Assembly: GCA_963718515.1 (NCBI GenBank)
Contig: OY970354.1
Span: forward strand, 366,942-430,941
Direction: 5' to 3'
Length of the DNA: 64,000 nt
Source of the DNA: an uncultured bacterium
GTDB taxonomy: Bacteria > Patescibacteriota > Minisyncoccia > UBA6257 > 2-01-FULL-56-20
In this document: piece after piece, positions 1-64,000 of the stretch
Layout of the letters: each line of letters opens with the position of its first letter
Numbering within the stretch: position 1 is the first letter of the stretch
Notes under the pieces: model-generated
Databases searched by the model: none
What the model saw: only the letters and a program-made list of their open reading frames with translations
Told to the model about the DNA's origin: nothing
Made by a program: the position numbers and the translations under genes

Positions 1-238
1 CGAACAATCAAGGCGCTCGCTGCCATACTATAGGGTGCGTTTAAAGGACAACGCCCGCGTTGCAATTATCGTCGGCAACGAAGTGAAGGGATTGCCGGCA
101 TCCGTACTGCGCAATGCAGATCGCATTCTCGAGATCCCGATGATGGGCAAAAAAGAATCGCTGAACGTTGCGGTTGCCTTTGGCATCGTGGCATTTGGTC
201 TGCGCTTTGGCGCGGGCCCGGGCGGTGGTAATATATAG
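1..238 (+). CDS. SpoU/TrmH-family RNA 2'-O-methyltransferase, C-terminal fragment (5' end outside window)
   Basis: Open frame enters from window start. The C-terminal motif ...IVGNEVKGL...ESLNVAVAFGIVAF is typical of SpoU methyltransferases. Confidence 0.55.
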   Translation, partial: EQSRRSLPYYRVRLKDNARVAIIVGNEVKGLPASVLRNADRILEIPMMGKKESLNVAVAFGIVAFGLRFGAGPGGGNI

Positions 239-241
239 AGA

Positions 242-868
242 ATGTCGTCCGGTAAGAAAATGACAACCACATTCATTGCCGTCTTCTTGGTACTTTTCGC
301 CATCGCCGTGGGGATTTGGTGGCGCATTTTTTTTGGAAAGCCGAACCCGCCGCTCCCGCGCGCGAACGTTACGGTGGTGAGCACTAGTTCGTTGCCAGGC
401 GCGAGCATCGCAGTCGCGCCATCAAGCACCGTGTCCACAACCGCCGTTTCTGCAACCGATACTTCCATAGCGAACCCTCCGCTTGCAACAGAATCACTGA
501 CCGTCGACGGCGCGCAATTCAGCGTTGAGATCGCATCGACGAGCGTTGAGCAGACGCGCGGGCTTTCGTATCGCCCGTCGCTCGGCGTGAACGACGGCAT
601 GCTTTTTCTTTTCGGCACGGGCTCCACCCAAACGTTCTGGATGAAGGACATGAACTTTCCGCTCGACATGATCTGGATCAGCGGCGACACGATCGCCGGA
701 TTCACCGCGAACATTCCGGCGCCCGCGTCCGGCACGCCGCTCTGGGAACTCATCGTCTATCCATCACCGCCCGATGTGGACAAGGTTTTGGAAGTGAACG
801 CCGGCACGGTGGCAAAATATAATATAAAAGTGGGGGACACGGTGAGCATCGGGCCGACGACTGAATAA
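242..868 (+). CDS. DUF192-domain protein with N-terminal TM anchor
   Basis: 208-aa ORF. C-terminal FWMKDMNFPLDMIWI motif is characteristic of DUF192 (COG1430). N-terminal hydrophobic segment present. Confidence 0.7.
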   Translation: MSSGKKMTTTFIAVFLVLFAIAVGIWWRIFFGKPNPPLPRANVTVVSTSSLPGASIAVAPSSTVSTTAVSATDTSIANPPLATESLTVDGAQFSVEIASTSVEQTRGLSYRPSLGVNDGMLFLFGTGSTQTFWMKDMNFPLDMIWISGDTIAGFTANIPAPASGTPLWELIVYPSPPDVDKVLEVNAGTVAKYNIKVGDTVSIGPTTE

Positions 869-916
869 AAAAAGGCCCCATCTTCTAAGAGACGAGGCCC
901 GTGTGTGGGCAGGATT

Positions 917-1474
917 TCAGCCTGCCTTGCATTCCGGTGGCATCGGCGTGTAGACCCACTCCGAGGGGTCGCTTTCCGAGTTTGCAATGAATCCATCGAA
1001 GTCGGTGAGCCATTCACAGCCCTTTGGGTCGAGGAGCCGCCCGGCATTGAACTTCATTTCCACCCGCATGATCCCATACGATGTGGGGCGGTCGACCAAC
1101 TCGCGGTTGCCGGCAATTTGAACCGTCACCGGTCCCATCACGTGGATACCGAAGTGATCCAAGAGAAATCGTTCGAGGATGAATCTGAGGGTTCTCATTC
1201 GCAGGGCTCCCCCGGCGTCGGCGACGGTGACCGTGATGCTTGCTTTCGCAGTGAGCGGCGCGGTGATCTTTACGGAGCGTACATCGCACCGGCGCTTTTT
1301 CACCAGTCTCTCAATAAAGATCTTGACGGACTGCTTACTGCCATCGCCGATGAGTTCGTCCAGTATCACGCGTCCGTCTGCGACCGGCCATCGTTCCCAA
1401 ATGAGGGCCCAGATACCCGCCACCCCGACTACTATGAAGCTGATCATGAGCCAATTCGATCCGTGTGTTATCAA
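917..1474 (-). CDS. hypothetical membrane-anchored protein
   Basis: 185-aa ORF with N-terminal TM helix, convergent with the DUF192 gene. Competing plus-strand ORFs 905..1549 and 1179..1580 look less protein-like. Confidence 0.4.
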   Translation of the reverse strand: MITHGSNWLMISFIVVGVAGIWALIWERWPVADGRVILDELIGDGSKQSVKIFIERLVKKRRCDVRSVKITAPLTAKASITVTVADAGGALRMRTLRFILERFLLDHFGIHVMGPVTVQIAGNRELVDRPTSYGIMRVEMKFNAGRLLDPKGCEWLTDFDGFIANSESDPSEWVYTPMPPECKAG

Positions 1475-1607
1475 TTACCACCTCCCGGCAGGAATAGTAC
1501 CCATAAAATGGCATTTAGTCAATTGCGCTTGGGCTTTCGGCGCGTTTGACTATATAATAGAGGAAACGTCATTCATATAAACCTTTTAACCATTTTTTCA
1601 TAATCAT

Positions 1608-2639
1608 ATGGCAAACGTGCGCGTCGCGATCAACGGGTTTGGCAGGATCGGCCGGTTGTTCTTCCGCCAGGCATTCGGGCTCCCTAATATAGAGATTGTC
1701 GCATTGAACGACCTCGGCGACGTGGAGAATCTCGCATATCTATTAAAGTACGACACGGTGTACGGCCGTTTTGATAAAGAAATAAAAACGGATGCCGCGA
1801 ACGGCAAGTTGATCGTCGATGGGAAGGAGATCAATTTCTTGCAAGTGAAGGATCCGACCCAACTTCCTTGGAAAGCCATGAATATCGATCTCGTTATCGA
1901 GTCGACAGGGCTCTTTGATGAATACGCAAAATCAAAAGTGCATTTGGCGGCGGGCGCAAAGCGCGTTGTGATCACGGCGCCCGCAAAGGATGCCGACGGT
2001 GCGGATGGCCAGACAGTGCTGATGGGGGTGAACGAAGATAATTTAAAGTTGTCGACGATCACGTCGAATGGTTCATGCACCACAAACTCCGCATCGCCGG
2101 TCATCCAGATCTTGAGCGAGAATCCGGGCATCATAAAAGCGTCGCTTTCGACCGTGCACGCATACACGGCGACGCAGGCGCTTGTAGATGGCCCGATCCG
2201 CGGCGGCCACGATTTCCGCAAGGGCCGAGCGGCGGCGATGAACACCGTTCCCGAAACGACCGGCGCCGCGATCAGTGTCGCGCGCGCGATCCCGTCGCTC
2301 GCGGGAAAGTTCGACGGGCTTTCATTCCGCGTGCCGAATATCACCGGTTCCATCTCTGACATCACATTCCTCGCCAAGCGCGCGACGACCGTGGAAGAGA
2401 TCGCGCAGATTTTGACCGACGCGGCGAACTCACCGCGCTGGCAGGGGATACTGCAAGTGACGCGCGATCAGATCGTTTCATCCGACATCATTGGGCAAAA
2501 AGTAGGCGCGACCGTCCCGCTTGATCTCATTAAGGTAATCGACGGCGATCTCGTGAAAGTGCTCTCGTGGTACGACAACGAAGCGGGGTACGTATCGACC
2601 CTGATAAAACACGTTGAAAAGGTAGCAGAACTTCTTTAA
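1608..2639 (+). CDS. gapA: glyceraldehyde-3-phosphate dehydrogenase (type I)
   Basis: 343 aa. NGFGRIGR Rossmann motif and catalytic SCTTN motif. Full-length GAPDH. Confidence 0.95.
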   Translation: MANVRVAINGFGRIGRLFFRQAFGLPNIEIVALNDLGDVENLAYLLKYDTVYGRFDKEIKTDAANGKLIVDGKEINFLQVKDPTQLPWKAMNIDLVIESTGLFDEYAKSKVHLAAGAKRVVITAPAKDADGADGQTVLMGVNEDNLKLSTITSNGSCTTNSASPVIQILSENPGIIKASLSTVHAYTATQALVDGPIRGGHDFRKGRAAAMNTVPETTGAAISVARAIPSLAGKFDGLSFRVPNITGSISDITFLAKRATTVEEIAQILTDAANSPRWQGILQVTRDQIVSSDIIGQKVGATVPLDLIKVIDGDLVKVLSWYDNEAGYVSTLIKHVEKVAELL

Positions 2640-2665
2640 ATAAGTCATTAGGTTAAGAGTAAAGG

Positions 2666-2690
2666 CCTCGCTTGCGCGGGGTCTTTTTTT
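2666..2690 (+). terminator. rho-independent terminator after gapA
   Basis: GC-rich hairpin cctcgcttgcgcgggg followed by a T7 run. Confidence 0.5.
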
Positions 2691-2890
2691 GATTTCCCGT
2701 TCTCGTCTCAAAGGTCGGCAAATTAAAAACGCCCTTATTGAGATGCAAAAGGAAAGAAAACGTTTTTCCCGTTGGGAGATTTGCGTACGGTGTGAGCGCC
2801 GGTGTCGCAAGATCTACCATTTCGGTCGGGAAATGGAATCTACTGCGATCCTTTGCAGAGCATGCTCGCGGGCATTAGAACCAAAAAATC

Positions 2891-3193
2891 ATGGAAGGAT
2901 TTATTCCTCTCGCCGAAGTGGCGAGCGCGGCTACGCGATCCGTCGAGCTGCGGCGGCTCACTGATCGACAGACACGCGTATATCAAGCGTTTGTGGAGGA
3001 GATCGGTAATATTCGCGTGCCGAGGATCGTTGAACTCCTCCAAATAGCCAATAAGCTGAAAATCAGCTATAAAGCCGCCCGGTGTGCCAAAAATACTCTC
3101 GTCAAAAAAGGATTTTTGAAGCAATGGACAACTACCTTTCGGGATAAGGATGGCCTTTTCCGCAAGAGTACCTATTACCGGATCGAGTTTTAG
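2891..3193 (+). CDS. winged-helix/HTH DNA-binding protein (regulator or excisionase-like)
   Basis: 100-aa ORF with HTH-like segment LLQIANKLKISYKAARCAKNTLVKKGFL. Followed by a strong terminator and a long palindrome. Confidence 0.45.
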   Translation: MEGFIPLAEVASAATRSVELRRLTDRQTRVYQAFVEEIGNIRVPRIVELLQIANKLKISYKAARCAKNTLVKKGFLKQWTTTFRDKDGLFRKSTYYRIEF

Positions 3194-3206
3194 GGAATCA
3201 TGAAAA

Positions 3207-3241
3207 ATCCGCCGGACTGAAAACCCGGCGGTTTTTCTTTT
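3207..3241 (+). terminator. rho-independent terminator
   Basis: tccgccgg…ccggcgg hairpin followed by tttttcttttt. Confidence 0.7.
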
Positions 3242-3250
3242 TCTTAGATA

Positions 3251-3296
3251 GGGGCAAATCTATTAATTAATTTCTTAATTAATTAAGATTTGCCCC
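3251..3296. repeat. 46-bp near-perfect palindrome (GGGGCAAATC…TTAATTAATT…GATTTGCCCC)
   Basis: Perfect 10-bp outer inverted arms flanking a TTAATTAA-rich core. Candidate operator, origin or recombination site. Confidence 0.6.
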
Positions 3297-3380
3297 CTCC
3301 GTGTTTTTTCTTAGGTTTCTCCGTCATTTCTGTTGTTTCGCTTATATGTATATTTGCCCTTTTTCGATTTCATTTCAAAT

Positions 3381-3427
3381 GCCAAAGTGTTGATAACTTT
3401 TATTTCGGCAGTTATCCACACTTTGGC
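3381..3427. repeat. 17-bp inverted repeat (gccaaagtgttgataac / gttatccacactttggc) with 13-bp spacer
   Basis: One mismatch between arms. The left arm is repeated directly at 16182..16199. Confidence 0.6.
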
Positions 3428-3631
3428 CCCGCGGAAACTTTTTCGCTGTTGTAGAAAAATATAAACATGGTCATCTGCTCAATCTGTTCTCATAGCGAGT
3501 GGTGCGACGGCGGCGATCGGTGTGATTGCCAATGCCACGACGTCGATCTCGAAGATGATGGATTCTACGAGGAAGACTACGACGATGAGGGCGAAGGAAT
3601 TGACGGCAACGAAGGGGATTAATAAACAACC

Positions 3632-3781
3632 ATGAACCCAATACTCATACTTCTCGGTTTCATTGCTTTGTATATCAGCGCTTCCCGGCTTGCTTCCGTA
3701 AGGCGGCCGCCGCAGATGGGATTCATCATGCCGAAGAAGACCCTGTGGCAAAGGATAAAAAGAATCTGGCGCAACCGATGA
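3632..3781 (+). CDS. small hydrophobic peptide (49 aa), putative membrane protein
   Basis: ATG-initiated short ORF MNPILILLGFIALYIS…, co-directional with the downstream cluster. Overlaps minus-strand ORF 3479..3751, so uncertain. Confidence 0.25.
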   Translation: MNPILILLGFIALYISASRLASVRRPPQMGFIMPKKTLWQRIKRIWRNR

Positions 3782-3902
3782 ACTGGGATATTTTCAAAGG
3801 ATTCTGGCTGGGTGTTATCTCACTTCTATTCGTCGAATTTTCAATCGTATGGTCCGTGGATGAAACCAAAGGTAACGACGATAACGATACATTAAAACCA
3901 AC

Positions 3903-4058
3903 ATGACATTTCAAGATTTCATCGGCACGATCATTTTCGCTTTTATGTTCAACTTCTGCATCACGGTCATGCTCGATGGATTGCTCGGATTGTTTTACCG
4001 GCAGATCGGGGCCAAATACATTAAAGTCGTGATGAAAAATGACGGATTGAATTATTAA
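3903..4058 (+). CDS. small hydrophobic peptide (51 aa)
   Basis: MTFQDFIGTIIFAFMFNFCITVMLDGLLGLF…, a TM-like peptide. Overlaps minus-strand ORF 3726..4061. Confidence 0.25.
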   Translation: MTFQDFIGTIIFAFMFNFCITVMLDGLLGLFYRQIGAKYIKVVMKNDGLNY

Positions 4059-4059
4059 C

Positions 4060-4185
4060 ATGACGCCCCTCGATACAATTTTCTACCAGTGGTCAGAAGT
4101 GATCAATCCCTCATGGATTCTCGTGCTGTTCGCCCTTACCACGTTGCACACCTTCCTATTTACCTTCATCGAAAATTGGCTCTAA
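4060..4185 (+). CDS. small hydrophobic peptide (41 aa)
   Basis: MTPLDTIFYQWSEVINPSWILVLFALTTLHTFLF… with a predicted TM segment. Confidence 0.25.
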   Translation: MTPLDTIFYQWSEVINPSWILVLFALTTLHTFLFTFIENWL

Positions 4186-4295
4186 AGATAACATAAAGAT
4201 TCGATAAAGAAGTTATAAAGAAAAGTTAAATAAATTTTAAAGATGTTATTCCGGAAAAATAAAGGTCGAATAAATATTAACCAAACACCACAACC

Positions 4296-4565
4296 ATGGT
4301 CAAAAAGATTTCTCTTTGGCTTTCGGGCGCTGGCGCTGCGATCGTTGGCCTCATTGGGGCTGCGGCCGCTCACGCGCAGTCCATCCCGGCAGGCGCTTTG
4401 GCGGTCCCCACCTCTACGGTTCAGGATCTCCTAGCGTCGGTCAGTAACGTGTTCACCGATCCGGGTATTCTCGGCATGGTGATTATCGCTGCTGCACTGC
4501 CGATCGTCTTCTGGTTCGCTCGCCAAGTCATTGGCTTGCTGCCGAAGTCGCGCGCAGCCCGCTAG
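4296..4565 (+). CDS. small secreted protein with C-terminal TM anchor (pilin-like topology)
   Basis: 89 aa. Signal peptide ending AHAQ and C-terminal hydrophobic segment. C-terminal module DLLASVSNVFTDPGIL…FWFARQVIGLL is shared with 4851..5462. Confidence 0.5.
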   Translation: MVKKISLWLSGAGAAIVGLIGAAAAHAQSIPAGALAVPTSTVQDLLASVSNVFTDPGILGMVIIAAALPIVFWFARQVIGLLPKSRAAR

Positions 4566-4623
4566 CATCTCACCCCATCTCACGGGCGAGGGGATGTCGT
4601 GAGAACGTCCCTTCACCCGTGAT

Positions 4624-4854
4624 ATGAAAAAGAAAATTATCACAATTTCGTTTGTTGCCTTGATTCTGATCGCCGCGGAATTTTGGTGGGCCGTGTTGAC
4701 GTTGCCTTGGCCACTAGTCGTCGCCATATATGCGTACATGGCTCATGTCCTCGTTTTGGGGTTCTTGGAAATCGCAGTGGTTGCCCTTGTTATTCCGCTC
4801 GTATTTTATCTCGTCCACGGGATCATCAATCTCGTCCGCTCAAAAAAGAAATGA
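4624..4854 (+). CDS. small integral membrane protein (2 TM)
   Basis: 76 aa, very hydrophobic. Its stop overlaps the next start codon (ATGA). Confidence 0.45.
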   Translation: MKKKIITISFVALILIAAEFWWAVLTLPWPLVVAIYAYMAHVLVLGFLEIAVVALVIPLVFYLVHGIINLVRSKKK

Positions 4855-5462
4855 AGAAAATTATATACACAATTTTATTACTCCTTCCCATTCTGCTTTC
4901 TGCGGCACCAGCTTTTGCTGCCTTATCAACAACCCCCGCCAGTTCGGATAATTTAAACTCATTGCAGATTACCGTTACCGGCAATGATAATCGCCGCGTC
5001 ATTCTCGTTGACTATGCAGGCATCATCGTGGGCGATACGGATCAAAGCCACGGCTATCCTTACCCCGATACCGACGGAACATACAGCCCTTCGCAATTAG
5101 GCTTTACGTCAAGTGGTTATGGAACCTACACAATTATCAGTACAGTTCAATCCGAAAATGGACATGGCAGCTGCACACCGGGTAATACCATCGTGAGCTG
5201 TATCGGCATGATTAATTACGGAAGCGGCTATTACAACGAAAGCACGTTTAATCTTTTTGCTCCTCCGGCACCGGTAACAATCAATTCGGGCGTGCTTGTG
5301 TTGCCGTCATCTGATACCCACGATCTTTTGGCAAGCATCACGAATGTGATGGACGGTGCAGGACTGCTTGAGATCCTTGTTCTCGCAGCAGGAGTGCCAT
5401 TAGCCTTTTGGTTTATGAGAGAGATCATCGCCTTAAACTACCAGAATAAAAAACAAAAATGA
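4851..5462 (+). CDS. secreted protein with conserved pilin-like C-terminal module
   Basis: ATG at 4851 gives signal peptide MKKIIYTILLLLPILLSAAPAFA. C-terminal DLLASITNVMDGAGLLEILVLAAGVPLAFWFMREIIAL is paralogous to 4296..4565. Confidence 0.5.
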   Translation: MKKIIYTILLLLPILLSAAPAFAALSTTPASSDNLNSLQITVTGNDNRRVILVDYAGIIVGDTDQSHGYPYPDTDGTYSPSQLGFTSSGYGTYTIISTVQSENGHGSCTPGNTIVSCIGMINYGSGYYNESTFNLFAPPAPVTINSGVLVLPSSDTHDLLASITNVMDGAGLLEILVLAAGVPLAFWFMREIIALNYQNKKQK

Positions 5463-5701
5463 AAAAGATTTTTATAACCATTTCAATATTGGGTATCACC
5501 GCATTCATGCCCCTTTTGGCGTTCGCGCAGGTTGCTACAGACAGCATTCAGCTGCCGTCCGATTTCACCGCTGATGTTTTGACGCAATCAACTGCTTTAC
5601 TAACCAATCTCGAAGGCTACATGAGCCTCATCGTGGGCGTACTTCTTGCGCTCGTCGTCGTTGAATTTGTGATCGGCGCAATCAGACATCGCGGGCAATA
5701 A
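5459..5701 (+). CDS. small secreted protein with C-terminal TM anchor (paralog family)
   Basis: 80 aa with signal peptide and C-terminal TM. ATGA overlap with the upstream gene. Confidence 0.5.
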   Translation: MKKIFITISILGITAFMPLLAFAQVATDSIQLPSDFTADVLTQSTALLTNLEGYMSLIVGVLLALVVVEFVIGAIRHRGQ

Positions 5702-5709
5702 CATGAGCC

Positions 5710-7038
5710 ATGAAAAAATATATTCTCATAGCGTTAATGGTAGTGGCGGGATCGCTTGTACTCTCCTCGCACTCTGCCTTTGCGTTCAGTCTTGAAGAAC
5801 CCCAAAGCTTCGTCCAACCGGATACGATATTTCTCGATCAGAATGGCAATTTAGAAATTCAGTGGCAAAAAATTCAATTAGGGTTCGGGGGATATGATCT
5901 GCCGGGCGGTATCATGGTTTCGATCAATGGGACAAGCACTGATCCGGAATTGAGCTACAACGGCCCGTATGCCGGATGGTCGGCGGGCGGCCATGTGCTT
6001 ACGCATGGCGGCGTCGGCACCGGTGGACCGTGCGCGCCCGGATTCGGAGGGAATTACAGCACTGCAAGCGAAGCGCCTTATGGCAACACCTACGGGCCAA
6101 TAAGCACGGTATGGAACGCGGATACCAATTCTTTTGTGAGCACGGTAGGCATGACGGAAGCCACGCCGATTTATCTCACGTTTTTTAACTACAACGGATA
6201 TACGTGCGGCATCAGCGAATCAGAACCAACCGACGGCAGCACCTACTGGCAGGTATTTTATTTAAATTCCGTTGAAGAACCCGTACAGCCGGAATTTTTG
6301 CAACCATTCGACGGCGCAGTGATTGGCCAATTCCCAAACTGGGATTTTTATTTATCAAACAACTCCACAAGTTCACAAAGTGGCGTCGTAACTGTCCACT
6401 TCGGCACCGGTCCCGGCAATCTTACACTCACCGCTTCGACGACTTATACCGATCTTCCCGCGGGAACCGATACCGAACTCACGATTCCCGAAACATATCA
6501 ATTCACCACCCCGCAGGGGCCGAGTTCAAGCATATGGTATGCCGACATTGAAGTGGCGAACACCTCAACCGATTTTGATATTACGGGATCAGTCATCAGT
6601 TTCACCTTCGAGAATAATGCGCCTACCGTCGCGCCATTTCCAAATGGCATGTTTAATTTCGAGGGAGGGGAAACATCATCCACGGCATCCGATTGCGATT
6701 ACACGACTTCAAGTTTTCTCGATGATCCGGTTGGCAATCTCGAAGAAGCGGGATGCAACATGTTTATCCCGAATTCTTCGGAGCAGGCAGATCTCTACGA
6801 TTCATTTCACGGCACATGGGGCAACCTCTCGACAAAGATTCCCTTTGGCTACGCTGCGATCATCACAACAGCATTCACTAATTTTCAAGAGGGAACGAAC
6901 GCCAGCACGCTGATGAGCACGACGACCTACGCTGCGCTTTCATCGGTGCTTGATCCATTAAAGACTGGCGTATCATTTTTACTTATTCTCATGCTGGGAT
7001 TTTGGATTTTCAAATTTATTCAGCACATAACGCTATGA
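5710..7038 (+). CDS. large secreted protein with C-terminal TM anchor
   Basis: 442 aa. Signal peptide ...SHSAFA, S/T/G/N-rich body and C-terminal hydrophobic helix. Confidence 0.55.
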   Translation: MKKYILIALMVVAGSLVLSSHSAFAFSLEEPQSFVQPDTIFLDQNGNLEIQWQKIQLGFGGYDLPGGIMVSINGTSTDPELSYNGPYAGWSAGGHVLTHGGVGTGGPCAPGFGGNYSTASEAPYGNTYGPISTVWNADTNSFVSTVGMTEATPIYLTFFNYNGYTCGISESEPTDGSTYWQVFYLNSVEEPVQPEFLQPFDGAVIGQFPNWDFYLSNNSTSSQSGVVTVHFGTGPGNLTLTASTTYTDLPAGTDTELTIPETYQFTTPQGPSSSIWYADIEVANTSTDFDITGSVISFTFENNAPTVAPFPNGMFNFEGGETSSTASDCDYTTSSFLDDPVGNLEEAGCNMFIPNSSEQADLYDSFHGTWGNLSTKIPFGYAAIITTAFTNFQEGTNASTLMSTTTYAALSSVLDPLKTGVSFLLILMLGFWIFKFIQHITL

Positions 7039-7298
7039 TCGTCTATTGGATATTAAAAATATTTGTATACCTCTTGAGCCTCATCACGGCGCCGCTCTTG
7101 TTATTGCCTACAGCATCCTTGTCGGTGGATCTCACCGGCACGCTCACCCAAGCGGGCAATTATCTGGCGCTATTCGACATATTTTTGCCCGTAGGAACGC
7201 TTTTAACGGTCTTTGGCATCATTGTCTCGATCGAGGGAGGATATTTCAGCTACAAGGTCGTAAAGTGGATCTATAACAAGATACCGGGAGTAACCTAA
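7035..7298 (+). CDS. small integral membrane protein
   Basis: ATG at 7035 overlaps the upstream stop (ATGA). Three predicted TM helices. Confidence 0.4.
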   Translation: MIVYWILKIFVYLLSLITAPLLLLPTASLSVDLTGTLTQAGNYLALFDIFLPVGTLLTVFGIIVSIEGGYFSYKVVKWIYNKIPGVT

Positions 7299-7343
7299 AT
7301 TAGGGAAAGTTGTCTTTTGGCTTTTTGGCTGTAAAATATACTC

Positions 7344-8183
7344 ATGGCGAATGAACTAACACCTTCGAGCCCGCACAAGGACTTTGAGAGCATTAAGAAA
7401 ATTGACGAAAACGGGATTGAGTATTGGGAAGCTCGTGAATTAATGCCGGTTTTGGGTTATGAAAACTGGCAAAAAGCAGAGGAGGTTATTGCTAGGGCTG
7501 CCAAAGCCTGTATTAACAGCGGTCAGGATGTGGATAACCATTTTAACCAGACGGTTAAAATGGTGAATATTGGCTCAAACACAGTAAGAGAAGTAAGAAA
7601 TTATAAGCTCGATAGGTACGCTTGTTACCTTATCGCTCAAAACGGCGATCCGAAAAAACACGAAATAGCGACGGCTCAAACATACTTTGCAATTCAGACG
7701 CGACGGCAGGAGATTTTTGAACAATTGTCAGATAGCGAAAAAAGACTATTTATCCGTGGCGAAGTATCTGATCGCAACAAAAAACTTTTTAAGACAGCGC
7801 GACGAGCTGGAGTCAGTAAATTTGGTTTGTTTAACGACGCAGGCTATAAAGGTCTTTATGGTGTACCCTTAGCAGATGTTGAAAAAAAGAAAGGGATAAA
7901 AAAGGGAGAGCTACTTGATCATGCTGGCGCAACGGAGCTTGCTGCTAACTTGTTTCGTATAACACAAACCGATGAGAAAATAGCTAAGGATAAAATATAT
8001 GGGCAAGAAGCGGCTTCGAGAGCTCACTTCATGGTGGGCGGTAAAGTTAGACAAACCATTAAAGACATTGGTGGTGTTCTGCCGGAGGAATTGTCTACTG
8101 AAAAAAGTATCAAAGAAGTAAAAAAGGAAATTAAGCTTCTCAAAAAAGAGGAAAATAAAAAGATTAAGGGATTTAAAAAATAA
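7344..8183 (+). CDS. dinD: DNA-damage-inducible protein D-like (Bro-N domain) protein
   Basis: N-terminal 120 aa align with E. coli DinD/Bro-N family (…ENGIEYWEARELMPVLGYENWQKAEEVI…YACYLIAQNGDPKK…AQTYFAIQTRRQE). Lysine-rich C-terminus. Confidence 0.7.
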   Translation: MANELTPSSPHKDFESIKKIDENGIEYWEARELMPVLGYENWQKAEEVIARAAKACINSGQDVDNHFNQTVKMVNIGSNTVREVRNYKLDRYACYLIAQNGDPKKHEIATAQTYFAIQTRRQEIFEQLSDSEKRLFIRGEVSDRNKKLFKTARRAGVSKFGLFNDAGYKGLYGVPLADVEKKKGIKKGELLDHAGATELAANLFRITQTDEKIAKDKIYGQEAASRAHFMVGGKVRQTIKDIGGVLPEELSTEKSIKEVKKEIKLLKKEENKKIKGFKK

Positions 8184-8228
8184 GGCGATTTTTTTGCAGC
8201 TGCCGACTGATCCCTGTAAGCTGTAGAT

Positions 8229-9433
8229 CCCCATCTTCCCGTCCGAATGGCGTCATTGCGGTTGGTCATAAAAATCAACTCTAAAAAATGAAAACGCTTT
8301 CTTACGAGGAATATCAGGAAAAAGTATCGAACCTTAAAAATATGGACGACGTGGCGAGCTTCGTAAAGGAGCTCGTTGCTCCGGCCGTTGAAATAATCAC
8401 CGAAGAACGGCCGCCCGCGGCGACCTTCACAAAGCACAAGAGGATTAAAACCAACCTTCCGATCCCGAAGAGATATGAGATCGCGGAAAATGACGTGGAG
8501 CAGAACATCATCGCGCTCTATGCGCGGGGACTTACCACGCGCGACATTACAAGCTATCTCAAAGAGCATCACGGGATTGAGGTATCTCAAGCGACCATTT
8601 CCTCGATCACGGACAAAATGTATCCGCTCATCAAGGAATGGCAAACGCGCCCGCTATCGTCCGTGTATCCCTTCATTTACCTCGACGGCTTGCACTTTAA
8701 GGTGCGAGAATCGGGCAAGATCGTGAACCGGTGTGCCTATATCGTCCTCGGCGTGAACTCGCAGGGCTATAAGGAAGTGCTGGGTATCTGGATAGGGGAA
8801 ACCGAAGGGGCGAAGTTCTGGATGCACGTCTTGAACGAGATCAAAAACCGTGGCGTGGAAGATATTTTGATCGCTTGCATTGACGGCCTCAAAGGATTCT
8901 CCGAAGCCATCAATGCCATCTATCCGGAAGCGCAGGTGCAGCAGTGCATCGTGCATCAGATCAGGCACACGGTTAAATTCTTGCCCCACAAGGACCGCGA
9001 GGCGTTTTGTAATGACCTCAAGGCCGTCTACGGCGCGCTGAATGAAGAAACGGGGCGAGACGCATTGCAGAAGCTCAAGGCGAAGTGGCCACGCTACCAG
9101 CCGTACCTTCGTTCATGGGAAGAAAAATGGAACGAGCTCATGCCGTTCTTTGAGTATCCCGAAGCGATCAGAAAGAGTATCTACACGACAAACGCGATCG
9201 AGAGCTTGAATCATCAGTTTCGCAAAGTTACGAAGACCACGACTGTCTTTCCGCATGATGAATCGCTGGAGAAGTTACTGTGGCTCGCGCAAGACGACAT
9301 TGCGAAGCGGTGGATACACACTGTCCGCCGGTGGGGAGAGATCGTCATGCAATTGATGATCCTTTTCCCCGGCAAAATAGAACTCTAATAAAACTAACAG
9401 CTAATCGCACTGGCGCCTTCGGATAAGATGGGA
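8229..9433. mobile_element. IS256-family insertion sequence
   Basis: Mutator-type transposase flanked by imperfect ~30-bp terminal inverted repeats (cccatcttcccgtccgaatggcg… / …cgccagtgcg…ccgaaggataagatggg reverse-complemented). Confidence 0.6.
8288..9388 (+). CDS. IS256-family (mutator-type) transposase
   Basis: 366 aa with the conserved C-terminal YTTNAIESLNHQFRK motif and the DDE region typical of IS256. Confidence 0.85.
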   Translation: MKTLSYEEYQEKVSNLKNMDDVASFVKELVAPAVEIITEERPPAATFTKHKRIKTNLPIPKRYEIAENDVEQNIIALYARGLTTRDITSYLKEHHGIEVSQATISSITDKMYPLIKEWQTRPLSSVYPFIYLDGLHFKVRESGKIVNRCAYIVLGVNSQGYKEVLGIWIGETEGAKFWMHVLNEIKNRGVEDILIACIDGLKGFSEAINAIYPEAQVQQCIVHQIRHTVKFLPHKDREAFCNDLKAVYGALNEETGRDALQKLKAKWPRYQPYLRSWEEKWNELMPFFEYPEAIRKSIYTTNAIESLNHQFRKVTKTTTVFPHDESLEKLLWLAQDDIAKRWIHTVRRWGEIVMQLMILFPGKIEL

Positions 9434-9795
9434 AAATCTGGGGGGCTTCCCAAATTCCCCCAAAGGTGCTAATTTTTAAGTACAAATTAATATGTAATAG
9501 GTAGCCTAAACCCCGCGAGTAATCGCGTGGCATGGCAACAGAACCGATGAGAGACAAAAAGCTCCTAGTCAGAGCACTCTCATCGGTCATATCTCGAAAG
9601 GGATATGGGTGTCGCAAGGCATCGCTGGCTGGGAGCTTTTTGCGTCAAGCCGGCACGACTAACCTATTGCACTTAGGTCGAAAAGATTTAAAATCAAAGG
9701 TAAGGAGATGCCAGCACCCCGCGGCATTCTATAATATGTTTATAATTTTTGGCACGCGTAGTATCTTGAAAAACTTAGGCATAGTTTTCAAGAAT

Positions 9796-10224
9796 ATGTG
9801 TAACAATTGCCACAACGAAAAGTATTGGGTCTTGACCCGTACCACGAGGTGGTTTACGTTATTTTTTATACCTATTTTTCCAACCTCATCTAGGTATTCG
9901 TTGAGCTGTCCTGTCTGCAAATACGGGATAAAACTAAATCAGGAACAGATTGAGAAATATAAACCCATCGCGGAGGCGAACACACTTTTGGCAAATGGCG
10001 CAATCACTCAAGAAGAATATCAAGAACGCCTTAATCTTCCGAAAACGGTTCAAAGCGATGTTTCGGTCCCTGAATCAGTTGCTGCTCCTAGTCTTGTGTC
10101 TGCTGCCGTTTCTACTCAAGCGGCGGTTCGTGCTCAAACCCTAGCTGCGTATTGCAAGGAATGTGGAACACGATCGGACGGAGGAAAATTCTGTGGTCAA
10201 TGCGGAAATTTAATGACTGCCTAA
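9796..10224 (+). CDS. zinc-ribbon domain protein
   Basis: N-terminal CNNCHN…CPVCKYG and C-terminal CKECG…CGQCG zinc ribbons. An upstream in-frame ATG at 9735 is an alternative start. Confidence 0.45.
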   Translation: MCNNCHNEKYWVLTRTTRWFTLFFIPIFPTSSRYSLSCPVCKYGIKLNQEQIEKYKPIAEANTLLANGAITQEEYQERLNLPKTVQSDVSVPESVAAPSLVSAAVSTQAAVRAQTLAAYCKECGTRSDGGKFCGQCGNLMTA

Positions 10225-10231
10225 TAAACCC

Positions 10232-10426
10232 ATGACCATCATTTATGATTTTCTGATTAACTATGGCTATCCGATCCTTTGTGCGGGATCATTTTTAGCC
10301 GGTCTTTATTATTGGGACATTCGACCCGATTTTCGGAAAGAGACGATGTTTTGTCCTAGCTGCGGTACCCTCATTAAAAAGGGCAGTAAATTTTGTGCAA
10401 AATGTGGCCAAAAAGTTGAAATGTAA
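10232..10426 (+). CDS. small zinc-ribbon protein
   Basis: Contains CPSCG…CAKCG. May initiate at the internal ATG at 10346, giving MFCPSCG…. Confidence 0.4.
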   Translation: MTIIYDFLINYGYPILCAGSFLAGLYYWDIRPDFRKETMFCPSCGTLIKKGSKFCAKCGQKVEM

Positions 10427-10431
10427 CTTTA

Positions 10432-12297
10432 ATGAAGGACCAATTTTGTACAGCTTGCGGCGCGAAGATAAAAGAAGGAGTTAAATTTTGCACGAGCTGT
10501 GGCAAGTCCATTAACGCAAAGGCGAGTGATTCGGATTCTAAAATTAAGCATCACGTTTCAGTACCGATAGACAGTCCATCGCCAGTGCATCCCGCGCCTT
10601 CCGAAGAAACGGCAAAAAAGCATGGAAATGGGGGATGGATAGCCGCTCTTATTGTGGCCGCCGTTGTTCTTATTATTATCTTTGCCTCAATTTTTGATCA
10701 TAGTGGAAATACTAATGGCACCTCTGCTAAGTCAGTAAATTCCACTTCGGCCAGTAATAATGTCCAAGCGTCAGTCGTGGGTATCTATTGTGATAATGAT
10801 GAAGGTGGATCTGGTACGATGTTCACTACCGATGGAACCGTCCTTACTAATAATCACGTGATCACAGGCGCAACGTCGTGTAAGGTTACAATCCCGAATC
10901 CTACGACCGGAGGCATAGCAGAAATATATGAAGCAACGCCAGTTGTTACTCCAAAGCTAAGCAAGGAATATGATATAGCCACAGTAAAAATTACCGGTTC
11001 GTATACTGATGCTAGCGGCACCACGTGGGGAAGTTATCCTACTACCTTTACTGCATTTACGTTGCCGAGCACTTGTAACACTAGCACCCCTTCCCAGCTC
11101 GGCGATACAGTTAAGATTTATGGCTATCCTATTACCAGTGGAGAACTTAATCTTACGGAGACGGACGGAATTGTAAGCAGCTTTGCAGAGGATGGAGATA
11201 TACTCACTTCGGCTAAGGTTGATAGCGGTAATTCGGGTGGGCTTGCAGTGGATCAAAACGGTTGCTGGCTGGGAATACCATCAGCGGTGGTTTCTGGTAA
11301 CTATCAAAATCTAGGCGTAATTATTCCGGGAAGTGTAGTGGAAAATATTATGAGTGGTGCTCCTGCTAAATATGAACCTGCCGTTGCTAGTTCCGGAGCA
11401 AGCGCTCTTGTTGCGGCTGTTGCAGCATCTACTCCCCAGGAAACTAATGATCAAGTTTGCCAAGATAATTATGGATCGAATAGTCAATTTGATGGAAACA
11501 CCGCTAGCGATGGTACCCCATACTGTGATTGTAAGAGTGGTTATGAATGGGATGGAAGTGGCGATGCCTGTGCTACTCAAGTATCTCTACAGCAATCCTG
11601 TCAAAGCAGCTACGGAGTAGGAAGTTATGCTTATGAAAATGGTACAAAGGCACAATGTGGTTGCTCGACTGGGTATCAATGGAATTCGAACCAATCAGCC
11701 TGCGTGGCGGTTCAAGAAACCCCCCAACAGGTTTGCCAAGACAATTATGGTTATAACAGTGAGTATTCGGGTCAAACAAATAATCAAGGTGGTCCAGTAT
11801 GCCAGTGTCAGTCAGGTTATGTTTGGAATAGTGCTCAAACTGCGTGCGTAGCGCCGCCTAGTTGCACAGCATTTTCTACTTATAATCCATCAACCAATCA
11901 ATGCGAATGTGATTCTGGATATATAGCTGATGGCGATGTTTGTGAATCAGCCACAACCTATTGCCAAGACTCGGAGGGATACGGCGCCAATTATGACGCT
12001 GATACCAATACCTGCGGATGCAGCGCGGGTTATAGTTATAGCGACGGCCGATGTGAAGATGATTATTCGTATTGTACAGATTTGGATGGAGCTGGAGCAA
12101 CGTATGATGCTGGAACAAACTCATGCACATGCGAAAGCGGCTATGTTTCGAGCGGTGGCCGATGTGTATCAGGTTATACTTATTGTGAAGATTACGGTGG
12201 CTATGGCGATCAGTACGATTCTGCCACGGGGCAATGTACCTGCGAATATGGGTATGAATGGAACGGATCAAGCTGCGTATATGAGCCTAATTATTAA
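10432..12297 (+). CDS. zinc-ribbon / TM / trypsin-like serine protease protein with C-terminal Cys-rich tandem repeats
   Basis: 621 aa. N-terminal CTACG…CTSCG, one TM helix, S1-like protease core (TNNHV…DSGNSGG) and about eight ~40-aa repeats C.DNYG…C.C..GY.W…. Confidence 0.7.
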   Translation: MKDQFCTACGAKIKEGVKFCTSCGKSINAKASDSDSKIKHHVSVPIDSPSPVHPAPSEETAKKHGNGGWIAALIVAAVVLIIIFASIFDHSGNTNGTSAKSVNSTSASNNVQASVVGIYCDNDEGGSGTMFTTDGTVLTNNHVITGATSCKVTIPNPTTGGIAEIYEATPVVTPKLSKEYDIATVKITGSYTDASGTTWGSYPTTFTAFTLPSTCNTSTPSQLGDTVKIYGYPITSGELNLTETDGIVSSFAEDGDILTSAKVDSGNSGGLAVDQNGCWLGIPSAVVSGNYQNLGVIIPGSVVENIMSGAPAKYEPAVASSGASALVAAVAASTPQETNDQVCQDNYGSNSQFDGNTASDGTPYCDCKSGYEWDGSGDACATQVSLQQSCQSSYGVGSYAYENGTKAQCGCSTGYQWNSNQSACVAVQETPQQVCQDNYGYNSEYSGQTNNQGGPVCQCQSGYVWNSAQTACVAPPSCTAFSTYNPSTNQCECDSGYIADGDVCESATTYCQDSEGYGANYDADTNTCGCSAGYSYSDGRCEDDYSYCTDLDGAGATYDAGTNSCTCESGYVSSGGRCVSGYTYCEDYGGYGDQYDSATGQCTCEYGYEWNGSSCVYEPNY

Positions 12298-12308
12298 AAG
12301 CTAAAAAT

Positions 12309-12782
12309 ATGTTCTGCTCTAGCTGTGGATCAAAATTAGAAGATGGCACGAAATTTTGTGGTACTTGTGGCGCCCCGGCCGGTAAAAAAATAGCTATAGA
12401 ATCGGCAGTAGCGCCCACTCACTCCATGACATCTTTAAAGGTACTATCAATCATAGGAATTATCTTCGCGGTAATTTGTTTTCTTTGTGCGGCCGGGCTT
12501 ATTAATAGCGATGCCGTCGCTGCGGCTGGCTGGGGAATTTATGGTGAGGTTTATCTCTTAGCACTTTCGATTGTGGCTTTGGTTAAATCAGGCTCACAGC
12601 GTACGAAAGCTTTACGGGCGTTATCAATCATAGGAATTATTGTTGCTGCGCTTTGTTTCTTTTTTGAGGTTATTTTGCTAAGTAGCAATAGTAACTTTGA
12701 TGCGGCTGGCTGGGGCTTTTATACCTATATTTATTTATTAATTTTCTCTATCGTCGCCTTAGTTAAATCAGGTAAAAAATAA
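12309..12782 (+). CDS. zinc-ribbon membrane protein with internal duplication
   Basis: MFCSSCG…CGTCG ribbon followed by two copies of a ~50-aa two-TM unit (ALSIIGII…IVALVKSG). Confidence 0.55.
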   Translation: MFCSSCGSKLEDGTKFCGTCGAPAGKKIAIESAVAPTHSMTSLKVLSIIGIIFAVICFLCAAGLINSDAVAAAGWGIYGEVYLLALSIVALVKSGSQRTKALRALSIIGIIVAALCFFFEVILLSSNSNFDAAGWGFYTYIYLLIFSIVALVKSGKK

Positions 12783-12819
12783 AGATGCAGATTTCGATCT
12801 AGCCTCGCCGCTTTCAATA

Positions 12820-13299
12820 ATGAATAACGAGATCAATTTTAGTAGACAGCTTATTAAGGGGAAAATCGTTGAGATGATTTTCGAGATGATGATGCGCGAG
12901 ATGGATCGTGTTACTGTTTTGCGAGCCGGATATGAATATACCCATCCGGAATTGGCGCAATATCAGCAGCTCCTACAAGATAAGGGCCGCGAAGTACTTA
13001 AATTTTTTGAGCACAACCCTGATTTTATTTTATTCAAAAAGGATAAAACGCAGCTCTATCTCGTTGAAGTTAAATATCGGCACTATCTTGATCCCGAAAA
13101 AATCAGAGAGATAGCTGAGGAAAAATTAGAACGCTCGGAACACATTTGGCTTTTTCTTGCGACGCCCGATGGCTTCTTTTTTTCTCAATGCAAGGATATT
13201 GCTCAAATGGGTGCTATCCAGCCCCTCTCTCCCAATTGGGTTTCCGAAGAAGTCCAGAGGAATTATCTTACGCTCCTGAAAGAATTTATAAAGCAGTAG
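12820..13299 (+). CDS. hypothetical protein with PD-(D/E)xK-like motif
   Basis: 159 aa. …HNPDFILFKKDKTQLYLVEVKYR fits a PD…ExK nuclease core. This is inference only. Confidence 0.4.
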   Translation: MNNEINFSRQLIKGKIVEMIFEMMMREMDRVTVLRAGYEYTHPELAQYQQLLQDKGREVLKFFEHNPDFILFKKDKTQLYLVEVKYRHYLDPEKIREIAEEKLERSEHIWLFLATPDGFFFSQCKDIAQMGAIQPLSPNWVSEEVQRNYLTLLKEFIKQ

Positions 13300-13308
13300 C
13301 GTTTTCTT

Positions 13309-13533
13309 TTATTCGCTGAGTTGTTCCAACTGATATAACACTCTTGCTTCGATCTGTGCGATCCTCGTACCGCTGATCCCAAAATGCGCGCCACATTCTT
13401 TTAGGGTATGCGGTTTCCCGTCGGTAAGGCCGTGCTTGTATTCAAAGACTTCAAAATAGCGAGGGTGTAGCCCTAACGAAGGCTTAGTCGCCAGATATTT
13501 CTTGTTTATCTCGCTCTGGACTTCCTTTTGCAT
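13309..13533 (-). CDS. sigma-70 region-4-like HTH protein
   Basis: 74 aa. …LTDGKPHTLKECGAHFGISGTRIAQIEARVLYQLEQ resembles sigma-70 region 4.2. Confidence 0.5.
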   Translation of the reverse strand: MQKEVQSEINKKYLATKPSLGLHPRYFEVFEYKHGLTDGKPHTLKECGAHFGISGTRIAQIEARVLYQLEQLSE

Positions 13534-13609
13534 TCTGATATGCTATATTCTATCACATCAGCCCGTTTTGGCTAAACTAGCCAGTTTCGGCTCATGGAGA
13601 CCCACCTAA

Positions 13610-14488
13610 ATGCCTACCCCAACCAAGAAATATCCCTTTACCTTCCAAGAGTTACCGCTTCAAAAGGTTGAGCAAGATCCGGATCAACCGAGAAAGAACT
13701 TCGGCACCGATGACGATGAAAATCGTCTTCTTTTATCCATCCAAGAGTACGGCATACAGCAACCTTTGGTGGTTAGTGAAGTTGAAGACGGTAGATACAT
13801 TATCCTCGATGGCCACCGGCGTTATATTTGCGCTCAAAAGTTAGAGCTTGATGTCGTGCCGTGCCGGGTATACCCCAAGCTTCCAGTGGGCCAGTTTGAG
13901 ACGTTGCGCTATGAGATTCAGAATAATCGCCGTCCGTGGAAACCGCTTGAGCGCGCCGAGGCATTAAAAACCATAAAAGAAGCAATGCGTTTTGAGAATA
14001 ATAAACAACTCGCGGAGCATATTCATATGAGCGAGGCATCCGTCTCGAATTCCATTCAGCTCGCCAAAGAGAAAAGTACCTTTTTGGAGATGATGGCGAG
14101 TTACGGTTTATCAGAAGCGTATCAAGTGGAGTTTATTCATCTCAAGGCGAAATTGAGAAGGATAAAAAAACTTGAGGTGGTGGATATTACTAAGTTGCTT
14201 TTTCAGAAGGTGCAGGATAAGGTGATCCGCAGCGCAAAAGACTTTCGGAAGTTCGGAAAGATTTTCTCTCGCGCAACGGCTAACGAGGAGCAGATTTATA
14301 AATTTCTTACTGATCCTGATATGACAGTGAACGAGCTAAGCCAGCGGACCGTGCAGTCGGGGCGATCGCTTCTTATCGAGCAGTTGATCCGAGAGATAGC
14401 GAACACTCGACAGAAAGGCGTATCGTTCAGCACTCAAGAAAAAACTTCGTTGAAGCATTTATCCGAGCTTCTTGAGAAGGTCCTTTAA
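13610..14488 (+). CDS. ParB/Spo0J-family (ParB N-terminal nuclease-like domain) protein
   Basis: Q.D..QPR..F box and ILDGHRRY (GxRR) motif of the ParB N-terminal domain. No adjacent ParA. Confidence 0.65.
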   Translation: MPTPTKKYPFTFQELPLQKVEQDPDQPRKNFGTDDDENRLLLSIQEYGIQQPLVVSEVEDGRYIILDGHRRYICAQKLELDVVPCRVYPKLPVGQFETLRYEIQNNRRPWKPLERAEALKTIKEAMRFENNKQLAEHIHMSEASVSNSIQLAKEKSTFLEMMASYGLSEAYQVEFIHLKAKLRRIKKLEVVDITKLLFQKVQDKVIRSAKDFRKFGKIFSRATANEEQIYKFLTDPDMTVNELSQRTVQSGRSLLIEQLIREIANTRQKGVSFSTQEKTSLKHLSELLEKVL

Positions 14489-14493
14489 TCCCG

Positions 14494-15840
14494 ATGCTCT
14501 CCATCTCATCGCCAGCGAAGAAAAAAGGTATCGCTTACTATCGTCATTCGGCCGAAGATAAGCAGGAGAATTCGGTTCCGATCCAAAGACAGCATACCCA
14601 AAAATTGACTGGTGAGAATAATGTTGAGCTTCTTCACGAGGAAGCTGATGAAGGCAAGTCGGGACTTCTCGCTGCTCGACCGGGATTCGAGAGGCTTTTT
14701 AAGGATTGGATCTTGAACCCTGATGCCCCATATTTTGAGTATGTATTTGTCTATGACGTTTCCCGGTGGGGTAGATTTCAAGATCCTGATGAGGCGGGAT
14801 ATTATGAGTTTCTTTGTAAACAAAAAGGTAAGAAAGTTATTTATGTTTCGCGGGGGTTTCCAAAAGAAGAACAACCCCAGCTCATTTCTCATCTTCAAAC
14901 ATCCATTGAGCGCTATATGGCGGCGGAGTACAGTCGGCAGTTGAGCGACAAGGTGTTTTATGGATGCGTGAAAGTTTCGGAGCAGGGATATTCGGCCGGT
15001 GGTACTTCGTGCTATGGGATGACGCGCCTTCTTTTGGATGCCAATAAGAAACCGATCAAAGCGCTCAAGCGTGGGGAATGGAAATCATTATCGAACGAAC
15101 GCGTTACGTTCGCACCGGCAAATGATGAAACCACGGAAGCGGTAAAAGAAATGTTTGTCCTGCTCGTGAAGAAATGGCGATCGCCGAAAGAGATCGCAGA
15201 AATTTTAAATGAGAGGCAGATTCCATCGGCGACTGGTGGATTATGGAATAGCCAAAAAGTAATTCATGTGCTTACGAATGAGACCTATACCGGCTCGCGC
15301 ATTTATAACAAGACATGGGGGCGCTTGAAGCAAAAGATGCGGCAAAATCCTCGGAATGAATGGGTGATCAAACCGAACGCCTTTGATGCCATTGTCGAGA
15401 GCGATGTTTTCCGCGAAGCGCAGGAACATTTATATTGGCTTCTCGATTCAAAATGGAAGCGGGGGATCTATGCGACTAATCGCGTGAGAAAGTTAATCCG
15501 CGAGGATCTCCGCGGCATACTCTCGAAACGAGGTATCGCATATGATGACATCGAAGAAACATTGAATAAAATCCCGATCGTTTTTGGTGTTCGTTTTTAT
15601 CACAATTCAATTCCTCATTGGTGCTTCTTGATTGAAGAAACGGCTCGCAACTATGATTTTGTCATTGGAGTAAGTGTCGCTATGGATCAGCGAGAACCAA
15701 TCGACAGATTTTTTCTTATTCCGACGAACGATTTTAATGGCGTAAACTTTAACGTTTTTTCCGAAACGGATGATTGCTATGGGAAATATAAAATAGAGGA
15801 AAGTAAGGTTGAAGAAAAAGTGCTTTCGTTTATTGCCTAA
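14494..15840 (+). CDS. large serine recombinase
   Basis: N-terminal resolvase motif YYRHSAEDKQENSVPIQRQ…FVYDVSRWGR plus recombinase domain (…LWNSQKVIHVLTNETYTGSRIYNK). Confidence 0.8.
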   Translation: MLSISSPAKKKGIAYYRHSAEDKQENSVPIQRQHTQKLTGENNVELLHEEADEGKSGLLAARPGFERLFKDWILNPDAPYFEYVFVYDVSRWGRFQDPDEAGYYEFLCKQKGKKVIYVSRGFPKEEQPQLISHLQTSIERYMAAEYSRQLSDKVFYGCVKVSEQGYSAGGTSCYGMTRLLLDANKKPIKALKRGEWKSLSNERVTFAPANDETTEAVKEMFVLLVKKWRSPKEIAEILNERQIPSATGGLWNSQKVIHVLTNETYTGSRIYNKTWGRLKQKMRQNPRNEWVIKPNAFDAIVESDVFREAQEHLYWLLDSKWKRGIYATNRVRKLIREDLRGILSKRGIAYDDIEETLNKIPIVFGVRFYHNSIPHWCFLIEETARNYDFVIGVSVAMDQREPIDRFFLIPTNDFNGVNFNVFSETDDCYGKYKIEESKVEEKVLSFIA

Positions 15841-16126
15841 TTTTAACGCCTTTCACGCTGAACCAGAAAAAGGCATAGAGGACTGTCAACAGGATAATCA
15901 CAAGAAATACAGAGATCACGATCTCGCCGTAAGTGAAGCCATTATAATAGCTATTATCGGTCGAAGTGCTTTCTCCGTAGAGAGTAAGGCATGTTGAGCT
16001 ACCGAATTGGAAGGTCCCGCTATCCGTAGAAGTAGCGGGATTTAAATTTCCTCCGGTCAACACCATCGGATTGCTATAGCTGCATGTCGTGGTTGCGTTG
16101 GTCATTTTTATATTAGTGGCGTCCAA
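15830..16126 (-). CDS. small secreted/membrane protein
   Basis: 98 aa, T/S-rich with a C-terminal TM helix. Confidence 0.3.
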   Translation of the reverse strand: MDATNIKMTNATTTCSYSNPMVLTGGNLNPATSTDSGTFQFGSSTCLTLYGESTSTDNSYYNGFTYGEIVISVFLVIILLTVLYAFFWFSVKGVKIRQ

Positions 16127-16181
16127 CCGTCTGACGGTCCCACGCCTTCATTTTAACTCCCGTAGTCAAGGTCGATCAAAA

Positions 16182-16199
16182 GCCAAAGTGTTGATAACT
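16182..16199. repeat. 18-bp direct repeat copy (gccaaagtgttgataact) of the site at 3381
   Basis: Exact 18/18 match to 3381..3398. No inverted partner here. Confidence 0.7.
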
Positions 16200-16262
16200 C
16201 AAAATAATTCAAGAACGACAATTTAAAAATAAGGGTGGGTAGGGGATAGGGTAAATTGCTAT

Positions 16263-16291
16263 TTGACATATAAAATAAGGTATGGTACAAT
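16263..16291 (+). promoter_or_regulatory. sigma-70-like promoter candidate (TTGACA-17-TACAAT) upstream of integrase
   Basis: Consensus -35 TTGACA, 17-nt spacer, -10 TACAAT. A perfect 7-bp hairpin gcccacc…ggtgggc follows at ~16425..16448 before the integrase start. Confidence 0.45.
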
Positions 16292-16443
16292 CTAAAGGTC
16301 AAAAATTAATAACTTCCCATTGTCCCGCAAGGGTCGGCCGAAAGGCTTAATTCAACCAATGGGCTTCGTAAATCGCTTAAATTGATTTATTATTTAAGCG
16401 GTGCTGCCGAAAGGTAGTACCAGCACGAGCCCACCGAGTTGAA

Positions 16444-17532
16444 TTGGTGGGCTTTGTGTTTATGAAATTAAGCGAAGCAATCAAAAATTTTATTTCGTTA
16501 AGAGAGGCGAAAGGACCACGCGCACGAAAAACCGCCGCGCGGTATTTAACCGTGCTCCGCCCTTTCTGCCTGTGTATGCAAGATCCGGAAGTTGAAGATC
16601 TCGACATCGAGCATGTGCTTTGGTACCTGAATGAGATGGAACGATTGGGATGGAAACCAAACGGAAGAAATCTCGCAGCGCTCGGATTAAGAAAATTTTT
16701 CGAGTACTGCAACCTGCGTGGCTATCCGGTTTTTAACGAGCAGCTCATTCCGGTGCCGGAGCGTGCGACGAATATCCCGCGGGTGGCAGATGAGCAATCA
16801 TTTGAAAAAATTATTGAGCAACTTCCCGCAGATTCAAACAGGCCGAACCATATTCGTAACCGGGCGCTCGTGATGCTCTTGTGGGATACTGGCGCACGTA
16901 ATGGTGAACTATGTTCTTTGAACACAGCTGATTTGCAATTTAGTAAAGACAATTCAGGATCGGCTATCATCAAAACCGAAAAGTCTCGTGGTCGTCGGCC
17001 GATTCGACAAATTTTCTGGACACCGAAAACCGGTAAGGCGTTAAAGTTGTGGATCAAAAAGAAAGCTGAATTAGAAAAGCAATTTACGTTTGCTGATCCA
17101 GAAGCATTGTTTGTAACCATTCTCAAATGTCCGCAAGCTCCTTTGCGTGGTCGCCGGATGGTGAACACGAGTGTTTGCGAAGTGATGCGTGTTTTGTCTA
17201 ATCAAGCCGGATTGGCGACCGTGATCAATGCGCACGGCGCTCGACATGCAATGGGCCGCGACGCAGCAAAGGCATTACGAAGCGATACAGCCGTTGCAAA
17301 TATTCTTGGCCACTCAAACGTTGAGAGCTCGTACATTTATACGATGCTTTGGGGTGATGATCTGAAAGAGGAATGGCAAGAGGTTATGAAAAAACGCGGA
17401 GTGCCAATGGGTCGCCCGCCGGATACCTCATCGAGTTTTCCTAAACCTCGTCAATCACGATCGGACACGTTGCCGGGCAGATTGCGACCGCACCCAGTCG
17501 CTACATCTCGGCATGGCAGGATTATGAAATAA
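16444..17532 (+). CDS. int: tyrosine recombinase / phage integrase
   Basis: Conserved R…HxxR…Y motifs (…WDTGARNGELCSL…, HGARHAMG, LGHSNVESSYIYT). True start may be the ATG at 16462 (MKLSEAIK…). Confidence 0.85.
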   Translation: MVGFVFMKLSEAIKNFISLREAKGPRARKTAARYLTVLRPFCLCMQDPEVEDLDIEHVLWYLNEMERLGWKPNGRNLAALGLRKFFEYCNLRGYPVFNEQLIPVPERATNIPRVADEQSFEKIIEQLPADSNRPNHIRNRALVMLLWDTGARNGELCSLNTADLQFSKDNSGSAIIKTEKSRGRRPIRQIFWTPKTGKALKLWIKKKAELEKQFTFADPEALFVTILKCPQAPLRGRRMVNTSVCEVMRVLSNQAGLATVINAHGARHAMGRDAAKALRSDTAVANILGHSNVESSYIYTMLWGDDLKEEWQEVMKKRGVPMGRPPDTSSSFPKPRQSRSDTLPGRLRPHPVATSRHGRIMK

Positions 17533-17690
17533 CAGAATTTTTATATTGTGCATAAAATAACCGCGTTTTTTGCCGGGCGTGTTATAGTTGTATGGACGAG
17601 CAAGAAGGCACTTGCTCTTAATAATAATGACTAAATTTAATGAGGCAGGAAAGGTCGCAAGGGCTACTTTTCTCACCTGCTACAACAACG

Positions 17691-17749
17691 AATTGGGGTA
17701 TGTGTCGACGCTCATCAAGCACGTGGAAAAAGTTGCGGAGCTTTTGTAA
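17691..17749 (+). pseudogene. duplicated 3'-terminal fragment of gapA (att-site remnant)
   Basis: Encodes …CYNNELGYVSTLIKHVEKVAELL*, matching the GapA C-terminus. About 75% nt identity to 2581..2639 with differences mostly at codon third positions. Confidence 0.6.
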
Positions 17750-17786
17750 CGGCGTGGCGCGCAATTTTTAACGAGGATATTTTATT

Positions 17787-18245
17787 ATGACCATCTACAT
17801 CGCCGCCGACCATAGGGGATTTGCTCTTAAGGAAACGCTCAAGGAGGAGCTAAAAAAAGATGGCTATGCATTGATCGATCTGGGCGATGCGACGAATGTT
17901 TCGGACGACGATTATCCGGACTTTGCCGCGGCGGTTGGGGCAAAAGTTGGGGCGGAAGGTGCTTCAGGCGGTGACGTACGCGGTATCGTGATCTGCGGAT
18001 CGGGATTTGGTGTGGATATCGTTGCTAATAAGTTCAAGGGTGTGCGCTCGGCGCTCGCGATGTCTCCAGAACACATCCGCGCCGGCCGGCATGACGACGA
18101 CGTGAATGTCTTGAGCATCGCCGCCGATTTCATTGCCCCGGAAAAGGCTTTGGAAATAGCGCGGGTGTTCCTCAGAACAGCATTCGATAAAGAGGAGCGT
18201 TATGCGCGAAGGCTTGGGGAGATAGCCGCGATCGAAGATAAATAA
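17787..18245 (+). CDS. rpiB: ribose-5-phosphate isomerase B
   Basis: 152 aa. RpiB/LacAB family signature …GIVICGSGFGVDIVANKF…. Confidence 0.9.
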   Translation: MTIYIAADHRGFALKETLKEELKKDGYALIDLGDATNVSDDDYPDFAAAVGAKVGAEGASGGDVRGIVICGSGFGVDIVANKFKGVRSALAMSPEHIRAGRHDDDVNVLSIAADFIAPEKALEIARVFLRTAFDKEERYARRLGEIAAIEDK

Positions 18246-18273
18246 AACCTCTTGTCTGTGCTAAAATGAGAGG

Positions 18274-18930
18274 ATGAAAGTGATTCCGGTCATTAATTGC
18301 CCCGATATTGTCTGTGCCGAGAAAAAGATCGACATAATGAAGACTTTCTTGAAAGAAGGCGACCTTCTGCACCTTGACGTGACCGACGGGTCTTTTGCCA
18401 CGCACAAAACATGGGCGGATCCGCTCGCGTGGGCAAGCCTTCGATCGCCGTTCGGCGCGGAGATCCATCTGATGGTGGACCATCCGGAAGAATACGTGGA
18501 CAATTGGTTCACTGCAGGCGCGCGACGCTTGATCCTCCATGCGGAATCGCTCAGCTCGGAATCTCTGCACGAGATCATTTCCGCTGCCAAGCGGTATCAT
18601 GTCGAGCTCATGCTTGCGTCAAAACCGGAATCTGCGCCGGAAGATATGTTGCCGTACATAAAACACTTCTCCGCGTTCCAGGTGCTCGCGGTCCAGCCCG
18701 GTCCTGCGGGGCAGAAATTCCTTCCATTCATCACCGAGAAGGTGCAGTTTTTGAGGGAGGAATTGCCGGATGCTATAATAGAGGTTGATGGTGGCATCAC
18801 TCCCGAGACCGCGCGGCTTGTGGCTGCGGTCGGCGCCGACACAGTCGTCTCGTCAAGTTATATCTTTAACGCCACCGATCCCAAAAAAGCATATGAAGAG
18901 TTGCTTGCGATCGAGCCAGTATCTTTTTAA
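18274..18930 (+). CDS. rpe: ribulose-phosphate 3-epimerase
   Basis: 218 aa. HLDVTDG…H motifs of the RPE TIM barrel. Confidence 0.85.
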   Translation: MKVIPVINCPDIVCAEKKIDIMKTFLKEGDLLHLDVTDGSFATHKTWADPLAWASLRSPFGAEIHLMVDHPEEYVDNWFTAGARRLILHAESLSSESLHEIISAAKRYHVELMLASKPESAPEDMLPYIKHFSAFQVLAVQPGPAGQKFLPFITEKVQFLREELPDAIIEVDGGITPETARLVAAVGADTVVSSSYIFNATDPKKAYEELLAIEPVSF

Positions 18931-18936
18931 AAATTA

Positions 18937-19797
18937 ATGGAACCGCTCACTGAAAAAAAATTGAAGTCCATGGAGGTTATGGCGACGCGCCTGCGTGAGG
19001 ATGTTATCAAGATGGTTTCGCACGCGGGGTCGGGCCACATCGCGGGGCCGCTCGACATGGCGGATATCTTCACCGCGTTCTATTTTCATATTCTGAACCA
19101 CAACCCAAAGAAGCCGAACTGGCCTGACCGCGACCGCTTGATACTTTCGAACGGCCACATCTGCCCGATCCAATATGCCGCACTCGCGCACGTCGGATAT
19201 TTTCCGGTGGAGGAACTAAAAACATTGCGCCAGTTGGGAACCCGCTTGCAGGGCCATCCACATCGGGGCGTCCTGCCGGGCATTGAGACGACGTCCGGGC
19301 CGCTTGGTTCCGGCATCTCGCAGGCGAGCGGTATTGCGCTCGCCGCCCGCCTCGACGCAAAAAAATATCAGGTGTACTGCCTGACGTCCGACGGCGAATA
19401 TCAGGAAGGCAATACGTGGGAAGCGGTCATGTTTGCGGGAAAAAATCGCCTGAGCAACCTTACCGTCGTCGTTGATCGCAATAATATCCAGATCGACGGT
19501 TTTACGGAGAAGATCATGCCGCTCGAGCCCTTCGCCGATAAATATCGCGCGTTCAACTGGCACGTGCTTGAGATCGACGGGCATAATTTTGAGGAGATCA
19601 TCGCCGCCGCCGCAGAGGCGCGCGCGGTGCATGAACAACCGACGGTGATCATCGCGCATACGATCCCAGGCAAAGGCGTGGATTTTATGGAGAACGATTA
19701 TCTCTGGCACTCGAAGCCATTCAAGCTGGGCGAAGCGGAGAAGGCGCTCGCCGAACTGCGCACGCTCCAGCATAAGATACAGAGCGAGCATGAATAG
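18937..19797 (+). CDS. transketolase, N-terminal (TPP-binding) subunit
   Basis: 286 aa. GSGHIAGPLDMADIFTAFYF…, the split-transketolase N-terminal half. Confidence 0.9.
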   Translation: MEPLTEKKLKSMEVMATRLREDVIKMVSHAGSGHIAGPLDMADIFTAFYFHILNHNPKKPNWPDRDRLILSNGHICPIQYAALAHVGYFPVEELKTLRQLGTRLQGHPHRGVLPGIETTSGPLGSGISQASGIALAARLDAKKYQVYCLTSDGEYQEGNTWEAVMFAGKNRLSNLTVVVDRNNIQIDGFTEKIMPLEPFADKYRAFNWHVLEIDGHNFEEIIAAAAEARAVHEQPTVIIAHTIPGKGVDFMENDYLWHSKPFKLGEAEKALAELRTLQHKIQSEHE

Positions 19798-19845
19798 CCG
19801 ATATAAATAAAAATCGTCGGTCATAAAATAATATATTAAAAAATT

Positions 19846-20385
19846 ATGAAAGTAGTGAATTTCGTCCTTGGGCTTGCGACGGCGGTGATCCTCGCGGCAC
19901 TCATCGGGTTGGGGATCAGCGCGTTCTATCCGGCGCCGGTCGCGCCGGCGTATCCGAATTATCCGCTGGTCGCGCCGACACCCGTATGTCCGCCGAATCC
20001 GGCAACGCCGTGCACGGTGGTACAACAGCAATCGCAAGAGCAATATGATCAACAACAGGCATTGTATCAGGCACAGCAAGATGCTTACACGGCCGAGGAT
20101 GCGATCTATGGGAGGAATCTCTTCATCATCGCCAATATCATAGGCATCATTGTGTTTGCCATCGGGTTCTGGCTCGTACTTGCGGCCTCGCTCGCGTCGA
20201 ATGCGGTGCCGGTCGGCATCATGCTCGCGGGATTATGGAGTATCGTCTACGGCTACGTGCGCGGATGGGGGAGCGTCGATGATCAGATGAAATTTTTCGT
20301 CGGGCTCGTGATCGCCGTGCTCGTGATTGGCGGGAGCATGTGGCTTATGCAGAGGCGGGAGAAAAAGATCGCGCACAGAAAATAA
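19846..20385 (+). CDS. hypothetical membrane protein (inserted between transketolase halves)
   Basis: 179 aa. N-terminal TM, Pro/Gln-rich linker and three further TM helices. Confidence 0.5.
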   Translation: MKVVNFVLGLATAVILAALIGLGISAFYPAPVAPAYPNYPLVAPTPVCPPNPATPCTVVQQQSQEQYDQQQALYQAQQDAYTAEDAIYGRNLFIIANIIGIIVFAIGFWLVLAASLASNAVPVGIMLAGLWSIVYGYVRGWGSVDDQMKFFVGLVIAVLVIGGSMWLMQRREKKIAHRK

Positions 20386-20390
20386 TAACA

Positions 20391-21398
20391 ATGTTGAATC
20401 CCGACGCAAAACTGAATCCGAAGATCTTTGAGGAGGATATCGAGGCCGCGCCGACCCGCGACGGGTTTGGCACGGGCCTTGTCGCCGCCGGGGAAAACAA
20501 AAACGTCGTCGCGCTTTGTGCGGACCTCACAGAGTCCACGCGCGTGGAGGCGTTCGCCAAGAAATTTCCCGAGCGGTATTTTGAGATGGGCGTCGCCGAG
20601 CAGAACATGGCGGCCGTTGCCGCCGGGTTAGGCGTGAGCGGCAAGATCCCGTTCATTGCGTCCTACGCGACGTTCTCTCCCGGCAGGAATTGGGAACAGA
20701 TCCGCACGACGATCGCGTACAACAATGCGAACGCGAAAATCGCCGGACATCACGCTGGGATCTCCGTCGGCCCCGACGGCGCAACTCATCAGGCAACGGA
20801 AGACATTGCGATCATGCGCGCAATGCCTAACATGAAAGTGTTCGTCCCGTGTGATGCGCTCGAGGCCAAGAAGGCGACGCTCGCGGCGGCGCAGATCTGG
20901 GGCCCGATCTATCTCCGCTTCCAGCGCGAGAAGACGCCCGTCATGACCACGCTCGAGACGCCATATTTTCCAGGCAAGGCGCAAATAATGTGGCTTCCAT
21001 CCACTGCGGCAATGGCAAAGAAGCCGGAGGTGCTCATCATCGGCTGTGGCGGATTGCTCTATAATGCACTCCTCGCCGCACGCGAACTTGAAAAAGAAAA
21101 GATCGGCGCGATCGTGCTGAACTGTCATACGATAAAACCGATCGATGCGCAAAAAATTGTCGAGTTGGCAAAAAAGACCGGCGCCGTCGTTACCGTAGAG
21201 GAACATCAGGTAGAGGGTGGCCTCGGCGGCGCGGTCGCCGAAGCGCTCGCCAAGCACGCGCCGACGCCGATCGAGTTCATCGGCATGCAGGACACATTCG
21301 GCGAGTCCGGCGCGCCTGCAGAGCTCATCAAAAAATATGGCATGGATCCAAAGGACATCAAGCTCGCGGTAAAACGTGCGCTCCGCCGCAAGAAGTAA
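20391..21398 (+). CDS. transketolase, C-terminal subunit
   Basis: Start chosen at MLNPDAKL. An in-frame upstream start at 20340 would overlap the prior gene. Pyrimidine-binding and C-terminal domains are present. Confidence 0.9.
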   Translation: MLNPDAKLNPKIFEEDIEAAPTRDGFGTGLVAAGENKNVVALCADLTESTRVEAFAKKFPERYFEMGVAEQNMAAVAAGLGVSGKIPFIASYATFSPGRNWEQIRTTIAYNNANAKIAGHHAGISVGPDGATHQATEDIAIMRAMPNMKVFVPCDALEAKKATLAAAQIWGPIYLRFQREKTPVMTTLETPYFPGKAQIMWLPSTAAMAKKPEVLIIGCGGLLYNALLAARELEKEKIGAIVLNCHTIKPIDAQKIVELAKKTGAVVTVEEHQVEGGLGGAVAEALAKHAPTPIEFIGMQDTFGESGAPAELIKKYGMDPKDIKLAVKRALRRKK

Positions 21399-21410
21399 TA
21401 TCATATTCAT

Positions 21411-22409
21411 ATGAAACAAAAATACGACTTGGTCTGCATCGGGGACGTGGTGATGGACGCTTTCATCGGGTTGAAAGAAGCGCGCGTGGAGTGGGACGCC
21501 GCTCATGAACACCCGCGGCTCTCCATGGCGTTTGCCACGAAGATCCCGTACGAATCGCTCACGGTGGCGACCGCCGTGGGGAACGCGTCGAACGTCGCCG
21601 TCGGCGCGCGCCGCCTCGGTTTGAACACCGCGATGATCACTTCCGTCGGCAACGACCATTACGGCACGCAGATATTCGATCATTATCATAAAGAGGGCAT
21701 CAGCACCGAGTACGTCAAAATAAATAAGGGTAAGCCGACCAATTATCATTTTGTGCTCAACTATAAAGCCGAGCGAACGATCCTCATCAAGCACGAAGAA
21801 TATGAATATTACGATCCGCGCAAAGTGGATTCCAATACGCATTGGATCTATTTTTCTTCAATCGCTGAGCACACGCTTCCGTTCCACAAAAAGCTGGGGG
21901 AATATCTAAAGAAGCATCCGAACATCCGAATGGGATTCAATCCCGGCACCTTCCAGCTTCGCTTTGGCACGGAAAAATTGCGCGAGGTGTACAAACACAC
22001 GTACGTGCTCTTTGTGAATCGCGAAGAGGCGCAGTTTATTTTGCACCGCAAAAACGAGGACATCGCGCCGCTTTTTGAGGGGTTGCACAAGCTCGGGCCG
22101 AAGATCGTGGTGATTACCGACGGTCCCGCTGGCGCATACGCATCGGATGGCGTGAATAGATATTTTATGCCGCCCTATCCGGATCCCAAGCCTCCGGTTT
22201 CGCGCACCGGCGCGGGCGACGCCTTCTCCACCGGATTCTTGTGCGCAATGATCTACGGGCTATCGGTATATGACGCGTTGCGATGGGCGCCGATCGAGTC
22301 CATGCACGTCGTGCAATTCTTCGGTGCGCAGACGGGATTGCTCTCAAAGTCCGCCCTGATCGCTCTCCTTAAAAAAGCGCCAAAAAATTATTCGCCGAAG
22401 AGGATATAA
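21411..22409 (+). CDS. PfkB-family carbohydrate kinase (ribokinase-like)
   Basis: 332 aa. Anion-hole motif TGAGDAF near the C-terminus. Confidence 0.8.
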   Translation: MKQKYDLVCIGDVVMDAFIGLKEARVEWDAAHEHPRLSMAFATKIPYESLTVATAVGNASNVAVGARRLGLNTAMITSVGNDHYGTQIFDHYHKEGISTEYVKINKGKPTNYHFVLNYKAERTILIKHEEYEYYDPRKVDSNTHWIYFSSIAEHTLPFHKKLGEYLKKHPNIRMGFNPGTFQLRFGTEKLREVYKHTYVLFVNREEAQFILHRKNEDIAPLFEGLHKLGPKIVVITDGPAGAYASDGVNRYFMPPYPDPKPPVSRTGAGDAFSTGFLCAMIYGLSVYDALRWAPIESMHVVQFFGAQTGLLSKSALIALLKKAPKNYSPKRI

Positions 22410-22429
22410 CACAACGTCATTAAAAGATC

Positions 22430-23305
22430 ATGAAAACCCTCCGTGAAGTATTGACCGATGCAGATAGCCGTCACATTGCCGTGGGCCACTTCAATATTTC
22501 CGACCTTGGCGCACTGAAAGCGATCTTCGCCGGCGCGCAGTCGTTGCAACTTCCGGTACTCATCGGCGTTTCGGAGGGCGAGCGCGAGTTCATCGGCGTC
22601 AAAACCGCAGTGGCGCTGATCAAAAGCATCCGCGACGCATACGATTACCCGATATTCCTGAACGCGGACCACACGCACTCGCTCGACAAGGCGCGCGAAG
22701 CGGCGGAGGCCGGGTTCGATGAGATCATTTTTGATAATTCCCAGTTATCGTTTGCGGAGAACATGGCGAACACAAAAGAAGCGGTCGCCGCGATCCGCTC
22801 CATTAATCCGAACATTATTGTAGAGGGGGAGATCGGCTATATCGGTTCGTCATCCGAGATCGTGGATGTGCGGCCCGAGGCGTCGCTCACGATGTCCACG
22901 CCGGAGGAGGCGGTGCAGTTCGCAACCGAGACCGGCATCGACGTGCTCGCGCCCGCCGTCGGCAACATGCACGGGCTTTTGAAATCCATGGTGACGGGCG
23001 AAACGCACAAAAAATTAAATATCGAACTTATCGGACAGCTCAAGGCCGCGCTCGCCGCCACCAACACTAAGTTTATGACGCTCCACGGTGGTTCCGGTAC
23101 TGAGGACGCGGATTTTACCGCCGCCGCGAAATCGGGGATGACGATCATCCACGTCTCAAGCGAACTCCGTCTTGCGTGGCGCCGCGGCGTGGAAGAAGGC
23201 CTCAAAGATCCCAATGAAATCGCGCCGTACAAGCTCGTTGCACCGTCTGTAGTAGGTATACAGAAGATCGTCATCGACCGGTTGAAGCTTTTCAACGGGC
23301 TCTAA
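22430..23305 (+). CDS. fba: class II fructose-bisphosphate aldolase
   Basis: 291 aa. …LHGGSG… and metal-binding His residues of class II FBA. Confidence 0.9.
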   Translation: MKTLREVLTDADSRHIAVGHFNISDLGALKAIFAGAQSLQLPVLIGVSEGEREFIGVKTAVALIKSIRDAYDYPIFLNADHTHSLDKAREAAEAGFDEIIFDNSQLSFAENMANTKEAVAAIRSINPNIIVEGEIGYIGSSSEIVDVRPEASLTMSTPEEAVQFATETGIDVLAPAVGNMHGLLKSMVTGETHKKLNIELIGQLKAALAATNTKFMTLHGGSGTEDADFTAAAKSGMTIIHVSSELRLAWRRGVEEGLKDPNEIAPYKLVAPSVVGIQKIVIDRLKLFNGL

Positions 23306-23440
23306 TTGCGTTATCGTTTCTTTAGTGGTTGAGGTTTCAGGGAGGGATGAGGTATGCCACATTCGGGAGTACTGCAAGTCCAACAAACACTGAGCCTAGC
23401 AGAGATGCTGATAGGGTTCATGAGATTTGCTCAAAACCAA

Positions 23441-23467
23441 AAAGGAGTCCGAAGCTTTCCTCCTTTT
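23441..23467 (+). terminator. terminator-like hairpin (aaaggag…ctccttt + T)
   Basis: Perfect 7-bp stem with 12-nt loop in the fba-rplY intergenic region. May end an sRNA or the fba transcript. Confidence 0.4.
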
Positions 23468-23476
23468 GAATAAGGC

Positions 23477-23504
23477 TTGCTCTTTTGGGCCGCTTTGCTA
23501 TACT
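23477..23504 (+). promoter_or_regulatory. sigma-70-like promoter candidate (TTGCTC-16-TATACT) for rplY
   Basis: Sequence match only. Confidence 0.35.
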
Positions 23505-23511
23505 TTCCCCT

Positions 23512-24165
23512 ATGGATTTGGCAGTAAAAACACGCGACGTATTGGGCAAAAAGGTAAAGGCACTCCGCAGGGAGGGTCTTATTCCGGCCGAATTGTACGG
23601 CCATGGATTTGCGAATGTTCACCTTACGCTTCCGGCAAAGGAATTTAATAAAGTGTTCAAGGCCGCAGGTGCGACGACTGTCGTCACGCTTTTGCTCGGC
23701 ACAGAGAAGAAGCCGGCGATGATCCACGAAGTGGCGCGCGATTCGGTGACGAGCGAGATCATTCACGTCGATTTGCACCAGGTGCGCATGGACGAACTCG
23801 TTAAGGCCCATGTGCCGCTCGAATTTATCGGTGAATCGCCCGCGGTCAAAGCGGACGGCGCTGTTATCAATAAGTCCATGTCCGAGATCGAAGTCGAGGC
23901 CTTCCCCCAGAATCTCCCGCATAGCATCACCGTCGACCTTTCCGCACTCGATGTCCTCGATAAGAGTATTTATGTGAAAGACCTCGCCATCCCGAAGAAC
24001 GTTACCGTACTTATTGATCTCGAGACTGCCGTCGCGACCGCGACCCCGCCAGCACCAGAAGAAGTGGCCGCGCCAGTTGAGGCCGTGGATGTTTCCGCCA
24101 TAAAGACCGAGGGCGAAGAGAAGAAGGCTGAACGCGACGCAGAAAAGACCGCGAAGGAGGAATAA
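23512..24165 (+). CDS. rplY: 50S ribosomal protein L25 / general stress protein Ctc
   Basis: Start at MDLAVKTRD…. bL25 fold signature …GKKVKALRREGLIPAELYGHG… with an acidic C-terminal extension. Confidence 0.85.
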   Translation: MDLAVKTRDVLGKKVKALRREGLIPAELYGHGFANVHLTLPAKEFNKVFKAAGATTVVTLLLGTEKKPAMIHEVARDSVTSEIIHVDLHQVRMDELVKAHVPLEFIGESPAVKADGAVINKSMSEIEVEAFPQNLPHSITVDLSALDVLDKSIYVKDLAIPKNVTVLIDLETAVATATPPAPEEVAAPVEAVDVSAIKTEGEEKKAERDAEKTAKEE

Positions 24166-24170
24166 AAAAA

Positions 24171-24201
24171 GACCGCTGGTTCGCCCGGCGGTCTTTTGTT
24201 T
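24171..24201 (+). terminator. rho-independent terminator after rplY
   Basis: gaccgc…gcggtc hairpin followed by ttttgtttt. Confidence 0.7.
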
Positions 24202-24223
24202 TGCTCGTCAAAATTCTCGTTCC

Positions 24224-24655
24224 TCAGTAAGGGAGCACTCTTGCGCGCCGACTGTAGCAGGCAAGTACGGCTTGTAGAGCTTCCTCCATTAAACAGCCAT
24301 TCCTTTGCTGGTTTCGTTTTATGAAAAGAAGGGGTAGTGGTTCCTCTTTTGCGAGGAGCTGGATTGCGTCCCTGAACTCGGCGACGAAGCGTTCGTCCGG
24401 CACTTCTTTTCTCATACTTGTGAATACAGACTCGAGGCTGAATCTGCCGGAGAACAGTTCGGCGAGCGTACCTTTGATGCCAACACTGCCCTTGTGAGTT
24501 TCAGTGAGCCCGGCCATTACTGATCTTAGGTAGAATGTTTCTTGAAACTGCCACACTGTCGTTGGGTCTTGGCGGAGGAGTGCGGTGAGAGCTTCATCCA
24601 CCTCCACTCCTATTTGGGGAGCGTGATCTTTGGTCAAGAGAGGGACTGCCGTCAT
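24224..24655 (-). CDS. hypothetical protein
   Basis: 143-aa ORF convergent with rplY. No recognisable motif. Confidence 0.4.
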   Translation of the reverse strand: MTAVPLLTKDHAPQIGVEVDEALTALLRQDPTTVWQFQETFYLRSVMAGLTETHKGSVGIKGTLAELFSGRFSLESVFTSMRKEVPDERFVAEFRDAIQLLAKEEPLPLLFIKRNQQRNGCLMEEALQAVLACYSRRARVLPY

Positions 24656-24713
24656 AAATCCTCCTTAATTGCTGTATTTATCCTAATCTATCGATGACCG
24701 ATTTTCAATTTTT

Positions 24714-26228
24714 TTGCGTTATAATAGAAGAGCAATGAAAAGGCCCTTGAAACCTCGCGTTCTTGGCGATGTTTCTGTCCATAAAAGGGACGGACACAGC
24801 TGGAGCGTCTTCGGTCCGCTCCACGCGCGGGTCAATCTGGTGGAGGAGCGGGTGATCCGCATCCCTTTTACTAACATCTTGAGAGTGTCGGTCATCGCCG
24901 CCGCCGCGGTTTTTTTGGTATTCGGCTCGGTGAACGCTCCTACACTTCTTACAAAAGCGTCCGGCGACGCAAGCAGTACGGACGCGACCACGACCGATCC
25001 CACCGTGGAACGCACCCAGCTCGAAACCCAACTTGCCACGCTCGAGGGACAGATCAACCAGTACCAGGGCCAGATCGCAAGCTACCAGACCCAGGGAAAT
25101 ACGCTGAACGGCCAGATCGGCGAATTGAACGACAAGATCGCATCGCTCAATCTTCAGATCCAGGCGACGACCCTTACCATCGGACAGTTGAACAGCCAGA
25201 TCGCCGACACGCAGTCAGAGATCACCGATACCCAGGCCGAGCTTGCGGACAAACAGGCGGCGATAGGGACGCTGATGCAAAGTTTGTATCAGGACGATCA
25301 CACGAGCCTCATCCAGGTATTCCTCCAGAATCCGCGATTGTCTGATTTTTGGGATGAGACGCAGGCGCTCACGCTCGTGCAGAACGATCTGCGCGTGACA
25401 TCACAACAAGTCACGAATTTGCAAAGCCAGTTACAGAATCAAGAACAACAGTTTGAGGCGTCGAAGTCCGATGCGGCAGTTGCCACGCAATATCAACAGG
25501 CACAGGCGGAAGCGGTGGCGAGCACAAAGAGCGAGAAGACCGAGCTTCTGGCGGAGACGCAGGGACAGGAATCAAAATATCAGGCGCTCCTTGTGCAAAC
25601 GCAGGCGACCGCGGCACAGATCAGAAACCGCATCTTCCAGTTGCTCGGTGGCGGCCAGCTCTCGTTCGAAGATGCGTACCAGTATGCACAGCTTGCGTCG
25701 ACTGCCACGGGTATTGACCCCTCGTTCATTCTTGCGATCCTCGATCGTGAATCGGCGCTGGGGCAAAATGTCGGCCAGTGCAATTACCAAAATGCGATGA
25801 GTCCGACGGACCAGCCGCTCTTCCTCGCGCTCCTCCAATCGCTCGATCTCAACCCCACCACCATGACGGTCTCGTGTCCCAACGCCGACGGTGTGTACGG
25901 TGGTGCGATGGGTCCGGCGCAATTTGAGCCTTCGACGTGGGATATTTATTCACCGGCGGTTGCGCAGATCACAAAAGATAACCCGCCGTCGCCGTGGAAC
26001 GACGCCGATGCATTCGTTGCGACCGCGCTCTACCTCAAGGATAATATGACGGGATGTGATACGGTATACAAGGCGGTGTTGAGTGAGGAGCGCTGTACCG
26101 CGGCGAAATATTATGCGGGAAGCAGATGGCAGAACTATTTATGGACCTATGGCGAGGCGGTCGTGGAACGCGCGACGAGCTTTGCATCTGATATTCAAAC
26201 GATCACCACAAACAATGGCAGCAGTTAA
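24714..26228 (+). CDS. coiled-coil protein with C-terminal lytic transglycosylase-like (lysozyme-like) domain
   Basis: TM segment and long Q-rich coiled coil. C-terminal …GIDPSFILAILDRESALGQNVGQCNY… resembles SLT/lysozyme-like catalytic Glu-Ser context. Confidence 0.6.
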   Translation: MRYNRRAMKRPLKPRVLGDVSVHKRDGHSWSVFGPLHARVNLVEERVIRIPFTNILRVSVIAAAAVFLVFGSVNAPTLLTKASGDASSTDATTTDPTVERTQLETQLATLEGQINQYQGQIASYQTQGNTLNGQIGELNDKIASLNLQIQATTLTIGQLNSQIADTQSEITDTQAELADKQAAIGTLMQSLYQDDHTSLIQVFLQNPRLSDFWDETQALTLVQNDLRVTSQQVTNLQSQLQNQEQQFEASKSDAAVATQYQQAQAEAVASTKSEKTELLAETQGQESKYQALLVQTQATAAQIRNRIFQLLGGGQLSFEDAYQYAQLASTATGIDPSFILAILDRESALGQNVGQCNYQNAMSPTDQPLFLALLQSLDLNPTTMTVSCPNADGVYGGAMGPAQFEPSTWDIYSPAVAQITKDNPPSPWNDADAFVATALYLKDNMTGCDTVYKAVLSEERCTAAKYYAGSRWQNYLWTYGEAVVERATSFASDIQTITTNNGSS

Positions 26229-27486
26229 AAAGATCACATTAAAAAACGGGCTTCGCATCGTGCTCGTTCCCCAGCCGCAAAACCTGGCCGCAACGGTCCT
26301 CATTTTGGTGCGCGCGGGATCGGAGTATGAGATAAAGAGCCAGAACGGCATCTCGCATTTTTTGGAGCACTTGACGTTCAAGGGCACGACGGACCGGCCG
26401 GAGCCGGGCATGATCGCACACGAGCTCACCGCGCTTGGCGCGCAGTTCAACGCGTTCACCGACCAGGAATATACCGGCTATTACGCCAAGGTGCGTGCGG
26501 AAAAAATCTCGGATGCGATGGGTATCGTCTGCGACCTCTATTTGAATCCGCTATTCAATAAAGATGAGATTGAGAAGGAGCGGGGTGTCATTATCCAGGA
26601 GATCAATATGCACGATGACGATCTTCCCGCGCGCGCCGACAAGTTGTTCAATCGTTTGGTTTACGGCGACCAGCCCGCAGGGTGGGATGTGGCCGGAGAG
26701 AAGATGGTCATCAAAAAACTCGGCCGCGAGGATTTCATTGCGTATCGCGATCGGCGCTATGTGATGCCGGGAACGGTCGTCGTCGTGGCAGGAAAGTTCG
26801 ACGCGCCGCGGATGCTCGCGCAGATCAAAAAATATTTTGGCGGCATCAAGCGCCATCCGCTCGGCGGAAAAAAGAAAACGATAGAGCGACAGTCGGCGTC
26901 GCGCGTCGCGCTCGGTTTCAAAGAATCCGATCAGGCGCATATCGTGCTCGGCTTCCGTGCATTCAATGCGCAGGATGAGCGACGCTACGCCCTGCGTCTT
27001 CTTACGGACGTCCTCGGCGGAGGAATGAGTTCGCGCCTTTTTATGCACATCCGCGAACGGCTGGGCGCGGCATATTATGTGGGCGCTGGCACGGATCTCT
27101 CATTTGACCACGGCACGTTGTCGATCTCGGCCGGGGTCGACCGCGCCAAGATGGAAGTGGTCCTCCGTGCTATCATCCATGAGTGTCGGCTCCTGCGGAA
27201 TGAACTTGTTCCAACGCGGGAACTCCAAAAATCCAAAGACCATATGGCTGGCACCATGATTCTGGGACTCGAAACATCCGACGATCTTGCAGGATTTTAT
27301 GGCGGCCAGGAGGTGCTCACGGGATCGATGTTGTCTCCCGAGGCGGTGATGGATAGAATAAAAAAGGTGACCGCGCAGGATGTGCAGAATGTGGCGAGAG
27401 TGATCATGAAGAACGACCGGCTCAATCTTGCAATAGTCGGCCCGTATAAAAGTCAAACAGCTTTTAAGAAAATTTTAACGATGTAA
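26215..27486 (+). CDS. M16-family zinc peptidase (insulinase-like)
   Basis: Start at MAAVKKITLKNGL. HFLEH (HxxEH) zinc-binding motif. Confidence 0.85.
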   Translation: MAAVKKITLKNGLRIVLVPQPQNLAATVLILVRAGSEYEIKSQNGISHFLEHLTFKGTTDRPEPGMIAHELTALGAQFNAFTDQEYTGYYAKVRAEKISDAMGIVCDLYLNPLFNKDEIEKERGVIIQEINMHDDDLPARADKLFNRLVYGDQPAGWDVAGEKMVIKKLGREDFIAYRDRRYVMPGTVVVVAGKFDAPRMLAQIKKYFGGIKRHPLGGKKKTIERQSASRVALGFKESDQAHIVLGFRAFNAQDERRYALRLLTDVLGGGMSSRLFMHIRERLGAAYYVGAGTDLSFDHGTLSISAGVDRAKMEVVLRAIIHECRLLRNELVPTRELQKSKDHMAGTMILGLETSDDLAGFYGGQEVLTGSMLSPEAVMDRIKKVTAQDVQNVARVIMKNDRLNLAIVGPYKSQTAFKKILTM

Positions 27487-27491
27487 GTGCT

Positions 27492-28934
27492 ATGGAATAT
27501 TCGAACGGTGAATTTTATATCACGACCCCCATCTATTATATTAATGGCGTCCCGCATATAGGGAGTGCCTACACGACGATTGTCGCGGACGTGCTGGCGC
27601 GATGGCGCGAAGCGCGTGGTGAGATGGTGACGTTCCTGACCGGCACGGACGAGTTCTCTCAAAAAACACTGGATGCGGCAAAGAAGAATAATGAGGAAGT
27701 GAAGGACTATACTGATCGTATGGCGGAAGCGTGGATGAAGGCCTGGGCCACGCTCGGCATATCGAACACGGATTTTATCCGCACCACCGAAGAGCGGCAC
27801 ATCGAAACGGTCAAAGATATCTGGGGGCGACTCGACGCCGCGGGCGATATCTATAAAGGCGAATATCAGGGATTGTATTGCAAGGGCCACGAGGCCTTTA
27901 TGAAAGAGGACGAGCTGACTCCCGACGGCCTCTGTCCGGAGCACAAGACCAAACCGGAGCTTGTGACCGAAGAAAATTATTTCTTCCGGCTATCGAACTA
28001 TCAAAAGCAACTGCTGGAATATTACGATACGCATAGCGAATTTGTGGCACCCGCGCACCGGTTCAATGAGGTGCGTTCGTTCGTCGAGAATGGTTTGGAA
28101 GACATCAGTTTTTCGCGCGAAAAAAAGGAGTGGGGGATCCCGGTGCCGAACGATCCCGGGCAGGTCATCTATGTATGGGCGGATGCGCTCGTCAATTATA
28201 TTTCTGCGATCGGCGTAGAGAAGTGGGAAGAGCATCCGGCGGATATCCATACCGTTGGCAAGGATATTGTGCGATTCCACGCCGTGATCTGGCCGGCGAT
28301 GCTTTTATCTGCAGGACTGCCATTGCCCGGACAGATCGTTGCAAATGGATTTCTGACGGTGGATGGCACGAAGATATCAAAGTCGTTGGGCAACGCCATT
28401 AATCCGCTCGACCTCGCCGCCCGGTATGGCAATGACGGCCTGCGCTATTTCTTGTTGCGCGAACTATCGTACGGCGACGACGGCGATTTCTCCGAAGAAA
28501 AAATGAAAGAGCGATACAATGCCGATTTGGCGAACGGGTTGGGCAACTTTGCTGCGCGGGTGCTCACGCTTGCGGAGAAAGAGGCATTGGCCACGAACCC
28601 GCACGACGCCGAATTCTCCGCGATCATCGACACGATGCAGAGGGCGGTGTACCAAAAACTGGGTGAGTTCAAATTTTCCGATGCGCTCGCCGCGATCTGG
28701 AGCGCGATCTCCTTTGGTGACCGCTATGTAAATGAAAAAAAGGTTTGGGAGATAAAAAACGATGCCGCGCGCGCGGCGGCGATCGGCAATCTCGTTTCAC
28801 TGCTTGAGGCGGTTGCCCGCGAACTCGTCCCGTTCCTTCCGGAAACCGCACAGAAGATCACCGCCGCGATCGTCCATGATGGCAATACGCTCAAGATAAA
28901 AAAGCCGGACATCCTTTTCCCGCGGGCGAAATAA
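27492..28934 (+). CDS. metG: methionyl-tRNA synthetase (short form)
   Basis: HIGH-type motif PHIGSAYT and KISKSLGN (KMSKS). Confidence 0.9.
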   Translation: MEYSNGEFYITTPIYYINGVPHIGSAYTTIVADVLARWREARGEMVTFLTGTDEFSQKTLDAAKKNNEEVKDYTDRMAEAWMKAWATLGISNTDFIRTTEERHIETVKDIWGRLDAAGDIYKGEYQGLYCKGHEAFMKEDELTPDGLCPEHKTKPELVTEENYFFRLSNYQKQLLEYYDTHSEFVAPAHRFNEVRSFVENGLEDISFSREKKEWGIPVPNDPGQVIYVWADALVNYISAIGVEKWEEHPADIHTVGKDIVRFHAVIWPAMLLSAGLPLPGQIVANGFLTVDGTKISKSLGNAINPLDLAARYGNDGLRYFLLRELSYGDDGDFSEEKMKERYNADLANGLGNFAARVLTLAEKEALATNPHDAEFSAIIDTMQRAVYQKLGEFKFSDALAAIWSAISFGDRYVNEKKVWEIKNDAARAAAIGNLVSLLEAVARELVPFLPETAQKITAAIVHDGNTLKIKKPDILFPRAK

Positions 28935-28959
28935 AAGCGGCGGCGCGACAACACGGCAC

Positions 28960-29553
28960 TTACGACGACCGGTCGAACAGGCTCTCGTACACGCGCTCAA
29001 TGTCCCGTTTGAAGTTCTCCATGTTTTCGTAATTATTTTCGAGCGCGATCTCCGCACGGCTGCCGATGTCGGGGATGTCCACTTCCGTCTTTACCTTCTC
29101 CTGTCGTGCAAATTCTTCCCACGTCGTCGCGGCTTCGCCCGCGCGATTGCGTGCGAGCAGGCGTGCATAGCGCACTTTTGCGTCGGCGGAAATATAGACG
29201 AGGATGGTTTTGACCCCTTCGTCGCCAAGGCTTCGGATCATTTTTTCATCGCCGAGCCATCGCACACCATCGAGGATCGCCACGTCAGCCGTGCCTTCCA
29301 TCAGTCGTTTTCGGATGGCGCGCGAGAGGGATCCGTCGCCGAATCCCGTCTCCGCATTCATAACGATCGCCATTTTTTGGAGGTTGTCGCGCGTGGGCGG
29401 AATATCCCACAGGTCGAGGGTATCGCGGAGGATGTCCGAGAAGGTGTGCCGGCTCACCGAATAGCCGTCTTCCACGAGAAGTTTTTCAAGAAGGTTCGCG
29501 CATGTTTCCTTGCCCGCGAGCGGGGCGCCGATGAGGCCGATGACGAGCTTCAT
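28960..29553 (-). CDS. P-loop nucleotide kinase-like protein
   Basis: Start at MKLVIGLIGAPLAGKET (Walker A). The longer listed ORF extends upstream without support. Confidence 0.55.
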   Translation of the reverse strand: MKLVIGLIGAPLAGKETCANLLEKLLVEDGYSVSRHTFSDILRDTLDLWDIPPTRDNLQKMAIVMNAETGFGDGSLSRAIRKRLMEGTADVAILDGVRWLGDEKMIRSLGDEGVKTILVYISADAKVRYARLLARNRAGEAATTWEEFARQEKVKTEVDIPDIGSRAEIALENNYENMENFKRDIERVYESLFDRSS

Positions 29554-29620
29554 ATGAGAATATTGTAACAAAAAATACCGCACCGTGCCGGAGCAACGAT
29601 GCGGTATTCGTCGAGAAGCC

Positions 29621-30265
29621 TCATGCCGCTCGGAGAATGGTTCCGATTTCGTGGAAGGACGATACGACGTGGTCGGGATGCGCCGCGCGGACCCGTTCTT
29701 CCTCCTGGCAACCGACCACCAAACCAAATGTCGTGAGGCCTGCCTCCTTGGCATGATTCACTCCATCGAATGTGTCGTCGATATAGAAAGCCTCCTCGGG
29801 GGAGACGCCATGCCTTTGCATGGTTTCGAGAAATGCATTCTTTTTGTTCGGAACTTTGAGTTGTACTTCTTCGAAGTAGCGGTGGATTCCGGCGCGTCGA
29901 AGGTACCACTCCACATCATCGATGGAAGAACTGACGATGATATTTTCCACCTGCTTCTCCCGACACAGCATGAGGAGTTCTTCTACGCCCTCACGCACGC
30001 TCATTGCCTGCGCCCGCATGAGCGAATGGTAATGATCCGACCAGACCCCTCGCATCATTTCGACCGTTACGGATGGGTCGATCCCGCGTTCGTAATAGTA
30101 ATCAAAGAATCGTGTGGCTCCGTGATCGGCTCGCCATGCTTTGAAGGTGGGGACGGATACCGTCGGCGCGAATATTCTGAAGATCTCCGCCACGCATTCA
30201 TGGCATATGTGGGGGTCGTCCGCGATCGTACCATTCCAATCGTACATCCCAATTTTGTATTCCAT
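29621..30265 (-). CDS. HAD-superfamily hydrolase
   Basis: Motif I YDWNGTI and motif IV YIDDTFDGV. Confidence 0.7.
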   Translation of the reverse strand: MEYKIGMYDWNGTIADDPHICHECVAEIFRIFAPTVSVPTFKAWRADHGATRFFDYYYERGIDPSVTVEMMRGVWSDHYHSLMRAQAMSVREGVEELLMLCREKQVENIIVSSSIDDVEWYLRRAGIHRYFEEVQLKVPNKKNAFLETMQRHGVSPEEAFYIDDTFDGVNHAKEAGLTTFGLVVGCQEEERVRAAHPDHVVSSFHEIGTILRAA

Positions 30266-30317
30266 GTGTCCTCCTGGAATTCGTTGCTAGCCCCATGCTA
30301 CACTGGAATTTATTGAG

Positions 30318-31205
30318 ATGCAACAAGACCCTCATTTCTTTGACGCCCACACCCATCTGCAATTTTCGGGCTACGATGCTGATCGCGACGCAGTGATTCG
30401 TCGCGCTCTTGATGCTGGCGTGCATATGGTGAACGTTGGCACGCAAAAGGATACGTCCCGCGCGGCGGTTGCGCTTGCGCTTGCGGAGCAATATCCTGAT
30501 GCGATGTATGCCGCGGTGGGACTCCATCCGATCCACACGGGGAGGTCGCACCACGATGTTCTTGAGTTTGGCGATTCGGATGCTGGAAGCGCAGCGAAAG
30601 CATTCACCTCGCGCGGCGAGAGCTTTGATGCGGATTATTATAGAGCGCTTGCGTCGAATCCAAAGACGGTCGCGATAGGCGAGTGCGGCCTGGATTATTT
30701 TCATTTTGCTGATGATGAGCCGCGCGAGGCGCAGATCACCCGACAGAAAGATGCGTTTCTCGCACAGATCCAACTTTCTAAGGAGCTGGGTAAGCCGCTC
30801 ATGGTCCATTGCCGCGATGCGTTCGCGGACCTTATTGCATTCCTGCGCCCGCATGCGGCTACGCTCGCCCCCGGCGTCATCCATTTTTTTACCGGTACGC
30901 CGGACGACGCGCGACAACTCCTCGATATGGGATTTTCATTTACGTTCGGCGGGGCGATCACATTTCCGCCGCGTAAAGGTAAAACGCACGGCGATTATGA
31001 TGAGGCGATCGCATCGATCCCTCTTGACCGCATCCTTTCCGAGACCGACGCCCCGTATGTAGCACCGGCGCCGTTTCGTGGCAAACGGAACGAGCCCGCG
31101 TATATAATGCACACAGTGGCCCGTCTCGCAGAGTTAAAAAACGTCTCGCCTGAAGAAATGAAGGCAGAGATATGGCAGAACGCGAAGCGGATTTTTAAGA
31201 TATAA
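30318..31205 (+). CDS. tatD: TatD-family metal-dependent hydrolase/DNase
   Basis: DAHTHL…, GLHP, GECGLDY motifs. Confidence 0.85.
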   Translation: MQQDPHFFDAHTHLQFSGYDADRDAVIRRALDAGVHMVNVGTQKDTSRAAVALALAEQYPDAMYAAVGLHPIHTGRSHHDVLEFGDSDAGSAAKAFTSRGESFDADYYRALASNPKTVAIGECGLDYFHFADDEPREAQITRQKDAFLAQIQLSKELGKPLMVHCRDAFADLIAFLRPHAATLAPGVIHFFTGTPDDARQLLDMGFSFTFGGAITFPPRKGKTHGDYDEAIASIPLDRILSETDAPYVAPAPFRGKRNEPAYIMHTVARLAELKNVSPEEMKAEIWQNAKRIFKI

Positions 31206-31209
31206 TAAG

Positions 31210-33606
31210 ATGACCATGACCCCGTACGACCCCAAGAAGATAGAGGAAAAATGGAATAAAAAGTGGCTGGCCGAGAAGGTTTTTAAGGCCGACGATGATT
31301 CGAAAAAGCCAAAATATTATCAGCTCGAGACCTTCCCGTACCCGTCTGCGGCAGGGTTGCACGTAGGCCATCCAAAAGGTTATACCGCGGAAGATATCCA
31401 CGCGCGCTATATGCGCATGCGCGGCAATGAAGTGCTCTACACGATGGGATGGGACGCGTTCGGCCTTCCCACCGAAAATTACGCCATCAAGGTTGGAAAG
31501 AATCCAAAGGAAGTGGCGGTGGCAAACACCGACAATTTTCGCCGCCAGGTGCAAATGTTCGGCTTCTCATATGATTGGGATCGCGAGATCGATACCTCAT
31601 CGCCGGAATATTATAAGTGGACGCAGTGGCTTTTTATTCAGCTTTATAAAAAGGGATTGGCATACCGCGCCGAAGCAAAAGTAAACTGGTGCCCGAAGGA
31701 TCAGACCGTGCTTGCGAACGAACAGGTCATTGATGGAAAGTGCGAGCGGTGCGGCACGGAAATCGAGGAGCGCAACATGGAGCAGTGGTTTTTGAAGATC
31801 ACCGATTATGCCGACCGATTGCTCGATGATCTCATGGGCTTGGATTGGCCGACGGCCACGATCAAACGTCAGGAGGATTGGATCGGCAAGAGCGAAGGCG
31901 CGGAACTTTCATTTGACGTCAACCGTGGGCCGGATGGCGAGCGCGCGGCACTCACCGTTTTTACGACGCGCGCCGACACGCTTTTTGGCGCCACGTATCT
32001 GGTGCTCGCACCGGAACATCCCTGGGTCGCGCTCGCAATAGATGACCAGCGCGACATTTTGTTAAATAAAGATGAAGTGAAGGCGTATGTGCAAGAAACC
32101 TCGCACAAGACCGACCGCATGCGTCAGGAGGATGCGAAGGACAAGACCGGCGTTGAATTGAAAGGCGTGAAAGCCATCAATCCTGCCACAAAAGAAGAGA
32201 TCCCGGTTTGGGTCGCGGATTATGTTTTGGGTTCATATGGCACCGGCGCGATCATGGCCGTGCCTGCGCACGATGAACGCGACGCCGAGTTCGCAAAAAA
32301 ATTTGGATTGGCCACGAAGGAGGTGGTGAAGGATGGCGCGCTTATAAACTCTGCACAGTTTGATGGCATGGAAATCGAGAAAGCAAAGGCCGAGATCGTA
32401 AAGTTCGTCGGTGGAAAAATGAAGACGCAGTACAAGCTACGCGACTGGTCCGTGTCGCGCCAGCGCTATTGGGGTGTGCCGATCCCGATGATCCATTGTG
32501 AGAAAGACGGCATCGTTCCGGTTCCCGAGAACCAATTGCCGGTGCCACTGCCGGATCTGGAAAATTATCGTCCGCAGGGAATGCCGCCGCTCGCAAGTTC
32601 GCCCGAGTTCATCAACGTGAAATGTCCGCAGTGCGGCGGCGATGCCAAGCGCGACGCGGAGACGCTCGACACGTTCGTGGATTCATCGTGGTATTTCTTG
32701 CGCTATCCGGATCCGCACAACGCCGCAGAAATTTTTGATAAGGCGAAAGCTGCGCACTGGATGCCCGTGGATCTTTATGTGATCGGCGCGGAACATACCG
32801 TGCTCCATCTTTTATATTCCCGCTTCATCACAAAATTTTTGCATAATGAAGGATATCTTTCGTTCACCGAGCCGTTCAAGCAATTGCGCCACCAGGGGCT
32901 TATCATGGGGGCCGATGGAAGGAAGATGTCCAAGAGCATCGGCAACGTGGTAAATCCCGATGAGATCGTGGCGGAATTCAGCGCGGACGTCACGCGGCTT
33001 TATCTTATGTTCATGGGGCCTTTTGCCGATTCGACGCCATGGGATGCAAAGGGGATATTCGGCGTCGAGCGTTTTCTTAAGCGCTTCTGGAAATATTGCG
33101 CTGGTGTGTTAGAAAAAGGATCCGCGGTCACGCCGGATGCATCGCCGTCCGCGCGCGTCGCCCTCCATCGCGCGATCAAAAAAGTAGGGGACGATATCGA
33201 AGCGTTCAAGTTCAATACCGCGATCTCGGCGCTTATGATCCTATTGAACGAGTTGGAGCTTTCCGCACCGCTCGATAAAGATAATCTTGCGGCGTTCGTG
33301 AAGATCGTGCATCCCTTCGCCCCGCACATGGCACAGGAGTTGTGGTCTTTAATGGGGAATCAGGGTTACGTCGATTTCGAGCCATGGCCGGCATACGACC
33401 CGGCCCTTATAATAGAAGAGAAGATCACGATCGTGTTCCAAGTGAATGGAAAAACAAAAGATATGGCTTTGGTGGACGCGACGATCACCGAAGACGTCGC
33501 GAAGGCGATGGCGCTCGCGAGTCCGAAGATCGTGGGTGTGCTCGCCGGCATCGCACCCAAACGCGTCATTTTCGTGGATAAAAAATTGGTCAACATCGTT
33601 ATTTAA
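31210..33606 (+). CDS. leuS: leucyl-tRNA synthetase
   Basis: 798 aa. HVGH (HIGH) and KMSKS motifs, plus a CP1 editing-domain region. Confidence 0.95.
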   Translation: MTMTPYDPKKIEEKWNKKWLAEKVFKADDDSKKPKYYQLETFPYPSAAGLHVGHPKGYTAEDIHARYMRMRGNEVLYTMGWDAFGLPTENYAIKVGKNPKEVAVANTDNFRRQVQMFGFSYDWDREIDTSSPEYYKWTQWLFIQLYKKGLAYRAEAKVNWCPKDQTVLANEQVIDGKCERCGTEIEERNMEQWFLKITDYADRLLDDLMGLDWPTATIKRQEDWIGKSEGAELSFDVNRGPDGERAALTVFTTRADTLFGATYLVLAPEHPWVALAIDDQRDILLNKDEVKAYVQETSHKTDRMRQEDAKDKTGVELKGVKAINPATKEEIPVWVADYVLGSYGTGAIMAVPAHDERDAEFAKKFGLATKEVVKDGALINSAQFDGMEIEKAKAEIVKFVGGKMKTQYKLRDWSVSRQRYWGVPIPMIHCEKDGIVPVPENQLPVPLPDLENYRPQGMPPLASSPEFINVKCPQCGGDAKRDAETLDTFVDSSWYFLRYPDPHNAAEIFDKAKAAHWMPVDLYVIGAEHTVLHLLYSRFITKFLHNEGYLSFTEPFKQLRHQGLIMGADGRKMSKSIGNVVNPDEIVAEFSADVTRLYLMFMGPFADSTPWDAKGIFGVERFLKRFWKYCAGVLEKGSAVTPDASPSARVALHRAIKKVGDDIEAFKFNTAISALMILLNELELSAPLDKDNLAAFVKIVHPFAPHMAQELWSLMGNQGYVDFEPWPAYDPALIIEEKITIVFQVNGKTKDMALVDATITEDVAKAMALASPKIVGVLAGIAPKRVIFVDKKLVNIVI

Positions 33607-34566
33607 ATGGGAGAAAAGATCTGGATCATCATAATCATCATCGTCGCGCTCGGCATCGGGTTCTATCTTTATAGCTCCGGCGTGGCCGGGCACGCCTTGG
33701 GGGACTTCGGTTCCGTGTTATCCTTTCCCTCCAGCACGCACTTGTTCGGCGCAAGCTCCAGCACATCAACATCCTTTTGGAGCTTCAATTTTTCCGCGCC
33801 GTACGTGCCTACGGTACCGCCGGGGCAGTCTACTATCACTGCGCCCCCCGCGCCGCCTAGTTTGACGAACAACCCCGTAGACCCCGCCGACATCCCCGCG
33901 GGCTTTACCGCCGCACAGCTTTCGCCGTATTTCCAGGAGGTGCGGTTCGGAGATGTTTCCGCGGGATATTATTCTTACTATGGCACGATCTCGCTCTATA
34001 CGAATTTTCCGTATAATGCGACCGGAACGATCGACGTCACCGGCTGGCAGATCAAGTCAAAAAATAGCGGCGAGTACATTCCGCAGGCGGTCGATGTATA
34101 CGATCCGTCGGGGCTCACGCCGGCGAGCGACATTCTTATGCAGAGCGGCGACACGGTTTATCTCTATTCGTCATCGGCGCCATTCAATCTGCGATTGAAC
34201 GAGTGCATCGGATACGTCGCAAACGTGGCCGCGTTCGATCCGTCGCTTCCGCTCGATTGCCCACAGGTCGATCAGTCGGCCATCGAGAACTTTACCGGCG
34301 AGTGCCAGGAATATATTGATTCGATAGGCAACTGCCAGGCGCCGGATATGTCGAGCCCGCAGGTTCCGCAGACGGATTACGCGTGCCAGGATTACCTAGA
34401 GAACAACTTTACCTATAAATCTTGTTTTGCCGCGCACGCGGGCGATGCCGATTTCTTGAGCAACCAGGTATGGGTATGGACGGGCAGTAATGTCCTCGAC
34501 CGGTACCACGACACGGTGGAACTGCTCGATAGGAACGGGTTGCTGGTGGATATTTATACGTACTAA
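33607..34566 (+). CDS. hypothetical membrane-anchored extracellular protein
   Basis: 319 aa. Start immediately abuts the leuS stop (TAAATG). N-terminal TM helix, Pro-rich linker and Cys-containing C-terminal domain. Confidence 0.5.
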   Translation: MGEKIWIIIIIIVALGIGFYLYSSGVAGHALGDFGSVLSFPSSTHLFGASSSTSTSFWSFNFSAPYVPTVPPGQSTITAPPAPPSLTNNPVDPADIPAGFTAAQLSPYFQEVRFGDVSAGYYSYYGTISLYTNFPYNATGTIDVTGWQIKSKNSGEYIPQAVDVYDPSGLTPASDILMQSGDTVYLYSSSAPFNLRLNECIGYVANVAAFDPSLPLDCPQVDQSAIENFTGECQEYIDSIGNCQAPDMSSPQVPQTDYACQDYLENNFTYKSCFAAHAGDADFLSNQVWVWTGSNVLDRYHDTVELLDRNGLLVDIYTY

Positions 34567-34578
34567 CCCCGGCGAAAT

Positions 34579-35595
34579 TTATTTCCTCTCCATCAGCCTC
34601 ATCTTGACCGGAAATTCTTTTCCGTCGCGCAAAATAAGCAGTTCTATCTCGTCATCAACATTCGCATCGACGAGGAAGTCCTGGATCGGATGATCGGCGT
34701 CAAGTTTCTTCGAATTTAATTCGAGGATGATATCGTTCTCGCGGACACCGGCTTTTTCCGCTGGGCTCTCAGGGACGACGGCGTAATCGTGCTCGCTCTC
34801 GCGCATGACGAGCGCACCGTGGTCGATGGACAGGCCCATTCTCTTTTTGAGCCCGGCGTCGATCATCGTGTAGCGGACGCCGAGTAAAGGCCGGCGGATG
34901 CGGCCGTATTTTTTTATATCGTCGATGTCGCGCCGTGCGGCGTTGACGGGGATCGCGAAGCCGATGCTCTGCGCGCCGGAGACGATCGCGGCGTTCACGC
35001 CAATGACGCAGCCGTCGCTATCCACGATCGGGCCGCCGGAGTTGCCGGGATTGATCGCGGCGTCGGTTTGGATGAGACCGCGCATTTCCTGCGCGGGCGC
35101 GCCGGGTTCGCTCTGTGCGGTAATGGAGCGCGAGAGTCCCGAGACGATGCCGACGGAAACCGTGTTGCGGAAGATGCCGAGCGCGTTGCCGATCGCGATG
35201 AGCGATTGGCCGAGCTCAAGCCGCGTGGCATCGCCGAGGCGCACGCAGGGGAGTCCATCCACAGCGATCTTCAAGATGGCCACGTCGTTGATGGGATCGC
35301 GGCTCAATATGGTGGCGGGGAATGTTCGCCCATCGTTCAATATCACCGTATACTCGGCCTTCCTCTCGCTTACCACATGCTTGTTCGTAAGGATGAGTCC
35401 GTTCTCCGCGACGACGAATCCCGAACCGCCGCCGGTTTGGACCATCCCGCGCTCGTCCGCAGTGCCATCGGGGATGGTGGGATTGAACCCTTTGGGAAAT
35501 TGTTTTTTCAGGTCCTCAAGGTGCTCGGCAATCGCGATCGAAACGACGGAAGGCATCACCTTTTTTATGATCTTAATGACGCGCTTGTCGTCCAT
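34579..35595 (-). CDS. htrA: HtrA/DegP-family serine protease with PDZ domain
   Basis: Trypsin-like catalytic motifs (…TNKHVV…, GNSGGP) and a C-terminal PDZ-like region. Confidence 0.85.
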   Translation of the reverse strand: MDDKRVIKIIKKVMPSVVSIAIAEHLEDLKKQFPKGFNPTIPDGTADERGMVQTGGGSGFVVAENGLILTNKHVVSERKAEYTVILNDGRTFPATILSRDPINDVAILKIAVDGLPCVRLGDATRLELGQSLIAIGNALGIFRNTVSVGIVSGLSRSITAQSEPGAPAQEMRGLIQTDAAINPGNSGGPIVDSDGCVIGVNAAIVSGAQSIGFAIPVNAARRDIDDIKKYGRIRRPLLGVRYTMIDAGLKKRMGLSIDHGALVMRESEHDYAVVPESPAEKAGVRENDIILELNSKKLDADHPIQDFLVDANVDDEIELLILRDGKEFPVKMRLMERK

Positions 35596-35600
35596 AATCT

Positions 35601-36467
35601 TTATTGTAGCACGAAGCGGACGTAGATCCCGGATGAAATAAAGCGGTCGGATTTGCTTTCCTTAATACGCAGTTCGCCGAACTCTCCGCCTTTGATTTTG
35701 CCGAACGAGCTTTCCACCGATTGCAGAAGCGACTGCGGTGCGTAACCTGCGGCATAGCCATTCAACAAAAAGAAGGAACCAGGCTTGTTCGAGAATATTT
35801 TTTTAACCGCGTCGAGTAATATGCAGATGTCTTCTTCTATCCTCCACACCTCGCCATCCGGGCCGCGGCCGAATGCGGGCGGGTCGAGAATGATGCCGTC
35901 GTATATCGATCCGCGCCGGGCTTCGCGCTCCACAAATTTGAGCGCATCGTCGGTGATGTAGCGCAATGTGTCTGCGGGAACGCCGGATATTGTGGCGTTT
36001 TCCTTTGCCCACGTATTGCTTTGTTTGGATGCATCAAGATGCGTCACGAGCGCACCGTGCTTGGCCGCCACAATGCTCGCGATGCCGGTGTAGCCGAAGA
36101 GGTTGAGAATTTTTGGTTGCTTGAGCGCTTTTACGCGCTCGCGCGTCCATTCCCAATTCGGTGCCTGCTCCGGAAAAACACCGGTGTGTTTGAACGACGT
36201 GAGCCGTAAAGAAAACCGCGCATCATTACTCCAAGAGACATCCCACGTTTCAGGAATGCCTTTGCCGCGCCACGATCCCTTTCCGCCATCAAAACGGAAC
36301 TCAGCCTTCGCCGATTTCCATAGGTCCGGGTGAAGTACTTTCCAGATTGCCTGCGTTTCCGGGCGGATCAAAACATATGGGCCGAATCGCTCCAATTTTT
36401 TATTATCGCCCGAGTCGAGGAGTTCGTAATCAGACCAGCCGTTCGCCGCGAGATCAATATGATTCAT
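35601..36467 (-). CDS. class I SAM-dependent rRNA methyltransferase (RlmI/RlmK-like)
   Basis: …YELLDSGD…, LNLFGYTG, ILDPPAFG motifs. Confidence 0.75.
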   Translation of the reverse strand: MNHIDLAANGWSDYELLDSGDNKKLERFGPYVLIRPETQAIWKVLHPDLWKSAKAEFRFDGGKGSWRGKGIPETWDVSWSNDARFSLRLTSFKHTGVFPEQAPNWEWTRERVKALKQPKILNLFGYTGIASIVAAKHGALVTHLDASKQSNTWAKENATISGVPADTLRYITDDALKFVEREARRGSIYDGIILDPPAFGRGPDGEVWRIEEDICILLDAVKKIFSNKPGSFFLLNGYAAGYAPQSLLQSVESSFGKIKGGEFGELRIKESKSDRFISSGIYVRFVLQ

Positions 36468-36476
36468 ATGTGTGGA

Positions 36477-37262
36477 TTATTTTCCTCCAAGTGCACCCGA
36501 GTGGCGGATGCTCCATTGATAGAGCACAACGGAGGCGGATACGGATGCGTTCAATGATTCGGTGCGCGCGTTCATCGGGATGCGAAGTGATACGTCGCAT
36601 CGCTCGAACGTTTTTTGCCGGATGCCCTTGCCTTCGTTGCCCACAATAAACAACGCTGGCGCGTCGAATTTTTCCTCAATAATATTTTTCGAGCCGTTCA
36701 TCACGAGGCCGTACGTCACAAAGCCTTTCTTTTTGAGTGTGTCCACGGCGCTGTTCACGTTACCGATAGAGATGATGGGAATGCGGAACGCCATGCCGGC
36801 GGATGACTTAACGACCGTGCCGGTGATCGGTGCCTGGTTGTGGACGGGGAGCAAGACGCCCGACGCGCCGAACGCGGCCGCCGAACGGATGATCGCGCCA
36901 ACGTTATGCGGGTCGGTCAGCTCGTCGAGTAGGACGAGCATCGTCTCGGCGGTGGGGCGGAGCTCGTAGGCGAATGGTTTGAAATCAAGCAGGAGCGAGC
37001 CCGGATCGGTCACGGCGATCACGCCCTGGTGCGACGTCTCGCGGCCCACCATATGCGACATCTCCTTTGCTTTCAGCACGCCTGGCGTGAGGTTCAATTT
37101 TTTGAGGAGCGCGCGGAGTTCACCATCTTGCACTTCCGGCGACAAAAAAACTTTGCGCACTGTGTGCGGTGCGTGAAGGAGCGCTTCCATGAGCGCATGC
37201 TTTCCGTAGATATAGATCTTTTCGTGTTGGCCTGCGCGAGGACGAGTATGGTTGTTACGCAT
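36477..37262 (-). CDS. rlmB: 23S rRNA (guanosine-2'-O)-methyltransferase RlmB (SpoU family)
   Basis: SpoU substrate-binding N-domain plus …LFIVGNEGKGI…ESLNASV… motifs. Confidence 0.8.
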   Translation of the reverse strand: MRNNHTRPRAGQHEKIYIYGKHALMEALLHAPHTVRKVFLSPEVQDGELRALLKKLNLTPGVLKAKEMSHMVGRETSHQGVIAVTDPGSLLLDFKPFAYELRPTAETMLVLLDELTDPHNVGAIIRSAAAFGASGVLLPVHNQAPITGTVVKSSAGMAFRIPIISIGNVNSAVDTLKKKGFVTYGLVMNGSKNIIEEKFDAPALFIVGNEGKGIRQKTFERCDVSLRIPMNARTESLNASVSASVVLYQWSIRHSGALGGK

Positions 37263-37306
37263 GGTGATGGTTAGGATAGAACACTACTCGAATTCTTTCA
37301 ACGGGC

Positions 37307-37864
37307 CTAACCTTTTATCTTCCCAGGCTCCCACGGAACGCCGAGCCACGGCAAAAGCCAGCGGTCGAGCCCGAGCCAGCCGGCGTTGCGCCAGGCGAGG
37401 ATCAGGAATAGCTCTATTAATAGAAGGAGGGGATTGATGCTGACCGTTCCGGCAAAGAGATAATTGAAGTTCATGAACGCGCCGAAGAATGCGGCAATGC
37501 CGGTGAAGGCGCCGAGCACGAGTCCGATGCCGACGGCGAGCTCACCAAATGTCACTATGTATGAAAAGAACACTGCGTGAGGCAGTGTAACGGTAGTGAT
37601 GAATGTTGCATACCATGACGCAACGGCCGGGTTCGCGCCCGACGCCTTTGCCACAGCGCCGGATAAAAATCCCACGATCGCCGTTCCCGCGTGCGGCCCA
37701 ATCCACGCGCCGCTTGTCGCTTTCTCCCATCCCGCCATCACCCACTGATAGCCCACATACACGCGGAGCAAAAGCCACACCCACGCGATGCGTGTGTCGG
37801 CAAAAAGAAAGCGCGAGAGCTTCGGTTCGGGGATCAGAATCGTCTGTGAAGATGCTTCGGCCAT
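37307..37864 (-). CDS. DoxX-family membrane protein
   Basis: 185 aa with four TM helices and a DoxX-like pattern. Confidence 0.55.
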   Translation of the reverse strand: MAEASSQTILIPEPKLSRFLFADTRIAWVWLLLRVYVGYQWVMAGWEKATSGAWIGPHAGTAIVGFLSGAVAKASGANPAVASWYATFITTVTLPHAVFFSYIVTFGELAVGIGLVLGAFTGIAAFFGAFMNFNYLFAGTVSINPLLLLIELFLILAWRNAGWLGLDRWLLPWLGVPWEPGKIKG

Positions 37865-37899
37865 ATGAGGTTATTATACCTTATTGAGAACGCATTGAC

Positions 37900-37987
37900 T
37901 GGCGGTGAGGGTGAGATTCGAACTCACGATACGTTGCCGTATGGCGCTTTTCAAGAGCGCTGCCTTAAACCACTCGGCCACCTCACC
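37900..37987 (-). tRNA. tRNA-Ser (anticodon TGA)
   Basis: Hand-folded cloverleaf with 7-bp acceptor, 3-bp D stem, anticodon loop CTTGAAA, long variable arm, TTCGAAT T-loop and encoded CCA. Confidence 0.85.
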
Positions 37988-37991
37988 TTTG

Positions 37992-38062
37992 TGGACTCAC
38001 GGGGAATCGGACCCCGACCTCCTCCATGCCATGGAGGCGTAATACCATTTTACTATGAGCCC
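37992..38062 (-). tRNA. tRNA-Ala (anticodon GGC)
   Basis: Cloverleaf with G3:U70 Ala identity pair and anticodon loop ATGGCAT. T-loop reads TCCGATT, an unusual C at position 55. No encoded CCA. Confidence 0.7.
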
Positions 38063-38149
38063 TCGCAGAACAGTAATCCGCCGCGCGAGCCTGACACTCA
38101 TTCTATATATATTGCCGCGCCTGCGTCAATCCGCTATAGTGGGGTGAAA

Positions 38150-38224
38150 GCCCTCGTAGTTCAATGGATAGAACAAATCCGTCCTAAGGATAAAATGGAA
38201 GTTCGATTCTCCCCGAGGGCACCA
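38150..38224 (+). tRNA. tRNA-Arg (anticodon CCT)
   Basis: Cloverleaf with anticodon loop GTCCTAA, TTCGATT T-loop and encoded CCA. One A·C mismatch in the T stem. Confidence 0.75.
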
Positions 38225-38296
38225 GCAAAAAGAAGGATGTTGTAAAGATAGGGCCGCAGTGCTACAGTAGTCGGCAGACCTTTTTAATTGAGCTAA

Positions 38297-38938
38297 TTGA
38301 GAAGGCCAATCTCACCAAGAGGAGAATACGGTTTGACACGCTCGCTTGTTCACACCGCTACATCTGCCCCGAGTTCCTTGCCGCCACCACTTCTTTCCGC
38401 CTCCGGATATGCATATGTCCAGGGGTTTTCGTGGCTGCAAGACCACGCCAACAAGAAAAGATTTACCTTCATCAAACTCAACGGGCCGGTCACTTCCGAA
38501 TCCCCGATGGACAACGACCAATTGCGCCTCTGTCTGTGCCATCTGCTTGAGCGGCGCTATGGAGGCACCGTCGTTAAGGCGCGCACCAAGTCGATTCTTG
38601 CCGGGTGGCAGAGCCACCAGGCATTCCGTTGCGCGAACCGCGACGCCTCGTCGAAATTCCCCATTCCTTATGCGCAGATGATGCGTCAGGAAGACGAAGA
38701 CAGGGTTCTTCAAGCGATCCGTGCCGGCGGCGATCCTTGTGTGATCGGCACATCTCTCGAGTTCGTCAAACCCGAGTATCGCGCCTTCTTCAATCACCTC
38801 TTCGGCTGCGAGGCCAACTCCCACGAGTGTATCCCGTGCCAGATCCTCGTCGAAGATTGGAGGGCATTGAAGCTCGCGCGCGAGCAACATGCTCTCTACT
38901 CATATATTTCGATCGGCACGCGACTTACCCTCGACTGA
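38297..38938 (+). CDS. hypothetical protein
   Basis: TTG-initiated ORF (alternative TTG at ~38335 behind an AAGAGGAG SD). Ends at a strong terminator. Overlapped by minus ORF 38312..38890. Confidence 0.4.
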   Translation: MRRPISPRGEYGLTRSLVHTATSAPSSLPPPLLSASGYAYVQGFSWLQDHANKKRFTFIKLNGPVTSESPMDNDQLRLCLCHLLERRYGGTVVKARTKSILAGWQSHQAFRCANRDASSKFPIPYAQMMRQEDEDRVLQAIRAGGDPCVIGTSLEFVKPEYRAFFNHLFGCEANSHECIPCQILVEDWRALKLAREQHALYSYISIGTRLTLD

Positions 38939-38951
38939 GCCAAACGTTTTT

Positions 38952-38996
38952 CCCCTGCGGTGTACCTATCCACCGCAGGGGCTTTTCTTTTTTACG
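38952..38996 (+). terminator. rho-independent terminator
   Basis: 11-bp stem cccctgcggtg…caccgcagggg followed by cttttctttttt. Confidence 0.8.
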
Positions 38997-39074
38997 AGGG
39001 AAGAGTAGGGTAAAGGGAGTTGCTCTTCCTCCCCAAAGATCAAGGGCACAATTTCACCCCAAAGGAAATAAGAG

Positions 39075-39335
39075 ATGTCGAGCGTATCAGCGGTCATCAC
39101 TCACGGGATGGTTCCCTCCATCCAAGATCAACGCCCACCACTTTCAACCATCGTCCCCACAGAAGGGAACATCGACTGCACGGATTACGAAAACTTCGGC
39201 AGATTCATGGATCGTTTTCTTGCCCGCAAGTTGAGGCCGGCTCACGGGCGGGCAATGCACGTACATGTTAGTTGCTGTCCTGGCTGTCGTGCCTTCGAAA
39301 CCAAGCGTGCGAACAATGTCGCCAAACTCGACTGA
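39075..39335 (+). CDS. small Cys-containing hypothetical protein
   Basis: 86 aa with an AAAGGAAAT SD 8 nt upstream. Followed by a ggcgccgc…gcggcgcc hairpin. Confidence 0.4.
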   Translation: MSSVSAVITHGMVPSIQDQRPPLSTIVPTEGNIDCTDYENFGRFMDRFLARKLRPAHGRAMHVHVSCCPGCRAFETKRANNVAKLD

Positions 39336-39479
39336 CATCTCAATTCCCTAGCCACCCGGCGCCGCGTTTTTCCCCCTGGAATGCGGCGCCTTTAAAATTG
39401 CCTTTTTTAGTGTTTTCATCTTAACTATCAGGAGGGGAGAGTTGGCTAGTGGGTCTAACGCGCCGCACATATGCAAAGC

Positions 39480-39566
39480 GGAAAGGTGGCTGAGTGGTCG
39501 AAGGCGCCGCACTCGAAATGCGGTGTACTCGAAAGGGTACCGTGGGTTCGAATCCCACCCTTTCCG
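39480..39566 (+). tRNA. tRNA-Ser (anticodon CGA)
   Basis: Cloverleaf with anticodon loop CTCGAAA, long variable arm, TTCGAAT T-loop and no encoded CCA. Flanked by 13-nt leader/trailer complementarity. Confidence 0.85.
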
Positions 39567-39619
39567 CTTTGCATATGTAGATTTCTTCATGGCCTGCCTC
39601 TTAGGCAGGACATGCGGTT

Positions 39620-39660
39620 GGGGCGAAACCTCCTCACAGGTTCGAACCCTGTACTCTCCG
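39620..39660 (+). other. tRNA-like 3' fragment (T-arm ACAGGTTCGAACCCTGT + acceptor 3' strand), no complete cloverleaf found
   Basis: Canonical T-arm but no matching 5' acceptor, D or anticodon arm within 100 nt upstream. Possible att remnant. Confidence 0.45.
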
Positions 39661-39680
39661 CAGTCCGCCATGCGGACATT

Positions 39681-39756
39681 GCCACCTTAGCTCAGTTGGT
39701 AGAGCAGTGCTTTCGTAAAGCAAAGGTCCCCGGTTCAAATCCGGGAGGTGGCTCCA
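39681..39756 (+). tRNA. tRNA-Thr (anticodon CGT)
   Basis: 76-nt cloverleaf with anticodon loop TTCGTAA, TTCAAAT T-loop and encoded CCA. Confidence 0.85.
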
Positions 39757-39783
39757 GGAAGGGAAAATAGATATAATGATGAC

Positions 39784-40149
39784 ATGGGTAAAAGATCGCC
39801 AGAGGGACAGGGAGAATTAAAGCTCGAGGGGGAAATAATTATGGGGGCATTGTGCTTCAATGAAATTGGCAGTGACAACCAAGATCTCGTCGTCGGCGGA
39901 GAGGGAAGGTTTTACAATGAAAAGGGTGATGCGTTTGAATGGGACCAGGAGCGGCATGGATATATATTAAAAAAAGAAGCGACGCCGCCGGATCTAAAAG
40001 CCATGATCGAGCGGTTAAAAAACGATCCCCAAAATAAATACATAAAGGATAATGAAAACGCCATGCGTGCGAAAGCGGAGATCGCTCTTGGCGCCATGAA
40101 GTCTGGCACGAGTTATGAAACAACGCCGTATCCACCATTAGATAATTAA
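39784..40149 (+). CDS. hypothetical protein
   Basis: Start moved to the first ATG after tRNA-Thr. 121 aa, hydrophilic. Confidence 0.4.
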   Translation: MGKRSPEGQGELKLEGEIIMGALCFNEIGSDNQDLVVGGEGRFYNEKGDAFEWDQERHGYILKKEATPPDLKAMIERLKNDPQNKYIKDNENAMRAKAEIALGAMKSGTSYETTPYPPLDN

Positions 40150-40153
40150 AAAT

Positions 40154-41194
40154 ATGGATTACGCCGAACAGCTCAACGAACTGGACATCGAAGCTCGCCA
40201 TCTGGGCGAGCGTCTTTGACGTCTCGAAAAAGAAGGAACAGATCGCGGCGCTTGAGGCAGATATGGCATCCGCGGGTTTTTGGGACGGGGCGGCAGCGAG
40301 ATAGCAGAAAAGAAGATCCGCGAACTCGGAGAATTAAATGACGTCGTCTCAAAATATACAGACATTTGCGCGGGGATCGATGATCTAAAAATCCAGTTCG
40401 ACGAAAATAAATTCCATGAGATAAAGCGCGCGTTCCGCGAATTCGAGCTTCAACGACTCTTCACCGGCCGCTATGATCGGCAGTCCGCGGTGCTTGCGGT
40501 GTACCCGGGCGCGGGTGGCGAGGACGCGGAGGATTGGGCGCGGATGCTCGGCATAATGTATGAGGGATATGCAAAACTGCGCGGTTGGAAGATGCGCGTG
40601 GTGGATGACAATCCGCGCTCGCGTACGATCGAAATAAACGGCGATTATGCCTACGGTTATCTAAAGAACGAACAAGGCGTGCATCGCTTGGTGCGCATTT
40701 CGCCGTTCTCGCCGAAAAAATTGCGGCATACGGGATTCGCGCTCGTGGAAGTGATTCCCGACCTGCCCGCGCTCGAAGAATCAAAATTGCAGATCCCGGA
40801 GAGCGACCTGCGCTTTGAATTCTCTCGCTCCGGCGGCCCGGGCGGACAGAATGTGAACAAAGTGGAGACGGCGGTGCGCGTGGTACACATCCCGACCGGC
40901 ATCGCGATCAGTTCGCGCGCACAGCGTTCGCAACAACAGAATCGGGAGCAGGCGCTCAAGATCCTCAAAGCGCGACTTTTTCAATTGATGGAACAGGAAA
41001 AAGTCGAAGAAGTCGGCGCATTGCGCACGAAGGTTAAGCCCGAATGGGGAAATCAGATCCGCTCGTATGTTTTGAATCCTTATCAGATGGTGAAAGATCA
41101 TCGCACCGACGCCGAAACATCGCGCGTGGACGACGTGCTGGGTGGAAATATCGATATATTTATCGAGGCGATGTTGGAGAAGAAGTCAAAATAG
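40154..41194 (+). CDS. prfB: peptide chain release factor 2 (programmed +1 frameshift; additional frame disruption)
   Basis: N-terminal [21 protein letters not shown] then CTT TGA C shifty site at 40214..40220. The +1 frame gives [24 protein letters not shown]… matching RF2. Downstream body has SPF and GGQ motifs. A second frame change is needed near 40285..40304. Confidence 0.85.
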
Positions 41195-41209
41195 TGTATC
41201 ATTAACTAC

Positions 41210-41893
41210 GTGATCGTATTCCAAGGAGTTTCAAAACAGTATACGGGCCACGGAGCCGCACTCGAAGATGTTAACTTTCAGATCGACCCTGGGGAATTCG
41301 TTTCCCTCGCAGGGCGCTCCGGCGCAGGAAAATCCACCATCATAAAATTATTGATCGGAGAAGAAAAACCCTCAAAGGGGCGTGTTTTTTTTGGGCAATA
41401 TGAGGTGAATAAATTACAGGACAACGAATTGCCGGCGTTTCGTAGGCATATAGGAGTCGTCTTTCAGGATTTCCGTCTGCTTCCCACAAAAACTGCATAT
41501 GAAAACGTGGCGTTTGCCCTGGAAGTTGCTGGCCGGCCACAAAGAGAGATCGCCGAGCTCGTGCCGCAGGTGCTCGACATGGTGGGGCTTGGGGATAAAA
41601 CAAAGAACTTCCCCGGCGAGCTTTCCGGCGGCGAGCGCCAGCGCGTTGCGATCGCACGCGCGATGATCCATCGCCCGGAAGTGGTGATCGCCGACGAGCC
41701 GACGGGGAACCTCGACCCGTTTCACACGTTCGAGATCGTCAAATTACTTGAAAAGATCAATCAGTTAGGCACCACGGTCGTGCTCGCCACCCACGACAAA
41801 GAAGTTATTAACAATTTGGAACGAAGGGTGATAACATTGGACAAAGGCCGCCTCATTCGCGACGAAAAGAAAGGAAAATATATATTGGTCTAA
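41210..41893 (+). CDS. ftsE: cell-division ABC transporter ATP-binding protein FtsE
   Basis: GTG start. Walker A GRSGAGKST, ABC signature LSGGERQR, Walker B. Confidence 0.85.
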   Translation: MIVFQGVSKQYTGHGAALEDVNFQIDPGEFVSLAGRSGAGKSTIIKLLIGEEKPSKGRVFFGQYEVNKLQDNELPAFRRHIGVVFQDFRLLPTKTAYENVAFALEVAGRPQREIAELVPQVLDMVGLGDKTKNFPGELSGGERQRVAIARAMIHRPEVVIADEPTGNLDPFHTFEIVKLLEKINQLGTTVVLATHDKEVINNLERRVITLDKGRLIRDEKKGKYILV

Positions 41894-41896
41894 CCT

Positions 41897-42805
41897 ATGT
41901 TTACCATCATCTCACGTATTTTTCATTTTGGATTTAAGAACTTTTGGCGGAACGGTTGGCTTTCGACCGCGACGGTCGCGATCATGACGCTCGCATCGAT
42001 CGGATTCCTCGGCCTCATCATCTTTGGCGTCATCACAAACGCGGCGGCGACATCCATCCAGGACAAGATAGACATCAGTGTCTATTTCAACAGCAATACT
42101 TCGGAGGATGAGATATTGAACATCCAGCAATCGCTCGAAGGATTATCGCAGGTGGCAAGTGTGGATTATGTCTCCCAGGACCAGGCACTCGCCACATTCC
42201 AGGAGAACCATGCGAGCGATCCGACGGTCAGTCAGGCCATCAACGAGCTTGACACTAACCCGCTCGAGGCGTCGCTGAACATCAAGGCGAAGGATCCGAG
42301 TCAGTACGGTGCCATAAACGATTATCTGAGCTCGCCGGATCTCGCTCCGTACATCGATACCATCAGTTACGCGCAGAACCAGGATGTCATCAACCGCCTG
42401 GCGACGATCGTGCGCGATGTCGAGATCGGCGGATGGATCGTGACGATCTTCCTCGCGCTCGTCGCGGGACTTGTCATGTTCAACACGATCCGCCTCGCCA
42501 TCTATTCCAACCGCGAGGAGATCGGCGTGATGCGCGTGGTGGGTGCGTCGAACAGCCTCGTGCGCGGGCCGTTCGTCGTGGAAGGGATGTTATGGGGGAC
42601 GATCGCCGCGGTGATAAGTCTCATTCTCGTCGCCCCCACATTGTATTTTATTTCGCCCTATCTGAACGAGTTCATCCCCGGCCTGGACATCTTCCAGTAT
42701 TTTTACACGCATATCGTCCAGCTTTTCTTGTATGACCTGTTATTCGGTGTGGTCATCGGCGCGCTGTCCAGCTTCTGGGCGGTTCGGCGTTATTTAAGAA
42801 ACTAG
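41897..42805 (+). CDS. ftsX: cell-division permease FtsX
   Basis: 302 aa. Four TM helices with a large extracellular loop, the FtsX topology, directly after ftsE. Confidence 0.8.
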   Translation: MFTIISRIFHFGFKNFWRNGWLSTATVAIMTLASIGFLGLIIFGVITNAAATSIQDKIDISVYFNSNTSEDEILNIQQSLEGLSQVASVDYVSQDQALATFQENHASDPTVSQAINELDTNPLEASLNIKAKDPSQYGAINDYLSSPDLAPYIDTISYAQNQDVINRLATIVRDVEIGGWIVTIFLALVAGLVMFNTIRLAIYSNREEIGVMRVVGASNSLVRGPFVVEGMLWGTIAAVISLILVAPTLYFISPYLNEFIPGLDIFQYFYTHIVQLFLYDLLFGVVIGALSSFWAVRRYLRN

Positions 42806-42842
42806 ATTTGAGAACATAGGCCCATCTTAGGATGGGTTTTCG

Positions 42843-43814
42843 ATGACACACGAAAACGCTCCCCACAAAACGCCATCCGACGTGCCACGTCCACCCTTAG
42901 GGGATGCCGTGCACGTGGTGCGCAAAAAAAAGGCAAAACAGCGGTTGATCATGATCGCCCTCGGGGTGATCATCCTTGCAGGCGCCTACTGGTATTTCCA
43001 GAATTTTTTCTCGTTGCGATTGGAGGACATTGCTTCCTTCGCAAATTCCCTCGAAGGATCGGCGGTTGGCCAGATACCGTCATCATCGCAAAATTTTTCC
43101 GCACCCGGGCCGTTCGTTTTGGTGGGTAAAGCGACACCCAAAAAAGCGAACATTCTTACTGTCGCCGGCGTGATCGCGGACACAAACGCCGCGCGCGCGC
43201 AAAACGGCAACCTCCCGCCGCTCACGGAGAACGCAACGCTCGATGACATCGCCACGCTTCGCATCGATGACATGTTTGCCCAGCAATATTTTGCGCACGT
43301 CGGTCCGCAGGGCGAGAGCGCGGTGACCGTCGCGAGCAGTGTCGGATATTCATATCTTGCGCTCGGCGAGAACCTCGCGCTCGGCGTGTATGCCGGTGAC
43401 GCCGGTGTGGTGAACGCATGGATGGGATCTTCCGGCCATCGCGCGAACATCCTCGACATCCATTACACGCAGATCGGCGTCGCCGTCCGTGAGGGAGTTC
43501 TCCAAGGGCAAAGCACGTGGATCGCGGTGCAGGTGTTTGGCCGGCCTTCGTCCGATTGTCCCGCGCCCGATGCAAATTTACAGACGAGCATCCAGCTTTC
43601 GGAGAACCAGATAGCCACGATGGCGAGCGAGCTCGCATCCGATAGGGCGGCGATCGATGCCATGGATCCACAGTCCGGCCCTGACTATAATGAACAGGTG
43701 GAGGACTACAATAACCTTGCGGCGCAATATAACAATCTTGCCGCGGAGACCAAAAATGCCATCGTAGACTACGATTCCCAGGTGGATGCGTTCAATACGT
43801 GCCTAGCGGAGTAG
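42843..43814 (+). CDS. CAP/SCP/PR-1-domain extracellular protein with N-terminal TM anchor
   Basis: …GHRANILDIHYTQIGVAV… CAP signature, followed by a coiled-coil-like tail. Confidence 0.65.
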   Translation: MTHENAPHKTPSDVPRPPLGDAVHVVRKKKAKQRLIMIALGVIILAGAYWYFQNFFSLRLEDIASFANSLEGSAVGQIPSSSQNFSAPGPFVLVGKATPKKANILTVAGVIADTNAARAQNGNLPPLTENATLDDIATLRIDDMFAQQYFAHVGPQGESAVTVASSVGYSYLALGENLALGVYAGDAGVVNAWMGSSGHRANILDIHYTQIGVAVREGVLQGQSTWIAVQVFGRPSSDCPAPDANLQTSIQLSENQIATMASELASDRAAIDAMDPQSGPDYNEQVEDYNNLAAQYNNLAAETKNAIVDYDSQVDAFNTCLAE

Positions 43815-43908
43815 GAAGGATTTTTTTTACTTGCTATACTTAGAAAGCGGGATGCTCTGTCGCGGGAGCTTGTTTTGGCGTAGATAATTTTTATCGATAT
43901 AGAAAATA

Positions 43909-45642
43909 ATGAAACGGTTTCTCAAAGTTCTAAAATTCATCGCCATAGGTTTCTTTTGCCTCCTTTTTATCCTCGTCCTTTTTCCGCTCAAAAATGGCAG
44001 TTCTTTAAAAAAGGCGAACGCCGATTCTCTTGATGCATATCCGAGCGTCTGTCTTGGGGGATGGCAAAATCCCGGCAATGCCGCCGGTACCCCGGATGTC
44101 CCTCCGGGCGGCGATTCGTTTACCGGCGACAACTCTGCCGTTCTCAGCCAGGCACAGGCGCAGATATTCTGCGGATCGTTCCAGGGGAGCGACGAATCGC
44201 AACCTCCATCCTCCGTCACACTTTATTTCTCATGGAATGTCATATTCCCCGACGAGACTTCGCAGGCCACGAGCACCGATCCGGATGATGCTTTGTGGAG
44301 CGAGGTGCTCGATACGACGAGTACCGCGTCGTCCACCCCCTCGTCGACGGTGAGCAACACGACAACCACGCCGGGTGTTGCATCGTCAACGCCTTCTTCG
44401 ACGCCGCCGGTTACGCCGCCGCCATCAACGCCAAAATCACCATCACCAACCAGCACTCCCGCGACCGTCACTTCCACAAGCTCGGCCGTTGTAGCCCCAA
44501 CCTCCACCCCGGCTTCCGCATCCACAACGCCACCCTCTGTTCCTGCCAGCACCACCGTCGGCACCCCGCCGCCGACAACCCCGCCTCCCGCGGCGCCCTC
44601 CTCCTCCTCGCCGGCTTCCAATGCGAGCGGCACTTCGTTCCTGCAGGATCTTATGGGCAACCCGCTCGGATTCCTTATAGAAAAAACATTTGCCGATTCA
44701 AGCGGTACTATCGCGAGCGGCACGCTTACCACCACCACTGCCAGTACGACCACGGTGAGCGATGCGCCAGGATCGTTCATTGATGTGAGTTATTCCCTTA
44801 ATGGAACCACGTGGCAGGATCTCGGGCAGGTGACCGAATCCGACTGGCAGGGCTTCTCCGTCACCATCCCGGTGAATTCATGGAGCGAGATTAATCAATT
44901 ACAAATACAGCTTAACCCGTTGATCACCACTGAGCCGCCCACCATCTACCTGGATGGGATGTGGTTGCAGGTGAATTATGGCCAGACACCGCTCGGACTT
45001 TTGGAAAGTGGCGCCACCGATGCGCTCAACGCGGTGGGGGACCTTAGCGATACCGTGGACAATGCACTGAACGATGCAACCGATGCCATCACAAATCTCT
45101 TGCCTACCAGCCCCACAAATCCCGCGCCGCAAACTTCGCCCGACACGAACACGCAGGCGGCCTCCGCCGCGCCACAGCCAAGCGTGCCACCTCCGCCCCA
45201 ATATACGTTACATATGAGCAGTACTTTTACGGTGAATACAAAAAATCTTTCATGGGTTCCCGAGGCGGCTACCTCGACCGCCACAATGACTCCTCCTACC
45301 TCACAGATCGGGGTTGTCCCTGTGGTGAGCGTGACGCCATCAGGCACCATCCAGGTCTCGGGGCCGTGCTTTGGAAATTATTATACGATTCTCATCTTCC
45401 GGAATCCGGGTGATTACAGCATGGATCCTGCTCTCGCACTCTTCAACGAGGCGAGCCCGTGCGTGAATAATAGTTTCAGCCAGACGATCGGGAATTATGA
45501 TCTCCCGCCACAGCTCGCGTCCGGCACGTATTATCTCATGATCGCAAACCAGGGAAAGCGCGGTCCGTGGCAACCTGATCCCACGGTGTATCCCATCGTC
45601 CTCGGCGTCGCACCCGCAACATCATCGCCATCATCAGAATGA
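43909..45642 (+). CDS. secreted S/T/P-rich protein with conserved C-terminal Cys-containing domain
   Basis: 577 aa. Signal/TM, long low-complexity T/S/P linker. C-terminal domain is paralogous to 49276..49791 (C..Y.T.L.F…YNEASPC…YYL.IA.QG..G.W). Confidence 0.6.
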   Translation: MKRFLKVLKFIAIGFFCLLFILVLFPLKNGSSLKKANADSLDAYPSVCLGGWQNPGNAAGTPDVPPGGDSFTGDNSAVLSQAQAQIFCGSFQGSDESQPPSSVTLYFSWNVIFPDETSQATSTDPDDALWSEVLDTTSTASSTPSSTVSNTTTTPGVASSTPSSTPPVTPPPSTPKSPSPTSTPATVTSTSSAVVAPTSTPASASTTPPSVPASTTVGTPPPTTPPPAAPSSSSPASNASGTSFLQDLMGNPLGFLIEKTFADSSGTIASGTLTTTTASTTTVSDAPGSFIDVSYSLNGTTWQDLGQVTESDWQGFSVTIPVNSWSEINQLQIQLNPLITTEPPTIYLDGMWLQVNYGQTPLGLLESGATDALNAVGDLSDTVDNALNDATDAITNLLPTSPTNPAPQTSPDTNTQAASAAPQPSVPPPPQYTLHMSSTFTVNTKNLSWVPEAATSTATMTPPTSQIGVVPVVSVTPSGTIQVSGPCFGNYYTILIFRNPGDYSMDPALALFNEASPCVNNSFSQTIGNYDLPPQLASGTYYLMIANQGKRGPWQPDPTVYPIVLGVAPATSSPSSE

Positions 45643-46271
45643 TAAAATCCCATTCCCTGCATAAAAGTAATATCGTCCTCGTCTTTAAGGAACATACCGT
45701 TCCGCCGCCTGAAAATCATGAGATCGTGGGCCTCTATGCCGGTGAGGCGGCCAAGGGAGCGCAGTTGGTGGATGATCCAATGATGCGCATGAAGATATTG
45801 GACGTTCCCGCGCGCGGTCTGCAGATCGCCTGGGAGGCGCGGCGTTTGCGCATCGAGGATATGCGCGCCGCCGAGCCGGAAGATTCACTTCTCGTCGATG
45901 AAATGGTGATGGCGTACGAGACGCTCGTCGCGCCGCGAAAGATATTTTTAGATTCATTCGGATTTAATTTTGAGGTGTACTTCCAGACGGTGGACGTGAT
46001 CCGCATCAACGATCATTTTAATGAGATATCGGGGACATTTCTTGATCTGGGCGCCGGGCTTATGGACTTTGGATGGCAATGGACGCTTGCCGAAAAGGAT
46101 GGCAAGACACTCCGTGGATATTTTCTCAAGGTGACGGCGCCGCTTGAGTTCACCATGCATCACAACGCGCATTTTTCCGCGAGGGAATTGCCGCCAAAGA
46201 AAGATATCCAAGCCATGTTCCGTGAGTCATATGCGCTTATGAACGCCACCGCCGCGCGGCTCAAATTATGA
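45639..46271 (+). CDS. hypothetical cytoplasmic protein
   Basis: 210 aa. ATGA overlap with the upstream gene. Confidence 0.45.
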   Translation: MIKSHSLHKSNIVLVFKEHTVPPPENHEIVGLYAGEAAKGAQLVDDPMMRMKILDVPARGLQIAWEARRLRIEDMRAAEPEDSLLVDEMVMAYETLVAPRKIFLDSFGFNFEVYFQTVDVIRINDHFNEISGTFLDLGAGLMDFGWQWTLAEKDGKTLRGYFLKVTAPLEFTMHHNAHFSARELPPKKDIQAMFRESYALMNATAARLKL

Positions 46272-46281
46272 TCACTGCATT

Positions 46282-48033
46282 ATGAGCTTATCCATCGATC
46301 CAAAAAATGGCGTTAAGCTAAAACCATCCCGGAAACCCGGGCGGGGGATTGCCGCGGTCATCATTGTACTTGAGGCCGTATTTTCCATCTTTCTTTATAT
46401 GTCCCTCGCCGAGCGCATTTTTGTGGTGGCACCTGCCGGCGCTGCGGCCGGCGTTCCCGATCTTGTTGCCTACCAGGGATTACTCACCGATACTTCGGGG
46501 AACCCTCTTGGCGGCGCGGGGTCGGTCTATTGCTTCCGTTATTCCATGTGGGATTCTCAAAGCGGTGGGAATCAAATATGGCCGCTCGCGGCACTTGGCG
46601 ATGCGTCTTCAACTCCCTCAAATTCCACCACCACCGTCACGGATGGCGTGTTCAGCGATGAGCTTGGTCGTACGGATACATTTGGGACACTTGATTTCGG
46701 GGCCGATACCACAGGAACCTCGACGTATTATTTGCAGGTGCAGGTCAGCACATCATCGCTCACCTGCGCTTCCGGCGTCGAAACGCTTTCTCCGCGCCAG
46801 CAGATCACGTCTGATGCGTGGTCGCAGACTGCCCAATCCGTCTACGGAAACCAACTTCGCACGCTTAATGCGACGAATATTGTGCAGGTCGGCACGGGTG
46901 GCGGCGTGACGGCCGGCAGTCAGACATTGCTCTCGCTCGACGTAGTGAATGTGTCTTCGAGCGAAAGCATCGGCGGGAGTTGTTCCCAAAACGGCACGCT
47001 GTGGTATGACTCTAGCCTTAAGCGCGCCCTTGTCTGCGAGAATTCCACCATCCAGCCGATCTCGAACGGTTCGACGAGCGTCACGAGCGTTGGCACGAGC
47101 GGCACGAGTACATTACTCTTTAATAACATTTTCCTTTCCGCGGTTGCGAATATCACTCTTAGCCAGACGGGGCAGACCATAAATATTTCCGCGCCGAACC
47201 CGGGCGCCGGATCGACGCTTTCGTACTGGGCGAATCTTCCCGACTTTCAGGGATCGACGGTGATGGGTTCCACGAGCGGGCAGTCGGTTGCCATTGCTCC
47301 GTTCGTTCTCCCTCAAGCCATCTCTGCTTCATATATACGTATTCCGGTGTCGGTATCTCTCTCTAGCGTCTCTGCGGTACAGGTGAATACAACCACCAAT
47401 TCATCCACCACATTTTCGATGGGACGTTACGAAACCGATGCATTTGTCCTCTATACCCAGAACGTCGGCGGGAACTCATTGTCCCTCGCATCCATTTTCT
47501 CTGGGTCGGCCACATGGAGCGCTCAAACCATTTACAGTGCCACGGGGACAGGCGTTAGTCTGTCGTCGTATAGCGTGTCAATCAACATAGGATATCCCGT
47601 CACGGGTAGTACAAGTAACTACGCGTCAACGTACACGCTTGCCAATTCGAGCTATGTGGTATGTACTGGCTCATTGACCAATTTTTCTGGCACGAGGTTT
47701 TTGGATATTCCTTTTGCGTCATCCCTTTCCGCAGGAGATTATTGGATCGGGTTGGGAAGAAGCACTTCGACTGCCGGAAACGCAGGCGCGGCATTGTCCG
47801 CCGCGAGTATCGGCTTGAGCGCCTGGGGAGTCAGCCAGCCCGCGATTTCGTTCGGCCTTATGGGGGTTGTGACGGCCTCGTCGACCGCTACCGCGCAGGT
47901 ACAGATCCAGCCGGGGCTTGGCTATGTGACGACGAACGTCAATATTATGAGTACGGCAAACGTCGCGCTCAGCAACATAACGAATGCCGCCAACAACCCC
48001 GAAATTTATTTCCAGTTTATCAGGGACAATTAA
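46282..48033 (+). CDS. large secreted/membrane-anchored hypothetical protein
   Basis: 583 aa. N-terminal TM and an S/T/G-rich beta-rich body. Confidence 0.55.
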   Translation: MSLSIDPKNGVKLKPSRKPGRGIAAVIIVLEAVFSIFLYMSLAERIFVVAPAGAAAGVPDLVAYQGLLTDTSGNPLGGAGSVYCFRYSMWDSQSGGNQIWPLAALGDASSTPSNSTTTVTDGVFSDELGRTDTFGTLDFGADTTGTSTYYLQVQVSTSSLTCASGVETLSPRQQITSDAWSQTAQSVYGNQLRTLNATNIVQVGTGGGVTAGSQTLLSLDVVNVSSSESIGGSCSQNGTLWYDSSLKRALVCENSTIQPISNGSTSVTSVGTSGTSTLLFNNIFLSAVANITLSQTGQTINISAPNPGAGSTLSYWANLPDFQGSTVMGSTSGQSVAIAPFVLPQAISASYIRIPVSVSLSSVSAVQVNTTTNSSTTFSMGRYETDAFVLYTQNVGGNSLSLASIFSGSATWSAQTIYSATGTGVSLSSYSVSINIGYPVTGSTSNYASTYTLANSSYVVCTGSLTNFSGTRFLDIPFASSLSAGDYWIGLGRSTSTAGNAGAALSAASIGLSAWGVSQPAISFGLMGVVTASSTATAQVQIQPGLGYVTTNVNIMSTANVALSNITNAANNPEIYFQFIRDN

Positions 48034-48034
48034 T

Positions 48035-48760
48035 ATGAAACCCCAGATCATCATTCCCAATTACGAAGGTGCGCATAACCGGGATCTCGAAAAATCCCAG
48101 GAGCGATTGCTACAGGCAAAAAGTTATCGAGACTTGTCCACGGTTATCGTTTGCCCGACCCGGGGGCAAGTTTCTGCCAAGGTAGTGCAATCATGGATGA
48201 GCCTTATGAAGCCAATGAACCAAAAGGTGATTGGGCCGTTGTTTGCGATCGGCATGGAAGTGGGGGATGCATATAACGCCATGGTCGAAATGATTATGGC
48301 GAGCCCGGAACTATCGACCTGGAAGTATGTGTTGACGATAGAGGAAGATAATATGCCGCCGCCGGACGGATTATTAAAACTTTATGAAGGCATGGATGAG
48401 TATGACGTGGTCGGCGGATTGTATTGGACGAAAGGTGAAGGTGGCCAGCCGATGATCTACGGCGATCCCGCTGTTGAACCGATGAATTTTATTCCGCAGG
48501 TGCCGCAAACCGAAGGTCTCCAGCCGGCGAACGGCCTCGGTATGGGATTTAATCTTTTTAAGATAGAAATATTCAAAAATCCAAACTTACCGCGCCCCTT
48601 TTTTAAAACATTGAATGAATTTGTGCCGGGCCAGGGTGCGCGTGGATACACGCAAGACCTTTATTTCTATGAGAACGCGGGGAAGCTTGGATACAAATTC
48701 GCGTGCGATACGCGCATCAAAGTGGGGCACTATGATGCCACGATGGACATTGTGTGGTAA
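48035..48760 (+). CDS. glycosyltransferase-like protein (GT-A fold candidate)
   Basis: Start at MKPQIIIP. …VIVCPTRGQ… and acidic EEDNMPPPDG motif resembling a nucleotide-sugar binding DxD region. Confidence 0.5.
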   Translation: MKPQIIIPNYEGAHNRDLEKSQERLLQAKSYRDLSTVIVCPTRGQVSAKVVQSWMSLMKPMNQKVIGPLFAIGMEVGDAYNAMVEMIMASPELSTWKYVLTIEEDNMPPPDGLLKLYEGMDEYDVVGGLYWTKGEGGQPMIYGDPAVEPMNFIPQVPQTEGLQPANGLGMGFNLFKIEIFKNPNLPRPFFKTLNEFVPGQGARGYTQDLYFYENAGKLGYKFACDTRIKVGHYDATMDIVW

Positions 48761-48769
48761 AACATATCT

Positions 48770-49279
48770 ATGAAACTCGACATCGCCTGCGGGCAAAATA
48801 AGCAGAAAGGATTTATGGGGGTCGACATCGCGCCGGGGCCGGGCGTCGATTTTGTGTGGGATCTCGAAAAATATCCCTGGGAGCCGTTCAAAGACCATTC
48901 CGTCACCGAGGTCTATGTGAGCCACTACGCCGAGCATACCAAAGATCTCATAGCGTTCATGAACGAGGTCTGGCGCATTTGCGAGAACGACGCGAAGGTG
49001 ACGATCGTGGGGCCGTATTACACCTCCATCCGCGCATGGCAGGATCCGACGCACACCCGCGCCCTCTCCGAGGCGACGTGGCTGTATTACAACAAAGGCT
49101 GGCGCGAAGCCAACAAGCTGGACCACTATCCCATCACCTGCGATTTTGGCGTTGATCGCATGACGGTGTTCTTCAACCCGCCGTGGGATAAGAAGACGGA
49201 GGAGGCGCGGCAGTTCGCGCAACAGCACTATTGGAACGTCATTTCCGATATTTGCGTTGAACTAAAAGTCATTAAATGA
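48770..49279 (+). CDS. small class I SAM-dependent methyltransferase-like protein
   Basis: LDIACGQNKQKGFMGVDI glycine-rich SAM motif I. Confidence 0.55.
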   Translation: MKLDIACGQNKQKGFMGVDIAPGPGVDFVWDLEKYPWEPFKDHSVTEVYVSHYAEHTKDLIAFMNEVWRICENDAKVTIVGPYYTSIRAWQDPTHTRALSEATWLYYNKGWREANKLDHYPITCDFGVDRMTVFFNPPWDKKTEEARQFAQQHYWNVISDICVELKVIK

Positions 49280-49791
49280 GGTTGCCGGGAGGGGACAATA
49301 GGGAATATCGGGTGCTCGCGATCGCCACCCTTTTTTTTCTGACGGGATTATTGTTTTTTTGGCTCGACCGGCCTCCCGCGTCGTCGCCATCCGCGCCTCC
49401 CGCTACCACCTCGCACACCCTTTCCGTGCAGTCGTCACAATCAGAAGGGGAGCAAGATCAGCAATATCTCGACCCCGATTTCGCAAAATTTCCGCCGCCC
49501 ACGCAATTTAAGACTGTCACCTATAACGCAAATGGTTTGAACGGATCCTCGACGCTCTTGGCCTCCGCAACGTGCAATGCCGCGTATATCACCGTTTTAT
49601 TATTCCCGGCCAAGATCGATTATCGCGGTGATATCAACGCCGCCGTTTACAACGAGGCGTCTCCCTGCCACTCCGACCAGCCGTTCACGCTCGTGATCGC
49701 CACGAGCGACATCGCAACCGCGCCATTCGGGAGTTATTATCTGATCATCGCCGACCAGGGGACGAGCGGCACATGGTATAATCCAAGATGA
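49276..49791 (+). CDS. membrane-anchored protein with paralogous C-terminal domain
   Basis: TM helix then a C-terminal domain paralogous to the C-terminus of 43909..45642. ATGA overlap upstream. Confidence 0.5.
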   Translation: MRLPGGDNREYRVLAIATLFFLTGLLFFWLDRPPASSPSAPPATTSHTLSVQSSQSEGEQDQQYLDPDFAKFPPPTQFKTVTYNANGLNGSSTLLASATCNAAYITVLLFPAKIDYRGDINAAVYNEASPCHSDQPFTLVIATSDIATAPFGSYYLIIADQGTSGTWYNPR

Positions 49792-50228
49792 GCATGAGAG
49801 AAATAAATTTTTCCGTTTTGAAGATCGCTCTCGCCGGTGCGGCCGTGATCGTTGTCATCGCCGCGCTATTTTTTAATATCAATAATCTCATCATGTGGGC
49901 AACGCTTAACGATCCGTTCCAGAATCAGTGGGCGGTGGTCCAGCTTTCGGATGGAGAGATCTTATATGGCCATCTCGCTGGCGTGAATGGGACGACGATC
50001 GGATTGAGCGATGTCTATCTCTTGGATAAGGTCGCGCCAGTGACGACAACGCCGATCGTTTCCACCTCCACCGACCTTACGATGGGGGCAACGCTGGGCG
50101 CGTCTGCTACCCAACAGCCGACACTCATTCCGGTCAGTGATACCCCGCAATTATTCATCAACCGCGCCGCCGTCCTCTATTTTAAATTTTTGACGCCCGA
50201 CGATCCCGCGTTCCCGTATCTTCATTAA
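49788..50228 (+). CDS. small membrane-anchored hypothetical protein
   Basis: 146 aa with N-terminal TM. ATGA overlap. Confidence 0.45.
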   Translation: MSMREINFSVLKIALAGAAVIVVIAALFFNINNLIMWATLNDPFQNQWAVVQLSDGEILYGHLAGVNGTTIGLSDVYLLDKVAPVTTTPIVSTSTDLTMGATLGASATQQPTLIPVSDTPQLFINRAAVLYFKFLTPDDPAFPYLH

Positions 50229-50276
50229 AATTTTCAAAAACATCGTCGGGCGAGTTGGTTTTCACTATCTGCGACC

Positions 50277-53200
50277 ATGAAAATTCGTAAATACCTTTTC
50301 ATCCCGCTTGCCCTCCTCTTCCTCGGGCTCACCCCCCTCGCCCACGCCGCCCCGGCGGTCGTCCAGACCTGCGCGAACGGCGCCTTCAATACCTCCGGAA
50401 ACTGTACCTTCTCCTCGAACGTCACGAACGGCGATGTCCTCGTCGCCGTCACCAATGTGAGTCAACCCTTTGGCACTGCCATCTCCGGATGCGTCACCTG
50501 GACGACCGTCGCAAGCACGACCGGCGCTCAAACCTACCCCTATGAGAATATTGCCATCGGCACGGCGACCTCGACCGCCGCATGCACCCTCACCTCGAGC
50601 GTTGCGACGACGAGCGCGGCAGTTATCTTAATCGACGCATGGGAACTCTCCGGTGTTCAGTCAACGACCGATGGAAGCGCATTTGGGGGTGTCAATTATG
50701 GCACCAGCTGGTACGAAGGCCCGCCCATCGATGCCGCGTATAACCATGACATCGTCCTCTCCGCCATAAATGCGCAAAGCAGTGCCCAGACCTACACAAG
50801 CTCGACGTTTGCGGTCGATTTCGAAGGTGTCTCCGCAGCTGGCACTCTTGAGTTCCTTGCCCATCAGACAGAGTCCACACCAGGACCTGCCGCTATCGGG
50901 TATGTTGCGTCAACCACCCTTGCTTCCTATGATACCCAAGCAATTGTCGCCATTCCTGCAACGGGGGCAACGACCTCGAGTCCCTCCGGCATCTTCATTG
51001 CACAGATCTCGCCGCTCAGTGTTAAGCCAAACGAGGCTATCAACAATACTGCGAGTACGACACTCAGCTTTGGGAATCTTCCCCGGGCAGGGGATCTCAT
51101 CATGGTCGCCATTGCGGAGAACAACGACGGTAACGTAGGCATCAAATCCATAGTCGACAACCAGACGGGCAACACCTATGTCCCCGCATTGGTCGTGACC
51201 ACGACCGCAAACACCCCTTATGGAGGCCTCTATTATTACTACGCGAAGAACATCGGCACCCCGAGCGGGAATTTCACCGTCACCGTCACCGCAAACAGCG
51301 CAACCTATATGGATGTCGGCATGTACGACATTCGTAACGCAGATCCCACAAATCCCATCCCGGCAGGGAATGCGACCTCCACGAACGCGGGGAGTGGAAC
51401 GAGTGCGCTTACCGGAACGGTGACCCCCGGCACGACCGCGCTCTTCATCGGTGACATTACCGGCAACGGCGCCAACGTGAGTCCCCTTACGCCTCCCTCG
51501 GGCTGGAACAGTCGTTGGTTAGAACCGAACGGCGCCGCCGTTGCCACACTAAACACGATCGACGTTGTCTCCTCCACCGCAAATAGCACTGCCTGGACGA
51601 TCAGCTCGCAGGCCTATCTGACTGGCCTTGTGGCGGTGAATCAGGCGGCTGCAGCGGTTTCTAACTCGCCCATCATCAACTCCTCATCCACCGATTTTTT
51701 TCTGCGTGGTGAATACGGGAGTATTTTTGGAAATTCGGTTTCAACGGACTTTAGTCTTTTCAACAGCGGCCAGGCACTCGCGCTTCCTCTCATGTCATCC
51801 ACTGATTTTGAGATCATCTCCGGAATAATTCGCCCGATCTTCCAGCCGGTCAAGCCGAACTACACATTGATTCATTACCAATGGCGGAATGACGATGGGA
51901 GCGAGACCGGGGCCACTTCCGCGACCGGCGGGATCGAGGACACGCCGCTCACCGGCCTTGCGGCGAGCACGAGCATACGGCTCCGGACAGAGATAACAAA
52001 TAACGGTGGCACGATCCTTGCCTATTCTCCGCAGTCATTTCAATTGCAATACGGCACGTTGAGCACCACCTGCTCCGCCATTTCAACCTGGACGGCGGTT
52101 GGCGCATCGGGTGCCGTCTGGAGCATGTACAACTCGAGCAATATAAGCGACGGGTCGAGTACCACCGACATCGCCACCTCGACCGGCGGCGTGTTGGATA
52201 TGAACCACACATTCATAACCCCGAACTATGGGGTGAAGACCACGACGAGTACCGTGGCCGCGATCTCCGTGCCGAGCGATTCGTTCATCGATATGGAATT
52301 CGACATTCGGGCGCTATCAAGCTCCACGGGAGGCGCCACGTATTGCTTCCGCCTGACCAATGTCGGTTCGGCCAACAATTTTACCTACACGCAATATCCC
52401 CAAGCGACGCTCGCAAACCCTTCGATTACCCTCGGCAACGGGACGGAGCCCGCACCGGTCACCGTGGCACCGGGCGCCGTCGCAACAACAACCGATGCTT
52501 TTACCTTTACGACCGCTGCCGGCACAAGCACCATTACGAACGTGACGACCACCATTTCCACCGTGAACGGCGTGGGTCTCGTTGAGATCACGAATGCGAG
52601 CGGCACCGTTGTCTACGGCTCAAGCACAAATTATGTGGTGACGCCGCTCACGCTTCCGAGTACGACGCTGAGCATCTCTCTGACCGGCATGAATGTGAGT
52701 TCCACACCCACCACGTTCCTTTTACTTGTCCAGCCAAAAAATCTTTCTTCCATGCCGGTCACGAGCGGCAATTACGTGGTCACCTCCACGATTACCGCTT
52801 GGTCGGACGCCTTGAGCGAGCCGCAGGCAGGATCGAACACCACATCGTCCGCCGTCACGATCGCAAATCCCGGCGGCATCACCCTTGGCAATGGCACGGA
52901 ACCCGCGCCGGTCACGATCGGGCCAGGATCGTCCGCCACAACGACCGACATCTTCACCTTCACGACCGCTAGTGGTACGAGCACCATTACGAACGTGACG
53001 ACGACGCTTGCCACGACGACGGGCGTGGGCCTTGTGGAAATCACGAATGCGAGCGGCACGACGATATTCGGCTCGAGTACCAATCTGGTCGCTTCATCGT
53101 CCGTGTTCGCGAGCACGACGATCAGCATCCCCGTATCCGCCATGAATGTGAGCACGACAGCGACGACATTCCAGATACTCATGCAACCGAAGAATTTTGC

Positions 53201-55043
53201 GTCCATGCCGACCGGCACCAGGCAGGGTATGTATGCCGTGAGTTCCACGGTCACGGGCTGGACGGATGCCCTCGGTCTCCCGCAGGCGGGAGCGAATACC
53301 ACCTCGTCTGTGGTCACGATCGATAATCAACCTCCAAATCCAGTGACAAATGCATCCGGTACTGTTGGAACCAGCCAAGTTACACTCAGTTGGACGAATC
53401 CCACGAGCACCTATTTTGCGGGAACGCTCGTTCTGAGGACCTCATCAACGCCCCCAATAAATGGGATCGCCACGTCGACGACCTATGGCATTGGAACTTC
53501 GACGGATCCCGTTGGCATCGCCTTCGACGGCACCAATATGTGGATGACGGATGGTGGCGCCCAGGCCGTAACGAAGATTTCTCCCACCGGCGTCACGACG
53601 ACGTATATCATTGGAGCTGCGCTGGGACCGATTGCTATCGCCTTCGATGGCACCAATATGTGGACGGCGGATGTTGGTAACAGTGTGACGAAGATTTCTC
53701 CCACCGGCGCCACGACGACGTATAGCATTGGAGCTTCGACGCAGCCCTACGGCATCGCCTTCGACGGCACCAATATGTGGACGGCGGATCATGCTAACAA
53801 CAGCGTGACAAAGATTTCCCCCACCGGTCTTGTGTTTAGCTATGGCATCGGAGTCGGGACGGTACCCTACGACATCGCCTTCGATGGCATCAATATGTGG
53901 ACGGCGGATAGTTCCGGCCAGGCCGTGACGAAGATTTCTCCCACCGGCGTCACGACGACGTATAGCATTGGATCGCGGTCGCCCTACGGCATCGCTTTCG
54001 ATGGCACCAATATGTGGACGGCGAATTATAGCGACAACAGCGTGACAAAGATTTCCCCCACCGGTACCGCGACAACGTATAACATTGGAGCTTCGACGGA
54101 TCCCCTTGCTATCGCCTTCGATGGCATCAATATGTGGACGGCGAATGAAGGTAATAACAGCGTGACAAAGATTTCTCCCACTGGCGCCACGACAACATAT
54201 TTCATCACCGGTTTAAATGTTCCCGAAGGTCTCGCCTTCGACGGCACTGGCGACATATGGGTTACAAATTATGTAGGCAATAGTGTGACGGAGATCACTC
54301 CATCGTATCGATACGATACTCCCACGAACGGTACCACCTACACCGTAGGGCAGACAATCGGTTCATCGACCGTTGCCTGCGTCGTGGCGTCAAGCACTTC
54401 CAGCTGTACCGATACAGGCCTTACGAACGGCACCAAATACTATTACCAAATATTCGCGCAAGATGCCTTCACGAACTATTCCACCGGCGTCACTCCCACG
54501 GGTTCACCATTCACGCCGGGCTCTTCCCAGACCATCACCCTCACGCTGAATACATCAACCGTCACTCTCCCCAGCCTCACTCCGGGGATCAACGTGTCCG
54601 CCACAACGACGGCAACGGTGAACGTGACCGGCGCCACGGGCGGATTCACGCTATCAATAAATCGCAACTCGGCCACCTCGACGATTGCCTCAGGAACCAT
54701 CGCGTTCCCTGATTACACCGCGTGGGCTCCTTCCGGATCAACCTGTGCGTCTGGACAGGGGAATGGGACGACGACCCCCGGCACTAACTTCTCATTTCGG
54801 GTGGCGTCATCTGGCACATCCGCTAATTACTGCTCCTTCTGGTGGGGCGCAAGCGATTCTGGCGGTACCGCGATCTATGCCGGCGTGCCGACAAGCTCTC
54901 AAATCATCGTAAATTCAACCTCATCTGCATCACAAAACGGCACCACCACAGTCACTATTCTTTACAGCGCCAATGCCCCGGGCAGTCAGCGAGCGACGAG
55001 CTACACGGGGAGTGTCACGATCACTGCCATCGCCAACCCGTGA
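50277..55043 (+). CDS. giant secreted protein (1588 aa) with tandem beta-propeller-like repeats and FN3-like domain
   Basis: Signal peptide. Two ~155-aa internal duplicates (~52410..53330). About eight ~40-aa repeats (…GIAFDGTNMWTAD…NSVTKISPTG…TTY…) resembling NHL/Vgb-lyase blades. …NGTKYYYQIFAQD FN3-like end. C-terminal domain paralogous to 55111..55770. Confidence 0.7.
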   Translation: MKIRKYLFIPLALLFLGLTPLAHAAPAVVQTCANGAFNTSGNCTFSSNVTNGDVLVAVTNVSQPFGTAISGCVTWTTVASTTGAQTYPYENIAIGTATSTAACTLTSSVATTSAAVILIDAWELSGVQSTTDGSAFGGVNYGTSWYEGPPIDAAYNHDIVLSAINAQSSAQTYTSSTFAVDFEGVSAAGTLEFLAHQTESTPGPAAIGYVASTTLASYDTQAIVAIPATGATTSSPSGIFIAQISPLSVKPNEAINNTASTTLSFGNLPRAGDLIMVAIAENNDGNVGIKSIVDNQTGNTYVPALVVTTTANTPYGGLYYYYAKNIGTPSGNFTVTVTANSATYMDVGMYDIRNADPTNPIPAGNATSTNAGSGTSALTGTVTPGTTALFIGDITGNGANVSPLTPPSGWNSRWLEPNGAAVATLNTIDVVSSTANSTAWTISSQAYLTGLVAVNQAAAAVSNSPIINSSSTDFFLRGEYGSIFGNSVSTDFSLFNSGQALALPLMSSTDFEIISGIIRPIFQPVKPNYTLIHYQWRNDDGSETGATSATGGIEDTPLTGLAASTSIRLRTEITNNGGTILAYSPQSFQLQYGTLSTTCSAISTWTAVGASGAVWSMYNSSNISDGSSTTDIATSTGGVLDMNHTFITPNYGVKTTTSTVAAISVPSDSFIDMEFDIRALSSSTGGATYCFRLTNVGSANNFTYTQYPQATLANPSITLGNGTEPAPVTVAPGAVATTTDAFTFTTAAGTSTITNVTTTISTVNGVGLVEITNASGTVVYGSSTNYVVTPLTLPSTTLSISLTGMNVSSTPTTFLLLVQPKNLSSMPVTSGNYVVTSTITAWSDALSEPQAGSNTTSSAVTIANPGGITLGNGTEPAPVTIGPGSSATTTDIFTFTTASGTSTITNVTTTLATTTGVGLVEITNASGTTIFGSSTNLVASSSVFASTTISIPVSAMNVSTTATTFQILMQPKNFASMPTGTRQGMYAVSSTVTGWTDALGLPQAGANTTSSVVTIDNQPPNPVTNASGTVGTSQVTLSWTNPTSTYFAGTLVLRTSSTPPINGIATSTTYGIGTSTDPVGIAFDGTNMWMTDGGAQAVTKISPTGVTTTYIIGAALGPIAIAFDGTNMWTADVGNSVTKISPTGATTTYSIGASTQPYGIAFDGTNMWTADHANNSVTKISPTGLVFSYGIGVGTVPYDIAFDGINMWTADSSGQAVTKISPTGVTTTYSIGSRSPYGIAFDGTNMWTANYSDNSVTKISPTGTATTYNIGASTDPLAIAFDGINMWTANEGNNSVTKISPTGATTTYFITGLNVPEGLAFDGTGDIWVTNYVGNSVTEITPSYRYDTPTNGTTYTVGQTIGSSTVACVVASSTSSCTDTGLTNGTKYYYQIFAQDAFTNYSTGVTPTGSPFTPGSSQTITLTLNTSTVTLPSLTPGINVSATTTATVNVTGATGGFTLSINRNSATSTIASGTIAFPDYTAWAPSGSTCASGQGNGTTTPGTNFSFRVASSGTSANYCSFWWGASDSGGTAIYAGVPTSSQIIVNSTSSASQNGTTTVTILYSANAPGSQRATSYTGSVTITAIANP
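53495..54300. repeat. tandem ~120-nt coding repeats (about 7-8 copies) inside the giant protein gene
   Basis: Highly similar units (ggcatcgccttcgacggcaccaatatgtggacggcgg…gtgacaaagatttctcccaccgg…). Confidence 0.8.
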
Positions 55044-55110
55044 CGAACCATTAATCGAAGTTATCCCCAGAAAATATTTTGTCGAGTGGCGGGTGTGTTA
55101 CAATTGATTT

Positions 55111-55770
55111 ATGGATAATAAATGGTTTGGGACTTCGGTAAAGAAGTGGTGTGCCGTGTTTGCCTCGGTCGTTGCCGTTGTTGCGATATTCGCCGGCGCG
55201 CTCGGGCATATCCGCCTCGTGCATCAGGCTCAGGCGTCCACTACGACATCGACCACTCAGACGATAAACGTCACGGTGAACGAGACGATCACCCTTTCGC
55301 TTGCCAGTTCGACGCTGAGCCTCCCTGCCCTTACGCCGGGAATCGCAGTGACGGCGACCTCGAGCGCTACGGTCACGACGAACGCACCTTCCGGATTTCA
55401 GTTGGAAGTGAACCGCAATAGCGCAACGTCAACGATCGCTTCGGGCACCATAACGTTCCCCGACGCAACCGCATTCAGCGGAGCCAACGCAACCTCGGCG
55501 ACAAGTATTGGCGCGAATCTTAGCTTCCGCGAAAACGCAACCGGAACCAGTGTGGGCCTCTATAGTACTTCAACGTGGGGAACGAATGATGTCGATCCGA
55601 ATGCCTTGTATGCCGGCTTTCCGACTTCCCCCCAGATCTACGCAAGCACGAGCACATATGTCGGTTCTTCGCAGACTGTGGTGATGGAAGTGAGGGCTAA
55701 TGCTCCGGCGACCCAGCAGGCTACTGCGTATACCGGAACTATCACCGTTACGGCAATTGCGTTGCCGTAG
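55111..55770 (+). CDS. small secreted protein paralogous to giant-protein C-terminus
   Basis: 219 aa. N-terminal TM/signal. Shared motifs …LPALTPGI.V.AT…N.NSATSTIASGTI.FPD… and …A.YTGTITVTAIA.P with 50277..55043. Confidence 0.55.
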   Translation: MDNKWFGTSVKKWCAVFASVVAVVAIFAGALGHIRLVHQAQASTTTSTTQTINVTVNETITLSLASSTLSLPALTPGIAVTATSSATVTTNAPSGFQLEVNRNSATSTIASGTITFPDATAFSGANATSATSIGANLSFRENATGTSVGLYSTSTWGTNDVDPNALYAGFPTSPQIYASTSTYVGSSQTVVMEVRANAPATQQATAYTGTITVTAIALP

Positions 55771-55773
55771 GTT

Positions 55774-56694
55774 TTGTGCTTAAATCTATTTATGAAAAAG
55801 AATATCGCACTGTTTTCTTTTGCGGTCGTTGCGATTTTTTCTTCCCTCTTTTTATTCCCCGGCACAAGTCATGCGCAGGTCGGTATCTCCCTATTTCCAA
55901 TAAAATTTGACGTTACCGTTGCGCCAGGCCAGTCATATTCCGATACGGTTACCGTCATCAATCCCAACGATTTTCCGATCGGCGTCCAGCCGGAAGTTGA
56001 AAATATCGCCGGAGGCAATCAGGGATCGATCGATCTCGTCGACACGGATATTCCTCACGGCCTGTCCGCGTGGATATCCATCAACGAGACCGAGTTCACG
56101 CTCGCGCCTCAACAGCAATTGCAGGTACCTTTCACTATCAACGTGCCGCTTGATGGTGAGCCGGGCGGACATTATGGCGCAATCCTTTTCCGTGGCCTTC
56201 CGGCATCGTCGACGACGCCCGGCGTGGGCATTTCCGGCAGGGTGGGATCGGTCGTCCTTTTGAACGTTCCGGGTGATTCTTACGCGACGGGCAATGTTGC
56301 GAGCTTTGCAGGACCCGCGGCGTACGTTTCCCACGGCCCATTTACTTTTACCTTTACGGTCAACAATACTGGCAACACGCACTTTACCCCGACGGGCCAG
56401 GTCACATTAAGCGGGCCCTTGTTCGGTAACGCGACACTCCCGTTCAATTCAGGGATCGTGTTTCCGGGCTTTGATCGCACGTTCACCGCAAGCTGGCCCG
56501 GACGCTATGCATTCGGACCGATCACCGCAACGCTCTCCATCACGATACCGAACAACACGAGCACCATAGTCCAGACGATCACATTCTTTGCTTTCCCGTG
56601 GGAGGAGGCACTCGGCATACTGATCGTGCTTCTTGTTCTTTACTTTATCTTCAGGACTTGGAAGAAGAACTTCAAAATAGTGCGGGTAAAGTGA
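55774..56694 (+). CDS. cell-surface protein with C-terminal TM anchor and basic tail
   Basis: 306 aa. Signal peptide …TSHAQ, beta-rich ectodomain, C-terminal TM plus RTWKKNFKIVRVK. Confidence 0.55.
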   Translation: MCLNLFMKKNIALFSFAVVAIFSSLFLFPGTSHAQVGISLFPIKFDVTVAPGQSYSDTVTVINPNDFPIGVQPEVENIAGGNQGSIDLVDTDIPHGLSAWISINETEFTLAPQQQLQVPFTINVPLDGEPGGHYGAILFRGLPASSTTPGVGISGRVGSVVLLNVPGDSYATGNVASFAGPAAYVSHGPFTFTFTVNNTGNTHFTPTGQVTLSGPLFGNATLPFNSGIVFPGFDRTFTASWPGRYAFGPITATLSITIPNNTSTIVQTITFFAFPWEEALGILIVLLVLYFIFRTWKKNFKIVRVK

Positions 56695-56706
56695 TACAGT
56701 GAGAAG

Positions 56707-57915
56707 GTGAGAAAAGCCATCTCTTTCACTATATTTTTTATCGCACTGCTCGCGACCCTTGTTGTACACGCCCAGACTGTTAACAACGCCTTGCAGGTGC
56801 TCGTCACGGTGGTATATCCACCGGCGGCTCCGAACAGCCTTACTGCCACCACCACATCGAGCTCTCAAATAAATCTTTCCTGGGTGGCGTCCGGTACCGA
56901 TCAAACCGCTTTCTCCATAGAAGAGTCCGTGGGGAATGATTCTTTGTTTACGCCGATCGATACGGTGAGCGGTACCGCCACTACGTATTCACGCACCGGT
57001 CTCCTGCCGAGCACGACCTATTTTTATCGCGTGGCTGCGGTTAATGCGGCGGGAGAGAGCGGCTATTCGAACGAAGCCGCGGCGACTACACAGGCCAGTT
57101 CCGGTGGGGGTGGAGGTTCTGGTGGTGGTGGAGGCGGTGGAGGTGGTGGAGGCGGCGGTGCCGGAGGGTCAACCTACCAGCCGCCAGTTTTTCAAACATC
57201 CGCACAATTCACCGGCATCGCATATCCCTTGAGCACGATCACGCTTCTTGAGAACGGCCAGGTGGTTGCGACGACACAATCGGGCCCTGATGCAAAGTTT
57301 GAGATCGACCTTTCGGATATTGCTCCGGGGGCCTATAACTTTGGCGTGTGGGCAAAGGATCCGGAGGGGAACCAGTCGATCACACAGACGTTTTCCGTGA
57401 CGCTCACGGACGGCGCGGCGACGATAATCAGCGGCATCTTTTTTGCGCCGACGATCAGCGCGGACAAACTGCAAGTGAAGCGCGGGGATGTGCTGACGCT
57501 GCTTGGTTACACCGCGCCTGCCGCGACGGTCACTGTGGTCGTGAATTCCACGAACGAGGTCACGCAGGAGGTGACCTCCACCGGTGCCGGCGCGTGGGTA
57601 TACGCGTTGAACACGGACCAGTTGGAATATGGCGGTCATACGGCGCATGCGTGGGCGGCGGCGGACGGGAGTGTGACGGCGGATTCGGACCTTGTGGCAT
57701 TCACCGTCGGGAATAGCGACGTTGCCGCGCCGCCGGTCAAGGCGTGTCCGGTCAAGGGAGATCTGAACGGCGACTGCAAGGTAAATCTCGTGGATTTTTC
57801 CATCTTGGCGTATTGGTGGCAGAAGCCGAATCCACCACCTGCATATCTGTTGGACGGGGGATCGACGGTCGATCTGGCGGATTTCAGCATCCTTGCGTAT
57901 TATTGGACCGGCTGA
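56707..57915 (+). CDS. secreted FN3/Ig-like protein with poly-Gly linker and C-terminal dockerin-like domain
   Basis: GTG start. FN3-like (…TTYFYRVAAVNAAGESGYS), ~30-aa Gly run, two dockerin-type Ca-binding repeats GDLNGDCKVNLVDFSILAYWW and DGGSTVDLADFSILAYYW. Confidence 0.65.
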   Translation: MRKAISFTIFFIALLATLVVHAQTVNNALQVLVTVVYPPAAPNSLTATTTSSSQINLSWVASGTDQTAFSIEESVGNDSLFTPIDTVSGTATTYSRTGLLPSTTYFYRVAAVNAAGESGYSNEAAATTQASSGGGGGSGGGGGGGGGGGGGAGGSTYQPPVFQTSAQFTGIAYPLSTITLLENGQVVATTQSGPDAKFEIDLSDIAPGAYNFGVWAKDPEGNQSITQTFSVTLTDGAATIISGIFFAPTISADKLQVKRGDVLTLLGYTAPAATVTVVVNSTNEVTQEVTSTGAGAWVYALNTDQLEYGGHTAHAWAAADGSVTADSDLVAFTVGNSDVAAPPVKACPVKGDLNGDCKVNLVDFSILAYWWQKPNPPPAYLLDGGSTVDLADFSILAYYWTG

Positions 57916-57916
57916 T

Positions 57917-58825
57917 ATGAAGAAAACAATATACATTTTTATATTGATGTCTGGCGCGGCGCTCTTGTTCCCGTGGCGCTCGTTCGCCGCGGTGCTCACC
58001 GTTGCGCCGTCTGCGGGAAATCCCGGGATGGTCACGATCAGCCTTGATACCCAGGGACAGACCGTGAACGCCGTCGAGGCCCACTTCTCGTTCGACACAA
58101 GCCTGTTTGCCATCGGCAGTGTGGACACGGCAGGATCCATCATTAATTTGTGGGTCAGTGGTCCGACCTTTTCGAACGCGTCCGGCACGCTTGACCTTGC
58201 AGGCATCATCCCGGGTGGCGAGACGACGGCCGATGGTGTGATCGCCACGATCGCGATCGTTCCCAAAGAGCCCGGTGTTGCAACCAGCTTTACGCTCGAT
58301 TCGGCACAGGCGCTTTTGAACGACGGGCAGGGGACGCCCGCCGCACTTTCCGTCGTGAGTGATCCATTTGCGACTGGCGTCACAATGGGCGGACAGACCG
58401 CCGTGAGCACGCAGGCGCCGAATGCCTTCACACCGGAGATCGGCCAGGATCCCAACATATTCAGCGGGCAATATTTTATTGTATTCGCAACGACCGACCA
58501 GGGGTCGAGCATCGACCATTATGACGTGCTTGAGGTTCCGGCGGGAACGAAGGTCACGAGTTCTTCGGTATGGACGATCGCCACTTCGCCATATCGTTTG
58601 AATGACCAAACGCTCTCGAGCGATATCTATGTCCGCGCCGTCGATTCAGCGGGCAATTTCCGCGTGGAAGAGCTCCCCGCCACGCAAAAATCCTCAAAAA
58701 CAGACAAGACATTGGATGATGTAGAGGTTCTGCTCGGGGCGATAGTGGTATTATTGATAATGGGCGGAATCATACGACGTATCCGGAAATGGAAACGAAG
58801 AAAGCGATCACGAGACTCTGGTTGA
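57917..58825 (+). CDS. membrane-anchored cohesin-like domain protein
   Basis: ATG at 57917 gives signal peptide MKKTIYIFILMSGAALLF…AAV. Cohesin-like beta-sandwich pattern (…VTISLDTQGQTVNAVEAHFSFDTSLFAIGSVDTAGSII…). C-terminal TM plus KR-rich tail. Confidence 0.6.
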   Translation: MKKTIYIFILMSGAALLFPWRSFAAVLTVAPSAGNPGMVTISLDTQGQTVNAVEAHFSFDTSLFAIGSVDTAGSIINLWVSGPTFSNASGTLDLAGIIPGGETTADGVIATIAIVPKEPGVATSFTLDSAQALLNDGQGTPAALSVVSDPFATGVTMGGQTAVSTQAPNAFTPEIGQDPNIFSGQYFIVFATTDQGSSIDHYDVLEVPAGTKVTSSSVWTIATSPYRLNDQTLSSDIYVRAVDSAGNFRVEELPATQKSSKTDKTLDDVEVLLGAIVVLLIMGGIIRRIRKWKRRKRSRDSG

Positions 58826-60237
58826 TCCTTGGCACGGTTGCCGTGCTTGCGGGCATTTTTGGCACGCACAGCGCTTTCGCGGCGACACTTTCTTTTTCCC
58901 CGCAATCCGGGACATATTTTTCGGGGCGGAGCTTTAGCGTCTCGGTCGTCGTCTCTTCGCCCAACCAGGCGATGAATGCCGTGCAGGCGGAGATATCGTT
59001 CCCGCCAGCCGAGCTTGAAGTGCTCTCCGTCTCTGAAACCAATTCCATCATCAACCTCTGGGTGCAGAATCCGACGTTCTCGAACCAGGACGGCACGATC
59101 GATTTCGGCGGCGTCGCCGTGAGTCCGGGATTCCAGGGGAATAACGGGAACATCGTAACGATACAATTCGAGGCGAAGAACACCGGGAGTGCTCCGCTAT
59201 CATTCATCTCTGGTTCTGTCCTTGCGAACGACGGGAAGGGGACGAACATCCTTAGTTCAATGGGGAGTGCAAACTTTATCATCACGCCGCTTTCCCCCAC
59301 ATCCGAGTCCACAAGCCCTGTTCCCGGATCGATCATCGTCAATTCCAATCCACCGATTGCGTCGGGAACATGGTACAACATCAATCAGATCACGTTTGAT
59401 TGGAGCGTTCCCACGAATGCGGAAGGGGTTGATTACAGCATCTCCACCAATCCGAACTTTCAGCTTCCGGACGTGAACCAGGGGCTCGTTTCTCAGGCAA
59501 CGTATGATCTCTCAAATCTTTCCGACGGGGCATGGCATTTCTTTGTAAGCTTCAATAATGGCAGTGCGTGGTCGCCGCCAGCGTCGGAGGAGCTTCTGCT
59601 CGACCGGACGCCGCCCCAGCCGTTCATCATCACCCGGGAGGATACGAACCAGACGGATAACCAGCCGGTTTTTGCGTGGGTGGCGAATGACGCGGCGTCG
59701 GGCATCGACCATTATGAGGTGAAGATCGGCGATGGCGATTGGTTCGACGCTTCGACCATCCAGAATGGGAGCTCATCGTACATATTACCGCCGCAGTCTC
59801 CGACGAACGCGCGAACGCTTACCGTCCGAGCCTTCGATAAGGCGGGGAATTACACCGATGCCACGACGAATTTTACCGTCCTCGCCCCAGCCGTGCTCTG
59901 CAAAGGCAACGGCTTTTCGTGTTCGATATCGCTCTTCTTTGCGCAGTGGGGAGCGCTCATTTCCTCGATATTCATCTTCCTTGTGCTTGTGTTGTACGGC
60001 TTCCTTTATTACCTTTTGCGGTGGAGGAAGCAATCACGCAAAGATCTTCAGAAATTCAAGGAAGAATTACAGCAGGATCTCAAGCGGGTGGAGGCGGGTG
60101 TCAAAAAGGTGACCGGCACCGAGGTTGACCTGCGGCAATCGTACTTCCTGGAAGAAAAGCGGTCGCTCGAAAAACAACTTCGCCATATCACGGATGATGT
60201 GAAAGAGGAATTAAAGCGCCTCCAAGACGATAAATAG
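58789..60237 (+). CDS. membrane-anchored cohesin-like domain protein (paralog) with cytoplasmic coiled-coil tail
   Basis: Signal peptide METKKAITRLWLILGTVAVLAGIFGTHSAFA. Cohesin-like domain (…MNAVQAEISFPPAELEVLSVSETNSIINLWV…). TM then charged coiled-coil tail. 37-nt overlap with the upstream gene. Confidence 0.6.
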   Translation: METKKAITRLWLILGTVAVLAGIFGTHSAFAATLSFSPQSGTYFSGRSFSVSVVVSSPNQAMNAVQAEISFPPAELEVLSVSETNSIINLWVQNPTFSNQDGTIDFGGVAVSPGFQGNNGNIVTIQFEAKNTGSAPLSFISGSVLANDGKGTNILSSMGSANFIITPLSPTSESTSPVPGSIIVNSNPPIASGTWYNINQITFDWSVPTNAEGVDYSISTNPNFQLPDVNQGLVSQATYDLSNLSDGAWHFFVSFNNGSAWSPPASEELLLDRTPPQPFIITREDTNQTDNQPVFAWVANDAASGIDHYEVKIGDGDWFDASTIQNGSSSYILPPQSPTNARTLTVRAFDKAGNYTDATTNFTVLAPAVLCKGNGFSCSISLFFAQWGALISSIFIFLVLVLYGFLYYLLRWRKQSRKDLQKFKEELQQDLKRVEAGVKKVTGTEVDLRQSYFLEEKRSLEKQLRHITDDVKEELKRLQDDK

Positions 60238-60238
60238 C

Positions 60239-60781
60239 ATGACATTCAATGCCCAAACATTTCTATGGGGGGCGATAGGTGTCGCATTTTTTGCGATCGT
60301 CTTTTTGATTGCATTCATTGCCCACGAAGCATCCGAGAACAGGCGATTGAAGGTCCAACAGACGGAAGCGGCACAAAAACAACAAGCACCTGCGGCGTCA
60401 CAATCAAAAAAAGATCCCGCCGCGCCGGATAGCATGGATGGGGGAGGGGTTTACTCATATAGTTCGATCGTTATGGATGAAGTACTGGGGGAAAAGATCA
60501 TCGAAGGCTTAAAAGAATCCCTGCGCATGACCGAAGAACTCTATACAAAACTTTCCGAACAATATAAGGACAACCGCGACAAGCGTATAGAACTCGCGAG
60601 CGATTGGCTCAATTACCTCGAGGCCATCGACAACATCAAGCAAGCGCGCATTGATTACCGCATGAACAGCACCGACGGCGAATCATTACGGACAGATAAA
60701 GAAAGCGCGCGCATCAAGCTGGAGATCGAGAACAAGTTCAAGAATCTCGAGCAGGCGATTCCAACGCCAGGAGGGGGATAG
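60239..60781 (+). CDS. membrane-anchored hypothetical protein
   Basis: 180 aa. N-terminal TM and charged helical C-terminus. ATG overlaps the upstream TAG. Confidence 0.45.
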   Translation: MTFNAQTFLWGAIGVAFFAIVFLIAFIAHEASENRRLKVQQTEAAQKQQAPAASQSKKDPAAPDSMDGGGVYSYSSIVMDEVLGEKIIEGLKESLRMTEELYTKLSEQYKDNRDKRIELASDWLNYLEAIDNIKQARIDYRMNSTDGESLRTDKESARIKLEIENKFKNLEQAIPTPGGG

Positions 60782-60837
60782 TTTCTACACAAGGATTTTT
60801 ACCAAGAGGCCCCCTTTCTGGTCAAATCCCCATATTT

Positions 60838-61605
60838 TTGCTACCATTTCCCTATATGTTGGCAATTTCTCTGAAGGCTGAAGACATCTTCCATATCGGC
60901 AGTTTCCCGGTCACGAACGCGCTTTTATTGGCGTTTGTGGTGCTCGTCTTACTCACCGTGCTCTCGGTCATATTAAAGAGCAAGCTCGCGATGGTGCCGG
61001 GTATCTTCCAGAACATTGCGGAGATCGTGCTTGAGGGCGCGCTTGGCCTTATGGATTCCGTTCTCGGCAACCGCAAGACTTCGGAGAAATATTTGCCGAT
61101 CGTGCTATCGACTATTTTCCTTTTTGTGCTATTTTCCAACTGGCTCGGGCTTTTGCCGGGCGTGGGATCGATTGTTGTCGGCCAGGGGGCGAATGCGGTG
61201 CCCCTGCTCCGATCACCGGCGAGCGATCTTAACTTTACTTTGGCGCTCGCGCTCATCGCCGTTACTATGATCAATATCTTCGGTATCGCCGCGATGGGCC
61301 TTCGCGAGCGCGTTTCGGTATTTTTTAACTTTCAAAGCCCGCTCAAATTCTTTGTGGGAATACTTGAGCTTATCTCGGAATTTGCTAGAATTATCTCGTT
61401 CACGTTCCGTCTTTTCGGCAACGTGTTCGCGGGCGAAGTGCTCCTCGCCATCATGGCGCTTTTGGTGCCATACCTGGTACCATTGCCTTTTATGTTCCTC
61501 GAGATATTCGTCGGTTTCATTCAGGCATTCATTTTTGGGATGCTCACGCTTGTATTCGTAGCATTGGCGGTCACTCCTCACGAAGGTGAGGAAGCTGGCC
61601 ACTAA
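60838..61605 (+). CDS. atpB: F0F1 ATP synthase subunit a
   Basis: Conserved …FRLFGNVFAGE… with the essential Arg. Multi-TM. Confidence 0.9.
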   Translation: MLPFPYMLAISLKAEDIFHIGSFPVTNALLLAFVVLVLLTVLSVILKSKLAMVPGIFQNIAEIVLEGALGLMDSVLGNRKTSEKYLPIVLSTIFLFVLFSNWLGLLPGVGSIVVGQGANAVPLLRSPASDLNFTLALALIAVTMINIFGIAAMGLRERVSVFFNFQSPLKFFVGILELISEFARIISFTFRLFGNVFAGEVLLAIMALLVPYLVPLPFMFLEIFVGFIQAFIFGMLTLVFVALAVTPHEGEEAGH

Positions 61606-61676
61606 TGCCCCGGATATAACACGGGTGAAAAGGTCGTAGCAGTCATTAAAAATCAATTAAATTTTATTCAATCATT

Positions 61677-61907
61677 ATGGATGCTGACAGTATGAGGCTT
61701 CTTGCCACCGCGATCGTGATGGGCTTTGGTTCGCTCGGACCCGGACTCGCGATCGGCTGGATCGGTTCAAAGTCGGTAGAGGCCATCGGAAGGAATCCGG
61801 AGGCGTCGTCCAAAGTGCAGACCATGGCGATCCTTGCCATCGCATTCGCGGAAGCGGTCGCCATTTACGCGCTCGTTATTGCGCTCATCATAAAGTTCGT
61901 CGCGTAG
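61677..61907 (+). CDS. atpE: F0F1 ATP synthase subunit c
   Basis: 76-aa two-helix hairpin with the conserved carboxylate (…AFAEAVAIYALV…). Confidence 0.9.
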   Translation: MDADSMRLLATAIVMGFGSLGPGLAIGWIGSKSVEAIGRNPEASSKVQTMAILAIAFAEAVAIYALVIALIIKFVA

Positions 61908-61921
61908 TCGAGTCGTGCGGT

Positions 61922-62470
61922 ATGCGCCTACGGCGCGCAGACAATCTATTATTCGCGCAAAAATATATGCAACAACTATTGGATCAATTGGGTATCAATT
62001 GGCAGCTCCTGCTCAGTCAGGCGGTCAATTTTGTGTTGCTCCTCATAGTTCTGCGTATTTTTGTATACAAACCGTTATTGACATTACTGCACGACCGGCG
62101 GAAAAAGATAGAGGACGGCCTGGTGAAGGCCGAAGAGGCCGAGCGTCGCCTCCACGAGGTGGATGAGATCGGCAAAGGCAAGATAAAGCATGCGGAGACG
62201 GAGGCGCTTGGCATTCTCAAGAAGACGGAACTGGATGCTAAGACGCTCGAGGAGAAACTGCTCGCGGAAGTGAAGCGAAAGGAAGAGGATGCGGTCGCGA
62301 CGACCGCGGTGCGCTTGCGTTCGCAGGAAGAGGAGTCGCGCCGGGCCTTGGATAAAGAAGCGGCGGCGCTGGTGCGCCTTGCGATCACGAGGACGGTCGA
62401 GCTCTCGCCGGAAAATATCGATGACGCGCTCATTGCAAAAGCAGTCAGCGAAGCAAAACACGCCGCATGA
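61922..62470 (+). CDS. atpF: F0F1 ATP synthase subunit b
   Basis: Single TM then a long charged helix. An alternative start at 61967 is possible. Confidence 0.8.
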   Translation: MRLRRADNLLFAQKYMQQLLDQLGINWQLLLSQAVNFVLLLIVLRIFVYKPLLTLLHDRRKKIEDGLVKAEEAERRLHEVDEIGKGKIKHAETEALGILKKTELDAKTLEEKLLAEVKRKEEDAVATTAVRLRSQEEESRRALDKEAAALVRLAITRTVELSPENIDDALIAKAVSEAKHAA

Positions 62471-62865
62471 AGTACGCCCCGCATATTTACGCAAAGGCGC
62501 TCGTGGAGGTGCTCGATGATACCTCGAAGCATGATACGCCCCGGGTAAAGGATGATGTGATCGCTAAAAACTTTCTGGCGCTTGTCAAAGAGAATGGCGA
62601 CGAGTCGCATCTTAAGAAGATATTGGAAGAAGCGTCGCGGTTCGCGCGCGGAAAGAGCGGCGTGAGGAAGGTGACGATCGAATCGGCGCGGGAACTTCAG
62701 CCATCCCAGAAAAAAATGATGAAGGATTTTCTCAAGCCGGGCGATGTGGTGGAGGAGCGGATCGATCCGGAGCTCATCGCGGGCGTGAGGATCATCCTGA
62801 ACGACGAAGTGCAATTCGATGGGTCGTTAAAAAATAAATTGAACAAAGTGTTGGGGACCGCATAG
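62467..62865 (+). CDS. atpH: F0F1 ATP synthase subunit delta (OSCP)
   Basis: 132 aa with C-terminal …IDPELIAGVRII… delta/OSCP signature. ATGA overlap with atpF. Confidence 0.75.
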   Translation: MKYAPHIYAKALVEVLDDTSKHDTPRVKDDVIAKNFLALVKENGDESHLKKILEEASRFARGKSGVRKVTIESARELQPSQKKMMKDFLKPGDVVEERIDPELIAGVRIILNDEVQFDGSLKNKLNKVLGTA

Positions 62866-62945
62866 CATCGTTGCTGTCATTCTGAACAACGTGAAAGGTT
62901 TTATGAAAACCTTGCAAAGCTCGGAATGGCAGGAACATAAAATAT

Positions 62946-64000
62946 ATGTCATACGAAATAATCGAAAAATTAAAAAAAGATATCGAAGGATATAAAGAGA
63001 AGCCCGAATGGAACGAGGTCGGCCGCGTCATTGAGGTCGGCGACGGTATCGTAAAGATCCTCGGTCTGCGCAACGCCGTCAGCCAGGAGGTGTTTGATTA
63101 TAGAGACGGCGCATGGCGGCGAGCGCGCCGCGTTGGCGCTCAACTTGGAAGAGGAATCCATTGGCGCACTCGTGCTCGGGGATTTCCTTGCCGTGGCAGT
63201 GGGTGACACCGTGCGCCGCACGGGCGACGTGCTTTCTATAGAAGTGGGGGATGAACTGATCGGCCGCGTCATTGACCCGTTGGGCGTGCCGCAGGACGGG
63301 CAGGGTCCCGTGTTCAAGGCCGGCTCAAAAGTTCAGCGCAATCCGCTGGAAGCCCGCTCGCCATCCGTCTTGGAGCGCGAGTCGGTGAATACGCCGGTGC
63401 ATACCGGTATCAAAGCGATCGACGCATTGATCCCGATCGGCCGCGGCCAGCGCGAGCTCATCATCGGTGATCGCGCCACGGGAAAGACCGCCGTCGCGAT
63501 CGACACCATTTTGAATCAAAAGAACGACACCGGCCGCCGCACACCGATTTGTATTTACGTGGCGATCGGGCAAAAAGAATCGAAGGTGGTAAAGATCGCG
63601 GAGACGTTGAAGCAGTTCGACGCGTTCAAGTATTCGATCATCGTTTCCGCGTCGGCGTCATCGCCGGCATCCATGTGGTATCTTGCGCCGTACGCCGGCG
63701 CCGCGATCGGCGAATATTTCCGCGATAAGGGCATGGACGCGCTCATCGTCTACGACGATCTTTCCAAGCACGCGTGGGCATACCGCCAGATCTCGCTTTT
63801 GCTCCGCCGCCCGCCGGGCCGCGAAGCATATCCGGGCGACGTCTTTTATCTGCACTCGCGTTTGCTCGAGCGCGCGGCAAAGCTTTCAAAAGAGAAGGGT
63901 GGCGGCTCTTTGACCGCACTCCCGATCGTCGAGACCCAGCTCGGCGACGTGACGGCATACATCCCGACGAACATCATCTCCATCACGGATGGCCAGATTT
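62946..64000 (+). CDS. atpA: F0F1 ATP synthase subunit alpha (3' end outside window; apparent frameshift near 63108..63125)
   Basis: N-terminal MSYEIIEKL…[26 protein letters not shown] in one frame. The rest (…[10 protein letters not shown]…[19 protein letters not shown]…[25 protein letters not shown]…) is in the +1 frame with a P-loop. Confidence 0.85.

What the first reader, a model, noticed from the sequence alone, without database searches (positions are those of the whole stretch)
2580..17750. ~15-kb integrative element inserted into the 3' end of gapA, carrying a replacement gapA terminus
The last ~20 codons of gapA (…WYDNEAGYVSTLIKHVEKVAELL*) recur at 17691..17749 as …CYNNELGYVSTLIKHVEKVAELL*. 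The second copy lies just downstream of a tyrosine integrase (16444..17532) and upstream of rpiB.

The two copies are about 75% identical at nucleotide level. The differences sit at codon third positions, as expected when an element supplies its own attP-encoded gene end. The intervening 15 kb holds a serine recombinase, a ParB-like protein, a DinD/Bro-N protein, an IS256 element and many small secreted proteins. It interrupts an otherwise contiguous glycolysis/pentose-phosphate operon (gapA | rpiB-rpe-tkt).

Integration into a protein-coding glycolytic gene rather than a tRNA is unusual. The ParB homologue hints at a plasmid-like extrachromosomal stage.
Basis: partly seen in the sequence, partly recalled or inferred. 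Interest (0 to 1): 0.8.

Follow-up and report, generated by a model that had tools for sequence, protein, structure and literature searches.

The report
Mobile element inserted in gapA's end
A 15.1-kb mobile DNA element has inserted into the last codons of the glycolysis gene gapA in a tiny (CPR/Patescibacteria) bacterium and brings its own copy of the gene's end, so the enzyme stays intact. This is a well-known insertion strategy, seen here with a target gene I found no report of.

Summary

**The repeat.** A 78-nt direct repeat (59/78 identical) lies at 2562-2639, the end of intact gapA, and at 17672-17749, an orphan tail. The orphan tail sits 140 nt after a tyrosine integrase gene and 37 nt before rpiB. 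The repeat brackets 15,110 bp of low-GC DNA (0.46 against 0.55).

**The junctions.** Three comparisons place the crossover in GGGGTAYGT (2585-2593 / 17695-17703):
- In the first 8 repeat codons, 4 differences change the amino acid. In the last 17 codons, all 13 differences are synonymous.
- L047, a relative in another host, matches the right junction.
- L049, a relative in another host, matches the left junction.

The element therefore supplies gapA's last ~15 codons, the stop and a terminator. The native end is displaced next to rpiB.

**Relatives.** A relative without the element has gapA 18 nt from rpiB. Integrase relatives (54-97% identical) are almost always followed by an orphan gapA tail, so gapA is the family's target.

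**Element type.** No capsid, conjugation, replication or P-loop NTPase gene was found. I call it an integrative island of unknown transfer mode. Its backbone recurs after rplK in other genomes. The plasmid-stage idea is not supported.

**Verdict.** A new member of a known kind, of moderate interest.

The parts
1608..2639 (+). Intact gapA (GAPDH, 343 aa). Codons 1 to about 328 are native. About the last 15 codons plus the stop come from the element.
   Evidence: Pfam Gp_dh_N and Gp_dh_C. Same length and C-terminus as close homologues. Against L049 the body 1608-2584 is 80.7% identical in nt, but 2591-2639 is 95.9%.
2562..2639 (+). attL copy of the 78-nt direct repeat.
   Evidence: D1. Significance.
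2585..2593 (+). Inferred crossover (overlap) region at attL: GGGGTACGT.
   Evidence: Switch from amino-acid-changing to purely synonymous differences. Left junction against L049. Right junction against L047.
2594..2693 (+). Element-supplied (P') gapA end, the stop at 2637-2639, and a terminator-like hairpin at 2661-2686 with a T run.
   Evidence: 96-98% identical to L049 while the host gene body is 81%. Terminator scan. The last 7 codons use element-like codons.
2710..2717 (+). AAAGGTCG motif in the P' arm, repeated in the P arm at 17650-17657. Possible accessory or arm-type site.
   Evidence: AAAGGTCG recurs in the arms of L039 and L050, and as AAAGGTC in L047.
2891..3193 (+). 100-aa winged-helix DNA-binding protein, the first element gene after attL. 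Regulator; possibly a directionality factor.
   Evidence: 34 homologues. AlphaFold model pLDDT 81.6. Generic winged-helix hits in PDB. Always the first gene of the backbone.
3381..3427 (.). Inverted repeat of an 18-nt motif: GCCAAAGTGTTGATAACT, 11 nt, then its reverse complement with one mismatch (AGTTATCCACACTTTGGC). Operator-like.
   Evidence: Same palindrome, with the same single mismatch, in L049.
3467..7298 (+). Conserved backbone module of small membrane or secreted proteins: 3467-3622, 3745-3906, 3903-4058, 4296-4565, 4624-4854, 4851-5462, 5459-5701, the 442-aa protein at 5710-7038, and 7002-7298.
   Evidence: translations show signal peptides and C-terminal hydrophobic anchors. No significant Pfam or PHROG family. 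Conserved in L049 and L050/L051.
7344..8183 (+). Cargo: Bro-N/DinD-like protein, matching PADLOC candidate defence protein PDC-S13.
   Evidence: Pfam Bro-N. PADLOC PDC-S13, E 3e-105. The slot holds other genes in L049 and L050.
8288..9388 (+). Mutator/IS256-family transposase gene, part of the shared backbone.
   Evidence: Pfam Transposase_mut, E 2e-88. 98.6% identical in protein at the same position in L049. Single copy in the window.
9532..12782 (+). Four zinc-ribbon membrane proteins, including a 621-aa trypsin-like protease with Cys-rich repeats (10432-12297).
   Evidence: Pfam. Repeated N-terminal zinc-ribbon coding segment (D4).
12820..13533 (.). 159-aa protein (+ strand; weak TnsA-like hit below the curated cutoff) and a 74-aa sigma-70 region-4-like HTH protein (- strand, 13309-13533).
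13610..15840 (+). Gene pair: ParB-like protein (13610-14488) and large serine recombinase (14494-15840).
   Evidence: Pfam and PHROGs. The same adjacent pair occurs in IMG/VR contig L048 at 40% and 49% identity.
15830..16126 (-). 98-aa membrane protein that travels with the integrase module.
   Evidence: Conserved next to int in L047 (97%), L039 (87%), L021 (71%) and L050/L051 (84%).
16182..16291 (+). A third copy of the 18-nt motif (16182-16199), then the best sigma-70-like promoter match in the region (16263-16291, TTGACA-17-TACAAT), upstream of int.
   Evidence: The motif is identical in L047.
16444..17532 (+). Tyrosine integrase. The likely start is ATG at 16462, giving 356 aa. It has two domains like Xer recombinases, and no arm-binding domain was detected.
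   Evidence: Pfam Phage_integrase. Catalytic R152, K180, H264, R267, H290 and Y299 are invariant in 32 homologues. 495 relatives.
17533..17694 (+). P arm of the attachment site. It holds an extended -10-like motif TGTTATAGT (17580-17588), AAAGGTCG (17650-17657) and a non-coding imitation of gapA codons (17672-17694, reading LTCYNNEL).
   Evidence: 36-nt perfect match with L047 ending at 17703. Corrupted WYDNE motif. Promoter motif enrichment.
17695..17703 (+). Inferred crossover (overlap) region at attR: GGGGTATGT.
17704..17749 (+). Displaced native 3' end of gapA (...STLIKHVEKVAELL plus stop), now an orphan.
   Evidence: Host-like codon usage, +5.6 bits over codons 9-18 of the repeat. Diverges from L047 at host-like levels, 77.6%. 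Followed by host rpiB.
17787..21398 (+). Host genes downstream of the insertion: rpiB, rpe, the transketolase N-terminal half, a membrane protein, and the transketolase C-terminal half.
   Evidence: and Pfam. Same order in relatives L002-L011 and L038.

Best explanation
Window 2591-17700 (junctions known to within a few bases) is a 15.1-kb integrative element. Its own tyrosine integrase (16462-17532) inserted it by site-specific recombination into the 3' end of gapA in a CPR/Patescibacteria bacterium.

**The attachment site.** The element's attP carries three parts:
- On the integrase side (P arm), about 23 nt that imitate the gapA codons for L-S-W-Y-D-N-E-A. They need not code, and here they read LTCYNNEL.
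- A short crossover region, GGGGTAYGT.
- On the other side (P'), a synonymous copy of the last ~15 gapA codons, the stop and a terminator.

**The product of recombination with the chromosome.**
- attL is native gapA joined to the element-encoded end. The protein is unchanged.
- attR is the P arm joined to the displaced native end, followed by rpiB.

**Shown:** the repeat, the two junctions, the absence of the element in relatives, the same integrase lineage and backbone at the same site in other hosts, and the family-wide pairing of this integrase with gapA tails.

**Inferred:**
- the exact cut positions;
- that the integrase is still active;
- that an outward promoter-like motif in the P arm keeps rpiB-rpe-tkt expressed after gapA transcription ends at the element's terminator;
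- that the mosaic gapA ends in relatives are scars of element loss by homologous recombination between attL and attR.

**Transfer.** How the element moves between cells is unknown. It has no capsid, conjugation, replication or NTPase genes that I could detect.
For: **Repeat, composition and gene identities**
- Repeat and its significance.
- Low GC of the insert.
- Integrase with an intact catalytic set.

**Relatives without the element**
- L002-L011 have gapA, then 0.4-2 kb of variable genes, then rpiB-rpe-tkt, with no integrase.
- L038 has gapA 18 nt from rpiB.

**Crossover position**
- In repeat codons 1-8, 4 differences change the amino acid. In codons 9-25 all 13 differences are synonymous.
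- 118 of 120 close GAPDHs read WYDNEA. The right copy reads CYNNEL.

**Right junction (L047, integrase 96-97% identical in protein)**
- The integrase region is 89-92% identical in nt to the window. Host rpiB and rpe are 69%.
- The two sequences are identical for 36 nt ending at 17703. Identity then falls to 78% in the tail and 16% in the spacer.

**Left junction (L049, GAPDH 89% identical in protein)**
- The gapA body is 80.7% identical in nt, 2591-2639 is 95.9% and 2640-2890 is 97.6%.
- The last host-type mismatch is at 2567.

**Family level**
- 18 of the 25 integrase relatives fetched (54-84% identical) carry an orphan GAPDH tail 150 nt to 3 kb downstream on the same strand, usually within 600 nt. 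The other 7 have less than 300 nt downstream or no detectable tail.
- The WYDNE codons are often corrupted in these tails, while EMGY...HV is kept.

**Gene-end repair kit**
- Terminator-like hairpin at 2661-2686.
- Extended -10-like motif in 14 of 21 P arms, against 2.6% background.

**Mobility of the backbone**
- The same gene order follows rplK in L050-L055.
Against: - No excised circle, empty site or attP junction from the same population was seen. The only other contig of this strain (L001) is identical and also carries the element.
- The perfect identity between attL and attR is only 6 nt (GGGGTA), with a C/T difference right after it. The overlap is therefore inferred, not read off.
- Two relatives have gapA ends that do not fit a single clean crossover:
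  - L037 looks native for 30 nt and then element-like.
  - L002 looks element-like for 29 nt and then native.
  - I explain these as recombination scars or mosaic attP, which is an added assumption.
- No recognisable excisionase was found.
- The element has no identifiable means of transfer, so it may be immobile now.
Confidence: 0.88

Rival explanations
1. Same element, but the crossover lies about 30 nt further downstream, near CACGT/GAAAA (2612-2622). The element would then supply only the last 7 codons, and the whole upstream 55 nt of the right copy would be an attP imitation of gapA.
For: - L037 (GAPDH 97% identical in protein) becomes 45/46 identical to the window's left copy only from 2619 onward.
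- L002 matches the left copy up to CACGT and the right copy after it.
Against: - L049 shares the left copy's 2591-2617 perfectly, although its gapA body is only 81% identical. The chance of that is about 0.003 if this stretch were host DNA.
- All differences in this stretch are synonymous, which would not be expected of a non-coding arm.
- L047 and the window diverge right after GGGGTATGT.
Confidence: 0.05
2. The large serine recombinase (14494-15840), not the tyrosine integrase, inserted the element. The tyrosine recombinase would be a passenger or a resolvase.
For: - A large serine recombinase of the phage-integrase type is present: PHROG 95, E 1.5e-40.
- It is paired with a ParB-like gene, as in an IMG/VR contig.
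Against: - The gapA tail follows the tyrosine integrase in relatives that lack this serine recombinase.
- L047 keeps int and attR but has a Fic gene where the serine recombinase sits in the window.
- From my own knowledge, serine integrases leave only 2-12 nt repeats and do not need a long imitation of the target.
Confidence: 0.03
3. The segment is an old, vertically inherited and now immobile island. The repeat is a relic, and the similarity to L047 and L049 reflects common descent and not transfer.
For: - No circular form or empty site was seen in the same strain.
- No transfer genes were found.
Against: - Element DNA is far more similar between hosts than host DNA is: 89-98% against 69-81%. 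This includes non-coding stretches at 92-98%, against a 16% host spacer.
- The closest hosts lack the element.
- The backbone also sits at rplK in other genomes.
Confidence: 0.05
4. The element is a virus-like agent or satellite of an undescribed kind, not a plain island. The conserved run of small membrane proteins plus a 442-aa anchored secreted protein would be a particle or transfer module. This reading is compatible with the integration mechanism above.
For: - The module is conserved at 69-95% protein identity across elements that differ in cargo and even in target gene.
- Several of its proteins have a signal peptide, a short mature part, a membrane helix and a basic tail, like small coat proteins (my reading).
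- One integrase relative lies on an IMG/VR viral contig with tail-fibre-like hits.
Against: - The module has no PHROG or Pfam structural hit.
- No morphogenesis or packaging NTPase is present.
- No relative of the 442-aa protein was found in IMG/VR.
- No replication initiator was found.
Confidence: 0.15

Closest known systems
Tyrosine-integrase ICEs and islands inserted in the 3' end of housekeeping protein genes (streptococcal elements in rplL, rpsI, lysS, rpmG, guaA; PMC4701971)
   Same: - Site-specific tyrosine integrase at one end of the element.
- Direct repeats that contain the 3' end of a conserved essential gene.
- The gene product is unchanged.
- Integrases group by target gene.
   Different: - The target is gapA.
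- The host is a CPR bacterium.
- No conjugation module (no relaxase, coupling protein or VirB4-type ATPase) was found.
- The repeat is 78 nt and diverged (76%), whereas that paper reports repeats of 12-54 bp.
Phage 21 and the e14 element in icd of Escherichia coli (from my own knowledge; not checked in the paper library)
   Same: - Integration inside the 3' part of a central-metabolism gene.
- The element carries a diverged but functionally equivalent copy of the gene end.
- The chromosome keeps a displaced native end.
- Replaced gene ends leave traces in population sequence data.
   Different: - Those are a lambdoid phage and a defective prophage with recognisable phage genes. This element has none.
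- The integrase family and the target gene differ.
ICESt1/ICESt3 in fda of Streptococcus thermophilus (from my own knowledge)
   Same: Integration into the 3' end of a glycolytic gene by a tyrosine integrase.
   Different: Those elements are conjugative. This one shows no conjugation genes.
Islands and prophages in the 3' halves of tRNA and tmRNA genes
   Same: Same logic: a conserved target, attP carrying the gene's 3' part, and serial or tandem use of one site. Double tails are seen in L033 and L035.
   Different: - The target is a protein-coding gene. The replacement only has to be synonymous, so the two copies drift apart at third codon positions.

Membership tests
Site-specific integrative element using a tyrosine integrase, with restoration of the target gene's 3' end | Tyrosine recombinase gene with a complete catalytic set at one end of the insert | tested here: met
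   Pfam PF00589, E 5e-20. R152, K180, H264, R267, H290 and Y299 are invariant across 32 homologues. The gene ends 140 nt before the right repeat.
Site-specific integrative element using a tyrosine integrase, with restoration of the target gene's 3' end | Flanking direct repeats (attL, attR) that contain the 3' end of the target gene | tested here: met
   78-nt repeat, 59/78 identical, corrected chance about 2e-12.
Site-specific integrative element using a tyrosine integrase, with restoration of the target gene's 3' end | The target gene stays intact and its product is unchanged | tested here: met
   343-aa GAPDH with the same C-terminus as close homologues. All 13 differences in the replaced part are synonymous.
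Site-specific integrative element using a tyrosine integrase, with restoration of the target gene's 3' end | Related genomes without the insert at the same locus | tested here: met
   L002-L011 and L038. No empty site was found for the same strain.
Site-specific integrative element using a tyrosine integrase, with restoration of the target gene's 3' end | The same integrase lineage sits at the same target in other hosts, with element DNA more similar than host DNA | tested here: met
   L047, L049, L039 and L022. 18 of the 25 integrase relatives fetched carry a gapA tail.
Site-specific integrative element using a tyrosine integrase, with restoration of the target gene's 3' end | Excision to a circle with attP, leaving a restored attB | not testable with these tools
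   No raw reads were available. No attP-type contig was found among the fetched loci or in IMG/VR.
Lambda-type (heterobivalent) integrases | N-terminal arm-binding domain and arm-type sites in attP | tested here: inconclusive
   - Pfam finds only the catalytic domain.
- Some homologues carry the SAM-like core-binding domain PF02899.
- The protein starts directly with that region, and no arm-binding domain was detected.
- The repeated AAAGGTCG motif in both arms is only a candidate site.
Integrative and conjugative element (ICE) | Relaxase, coupling protein and a type IV secretion ATPase | tested here: not met
   No such Pfam or PHROG hit in the ORFs scanned. No Walker-A motif in any ORF of 80 aa or more.
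Prophage | Capsid, portal, terminase or tail genes | tested here: not met
   PHROG scans of 20 element proteins gave only ParB, integrase, sigma-factor-like, protease-like and unknown-function families. No NTPase.
Plasmid-like replicon with ParABS partition | Replication initiator, ParA ATPase, ParB and parS | tested here: not met
   Only a ParB-like N-terminal and HTH protein is present. No ParA or other P-loop protein. No Rep family hit. A parS site was not identified.
IS256 family insertion sequence | Mutator-type transposase flanked by terminal inverted repeats and an 8-9 bp target duplication | tested here: inconclusive
   - The transposase is clear: PF00872, E 2e-88.
- An ungapped search found no terminal repeats. 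By eye I could align only gapped, imperfect ones, at about 8224-8252 and 9412-9439. I found no target duplication.
- The gene is conserved in place in L049.

The most novel reading that the evidence does not exclude
The window's element may belong to an undescribed family of small mobile elements specific to CPR bacteria.

**What defines the family**
- A conserved backbone: a winged-helix regulator, about eight small membrane proteins, a 442-aa anchored secreted protein, an IS256-type transposase and a 98-aa membrane protein next to the integrase.
- This backbone could encode a new, NTPase-free way of leaving and entering cells, virus-like or vesicle-like.

**What the family would do**
- Swap its integration module between conserved gene ends (gapA here, rplK elsewhere).
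- Carry anti-phage defence cargo.
- Rewrite the 3' end of a core glycolytic gene across lineages through repeated gain and loss. It would leave mosaic gapA ends, including a D-to-N change in the WYDNE motif of an intact GAPDH.
Probability: 0.15. Interest if true: 0.7.

Novelty: new member of a known kind. Interest (0 to 1): 0.42.

Why it matters
- **A worked example for CPR bacteria.** Mobile elements of CPR/Patescibacteria are poorly described, and these organisms have small genomes with few obvious landing sites. This locus is mapped to within a few bases. It includes a whole integrase family that uses the conserved WYDNE-GY coding stretch of gapA as its address, in CPR genomes and apparently in Bacteroidota genomes too.
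- **A complete repair kit.** The element appears to bring a synonymous gene end, a terminator and, apparently, an outward promoter for the downstream pentose-phosphate genes.
- **Practical uses.** The integrase with its gapA-type attB could serve as a site-specific integration tool for organisms that lack genetics. The mosaic gapA ends in relatives warn that the 3' end of this common marker gene can carry mobile-element history instead of organismal history.
- **Not a new principle.** Insertion into the 3' end of a housekeeping gene with restoration of that end is textbook.

Tried and rejected
1. **Crossover near CACGT.** I favoured this for a while because of L002 and L037. I dropped it after the codon analysis and the junction comparisons with L047 and L049.
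2. **Searches of IMG/VR for a free or viral form.**
   - The integrase as a single query found nothing.
   - The integrase alignment found one close relative, which is the same contig as L028, plus distant ones.
   - The 442-aa protein found nothing.
   - The serine recombinase found one contig carrying the ParB and recombinase pair but no clear phage genes.
3. **PHROG, Pfam and PADLOC scans of the small backbone proteins.** No informative hits.
4. **Ends of the IS256-type gene.** An ungapped search found no clean terminal repeats, and I saw no target duplication.
5. **Fold of the first element gene.** It is a generic winged helix. The hits do not separate a regulator from an excisionase or a replication protein.
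6. **Literature.** Full-text searches for gapA as an attachment site, and for integrative elements of Patescibacteria, found nothing relevant. The library is incomplete, so this is weak evidence of novelty.
7. **A second element with both ends.** Not achieved.
8. **Exact-match look-up of the window's GAPDH.** It returned nothing, although a 100% identical cluster exists.

Full report
**1. The observation**

The window holds an intact 343-aa GAPDH gene at 1608-2639 (Pfam Gp_dh_N and Gp_dh_C). The repeat finder gives as its top direct repeat 2562-2639 against 17672-17749: 78 nt, 76% identical, spacing 15,110 nt. With the local base composition, 59/78 matches has a chance of about 1e-20. That is about 2e-12 after allowing for every pair of positions in the region.

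tblastn of the GAPDH against the whole window finds the gene itself and only residues 319-343 at 17672-17746. The second copy is therefore an orphan tail and not part of a paralogue. It lies 140 nt after a tyrosine integrase gene (16444-17532, Pfam PF00589) and 37 nt before rpiB (17787-18245).

Between the repeats GC is 0.456, against 0.546 in the rest of the window.
- large serine recombinase, 14494-15840
- ParB-like protein, 13610-14488
- Bro-N protein, 7344-8183
- Mutator/IS256-type transposase, 8288-9388

**2. Host and empty sites**

The closest GAPDHs (up to 97% identical) come from metagenomic CPR/Patescibacteria bins. Source names include Minisyncoccia and various Candidatus bacteria.

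Contigs carrying GAPDHs 90-94% identical show gapA, then 0.4-2 kb of variable genes, then rpiB-rpe-tktN-x-tktC-pfkB. None has an integrase or a 15-kb insert (L002-L011). L038, with GAPDH 85% identical, has gapA and rpiB only 18 nt apart. So the 15 kb is an insertion into a conserved gene order.

The only other contig of the same strain (L001, 3 mismatches in 11.9 kb) also carries the element. I have no empty site for this exact strain.

**3. Where the crossover is**

*Within the window.* The first 8 codons of the repeat differ by four amino-acid changes: S/T, W/C, D/N and A/L. The last 17 codons differ at 13 positions, all synonymous. 118 of 120 close GAPDHs read WYDNEA, while the right copy reads CYNNEL. 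The first part of the right copy is therefore not, and never was, working gapA sequence. The remainder of both copies has been kept in frame for the same peptide.

*Right junction.* L047 carries an integrase 96-97% identical in protein in a different host.

| Region (window coordinates) | Identity to L047 (nt) |
|---|---|
| p98m, intergenic and integrase region | 89-92% |
| rpiB, rpe (host) | 69% |
| 36 nt ending at 17703 (...CTTTCTCACCTGCTACAACAACGAATTGGGGTATGT) | 100% |
| gapA tail after 17703 | 78% |
| spacer before rpiB | 16% |

*Left junction.* L049 carries a related element after a GAPDH 89% identical in protein.

| Region (window coordinates) | Identity to L049 (nt) |
|---|---|
| gapA body, 1608-2584 | 80.7% |
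| 2591-2639 | 95.9% |
| 2640-2890 | 97.6% |

The last host-type mismatch is at 2567, and 2568-2617 is identical.

*Conclusion.* Together these place the exchange inside GGGGTAYGT (2585-2593 / 17695-17703). The perfectly shared core is GGGGTA. The next base is C in both attL sites and in all native relatives, and T in both attR sites. That fits an overlap region that includes this base.

Codon usage agrees. The right copy's codons 9-18 look host-like (+5.6 bits). The left copy's last 7 codons look element-like (-3.3 bits).

An earlier idea placed the exchange near CACGT at 2612-2617. It rested on L002 and L037. The L049 comparison contradicts it, and it is kept only as a weak rival.

**4. What each side carries**

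attL is native gapA up to about codon 328, followed by element DNA. That DNA holds about 15 synonymous codons, the stop, and a terminator-like hairpin with a T run at 2661-2693. The hairpin is the same in L049 apart from one fewer T in the following T run.

attR is the element's P arm joined to the displaced native end and rpiB. The P arm carries a degenerate extended -10-like motif (TGTTATAGT, 17580-17588) that points toward rpiB. Motifs of this type occur in 14 of 21 P arms of the family, against 2.6% of random windows of the same size from the same loci.

In L038 gapA and rpiB are 18 nt apart and most likely co-transcribed. I therefore infer that the element ends gapA transcription with its own terminator and restarts transcription of rpiB-rpe-tkt from its own promoter. 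This is an inference from sequence motifs only.

**5. The integrase family targets gapA**

The integrase has 495 relatives at E <= 1e-10. Its catalytic residues R152, K180, H264, R267, H290 and Y299 are invariant in an alignment of 32.

I fetched 25 loci with relatives 54-84% identical from genome and metagenome collections. 18 of them carry an orphan GAPDH C-terminal tail on the same strand, 150 nt to 3 kb downstream of the integrase and usually within 600 nt. The other 7 have less than 300 nt of downstream sequence or no detectable tail. Two loci have two tails, which suggests serial use of the site.

In an alignment of 19 such sites:
- GAAATGGGGTA is almost invariant, including third codon positions.
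- The following codons (TSTLVEHV) vary in a codon-like pattern.
- The preceding WYDNE codons are often corrupted: WYRNE, WYYKE, WYRHE, WCNHE, WCSNE and CYNNE.

This is what an element-borne arm plus core, followed by host gene ends, should look like.

Several loci come from bins titled Bacteroidia or Flavobacteriales. Their flanks encode proteins with the type IX secretion sorting domain. The family therefore seems to reach beyond CPR. Bin labels are not fully reliable, though: L018 is titled Saccharibacteria yet has the same Bacteroidota-type genes. One relative lies on a 36.6-kb IMG/VR contig with weak tail-fibre-like hits.

**6. Traces in gapA of relatives**

L038's intact GAPDH reads SWYNNEM. 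Its DNA in this stretch resembles the P arm of these elements more than it resembles native gapA. P0052 reads WYDNEL. L002 has 29 nt identical to the element-supplied end, followed by a native-type end. L037 has a native-type stretch, followed by 45/46 identity to the element-supplied end and 18 nt beyond the stop. After that it diverges and the contig ends.

The simplest account has three parts:
- Elements are sometimes lost by homologous recombination between the diverged attL and attR.
- That leaves hybrid gene ends in the chromosome.
- The reciprocal circles carry hybrid attP sites to new hosts.

This is inference and has not been shown.

**7. What kind of element**

I scanned 20 element proteins against PHROGs, and the main ones against Pfam and PADLOC. 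The hits were:
- the two recombinases and ParB
- a sigma-70 region-4-like HTH protein
- zinc-ribbon proteins and a trypsin-like protease
- the Bro-N/DinD-like protein, which matches the PADLOC candidate defence protein PDC-S13 (E 3e-105)
- a few families of unknown function

There was no capsid, portal, terminase, tail, relaxase, coupling protein or replication initiator. No ORF of 80 aa or more contains a Walker-A motif. So there is no ParA, and the ParB-like gene is poor evidence for a plasmid stage. ParB and the serine recombinase also occur as an adjacent pair in an IMG/VR contig, so they may work together.

The first gene after attL (2891-3193) folds as a generic winged helix (pLDDT 81.6). 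It could be a regulator or a directionality factor.

An 18-nt motif, GCCAAAGTGTTGATAACT, forms an inverted repeat just after that gene (3381-3427). It recurs upstream of the integrase promoter-like site (16182-16199). The copies at the matching positions in L049 and L047 are the same as the window's, although the surrounding DNA is only about 90% identical.

**8. A modular family**

L049 shares the left backbone with the window:
- the winged-helix gene and the small membrane proteins
- the 442-aa protein (95% identical)
- the 98-aa protein at 7002-7298
- the transposase (98.6%, at the same position)
- the zinc-ribbon genes

L049 has HigB, an M78 peptidase, a Beta_protein and a P4 cII-like gene where the window has PDC-S13.

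Six further contigs (L050, L051, L052, L053, L054, L055) hold the winged-helix gene directly after rplK (ribosomal protein L11) instead of gapA. Three are long enough to show the rest of the backbone:
- L050 and L051 have the 442-aa protein at 82% and the 98-aa integrase-adjacent protein at 84%.
- L054 has the same gene order.

Restriction-modification and AAA_15 genes are the cargo in L050 and L051.

So the backbone is the mobile unit. The cargo slot and the integration target are exchangeable. The transposase is part of the backbone and is not a recent insertion.

**9. Comparison with what is known**

The design matches the classic one used by islands, ICEs and prophages that insert into the 3' ends of tRNA genes and housekeeping protein genes. 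For streptococcal ICEs the targets rplL, rpsI, lysS, rpmG and guaA are documented, with direct repeats of 12-54 bp, and the integrases group by target (PMC4701971). From my own knowledge, phage 21 and e14 in icd, and ICESt1/ICESt3 in fda, are the closest parallels for central-metabolism genes.

Full-text searches found no report of gapA as an attachment site, nor of this element family in Patescibacteria. The library is incomplete.

**10. Verdict**

The details differ in five ways:
- The repeat is an arm-plus-core-plus-gene-end hybrid.
- The replaced part is about 15 codons.
- The strategy is not unusual.
- The plasmid hint is weak.
- The transposase is part of the backbone.

It is a new member of a known kind, with gapA as a probably undescribed target and an integrase family dedicated to it. 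The side question of how an element without any NTPase moves between cells remains open. Interest is moderate.

Noticed in passing
window 7344-8183: The Bro-N/DinD-like protein matches the PADLOC candidate defence family PDC-S13 (E 3e-105). It sits in a slot that holds toxin-antitoxin-like or restriction-modification genes in related elements (L049, L050, L051), so this looks like a defence-cargo hotspot.
   Followed up: partly
window 3381-3427 and 16182-16199; L049 10492-10538; L047 1750-1767: The 18-nt motif GCCAAAGTGTTGATAACT occurs as an inverted repeat after the winged-helix gene and as a single copy upstream of the integrase promoter-like site. The related elements carry the same copies unchanged. 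It could be an operator or a ParB-binding site.
   Followed up: partly
L050 1696-2708, L051, L052, L053, L054 9300-10312, L055: The same element backbone (winged-helix gene, small membrane proteins, 441/442-aa protein) lies directly after rplK (ribosomal protein L11) instead of gapA. The right ends and integrases of these elements were out of reach.
   Followed up: partly
L038 10001-11032 (protein P0105); also P0052: An apparently intact GAPDH next to rpiB reads SWYNNEM, with D replaced by N in the near-universal WYDNE motif. The DNA there resembles the element's attP arm. P0052 reads WYDNEL. Both may be scars of element loss.
   Followed up: partly
L033 6383-6842; L035 9730-11753: Two orphan gapA tails follow one integrase gene. 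The outer tails are more decayed. This suggests tandem or serial integrations at the same site.
   Followed up: no
L017 11718-15019: In this Flavobacteriales-labelled locus, the genes after the gapA tail look like mobile-element genes: a phage replication protein O-like gene, a D12 methyltransferase and an Eco57I-like methylase. This may be a tandem array.
   Followed up: no
L018 6263-9645: The contig is titled Candidatus Saccharibacteria but encodes proteins with a type IX secretion sorting domain and an OmpA-family protein. It is probably a Bacteroidota contig that was mis-binned.
   Followed up: no
window 13610-15840; L048 7128-9317: The ParB-like gene and the large serine recombinase form a conserved adjacent pair, also present in an IMG/VR contig (40% and 49% identity). 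Their joint role is unknown.
   Followed up: partly
window 10377-10408, 10472-10503, 12340-12371 (also 9532-10224): Four neighbouring genes each have an N-terminal zinc-ribbon. In three of them (10232-10426, 10432-12297, 12309-12782) the DNA encoding it recurs as a short repeat. The 157-aa protein (12309-12782) also has an internal duplication of about 180 nt.
   Followed up: no
window 18937-21398: Transketolase is split into N- and C-terminal genes, with a 179-aa membrane-protein gene (19846-20385) between them. The same arrangement occurs in all the relatives examined.
   Followed up: no
window 2591-17700: No ORF of 80 aa or more in the whole element contains a Walker-A (P-loop) motif. That is unusual for a 15-kb mobile element.
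   Followed up: yes

What the first reader, a model, noticed from the sequence alone, without database searches (positions are those of the whole stretch)
3381..16199. 18-bp direct repeats plus palindromes may define an inner, serine-recombinase-bounded segment or recombinase/operator sites
gccaaagtgttgataact occurs exactly at 3381..3398 and 16182..16199. At the left site it is half of a 17-bp inverted repeat (3381..3427).

A separate 46-bp palindrome (3251..3296; GGGGCAAATC…TTAA repeats…GATTTGCCCC) lies just downstream of an HTH protein gene and its terminator. The large serine recombinase gene (14494..15840) sits just inside the right repeat. The tyrosine integrase sits just outside it.

This could be a nested element: serine-recombinase att sites within a tyrosine-integrase element. 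Alternatively the repeats are binding sites for the HTH or ParB-like proteins (parS- or operator-like).
Basis: seen in the sequence. Interest (0 to 1): 0.6.

Follow-up and report, generated by a model that had tools for sequence, protein, structure and literature searches.

The report
Conserved DnaA-box operator repeats in island
The 18-base repeats are real and conserved, but they are not recombinase or ParB sites: they are three copies of a promoter-adjacent binding motif built around a DnaA box, inside a previously undescribed integrative element of Patescibacteria.

Summary
GCCAAAGTGTTGATAACT is exact at 3381-3398 and 16182-16199. An inverted copy (17/18) lies at 3410-3427.

Both sites are internal to one ~15.1-kb island. 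The tyrosine integrase inserted that island into the 3' end of the gap gene.

In 14 related loci the same layout recurs. A full palindrome sits between a winged-helix gene and an operon of small membrane proteins. A single arm sits upstream of a 92-aa gene (m92) that is divergent from the integrase.

Relatives keep all three arms but have no ParB or serine recombinase. The integrase type and the arm type vary independently. The palindrome spacer is 2, 10 or 11 nt. The real att core lies elsewhere. So att-site and parS readings are rejected.

The invariant core of every arm is TTAT-N-(C/A)-ACA, the DnaA-box consensus. A fourth perfect box follows the integrase stop codon. The outer 7 nt co-vary among the arms of one element. 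Each arm ends 25-28 nt upstream of a -10-like hexamer.

Best reading: operator-type control sites, bound by host DnaA and/or an element winged-helix or zinc-ribbon protein. They flank the integrase module as lambda OL/OR flank cI. A DnaA-dependent origin is the main rival.

The parts
3381..3398 (-). Arm a1, the outer arm of the palindrome. The motif AGTTATCAACACTTTGGC reads leftward. It contains the DnaA-box-like TTATCAACA at 3388-3396.
   Evidence: A TTGAAA (3378-3373) and an AAATAT (3355-3350) follow it at the same offsets as in the relatives.
3410..3427 (+). Arm a2, the inner arm of the palindrome: AGTTATCCACACTTTGGC. It contains a perfect DnaA box, TTATCCACA, at 3412-3420.
   Evidence: In every relative the box in this arm is perfect (TTAT[C/G]CACA).
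3399..3409 (.). The 11-nt spacer or loop of the palindrome (TTTATTTCGGC).
   Evidence: Spacer length is 11, 11, 10 and 2 nt in the window/L141, L143, L140 and L150.
16182..16199 (-). Arm a3, the single arm. The motif AGTTATCAACACTTTGGC reads leftward toward m92. Its box TTATCAACA is at 16189-16197.
   Evidence: It is present upstream of every m92 homologue fetched (L123, L138-L150).
16150..16179 (-). Promoter-like site for m92: TTGATC, 18 nt, TAAAAT. It starts 2 nt after arm a3.
   Evidence: The block 16141-16203 is 60/62 identical in L123, while the adjacent DNA has diverged.
3455..3460 (+). A -10-like hexamer (AAAAAT), 28 nt after arm a2 and 6 nt before the ATG of the first operon gene. The mRNA may be leaderless.
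   Evidence: The equivalents CAAAAT, CAGAAT and GAAAAT sit at +25 to +28 in L141, L111, L143 and L150.
3251..3296 (.). 46-bp AT-rich palindrome, GGGGCAAATC...GATTTGCCCC.
   Evidence: It is almost sequence-identical in L140, L141, L143 and L150. It could be a terminator hairpin, part of a leftward small RNA from a1, or an unwinding element.
3209..3231 (.). Bidirectional intrinsic terminator after the winged-helix gene.
2891..3193 (+). 100-aa winged-helix protein, a candidate arm-binding regulator.
   Evidence: AF2 model with pLDDT 78 and an H-H-b-H-H-b-b topology. Foldseek matches MarR, ArsR and TFE winged helices. The gene sits next to the palindrome in all relatives.
2744..2964 (+). Conserved ~73-aa zinc-ribbon ORF (CxxC...CxxC) that overlaps the start of the winged-helix gene. 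It is a second candidate factor.
   Evidence: Its sequence type follows the arm type (A versus B/C) in 4 elements. No Pfam or PHROG hit.
3467..7298 (+). Conserved operon of small membrane or secreted proteins: zf51, p49, p53, p51b, p41, p89, p259, p80, p442 and p98.
15830..16108 (-). m92, a conserved 92-aa protein with a C-terminal membrane helix. It is always divergent from the integrase.
16263..16460 (+). Strong promoter (TTGACA, 17 nt, TACAAT), a ~165-nt structured RNA, and a terminator, directly upstream of the integrase gene.
   Evidence: z = -5.7. No Rfam match.
16465..17532 (+). Xer-like tyrosine integrase of the island.
17547..17555 (-). Fourth, perfect DnaA box (TTATGCACA), 15 nt after the integrase stop codon.
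   Evidence: A perfect box lies ~30 nt after the integrase stop in L138, L141, L143, L148 and L150, with only the N position varying.
2569..2642 (+). attL region: the 3' end of the gap gene, rebuilt by the element with AT-richer codons.
17665..17749 (+). attR region: the displaced original 3' end of gap (...YNNELGYVSTLIKHVEKVAELL*).
13309..15840 (.). Cargo module: a sigma70-region-4-like HTH (13309-13533, minus strand), a ParB-like protein (13610-14488) and a 448-aa serine recombinase (14494-15840). It is not linked to the repeats.

Best explanation
The three 18-nt arms are cis-acting protein-binding sites of a single ~15.1-kb integrative element. They behave as operators or upstream promoter elements.

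Anatomy:
- Each arm reads 5'-AG TTAT-N-(C/A)-ACA C-W-T-W-G-G-M-3'. That is a DnaA box plus a 7-nt extension specific to the element lineage.
- Each arm points toward a promoter, and its outer end lies 25-28 nt upstream of a -10-like hexamer.
- Arm a2 faces the operon of small membrane proteins. Arm a3 faces m92. Arm a1 faces a short leftward transcript that runs through the 46-bp hairpin.
- On the circular map of the element, a3 and the a1/a2 pair bracket the integrase, zinc-ribbon and winged-helix module (~2.4 kb). This resembles lambda OL/PL and OR/PR bracketing the immunity region.

Proposed mechanism:
- Host DnaA binds the invariant box. An element protein (the winged-helix or the zinc-ribbon protein) reads the extension, either as well as DnaA or instead of it.
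- Together they switch outward transcription on or off, possibly with looping between the two control regions.

What is shown: the anatomy, its conservation, the co-variation of the arms, the geometry relative to -10-like hexamers, and the independence from ParB, the serine recombinase and the integrase type.

What is inferred: which proteins bind, that the -10-like hexamers are real promoters, and the direction of regulation.
For: 1. Both sites are internal to one element. The gap 3' end is duplicated at 2569-2642 and 17665-17749. The element GC is 43-48% against 53-58% for the flanks.
2. The architecture recurs. The order is winged-helix gene, hairpins, palindrome, operon, variable cargo, m92, single arm, integrase. 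It is seen in L140, L141, L143, L145, L146 and L150. The single arm plus m92 is also seen in L123, L138, L139, L142, L144 and L147-L149.
3. The arms are far better conserved than their surroundings. The palindrome is 46/47 identical in L111, inside a region of 72% identity. The block 16141-16203 is 60/62 identical in L123.
4. The arms co-vary. Type A is GCCAAAG, type B is TCCTATG and type C is TCGTATG. Four of 18 stem pairs change on both sides and none changes on one side only. All three arms are of one type within single elements: A in the window and L141, B in L143 and L150.
5. The invariant core equals the DnaA-box consensus TTATNCACA, and only its N position (plus position 6 in a3) varies. 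A further perfect box follows the integrase stop in every element. The island has 3 perfect boxes against 0.64 expected. The rest of the window has 1 against 0.94.
6. The distance from arm to -10-like hexamer is fixed at +25 to +28 for all three arm classes across lineages. The m92 promoter is also picked up by the consensus scan.
7. The palindrome spacer is variable, so the arms act individually rather than as a rigid recombinase core.
8. A winged-helix DNA-binding protein is always encoded next to the palindrome.
Against: - No binding or transcription data exist. The a1 and a2 promoters are only -10-like hexamers without a good -35.
- In the m92 promoter a conserved TTGAC lies only 8 nt from the -10. 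That does not fit a simple sigma-70 model.
- The recognition helix of the winged-helix protein does not track arm type. L150 (type B) and L140 (type C palindrome) have the same helix sequence, KAARIAKN.
- The zinc-ribbon correlation rests on four linked loci.
- The DnaA-box consensus has not been verified for Patescibacteria.
- An 18-nt arm centred near -48 is unusual for a plain repressor.
- Co-variation of the two palindrome arms is equally what a functional DNA hairpin would show.
Confidence: 0.55

Rival explanations
1. The sites form a DnaA-dependent replication element for the excised form. The palindrome would be two inverted DnaA boxes next to the very AT-rich 46-bp hairpin. Arm a3 and the box after the integrase gene would complete a bipartite origin around the integrase module. 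Alternatively, the palindrome is a single-strand initiation hairpin that carries a DnaA box in its stem.
For: - The palindrome arms carry perfect DnaA boxes in most elements. In the window only a2 is perfect.
- Each element has four boxes within ~2.4 kb of its circular map.
- The 46-bp AT-rich palindrome 85 bp away is almost sequence-invariant across lineages.
- The stem co-varies while the loop is free in length and sequence, as expected for a hairpin.
- The element has no recognisable replication protein of its own, so it would have to rely on host DnaA.
- From my own knowledge: bipartite origins around dnaA, and the 'A-site' hairpin with a DnaA box used by the ABC primosome, are known precedents.
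Against: - Only 3-4 boxes are spread over 2.4 kb. Origins usually hold a dense cluster.
- a3 always carries the weaker box.
- The fixed distance from each arm to a -10-like hexamer, and the lineage-specific extension, are not explained by an origin.
- No Rep, helicase loader or evidence of a single-stranded stage was found.
- There is no evidence that the element replicates autonomously. L141 may be a tandem junction rather than a circle.
Confidence: 0.2
2. The 18-mers are recombination sites (attL/attR or res-type) that bound a nested 12.8-kb segment moved by the serine recombinase. A variant has the tyrosine integrase acting on them.
For: - The direct repeat of 18-24 nt brackets 12.8 kb, with the recombinase gene 342 nt inside the right copy.
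- A full palindrome at one end with a single arm at the other is what a hairpin attP or an arm crossover would leave.
- Two metagenome contigs, L111 and L123, end at these sites.
Against: - Relatives with all three arms have no ParB or serine recombinase.
- L123 has m92 and the arm, but 83-aa and 211-aa genes where the recombinase would be.
- L005, with an 85-86% identical recombinase, has no arm.
- The integrase is 38% identical between the window and L141, yet the arms are the same. It is 93-94% identical between L141 (type A) and L150/L148 (type B).
- The true att core lies ~290 nt after the integrase stop in L138, L140 and L141, and at the gap 3' end in the window.
- The palindrome spacer is 2-11 nt.
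- Flanks on both sides of both sites are conserved.
- No recombinant junction was found among the 44 metagenome hits.
- Contig breaks at a palindrome or repeat in low-coverage 1.6-kb contigs are ordinary assembly behaviour.
Confidence: 0.04
3. The sites are parS or KorB-type operators for the ParB-like protein at 13610-14488.
For: - The protein is a genuine ParB/Spo0J family member with an HTH (TIGR00180, 80 bits).
- There is no ParA nearby.
- From my own knowledge: KorB-like ParB proteins regulate promoters through palindromic operators.
Against: - ParB is absent from every relative that keeps the arms.
- ParB-plus-recombinase modules elsewhere (L005-L008, L012-L020, L136, L137) lack the motif.
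- A different conserved motif lies directly upstream of parB and is shared with L005 and L137: AGCCCGTTTTGGCTAAACTAGCCAGTTTCGGCT at 13560-13595.
- The arms do not resemble the 16-bp parS consensus.
Confidence: 0.02
4. The arms are kept alike only by gene conversion or duplication of a promoter module, or they act as an RNA or DNA hairpin (terminator or processing site) with no dedicated binding protein.
For: - The 24-nt direct repeat, plus the loosely similar TCGAT...CAAAW flank, looks like a duplicated block.
- Hairpin co-variation is seen.
Against: - The arms are conserved far above their flanks across lineages that differ by 20-30%.
- The invariant positions coincide with a known protein-binding consensus, including its degenerate position.
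- The palindrome lies downstream of two terminators and between divergent -10-like sites, so it is probably not transcribed.
- a3 has no partner arm and does not fold.
Confidence: 0.05

Closest known systems
Lambda-type immunity-region operators (OL/PL and OR/PR/PRM). This comparison rests on my own knowledge.
   Same: - The same recognition sequence is repeated at two control regions.
- Those regions bracket the lysogeny module (here integrase, zinc-ribbon and winged-helix genes) and face outward toward the other genes.
- One region carries divergent promoters.
- A small DNA-binding protein is encoded between the regions.
   Different: - There is one arm per promoter rather than three tandem operators.
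- The arms lie upstream of the -35 position (about -40 to -57) rather than over the promoter.
- The core of the site is a host DnaA box.
- No CI- or Cro-type HTH is present.
- Binding is untested.
DnaA boxes (TTATNCACA) in oriC, in plasmid and phage origins, and in DnaA-regulated promoters. The ABC-primosome 'A-site' hairpin is a further case. This comparison rests on my own knowledge.
   Same: - The match to the 9-mer consensus is exact, with variation confined to the N position.
- There are several boxes per element.
- An AT-rich segment lies nearby.
- The box sits in a hairpin stem.
   Different: - Each box is fused to a lineage-specific 7-nt extension that co-varies among the arms.
- The boxes are few and dispersed.
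- Each lies at a fixed distance from a -10-like hexamer.
- The DnaA specificity of Patescibacteria has not been verified.
attP/attB sites of large serine recombinases
   Same: - The total size is ~47 bp.
- The site is an imperfect inverted repeat.
- A large serine recombinase gene lies nearby in this window.
   Different: - The sites are not at element ends.
- They do not co-occur with the recombinase in relatives.
- The spacer is odd in length and variable.
- No shared central dinucleotide exists between the two direct copies.
CTX-phi-type folded hairpin attP. This comparison rests on my own knowledge.
   Same: The layout matches: a full hairpin at one place, a single arm as a direct repeat elsewhere, and mismatches in the middle of the stem.
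   Different: - The true att junctions lie elsewhere.
- The single arm has conserved element DNA on both sides in all relatives.

Membership tests
Large-serine-recombinase att sites | The sites lie at the junctions between the mobile segment and its target. | tested here: not met
   Sequence on both sides of both sites is conserved in relatives. The m92, arm and integrase adjacency is seen in all 12 loci that extend past the arm.
Large-serine-recombinase att sites | The sites co-occur with the cognate recombinase. | tested here: not met
   There is no ParB or recombinase hit in L138-L150 (tblastn). L005, with an 85-86% identical recombinase, has no arm.
Large-serine-recombinase att sites | Half-site spacing is fixed around a central 2-bp crossover shared by the partner sites. 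| tested here: not met
   The spacer is 11, 10 or 2 nt. The spacers tttatttcggc and caaaataattc share no position-matched dinucleotide.
Tyrosine-recombinase core or arm-type sites | The site lies at or close to the crossover and co-evolves with the integrase. | tested here: not met
   The att core is ~290 nt after the integrase stop in L138, L140 and L141, and at the gap 3' end in the window. The arms are 0.8 and 1.5 kb away. Integrase at 38% identity goes with identical arms, and integrase at 93-94% identity goes with different arm types.
parS / ParB-family operator | The site co-occurs with the ParB homologue and resembles a 16-bp parS palindrome. | tested here: not met
   A different conserved motif lies upstream of parB.
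DnaA box | The sequence matches TTATNCACA, and variation is tolerated at N. | tested here: met
   a2 is perfect in all lineages. a1 is perfect in most. a3 is TTAT(C/T)AACA. The box after the integrase gene is perfect, with N = C, G or A.
DnaA box | The site is bound by DnaA domain IV. | not testable with these tools
   This needs EMSA, footprinting or ChIP.
DnaA-dependent origin | There is a dense cluster of boxes next to an AT-rich unwinding element, and the element replicates autonomously. | tested here: inconclusive
   There are 3-4 boxes per element over 2.4 kb. A conserved AT-rich 46-bp palindrome lies 85 bp from the pair. No replication data exist.
Transcriptional operator / upstream activator site | The site holds a fixed position relative to promoter elements and is conserved above background. 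| tested here: met
   The arm end lies 25-28 nt upstream of a -10-like hexamer in all three classes and all lineages. The m92 promoter is found by the scan. Conservation is shown. The promoters are predicted only.
Transcriptional operator / upstream activator site | A cognate regulator binds the site and changes transcription. | not testable with these tools
   The candidates are DnaA, the winged-helix protein and the zinc-ribbon ORF.
Transposon terminal inverted repeats | Inverted repeats lie at the ends of the mobile unit, with variable flanks and a target duplication. | tested here: not met
   The flanks are conserved. No target duplication is present.

The most novel reading that the evidence does not exclude
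The element belongs to an undescribed family of temperate, capsid-less or filamentous-like viruses, or of virus-like integrative elements, of Patescibacteria. It has no replication or packaging enzyme of its own. It uses host DnaA directly.

On this reading the DnaA-box hairpin beside the AT-rich palindrome is its replication or single-strand initiation signal. The distal single arm and the box after the integrase gene complete a bipartite, DnaA-sensed switch. That switch would couple induction and replication to the replication state of the host.
Probability: 0.12. Interest if true: 0.75.

Novelty: new variant of a known kind. Interest (0 to 1): 0.42.

Why it matters
Mobile elements and viruses of Patescibacteria (CPR bacteria) are barely characterised. 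This analysis defines a compact integrative element family with ~14 core genes and no match in phage or plasmid collections. It also identifies the family's conserved control DNA.

If host DnaA really binds these sites, the element reads the host's replication initiator to time its own gene expression or replication. That can be tested with short DNA probes.

The work also removes a false lead. The ParB plus serine-recombinase pair is cargo and is not the agent acting on these repeats.

Tried and rejected
- **18-mer scan of IMG/VR.** It gave 3 hits, all chance matches inside unrelated genes.
- **18-mer scan of metagenomes.** It gave 44 hits. Of these, 42 are chance matches in a few unrelated gene families. 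Only L111 and L123 are true relatives.
- **Palindromes or repeated half-sites around 11 ParB plus recombinase loci** (L005, L006, L008, L012-L016, L018-L020). No shared motif emerged. The L012 palindrome has no second copy.
- **Exact-protein look-ups of the serine recombinase and RpiB, seeking an empty site or another strain.** Both returned only one Logan contig with the same arrangement.
- **Rfam on both sites and on the RNA upstream of the integrase.** Nothing reached threshold.
- **Matching arm type to a protein.** The winged-helix recognition helix, zf51, m92 and the integrase do not correlate with arm type. Only the zinc-ribbon ORF does, and weakly.
- **L151, a close p442 relative.** It is a remnant next to what looks like an RNase P RNA gene and has no arms.
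- **Three-sequence consensus fold of the RNA upstream of the integrase.** It was inconclusive.
- **Literature searches** for 'ParB-like' plus 'large serine recombinase', and for LOOT RNA. Nothing useful was found.
- **Models considered and rejected:** transposon terminal repeats, integrase arm-type sites, and a CTX-phi-like hairpin attP. The reasons are in the membership table.

Full report
**1. The observation**

GCCAAAGTGTTGATAACT occurs exactly at 3381-3398 and 16182-16199. An inverted copy with one mismatch lies at 3410-3427. No other good match exists in the 64 kb, and the shuffle expectation is 0.02. The direct repeat extends to 24 nt at 23/24.

The left site is an 18+11+18 palindrome that folds well as single-stranded DNA (z = -5.7). 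The right site does not fold. The separate 46-bp AT-rich palindrome at 3251-3296 is also real (z = -8.0). It follows an intrinsic terminator (3209-3231) of the 100-aa gene at 2891-3193.

**2. The setting**

Positions ~2600-17750 have 43-48% GC, against 53-58% on either side. The last ~24 codons of the gap gene (2569-2642...WYDNEAGYVSTLIKHVEKVAELL*) are duplicated, in diverged form, at 17665-17749. That second copy lies between the tyrosine integrase (16465-17532) and rpiB.

This is the usual signature of an element integrated into the 3' end of a gene. It carries its own replacement 3' end. So one ~15.1-kb island runs from gap to rpiB, and both 18-mer sites are internal to it. They lie 0.8 kb and 1.5 kb from the junctions.

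Island genes, in order:
- a small zinc-ribbon ORF and a 100-aa protein
- a tight operon of small signal-peptide or membrane proteins plus a 442-aa protein (3467-7298)
- cargo: Bro-N, an IS256-family transposase, a LOOT RNA, zinc-ribbon proteins, a trypsin-like protein, a small sigma-region-4-like HTH, a ParB-like protein and a 448-aa serine recombinase
- a 92-aa minus-strand gene (m92, 15830-16108)
- the right 18-mer
- a strong promoter, a ~165-nt structured RNA and a terminator
- the integrase

**3. The ParB and serine-recombinase pair**

Its homologues (50-86% identity) are widespread, mostly in Patescibacteria. They always occur as ParB (~290 aa) plus recombinase. They sit next to another recombinase (L005, L006, L008) or directly next to tRNA genes (L136, L137). 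None of these loci has the 18-mer or an analogous repeated half-site. A different conserved motif lies upstream of parB. The pair therefore behaves as an independent module that rides here as cargo.

**4. True relatives of the sites**

A metagenome scan with the 18-mer gave 44 loci. Of these, 42 are chance matches in unrelated genes. Two, from one sample, are relatives.

- L111 aligns to window 3376-4615 at 72-87% identity, yet it keeps the palindrome at 46/47.
- L123 aligns to 15829-16203 and keeps the block 16141-16203 at 60/62.
- L123 carries m92 but no recombinase. Other genes occupy that position.

I then searched for homologues of m92 (57 clusters) and fetched their contigs. In every locus m92 is divergent from a tyrosine integrase, and one arm lies just upstream of m92.

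Where the contig reaches far enough (L140, L141, L143, L145, L146, L150), a full palindrome lies between the homologue of the 100-aa gene and the homologous small-protein operon. This matches the window.

A tblastn search shows which genes are conserved. The conserved genes are the 100-aa gene, the operon, m92 and an integrase. ParB, the recombinase, the sigma-like HTH, Bro-N, the transposase, the trypsin-like protein and most zinc-ribbon proteins are absent from the relatives. The only exception is a 38-aa stretch that overlaps the LOOT RNA. The relatives carry other cargo: Fic, restriction-modification, SMODS and methylases.

**5. Why these are not recombination sites**

- The sites persist without ParB or the recombinase.
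- The window integrase is only 38% identical to that of L141, yet the arms are identical. The L141 and L150/L148 integrases are 93-94% identical, yet their arm types differ.
- L138, L140 and L141 are identical from the integrase gene to ...GGGAATCACYGTTGA and diverge exactly there. L138 continues into host DNA. L140 and L141 continue into the zinc-ribbon and winged-helix side of an element. So the att core is ~290 nt after the integrase stop, far from the palindrome.
- The palindrome spacer is 11 nt (window, L111, L141, L143), 10 nt (L140) and 2 nt (L150).
- The spacers next to the two direct copies in the window share no position-matched dinucleotide.
- Both flanks of both sites are conserved across relatives.

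L140 pairs a type-A single arm with a type-C palindrome. Its divergence from L141 begins precisely at the att core. It is therefore best read as a junction between two different elements in tandem.

**6. What the arms are**

Aligned in the direction of the adjacent gene, every arm reads nn-TTAT-N-(C/A)-ACAC-W-T-W-(C/G)-G-M.

The invariant part is the DnaA-box consensus TTATNCACA, and variation falls on its degenerate position.
- a2 is always a perfect box.
- a1 is usually perfect.
- a3 is always TTAT(C/T)AACA.

A further perfect box lies 15-30 nt after the integrase stop in every element. This holds for the window, whose integrase is of a different type. In the L141-type relatives only N varies at this box, which has none of the arm extension. 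The island holds 3 perfect boxes against 0.64 expected. The remaining 46 kb holds 1 against 0.94.

The outer 7 nt come in types A (CTTTGGC), B (CATAGGA) and C (CATACGA). Within the palindrome, 4 of 18 pairs change on both sides and none changes on one side only. Within single elements the distal arm a3 has the same type as the palindrome: A in the window and L141, B in L143 and L150.

**7. Geometry**

The outer end of each arm lies 25-28 nt upstream of a -10-like hexamer in all lineages.
- a3: TAAAAT or TATACT. In the window a TTGATC lies 2 nt after the arm, and the promoter scan finds this site.
- a2: AAAAAT, CAAAAT, CAGAAT or GAAAAT, ending 6-9 nt before the ATG of the first operon gene. The mRNA may be leaderless.
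- a1: AAATAT, preceded by TTGAAA, TTGGAA or TTGAAC. It points leftward into the 46-bp hairpin and the bidirectional terminator, which would give a ~140-nt RNA.

The 46-bp hairpin is almost sequence-invariant across lineages.

On the circular map, a3 and the a1/a2 pair bracket the integrase, zinc-ribbon and winged-helix module and face outward.

**8. Candidate binding factors**

- The 100-aa protein is predicted to be a winged helix (pLDDT 78). Foldseek matches MarR, ArsR and TFE winged helices. Its recognition helix does not follow arm type.
- A conserved ~73-aa zinc-ribbon ORF upstream of it does follow arm type. This rests on four linked loci only, and the ORF has no family match.
- The match of the invariant core to the DnaA consensus makes host DnaA the most economical binder for that part. 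This is inference from the established consensus, not a test.

**9. Conclusion**

The repeats are conserved, co-evolving, promoter-associated binding sites of a single integrative element. They are built on DnaA boxes and arranged like the operator sets that flank a phage immunity region.

The main rival is a DnaA-dependent origin or single-strand initiation hairpin. Both could be true. The serine-recombinase, integrase, parS and transposon-end readings fail direct tests.

The element family has no match in the phage collection for its largest core protein and none in IMG/VR. It appears to be undescribed.

Noticed in passing
window 16263-16460: A near-consensus promoter (TTGACA, 17 nt, TACAAT) drives a ~165-nt highly structured RNA. 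The RNA has three GNRA-type loops (z = -5.7) and its own terminator, and it ends a few bases before the integrase start codon. Similarly placed hairpin-rich leaders precede 40-42% identical integrases in the IMG/VR loci L010 (9815-9998) and L011 (9785-9996). There is no Rfam match.
   Followed up: partly
window 9503-9623; L143 14438-14558 (-); L005 345-465 (-): LOOT RNA (Rfam RF03000, 78-91 bits) occurs in the cargo region of these Patescibacteria mobile elements. It also lies next to a serine recombinase in L005. In the window it overlaps the annotated start of the ORF at 9532-10224.
   Followed up: partly
window 13309-15840: A three-gene module is conserved at 50-90% identity across many Patescibacteria contigs. 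It holds a small sigma70-region-4-like HTH (minus strand), a ParB-like protein and a 448-aa serine recombinase with no zinc-ribbon domain hit. It abuts tRNA genes (L136, L137) or other recombinases. A conserved motif, AGCCCGTTTTGGCTAAACTAGCCAGTTTCGGCT, lies upstream of parB. It is probably an integrative module in its own right.
   Followed up: partly
window 2744-2964: A conserved ~73-aa zinc-ribbon ORF (CxxC...CxxC) overlaps, in another frame, the first ~24 codons of the winged-helix gene. Both frames are conserved in L140, L141 and L150.
   Followed up: partly
window 15830-15840; L141 6574-6584: Unrelated cargo genes converge on the 3' end of m92 with the same 11-nt overlap: the serine recombinase here and Fic in L141. 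This suggests a fixed cargo-exchange boundary.
   Followed up: no
window 8288-9388: An IS256/Mutator-family transposase gene (matching profile positions 94-378 of 379) sits inside the island cargo, between the Bro-N gene and the LOOT RNA. Its terminal repeats were not sought.
   Followed up: no
window 3467-3622: The first operon gene encodes a 51-aa protein with a conserved Cys/His cluster (CSICSHSxWCDGxDxCDCxCH) and a very acidic tail. It is conserved in all relatives and its function is unknown.
   Followed up: no
L006 1832-1948/4590-4706 and 4878-4981/17789-17892: Two pairs of perfect or near-perfect 104-117-nt inverted repeats flank 2.6-kb and 12.8-kb segments in a contig that carries a ParB, serine-recombinase and tyrosine-integrase cluster. 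They may mark invertible segments or be an assembly artefact.
   Followed up: no
L151 8940-9400: A remnant of the conserved operon (p89, p80, p442, p98; p442 is 92.5% identical) lies next to what looks like the host RNase P RNA gene. It has no arms, no winged-helix gene and no integrase.
   Followed up: partly
window 7529-7566: A perfect DnaA box (7529-7537, minus strand) overlaps a 14-bp-arm palindrome (7535-7566) inside the Bro-N gene.
   Followed up: no

What the first reader, a model, noticed from the sequence alone, without database searches (positions are those of the whole stretch)
3632..7298. Cluster of translationally coupled small membrane proteins and pilin-like secreted paralogues on the element
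Nine co-directional ORFs include three proteins (4296..4565, 4851..5462, 5459..5701) with signal peptides and a shared C-terminal module (DLLAS.[ST]NV..D.G[IL]L……P[IL].FWF.R..I.L). That module ends in a hydrophobic anchor, a topology reminiscent of conjugative (VirB2/TrbC-type) or Flp-type pilins.

Four consecutive gene junctions use ATGA start/stop overlaps (4851, 5459, 7035). A 442-aa secreted protein with a C-terminal anchor sits among them. No ATPase or secretin genes are present. The function of this cargo on a mobile element is unclear. It could be a surface filament or adhesion module.
Basis: partly seen in the sequence, partly recalled or inferred. Interest (0 to 1): 0.6.

Follow-up and report, generated by a model that had tools for sequence, protein, structure and literature searches.

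The report
Membrane-protein core of a tiny CPR mobile element
The cluster is real and is not cargo: on its own, the same set of tiny membrane proteins makes up the whole genome of 4.2-5.6 kb circular DNA elements that carry no replication or motor gene, so it is probably the transmission or particle-forming apparatus of an undescribed group of minimal elements of ultrasmall (CPR) bacteria.

Summary
The ORFs exist and are under purifying selection. All but one are conserved in more than 20 related loci. Five junctions are ATGA overlaps. The shared C-terminal module is real for 4296-4565 and 4851-5462 (hhalign 99.6%). Its third carrier is 4624-4854, not 5459-5701, which only shares the topology.

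The cluster lies in a ~15.2 kb tyrosine-integrase element inserted into the 3' end of the GAPDH gene of a Paceibacteria-like genome.

The key result comes from relatives. The same gene set (m98-like, tiny TM proteins, p8, p6, p9, p10, p11) forms the entire genome of closed circles of 4.2-5.6 kb. Circularity rests on terminal overlaps and on rotated assemblies from independent samples. These circles have no Rep, ATPase, integrase or capsid gene. Five of seven carry 4-6 perfect DnaA boxes in their only non-coding region.

The module is therefore the element's core. It is most likely a membrane-assembled particle or transfer apparatus, with p10 as a receptor-binding protein, and replication borrowed from host DnaA.

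No VirB2/TrbC, Flp, holin, inovirus or any other family matched in Pfam, PHROGs, NCBIfam, PADLOC, PDB, INPHARED, PLSDB or IMG/VR.

The gene pattern resembles an inovirus structural block, but membership fails. I found no description of this family in the literature searches I ran.

The parts
2571..2639 (+). Left junction (attL region): the last 23 codons of the GAPDH gene. A second copy lies at 17681-17749.
   Evidence: 53 of 69 nt are identical. Both copies encode Y[DN]NE[AL]GYVSTLIKHVEKVAELL*.
2689..2964 (+). o91: a basic CxxC...CxxC zinc-ribbon protein. Its start is uncertain and it overlaps the next gene.
   Evidence: Conserved at 41-78% in 8 loci. No Pfam hit.
2891..3193 (+). w100: a 100-aa basic protein, probably a winged-helix regulator of the integrated form. 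It is absent from the circles.
   Evidence: 37-77% identity in 9 loci. Only a weak HTH-type NCBIfam hit. A hairpin with a T run follows at 3204-3236.
3381..3427 (.). Inverted pair of DnaA-box-like 9-mers (TGTTGATAA / TTATCCACA) about 45 nt upstream of the operon's first ATG.
   Evidence: The pair is conserved in 8 of 10 integrated relatives (A7).
3467..3622 (+). cys51: a Cys-rich small protein with an acidic tail.
   Evidence: Conserved at 43-70% in 11 further loci.
3632..3781 (+). s49: one TM helix and a basic tail.
3778..3906 (+). s42: one TM helix and an acidic tail. ATGA overlap with s49.
3903..4058 (+). s51: one TM helix. ATGA overlap with s42. Orthologues are present in the circles.
   Evidence: 43-90% identity in 14 loci. 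L031 51 aa and L034 41 aa.
4060..4185 (+). s41: one TM helix. Orthologues are present in the circles.
   Evidence: 66-83% identity in 13 loci. L031 and L034.
4296..4565 (+). p6: signal peptide, about 30-aa ectodomain, TM helix and basic tail. It is the most conserved protein of the module and has its own 110-nt upstream spacer.
   Evidence: 74-93% identity to the integrated relatives, 40% to the L031 circle orthologue. Orthologous to the signal-peptide-less 60-aa proteins of the circles (hhalign 88.7%).
4624..4854 (+). p7: a window-specific extra copy of the p6/p8 module.
   Evidence: Absent from relatives. hhalign 93-96.5% to p6/p8.
4851..5462 (+). p8: signal peptide, about 140-aa domain, then the p6-type C-terminal module. 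ATGA overlap with p7.
   Evidence: hhalign 99.6% to p6. Found in 11 of the 20 loci of at least 5 kb that were clustered, and in the circles.
5459..5701 (+). p9: signal peptide, TM helix and basic tail. A separate family from p6. ATGA overlap with p8.
   Evidence: 65-78% identity to the integrated relatives, 32% to the L031 circle orthologue. Orthologous to the 50-aa circle proteins (96.8%). Not related to p6 (5%).
5710..7038 (+). p10: a 442-aa acidic secreted protein. It has a variable N-terminal part, an Ig-like beta-sandwich, and a conserved Cys-pair plus four-helix C-domain ending in a TM helix.
   Evidence: AF2 pLDDT 82 for residues 190-442.
7035..7298 (+). p11: an 87-aa protein with 2-3 TM helices and a ...YK.[VI][KR]W.Y.K[IV]PG[IV] C-terminus. 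ATGA overlap with p10.
   Evidence: 151 clusters at E<=0.01. Alignment A4.
15830..16126 (-). m98: a C-terminally anchored Thr/Ser-rich protein. In the circles it is the first gene after the non-coding region, on the same strand as the rest.
   Evidence: 74-85% identity to the integrated relatives, 38% to the L031 circle orthologue. Circle orthologues.
16182..16199 (.). Third copy of the 18-nt DnaA-box-like motif, about 60 nt upstream of m98.
   Evidence: Conserved in alignment A8.
16444..17532 (+). Tyrosine integrase.
   Evidence: PF00589, E 5e-20. Orthologues lie at the same end of related elements.
17681..17749 (+). Right junction (attR region): the second copy of the GAPDH 3' end.

Best explanation
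What it is. The ORFs at 3467-7298, together with m98 at 15830-16126, are the conserved core of a mobile element of about 15.2 kb (about 2571-17749). The element is integrated by a tyrosine recombinase into the 3' end of the GAPDH gene of a Paceibacteria-type (CPR) genome.

Why it is the core. The same gene set makes up the complete coding content of covalently closed 4.2-5.6 kb circles. That set is an m98-like anchored protein, 2-4 tiny one-TM proteins, a p8-like protein, p6-like and p9-like small one-TM proteins with an acidic outside and a basic inside, the p10 secreted and anchored protein, and p11.

Proposed mechanism (inferred):
1. The proteins are inserted into the host membrane by Sec/YidC.
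2. There they form the particle or transfer structure that carries the element's DNA to a new cell without lysis.
3. p6 and p9, and their fusions p8 and p7, are the abundant coat or envelope subunits.
4. p10 is the receptor-binding and entry protein. Its N-terminal part evolves fast. Its conserved C-terminal helical domain docks in the membrane or particle together with p11.
5. The tiny TM proteins and m98 are minor or assembly components.
6. The element has no Rep. The circles appear to recruit host DnaA at a cluster of 4-6 perfect DnaA boxes. The integrated forms keep a DnaA-box-like inverted pair in front of the operon and one box in front of m98.
7. The integrated lineage added an integrase, regulators, usually a C5 methylase, and variable defence cargo.

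Shown here: gene reality, conservation, paralogy, integration site, circularity, gene content of the circles, DnaA-box arrays, and the absence of all known hallmark genes.

Inferred: particle formation, the role assigned to each protein, and DnaA-dependent replication. Whether the particle is filamentous or an enveloped vesicle cannot be told from sequence.

Confidence. The figure of 0.55 is for the particle or transfer-apparatus reading. The narrower claim that this block is the core of a mobile-element family with autonomous circular members stands at about 0.9.
For: Gene reality:
- tblastn conservation of every small ORF in 9-10 loci.
- Differences at codon positions 1:2:3 of 335:154:689.

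Core versus cargo:
- The order [regulators] cys51-s49-s42-s51-s41-p6-(p8)-p9-p10-p11 ... m98-integrase is constant.
- The stretch between p11 and m98 varies: RM systems, Shedu, LexA-methylases, reverse transcriptase, toxin-antitoxin, Dsb, and here Bro-N, IS256 and Zn-ribbon genes.

Integration and mobility:
- The GAPDH 3' end is duplicated at both ends of the island.
- Other copies sit next to rplK (7 loci).
- Two diverged elements lie in tandem in L001.

Circles:
- L035, L036 and L037 are 4502 bp, each with a 30-nt terminal overlap. They are exact rotations of one 4472-bp sequence from three sequencing runs.
- L034 (55-nt overlap) and three 4374-bp contigs show the gene at different offsets. 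The lengths fit one 4233-bp circle if the 4374-bp contigs carry a 141-nt overlap. That overlap is inferred, because no DNA was available for those contigs.
- L038, L039 and L040 have terminal overlaps of 47, 121 and 127 nt.
- L031 is 1.94 perfect copies of a 4495-bp unit.
- Among distant p11 relatives, the longest contig is almost always 3.6-4.9 kb and never exceeds 8.7 kb.

Gene content of the circles:
- They hold only the module.
- The longest opposite-strand ORF in L036 is 103 aa, so there is no room for a Rep or an ATPase.

DnaA boxes:
- There are 4-6 perfect TTATCCACA boxes at 11-12 bp spacing in the single non-coding region of 5 of 7 circles. About 0.03 perfect boxes per genome are expected by chance (my estimate, 2 x 4,400 / 4^9).
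- The conserved inverted pair in the integrated forms is shown.

p10:
- The N-terminal part is 36-40% identical where the C-terminal 85 aa are 55-85% identical.
- The family has 828 clusters at 50% identity, with the conserved part at profile positions 196-452.
- The model shows an Ig-like sandwich plus a helical membrane domain.

Small coat-like proteins:
- p6 is 93% identical between elements whose p10 is 40% identical.
- Orthologues exist with and without a signal peptide.
Against: - No particle, virome or CRISPR-spacer evidence was available.
- IMG/VR holds no relative. Its length cut-offs and dependence on hallmark genes could explain this absence.
- No structural or sequence similarity to any virion protein was found. 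Foldseek against PDB and BFVD gives only generic Ig-like hits with TM <= 0.31. PDB profile searches were empty.
- Known non-lytic membrane-derived viruses and inoviruses all encode an ATPase and/or a Rep. This element encodes neither.
- CPR cells have a peptidoglycan wall, which makes simple budding awkward.
- Two circles (L031, L034) lack DnaA boxes.
- In the integrated forms the motif extends beyond the DnaA box. It may instead be an operator for the element's own regulator, so the DnaA link is not general.
- p6 contains several prolines, including one in the TM helix. This is unusual for a helical filament subunit.
Confidence: 0.55

Rival explanations
1. Plasmid rather than virus. The circles are DnaA-dependent mini-plasmids. 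Their membrane proteins mediate transfer through specialised membrane vesicles, or through direct cell-cell contact or fusion, with p10 acting as adhesin or fusogen. No virion in the strict sense is formed. This is analogous to the vesicle-spread haloarchaeal plasmid pR1SE (analogy from my own knowledge).
For: - DnaA-box arrays suggest double-stranded, theta-type, host-driven replication.
- There is no capsid, Rep or packaging ATPase.
- All proteins are membrane proteins.
- No relative was called viral in IMG/VR.
Against: - No relative is present in PLSDB.
- The pattern is the one expected of virion proteins: a highly conserved small subunit (p6), a fast-evolving N-terminal part of p10, and a conserved anchor.
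- With sequence alone this reading differs from the best explanation mainly in name.
Confidence: 0.2
2. The small secreted paralogues are pilins (VirB2/TrbC-like or Flp-like) that build a surface filament or adhesion organelle. The host's own chromosomal T4SS or type IV pilus machinery assembles it, which would explain why the element carries no ATPase.
For: - Patescibacteria carry chromosomal T4SS without relaxases, and arrays of 2-11 divergent VirB2-like pilin genes (PMC12102498).
- The element encodes several small signal-peptide proteins with hydrophobic C-termini and an adhesin-like Ig-domain protein.
Against: - No hit to PF04956, PF18895 or any pilin model at E<=1.
- There is one TM helix after the signal peptide, not the VirB2 two-helix hairpin.
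- The signal peptides are AxA-type, and they are absent altogether in circle orthologues.
- There are no T4SS or Tad genes in the element.
- A pilus gene set does not explain why these genes alone constitute an autonomous circular replicon.
Confidence: 0.1
3. Reduced or satellite filamentous phage (Tubulavirales). The block equals gVII/gIX/gVIII/gIII/gVI. The Zot-type assembly ATPase and the Rep are supplied by a helper phage or were lost.
For: - The order and sizes of the genes match.
- The coat-like charge pattern matches, with and without a signal peptide (as in Ff pVIII versus Pf3, from my own knowledge).
- There is a pIII-like protein followed by a coupled pVI-like protein.
- Tandem integration occurs.
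- The genome is small and circular.
Against: - pI/Zot and Rep are absent from all seven circles and from all integrated copies examined.
- This absence is conserved across a family of at least 828 p10 clusters, so it is not decay.
- There is no HMM, profile or fold match to inovirus proteins.
- Known satellite filamentous phages lack structural genes rather than replication genes (my own knowledge).
- DnaA-box arrays point to host-driven replication.
Confidence: 0.1
4. Host-directed function without transmission. The small membrane proteins act as holin-like, toxin, immunity or superinfection-exclusion factors, or they remodel the host envelope for the element's benefit.
For: Small TM proteins on prophages often have such roles (general knowledge). 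The integrated elements do carry defence cargo.
Against: - No holin, toxin or defence model hit.
- The ten-gene block is the whole genome of the circles.
- p10 has the evolutionary pattern of a receptor-binding protein.
Confidence: 0.05

Closest known systems
Structural gene block of filamentous phages (Tubulavirales/Inoviridae: gVII-gIX-gVIII-gIII-gVI of Ff; Pf3 coat)
   Same: - A run of tiny hydrophobic proteins.
- Then 45-60-aa (mature) one-TM proteins with an acidic outside and a basic inside, found with a signal peptide in some lineages and without one in others.
- Then a protein of about 400 aa with a signal peptide, a variable N-terminal part, a conserved C-terminal part and a C-terminal anchor.
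- Then a translationally coupled small multi-TM protein.
- A small circular genome, chromosomal integration and tandem copies.
   Different: - No Zot/pI ATPase, RCR Rep or ssDNA-binding protein in any member.
- No sequence, profile or fold similarity.
- DnaA-box arrays in the non-coding region.
- Several prolines in p6.
Enveloped pleomorphic viruses without a capsid (Plasmaviridae: Acholeplasma phage L2; Pleolipoviridae)
   Same: - The genome encodes mainly membrane proteins.
- A spike-like protein with a signal peptide and a C-terminal anchor is followed by small TM proteins.
- The lifestyle is non-lytic and temperate or integrating.
- There is no capsid protein.
   Different: - Those genomes are 7-17 kb and encode an NTPase and/or a Rep.
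- Their hosts lack a peptidoglycan wall.
- No homology was detected (tblastn against INPHARED empty).
- The comparison rests on my own knowledge of those families.
Clavaviridae (Aeropyrum pernix bacilliform virus 1)
   Same: - A circular genome of about 5 kb made of ORFans.
- No recognisable replication or packaging enzyme.
- The virion is built from a small hydrophobic alpha-helical protein (my own knowledge).
   Different: - Its host is an archaeal hyperthermophile.
- There is no sequence relation. The only link is a weak Foldseek hit to one APBV1 protein (TM about 0.2), which is not meaningful.
VirB2-like pilin arrays of the chromosomal T4SS of Patescibacteria (PMC12102498)
   Same: - Arrays of small, divergent, secreted hydrophobic paralogues in CPR genomes.
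- A possible role in cell-cell contact.
   Different: - p6, p7, p8 and p9 do not match PF04956 or PF18895.
- They have one TM helix after the signal peptide.
- They are not next to virB4.
- They belong to an autonomous mobile element.
oriC-type (DnaA-only) minichromosomes / oriC plasmids
   Same: - A cluster of consensus DnaA boxes at helical-repeat spacing lies next to AT-rich DNA.
- It is the only candidate origin of a replicon that has no initiator gene.
   Different: - To my knowledge these are laboratory constructs derived from chromosomal origins.
- Here the array sits on natural 4-5 kb circles.
- Function as an origin is untested, and 2 of 7 circles lack the boxes.

Membership tests
Inoviridae / Tubulavirales | Zot/pI-type morphogenesis ATPase (the family's one conserved hallmark) | tested here: not met
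   No P-loop or Zot domain in the window element, in integrated relatives or in the circles. The circles have no ORF large enough besides p10 and p8.
Inoviridae / Tubulavirales | Replication initiator (RCR Rep or equivalent) and ssDNA-binding protein | tested here: not met
   None found by Pfam or PHROGs. DnaA-box arrays are present instead.
Inoviridae / Tubulavirales | Major coat protein recognisable by family models or profile similarity | tested here: not met
   No Pfam or PHROG coat hit at E<0.1; the best is phrog_34573 at E 0.69.
Inoviridae / Tubulavirales | Structural-block architecture (tiny TM proteins, coat, pIII-like, pVI-like) | tested here: met
   The order, sizes and topology match qualitatively. 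This is resemblance only.
Inoviridae / Tubulavirales | ssDNA genome in a filamentous virion | not testable with these tools
   Needs particle isolation and strand-specific library analysis.
VirB2/TrbC conjugative pilin | Match to PF04956 / PF18895 profiles | tested here: not met
   No hit at E<=1 for p6, p7, p8 or p9 or for the circle orthologues.
VirB2/TrbC conjugative pilin | Long signal peptide followed by two TM helices, with neighbouring virB4/virB6 genes | tested here: not met
   There is one TM helix after the signal peptide. No T4SS domains in the element.
Flp / type IV pilin | Class III (prepilin) signal peptide, with Tad/Pil ATPase and prepilin peptidase genes | tested here: not met
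   p6 and p9 have AxA-type cleavage sites and a C-terminal, not N-terminal, hydrophobic helix. There are no such genes in the element. The only N_methyl hit is an unrelated cargo protein in L007.
Holin | Match to holin models and adjacency to an endolysin | tested here: not met
   Only Hol_Tox at E 0.52 for one 42-aa circle protein. No endolysin in the core.
Integrative element with tyrosine recombinase | Integrase at one end, and duplication of the target gene's end at both junctions | tested here: met
   PF00589 integrase at 16444-17532. The GAPDH 3' end is duplicated at 2571-2639 and 17681-17749.
DnaA-dependent (oriC-type) replicon | Cluster of consensus DnaA boxes next to AT-rich DNA, and no element-encoded initiator | tested here: inconclusive
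   Met in 5 of 7 circles, with 4-6 perfect boxes, and not in L031 or L034. The window has only an inverted pair (one perfect box, one with 1 mismatch) plus a third copy. Function is untested.

The most novel reading that the evidence does not exclude
These are a previously unrecognised class of minimal mobile genetic elements of CPR bacteria, whether virus or vesicle-spread plasmid. Their 4.2-5.6 kb circular genomes encode nothing but about ten membrane or secreted proteins. They have no replication initiator, motor ATPase, capsid or integrase. They replicate by capturing host DnaA at an array of consensus DnaA boxes. The window holds an integrase-bearing, cargo-expanded descendant.
Probability: 0.5. 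Interest if true: 0.9.

Novelty: categorically new. Interest (0 to 1): 0.8.

Why it matters
- If the reading holds, this is one of the smallest self-propagating DNA elements of bacteria, and it shares no hallmark gene with any virus or plasmid group.
- Hallmark-based virus and plasmid finders would therefore miss it. This fits the absence of any relative from IMG/VR, INPHARED and PLSDB, although at least 828 p10 clusters at 50% identity exist in public data.
- It would show how little an element needs to move between cells: membrane proteins plus a host-initiator landing pad.
- It would give natural DnaA-only replicons and natural integration vectors (into the gap and rplK 3' ends) for CPR bacteria, which currently lack genetic tools.
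- It would identify a large family of rapidly diversifying surface proteins (p10) that may mark receptors on CPR cells.
- The integrated forms act as carriers of defence islands in these reduced genomes.

Tried and rejected
- **Family libraries.** Pfam, PHROGs, NCBIfam and PADLOC scans of all cluster proteins and of the circle proteins gave nothing significant.
- **PDB sequence profiles.** Searches with p10 and p11 gave nothing.
- **First structure model.** AF2 of full-length p10 with 19 sequences had pLDDT 57. Foldseek on it against BFVD gave generic beta-sandwich hits.
- **Second structure model.** Residues 190-442 with 113 sequences gave pLDDT 82. Foldseek against PDB and BFVD still returned only Ig-like folds (PapD chaperones, nanobodies, fusexin domain III) at TM <= 0.31. 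I do not read these hits as homology.
- **Curated phage and plasmid records.** tblastn of p10 against INPHARED and PLSDB gave no match.
- **IMG/VR.** Three scans found no relative.
- **A wasted search.** The third homologue search used a 135-aa C-domain profile and returned only 7 short fragments.
- **Junction repeats.** A search for exact direct repeats at the element ends found only an 8-mer. The ends were found instead through the duplicated GAPDH C-terminus.
- **Decayed inovirus after IS256 insertion.** I considered and rejected this, because the lack of ATPase and Rep is shared by all relatives, including closed circles.
- **Misassembled chromosomal oriC fragments.** I considered and rejected this for the circles. 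The terminal overlaps, the identical rotations in independent runs and the gene content exclude it.
- **Rfam.** There is no Rfam family in the module or its non-coding regions. The only real hit is a LOOT RNA in the cargo.
- **Literature.** Five full-text searches found no description of such elements.

Full report
**1. The observation**

Positions 3467-7298 hold a tight run of + strand ORFs:
- cys51, 3467-3622
- s49, 3632-3781
- s42, 3778-3906
- s51, 3903-4058
- s41, 4060-4185
- p6, 4296-4565
- p7, 4624-4854
- p8, 4851-5462
- p9, 5459-5701
- p10, 5710-7038
- p11, 7035-7298

Five junctions are ATGA overlaps: 3778, 3903, 4851, 5459 and 7035. Two more genes are 1 and 8 nt apart.

Hydropathy gives the following topologies:
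- One TM helix in each of s49, s42, s51 and s41.
- A signal-like N-terminal segment plus one C-terminal TM helix in p6, p8, p9 and p10.
- Two to three TM helices in p11.

The ORFs are genes and not chance. tblastn finds every one except p7 in 9-10 related loci at 40-93% amino-acid identity. Nucleotide differences against orthologues fall 335:154:689 on codon positions 1, 2 and 3.

Profile-profile comparison corrects the paralogy claim:
- p6 and the C-terminus of p8 are homologous (99.6%, E 6e-24).
- p7 is a third, window-specific copy (93-96.5%).
- p9 is not detectably related (5%) and shares only the topology.

**2. Surroundings in the window**

The cluster lies in a low-GC island (0.44-0.49 against about 0.55). 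The island sits between the GAPDH gene (1608-2639) and rpiB (17787-18245) of a genome with CPR traits.

The last 23 codons of GAPDH occur twice, at 2571-2639 and at 17681-17749. 53 of 69 nt are identical and the peptides are nearly the same. A tyrosine integrase sits at 16444-17532. This is therefore an element of about 15.2 kb integrated into the 3' end of gap.

Besides the cluster, the element holds:
- Two small regulators (2689-2964 and 2891-3193).
- A Bro-N protein, an IS256-family transposase and a LOOT RNA.
- Zn-ribbon proteins, one of them with a trypsin-like domain.
- A TnsA-like nuclease, a ParB-like protein and a large serine recombinase.
- A C-terminally anchored 98-aa protein on the minus strand (m98, 15830-16126).

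No ATPase, secretin, capsid or replication protein is present.

**3. Related integrated elements**

p10 has 29 clusters of relatives at 90% identity. All are unnamed. Some lie on CPR contigs of up to 829 kb. Named records are Candidatus Paceibacterota and Parcubacteria.

The contexts show one constant order: regulators, cys51, s49, s42, s51, s41, p6, (p8), p9, p10, p11, then usually a C5 DNA methylase, a variable stretch, m98 on the opposite strand, and the integrase.

The variable stretch carries the following:
- AlwI and MvaI restriction systems.
- Shedu.
- LexA-fused methylases.
- A reverse transcriptase.
- AbiEii and HepT/MNT.
- An OLD-like ATPase.
- Dsb/thioredoxin genes and a P-type ATPase.

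The membrane-protein block is thus the conserved core, and the rest is cargo. The window's copy has lost the methylase position to Bro-N and IS256.

Insertion sites are downstream of rplK in seven loci, and next to gap in the window and in L009. L001 carries two diverged elements in tandem.

Evolutionary rates are uneven. p6 is 93% identical between elements whose p10 is only 40% identical. Within p10, the C-terminal 85 residues stay 55-85% identical while the N-terminal part diverges or is replaced.

**4. The circles**

A profile of p11 finds 151 clusters. Close relatives sit on long CPR contigs. The 78 distant clusters (at most 50% identity) behave differently:
- They never sit on a contig longer than 8.7 kb.
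- 35 of them have a longest contig of 3.6-4.95 kb.

These are closed circles, as the following show:
- L035, L036 and L037 come from three runs. Each is 4502 bp with a 30-nt terminal overlap, and they are exact rotations of one 4472-bp sequence.
- L034 is 4288 bp with a 55-nt overlap. Three 4374-bp contigs from other samples show the gene at different offsets. The lengths fit one 4233-bp circle if the 4374-bp contigs carry a 141-nt overlap. That overlap is inferred, because no DNA was available for them.
- L038, L039 and L040 have terminal overlaps of 47, 121 and 127 nt.
- L031 is 1.94 perfect copies of a 4495-bp unit.

Their genes are all on one strand, apart from a doubtful 100-aa gene call on the opposite strand of L035-L037 that overlaps two conserved + strand 50-aa ORFs. 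The genes are:
- An m98-like anchored protein.
- Two to four tiny TM proteins, including s51 and s41 orthologues.
- A p8-like protein.
- One or two p6-like proteins and a p9-like protein.
- A p10-like protein of 347-478 aa.
- Sometimes a small soluble or Zn-ribbon protein.
- p11.

The genes are followed by a single non-coding region of about 620-750 bp.

In the low-GC circles the p6 and p9 orthologues have no signal peptide. They are still recognisably orthologous (hhalign 88.7% and 96.8%).

Nothing else is encoded. The longest opposite-strand ORF in L036 is 103 aa. No protein matches Pfam or PHROGs.

The family is large. An exhaustive profile search with p10 finds 828 clusters at 50% identity at E<=1e-3, and 287 at E<=1e-10. 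The conserved part is profile positions 196-452.

**5. Replication clue**

The non-coding region of five of the seven circles holds 4-6 perfect consensus DnaA boxes (TTATCCACA). They share one orientation, lie 11-12 bp apart, and sit next to AT-rich DNA upstream of the m98-like gene:
- L030: six boxes.
- L036, L038, L039 and L040: four boxes each.

About 0.03 perfect boxes per genome are expected by chance (my estimate, 2 x 4,400 / 4^9).

In the window, an inverted pair (TGTTGATAA ... TTATCCACA, 3381-3427) lies about 45 nt before the first ATG of the operon. A third copy (16182-16199) lies before m98. Both positions are conserved in relatives.

I infer that the circles use host DnaA as their initiator, which would explain the missing Rep. 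The caveats are these:
- L031 and L034 have no such boxes.
- The motif in the integrated forms is longer than a DnaA box and could be an operator for the element's own regulator.
- Nothing was tested functionally.

**6. What the proteins look like**

With a 113-sequence alignment, AF2 models p10 residues 190-442 at pLDDT 82. The model has three parts:
- An Ig-like beta-sandwich.
- A linker bearing a conserved Cys pair.
- Four helices, the last a long TM helix.

Foldseek against PDB and BFVD returns only generic Ig-like domains with TM <= 0.31, and no phage pIII. PDB sequence-profile searches with p10 and p11 are empty.

tblastn against INPHARED and PLSDB is empty, and so are the IMG/VR scans.

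**7. Explanation**

A gene set that is the sole content of an autonomous circle, and the only constant part of its integrated relatives, must provide what the element needs beyond host functions. That means maintenance and spread.

All of its products are membrane or secreted proteins. One small subunit is extremely conserved. The large protein has a fast-evolving outer part and a conserved anchor that is coupled to a small polytopic partner. This is the pattern of membrane-assembled, non-lytic virus particles, with a coat or envelope subunit, a receptor-binding protein and tip or assembly proteins.

I therefore propose that the block encodes the particle or transfer apparatus. Sec/YidC would insert the proteins and host DnaA would replicate the DNA. 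I cannot tell a filament from an enveloped vesicle or rod.

I put the core-of-a-mobile-element conclusion at about 0.9. I put the particle-apparatus reading at about 0.55.

**8. Rivals**

- A vesicle- or contact-spread plasmid (0.2). It differs from the best explanation mainly in whether a regular virion exists.
It is weakened by failed pilin tests and by the autonomous circles. It draws some plausibility from the VirB2-like arrays of CPR chromosomes (PMC12102498).
- A reduced or satellite inovirus (0.1). It fits the gene pattern. It fails on the family-wide absence of Zot and Rep and on the lack of any homology.
- A host-directed holin, toxin or exclusion role (0.05). It does not explain the circles.

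**9. Comparison with known systems and novelty**

The module works like the structural block of an inovirus, or like the envelope block of plasmaviruses and pleolipoviruses. It meets none of the defining features of these families that I could test.

No library, curated phage or plasmid collection, or literature search contained it. I rate it categorically new. The caveat is that absence from the searchable literature is not proof, and the mechanism is inferred.

**10. Verdict**

- The pilin label is unsupported.
- The cargo label is wrong.
- The region is the core of an integrated member of a widespread, apparently undescribed family of minimal CPR elements.
- Interest: 0.8.

Noticed in passing
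window 9503-9623 (+): A full-length LOOT RNA (Rfam RF03000; 91.4 bits against a gathering score of 46.4). It lies just downstream of the IS256-family transposase (8288-9388) and overlaps the start of the mechanical ORF 9532-10224. That ORF's N-terminal part is therefore probably not coding.
   Followed up: no
window 16316-16364 (+); L001 18148-18200, L007, L008, L010, L014, L021: An almost invariant segment of about 50 nt upstream of the integrase gene. It can fold into a three-way junction with two GNRA-type loops (CCCATTG-TCCCGNAAGGG-...GCCGAAAGGC...-CAATGGG). It shows no covariation and matches no Rfam family. It could be an RNA element or a recombinase arm site.
   Followed up: partly
L030 3486-3552; L036 2200-2284; L038 158-231; L039 404-488; L040 1400-1444: Arrays of 4-6 perfect consensus DnaA boxes at 11-12 bp spacing in the only non-coding region of Rep-less circles of 4.3-5.6 kb.
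   Followed up: yes
L001 1-19300: Two diverged copies of the element sit head-to-tail at one site. Each has its own integrase (6663-7607 and 18309-19253) and different defence cargo.
   Followed up: partly
ENA ERZ1426829, 7322-bp contig (no DNA held): Two different but related units of about 3.7 kb of the module lie head-to-tail on one contig. This is either a heterodimer or co-integrate of two circles, or an assembly chimera of strain variants.
   Followed up: no
L010 11957-13627; L014 13838-15697: Cargo proteins that fuse a complete LexA (DNA-binding domain plus S24 peptidase) to a DNA methyltransferase. They sit next to AlwI or MvaI/BcnI restriction endonuclease genes. This suggests restriction-modification systems wired to an SOS-type, self-cleaving switch.
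   Followed up: no
window 12820-15840: A TnsA-like endonuclease, a ParB-like protein and a large serine recombinase sit together inside the element's cargo region. They may be a second, nested mobile element.
   Followed up: no
window 10432-12297 and 12309-12782: A 621-aa protein combines an N-terminal Zn-ribbon, a TM helix, a trypsin-like domain and a long array of Cys-rich EGF-like repeats. Next to it is a Zn-ribbon membrane protein with an internal duplication of about 180 nt (12428-12592 versus 12605-12772). L001's cargo also holds Zn-ribbon and trypsin-like proteins.
   Followed up: no
window 3251-3296: An AT-rich palindrome (GGGGCAAATCT ... AGATTTGCCCC flanking TTAATTAA repeats) lies between the regulator gene and the operon. 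A nearby conserved box GCTTATATGTATATTTGCCC is shared by relatives and may be a promoter or operator.
   Followed up: partly
L036 3251-4031; L034 3208-3856; L030 174-711, versus window 4296-4565 and 5459-5701: Orthologous small coat-like proteins carry a cleavable-looking signal peptide in the high-GC (integrated) lineage. In the low-GC circles they have none. This implies a switch of membrane-insertion route within one family.
   Followed up: partly
window 18937-19797 and 20340-21398: Transketolase is encoded as two separate N- and C-terminal genes, with a membrane-protein ORF (19846-20385) between them. This is consistent with a CPR-type host.
   Followed up: no
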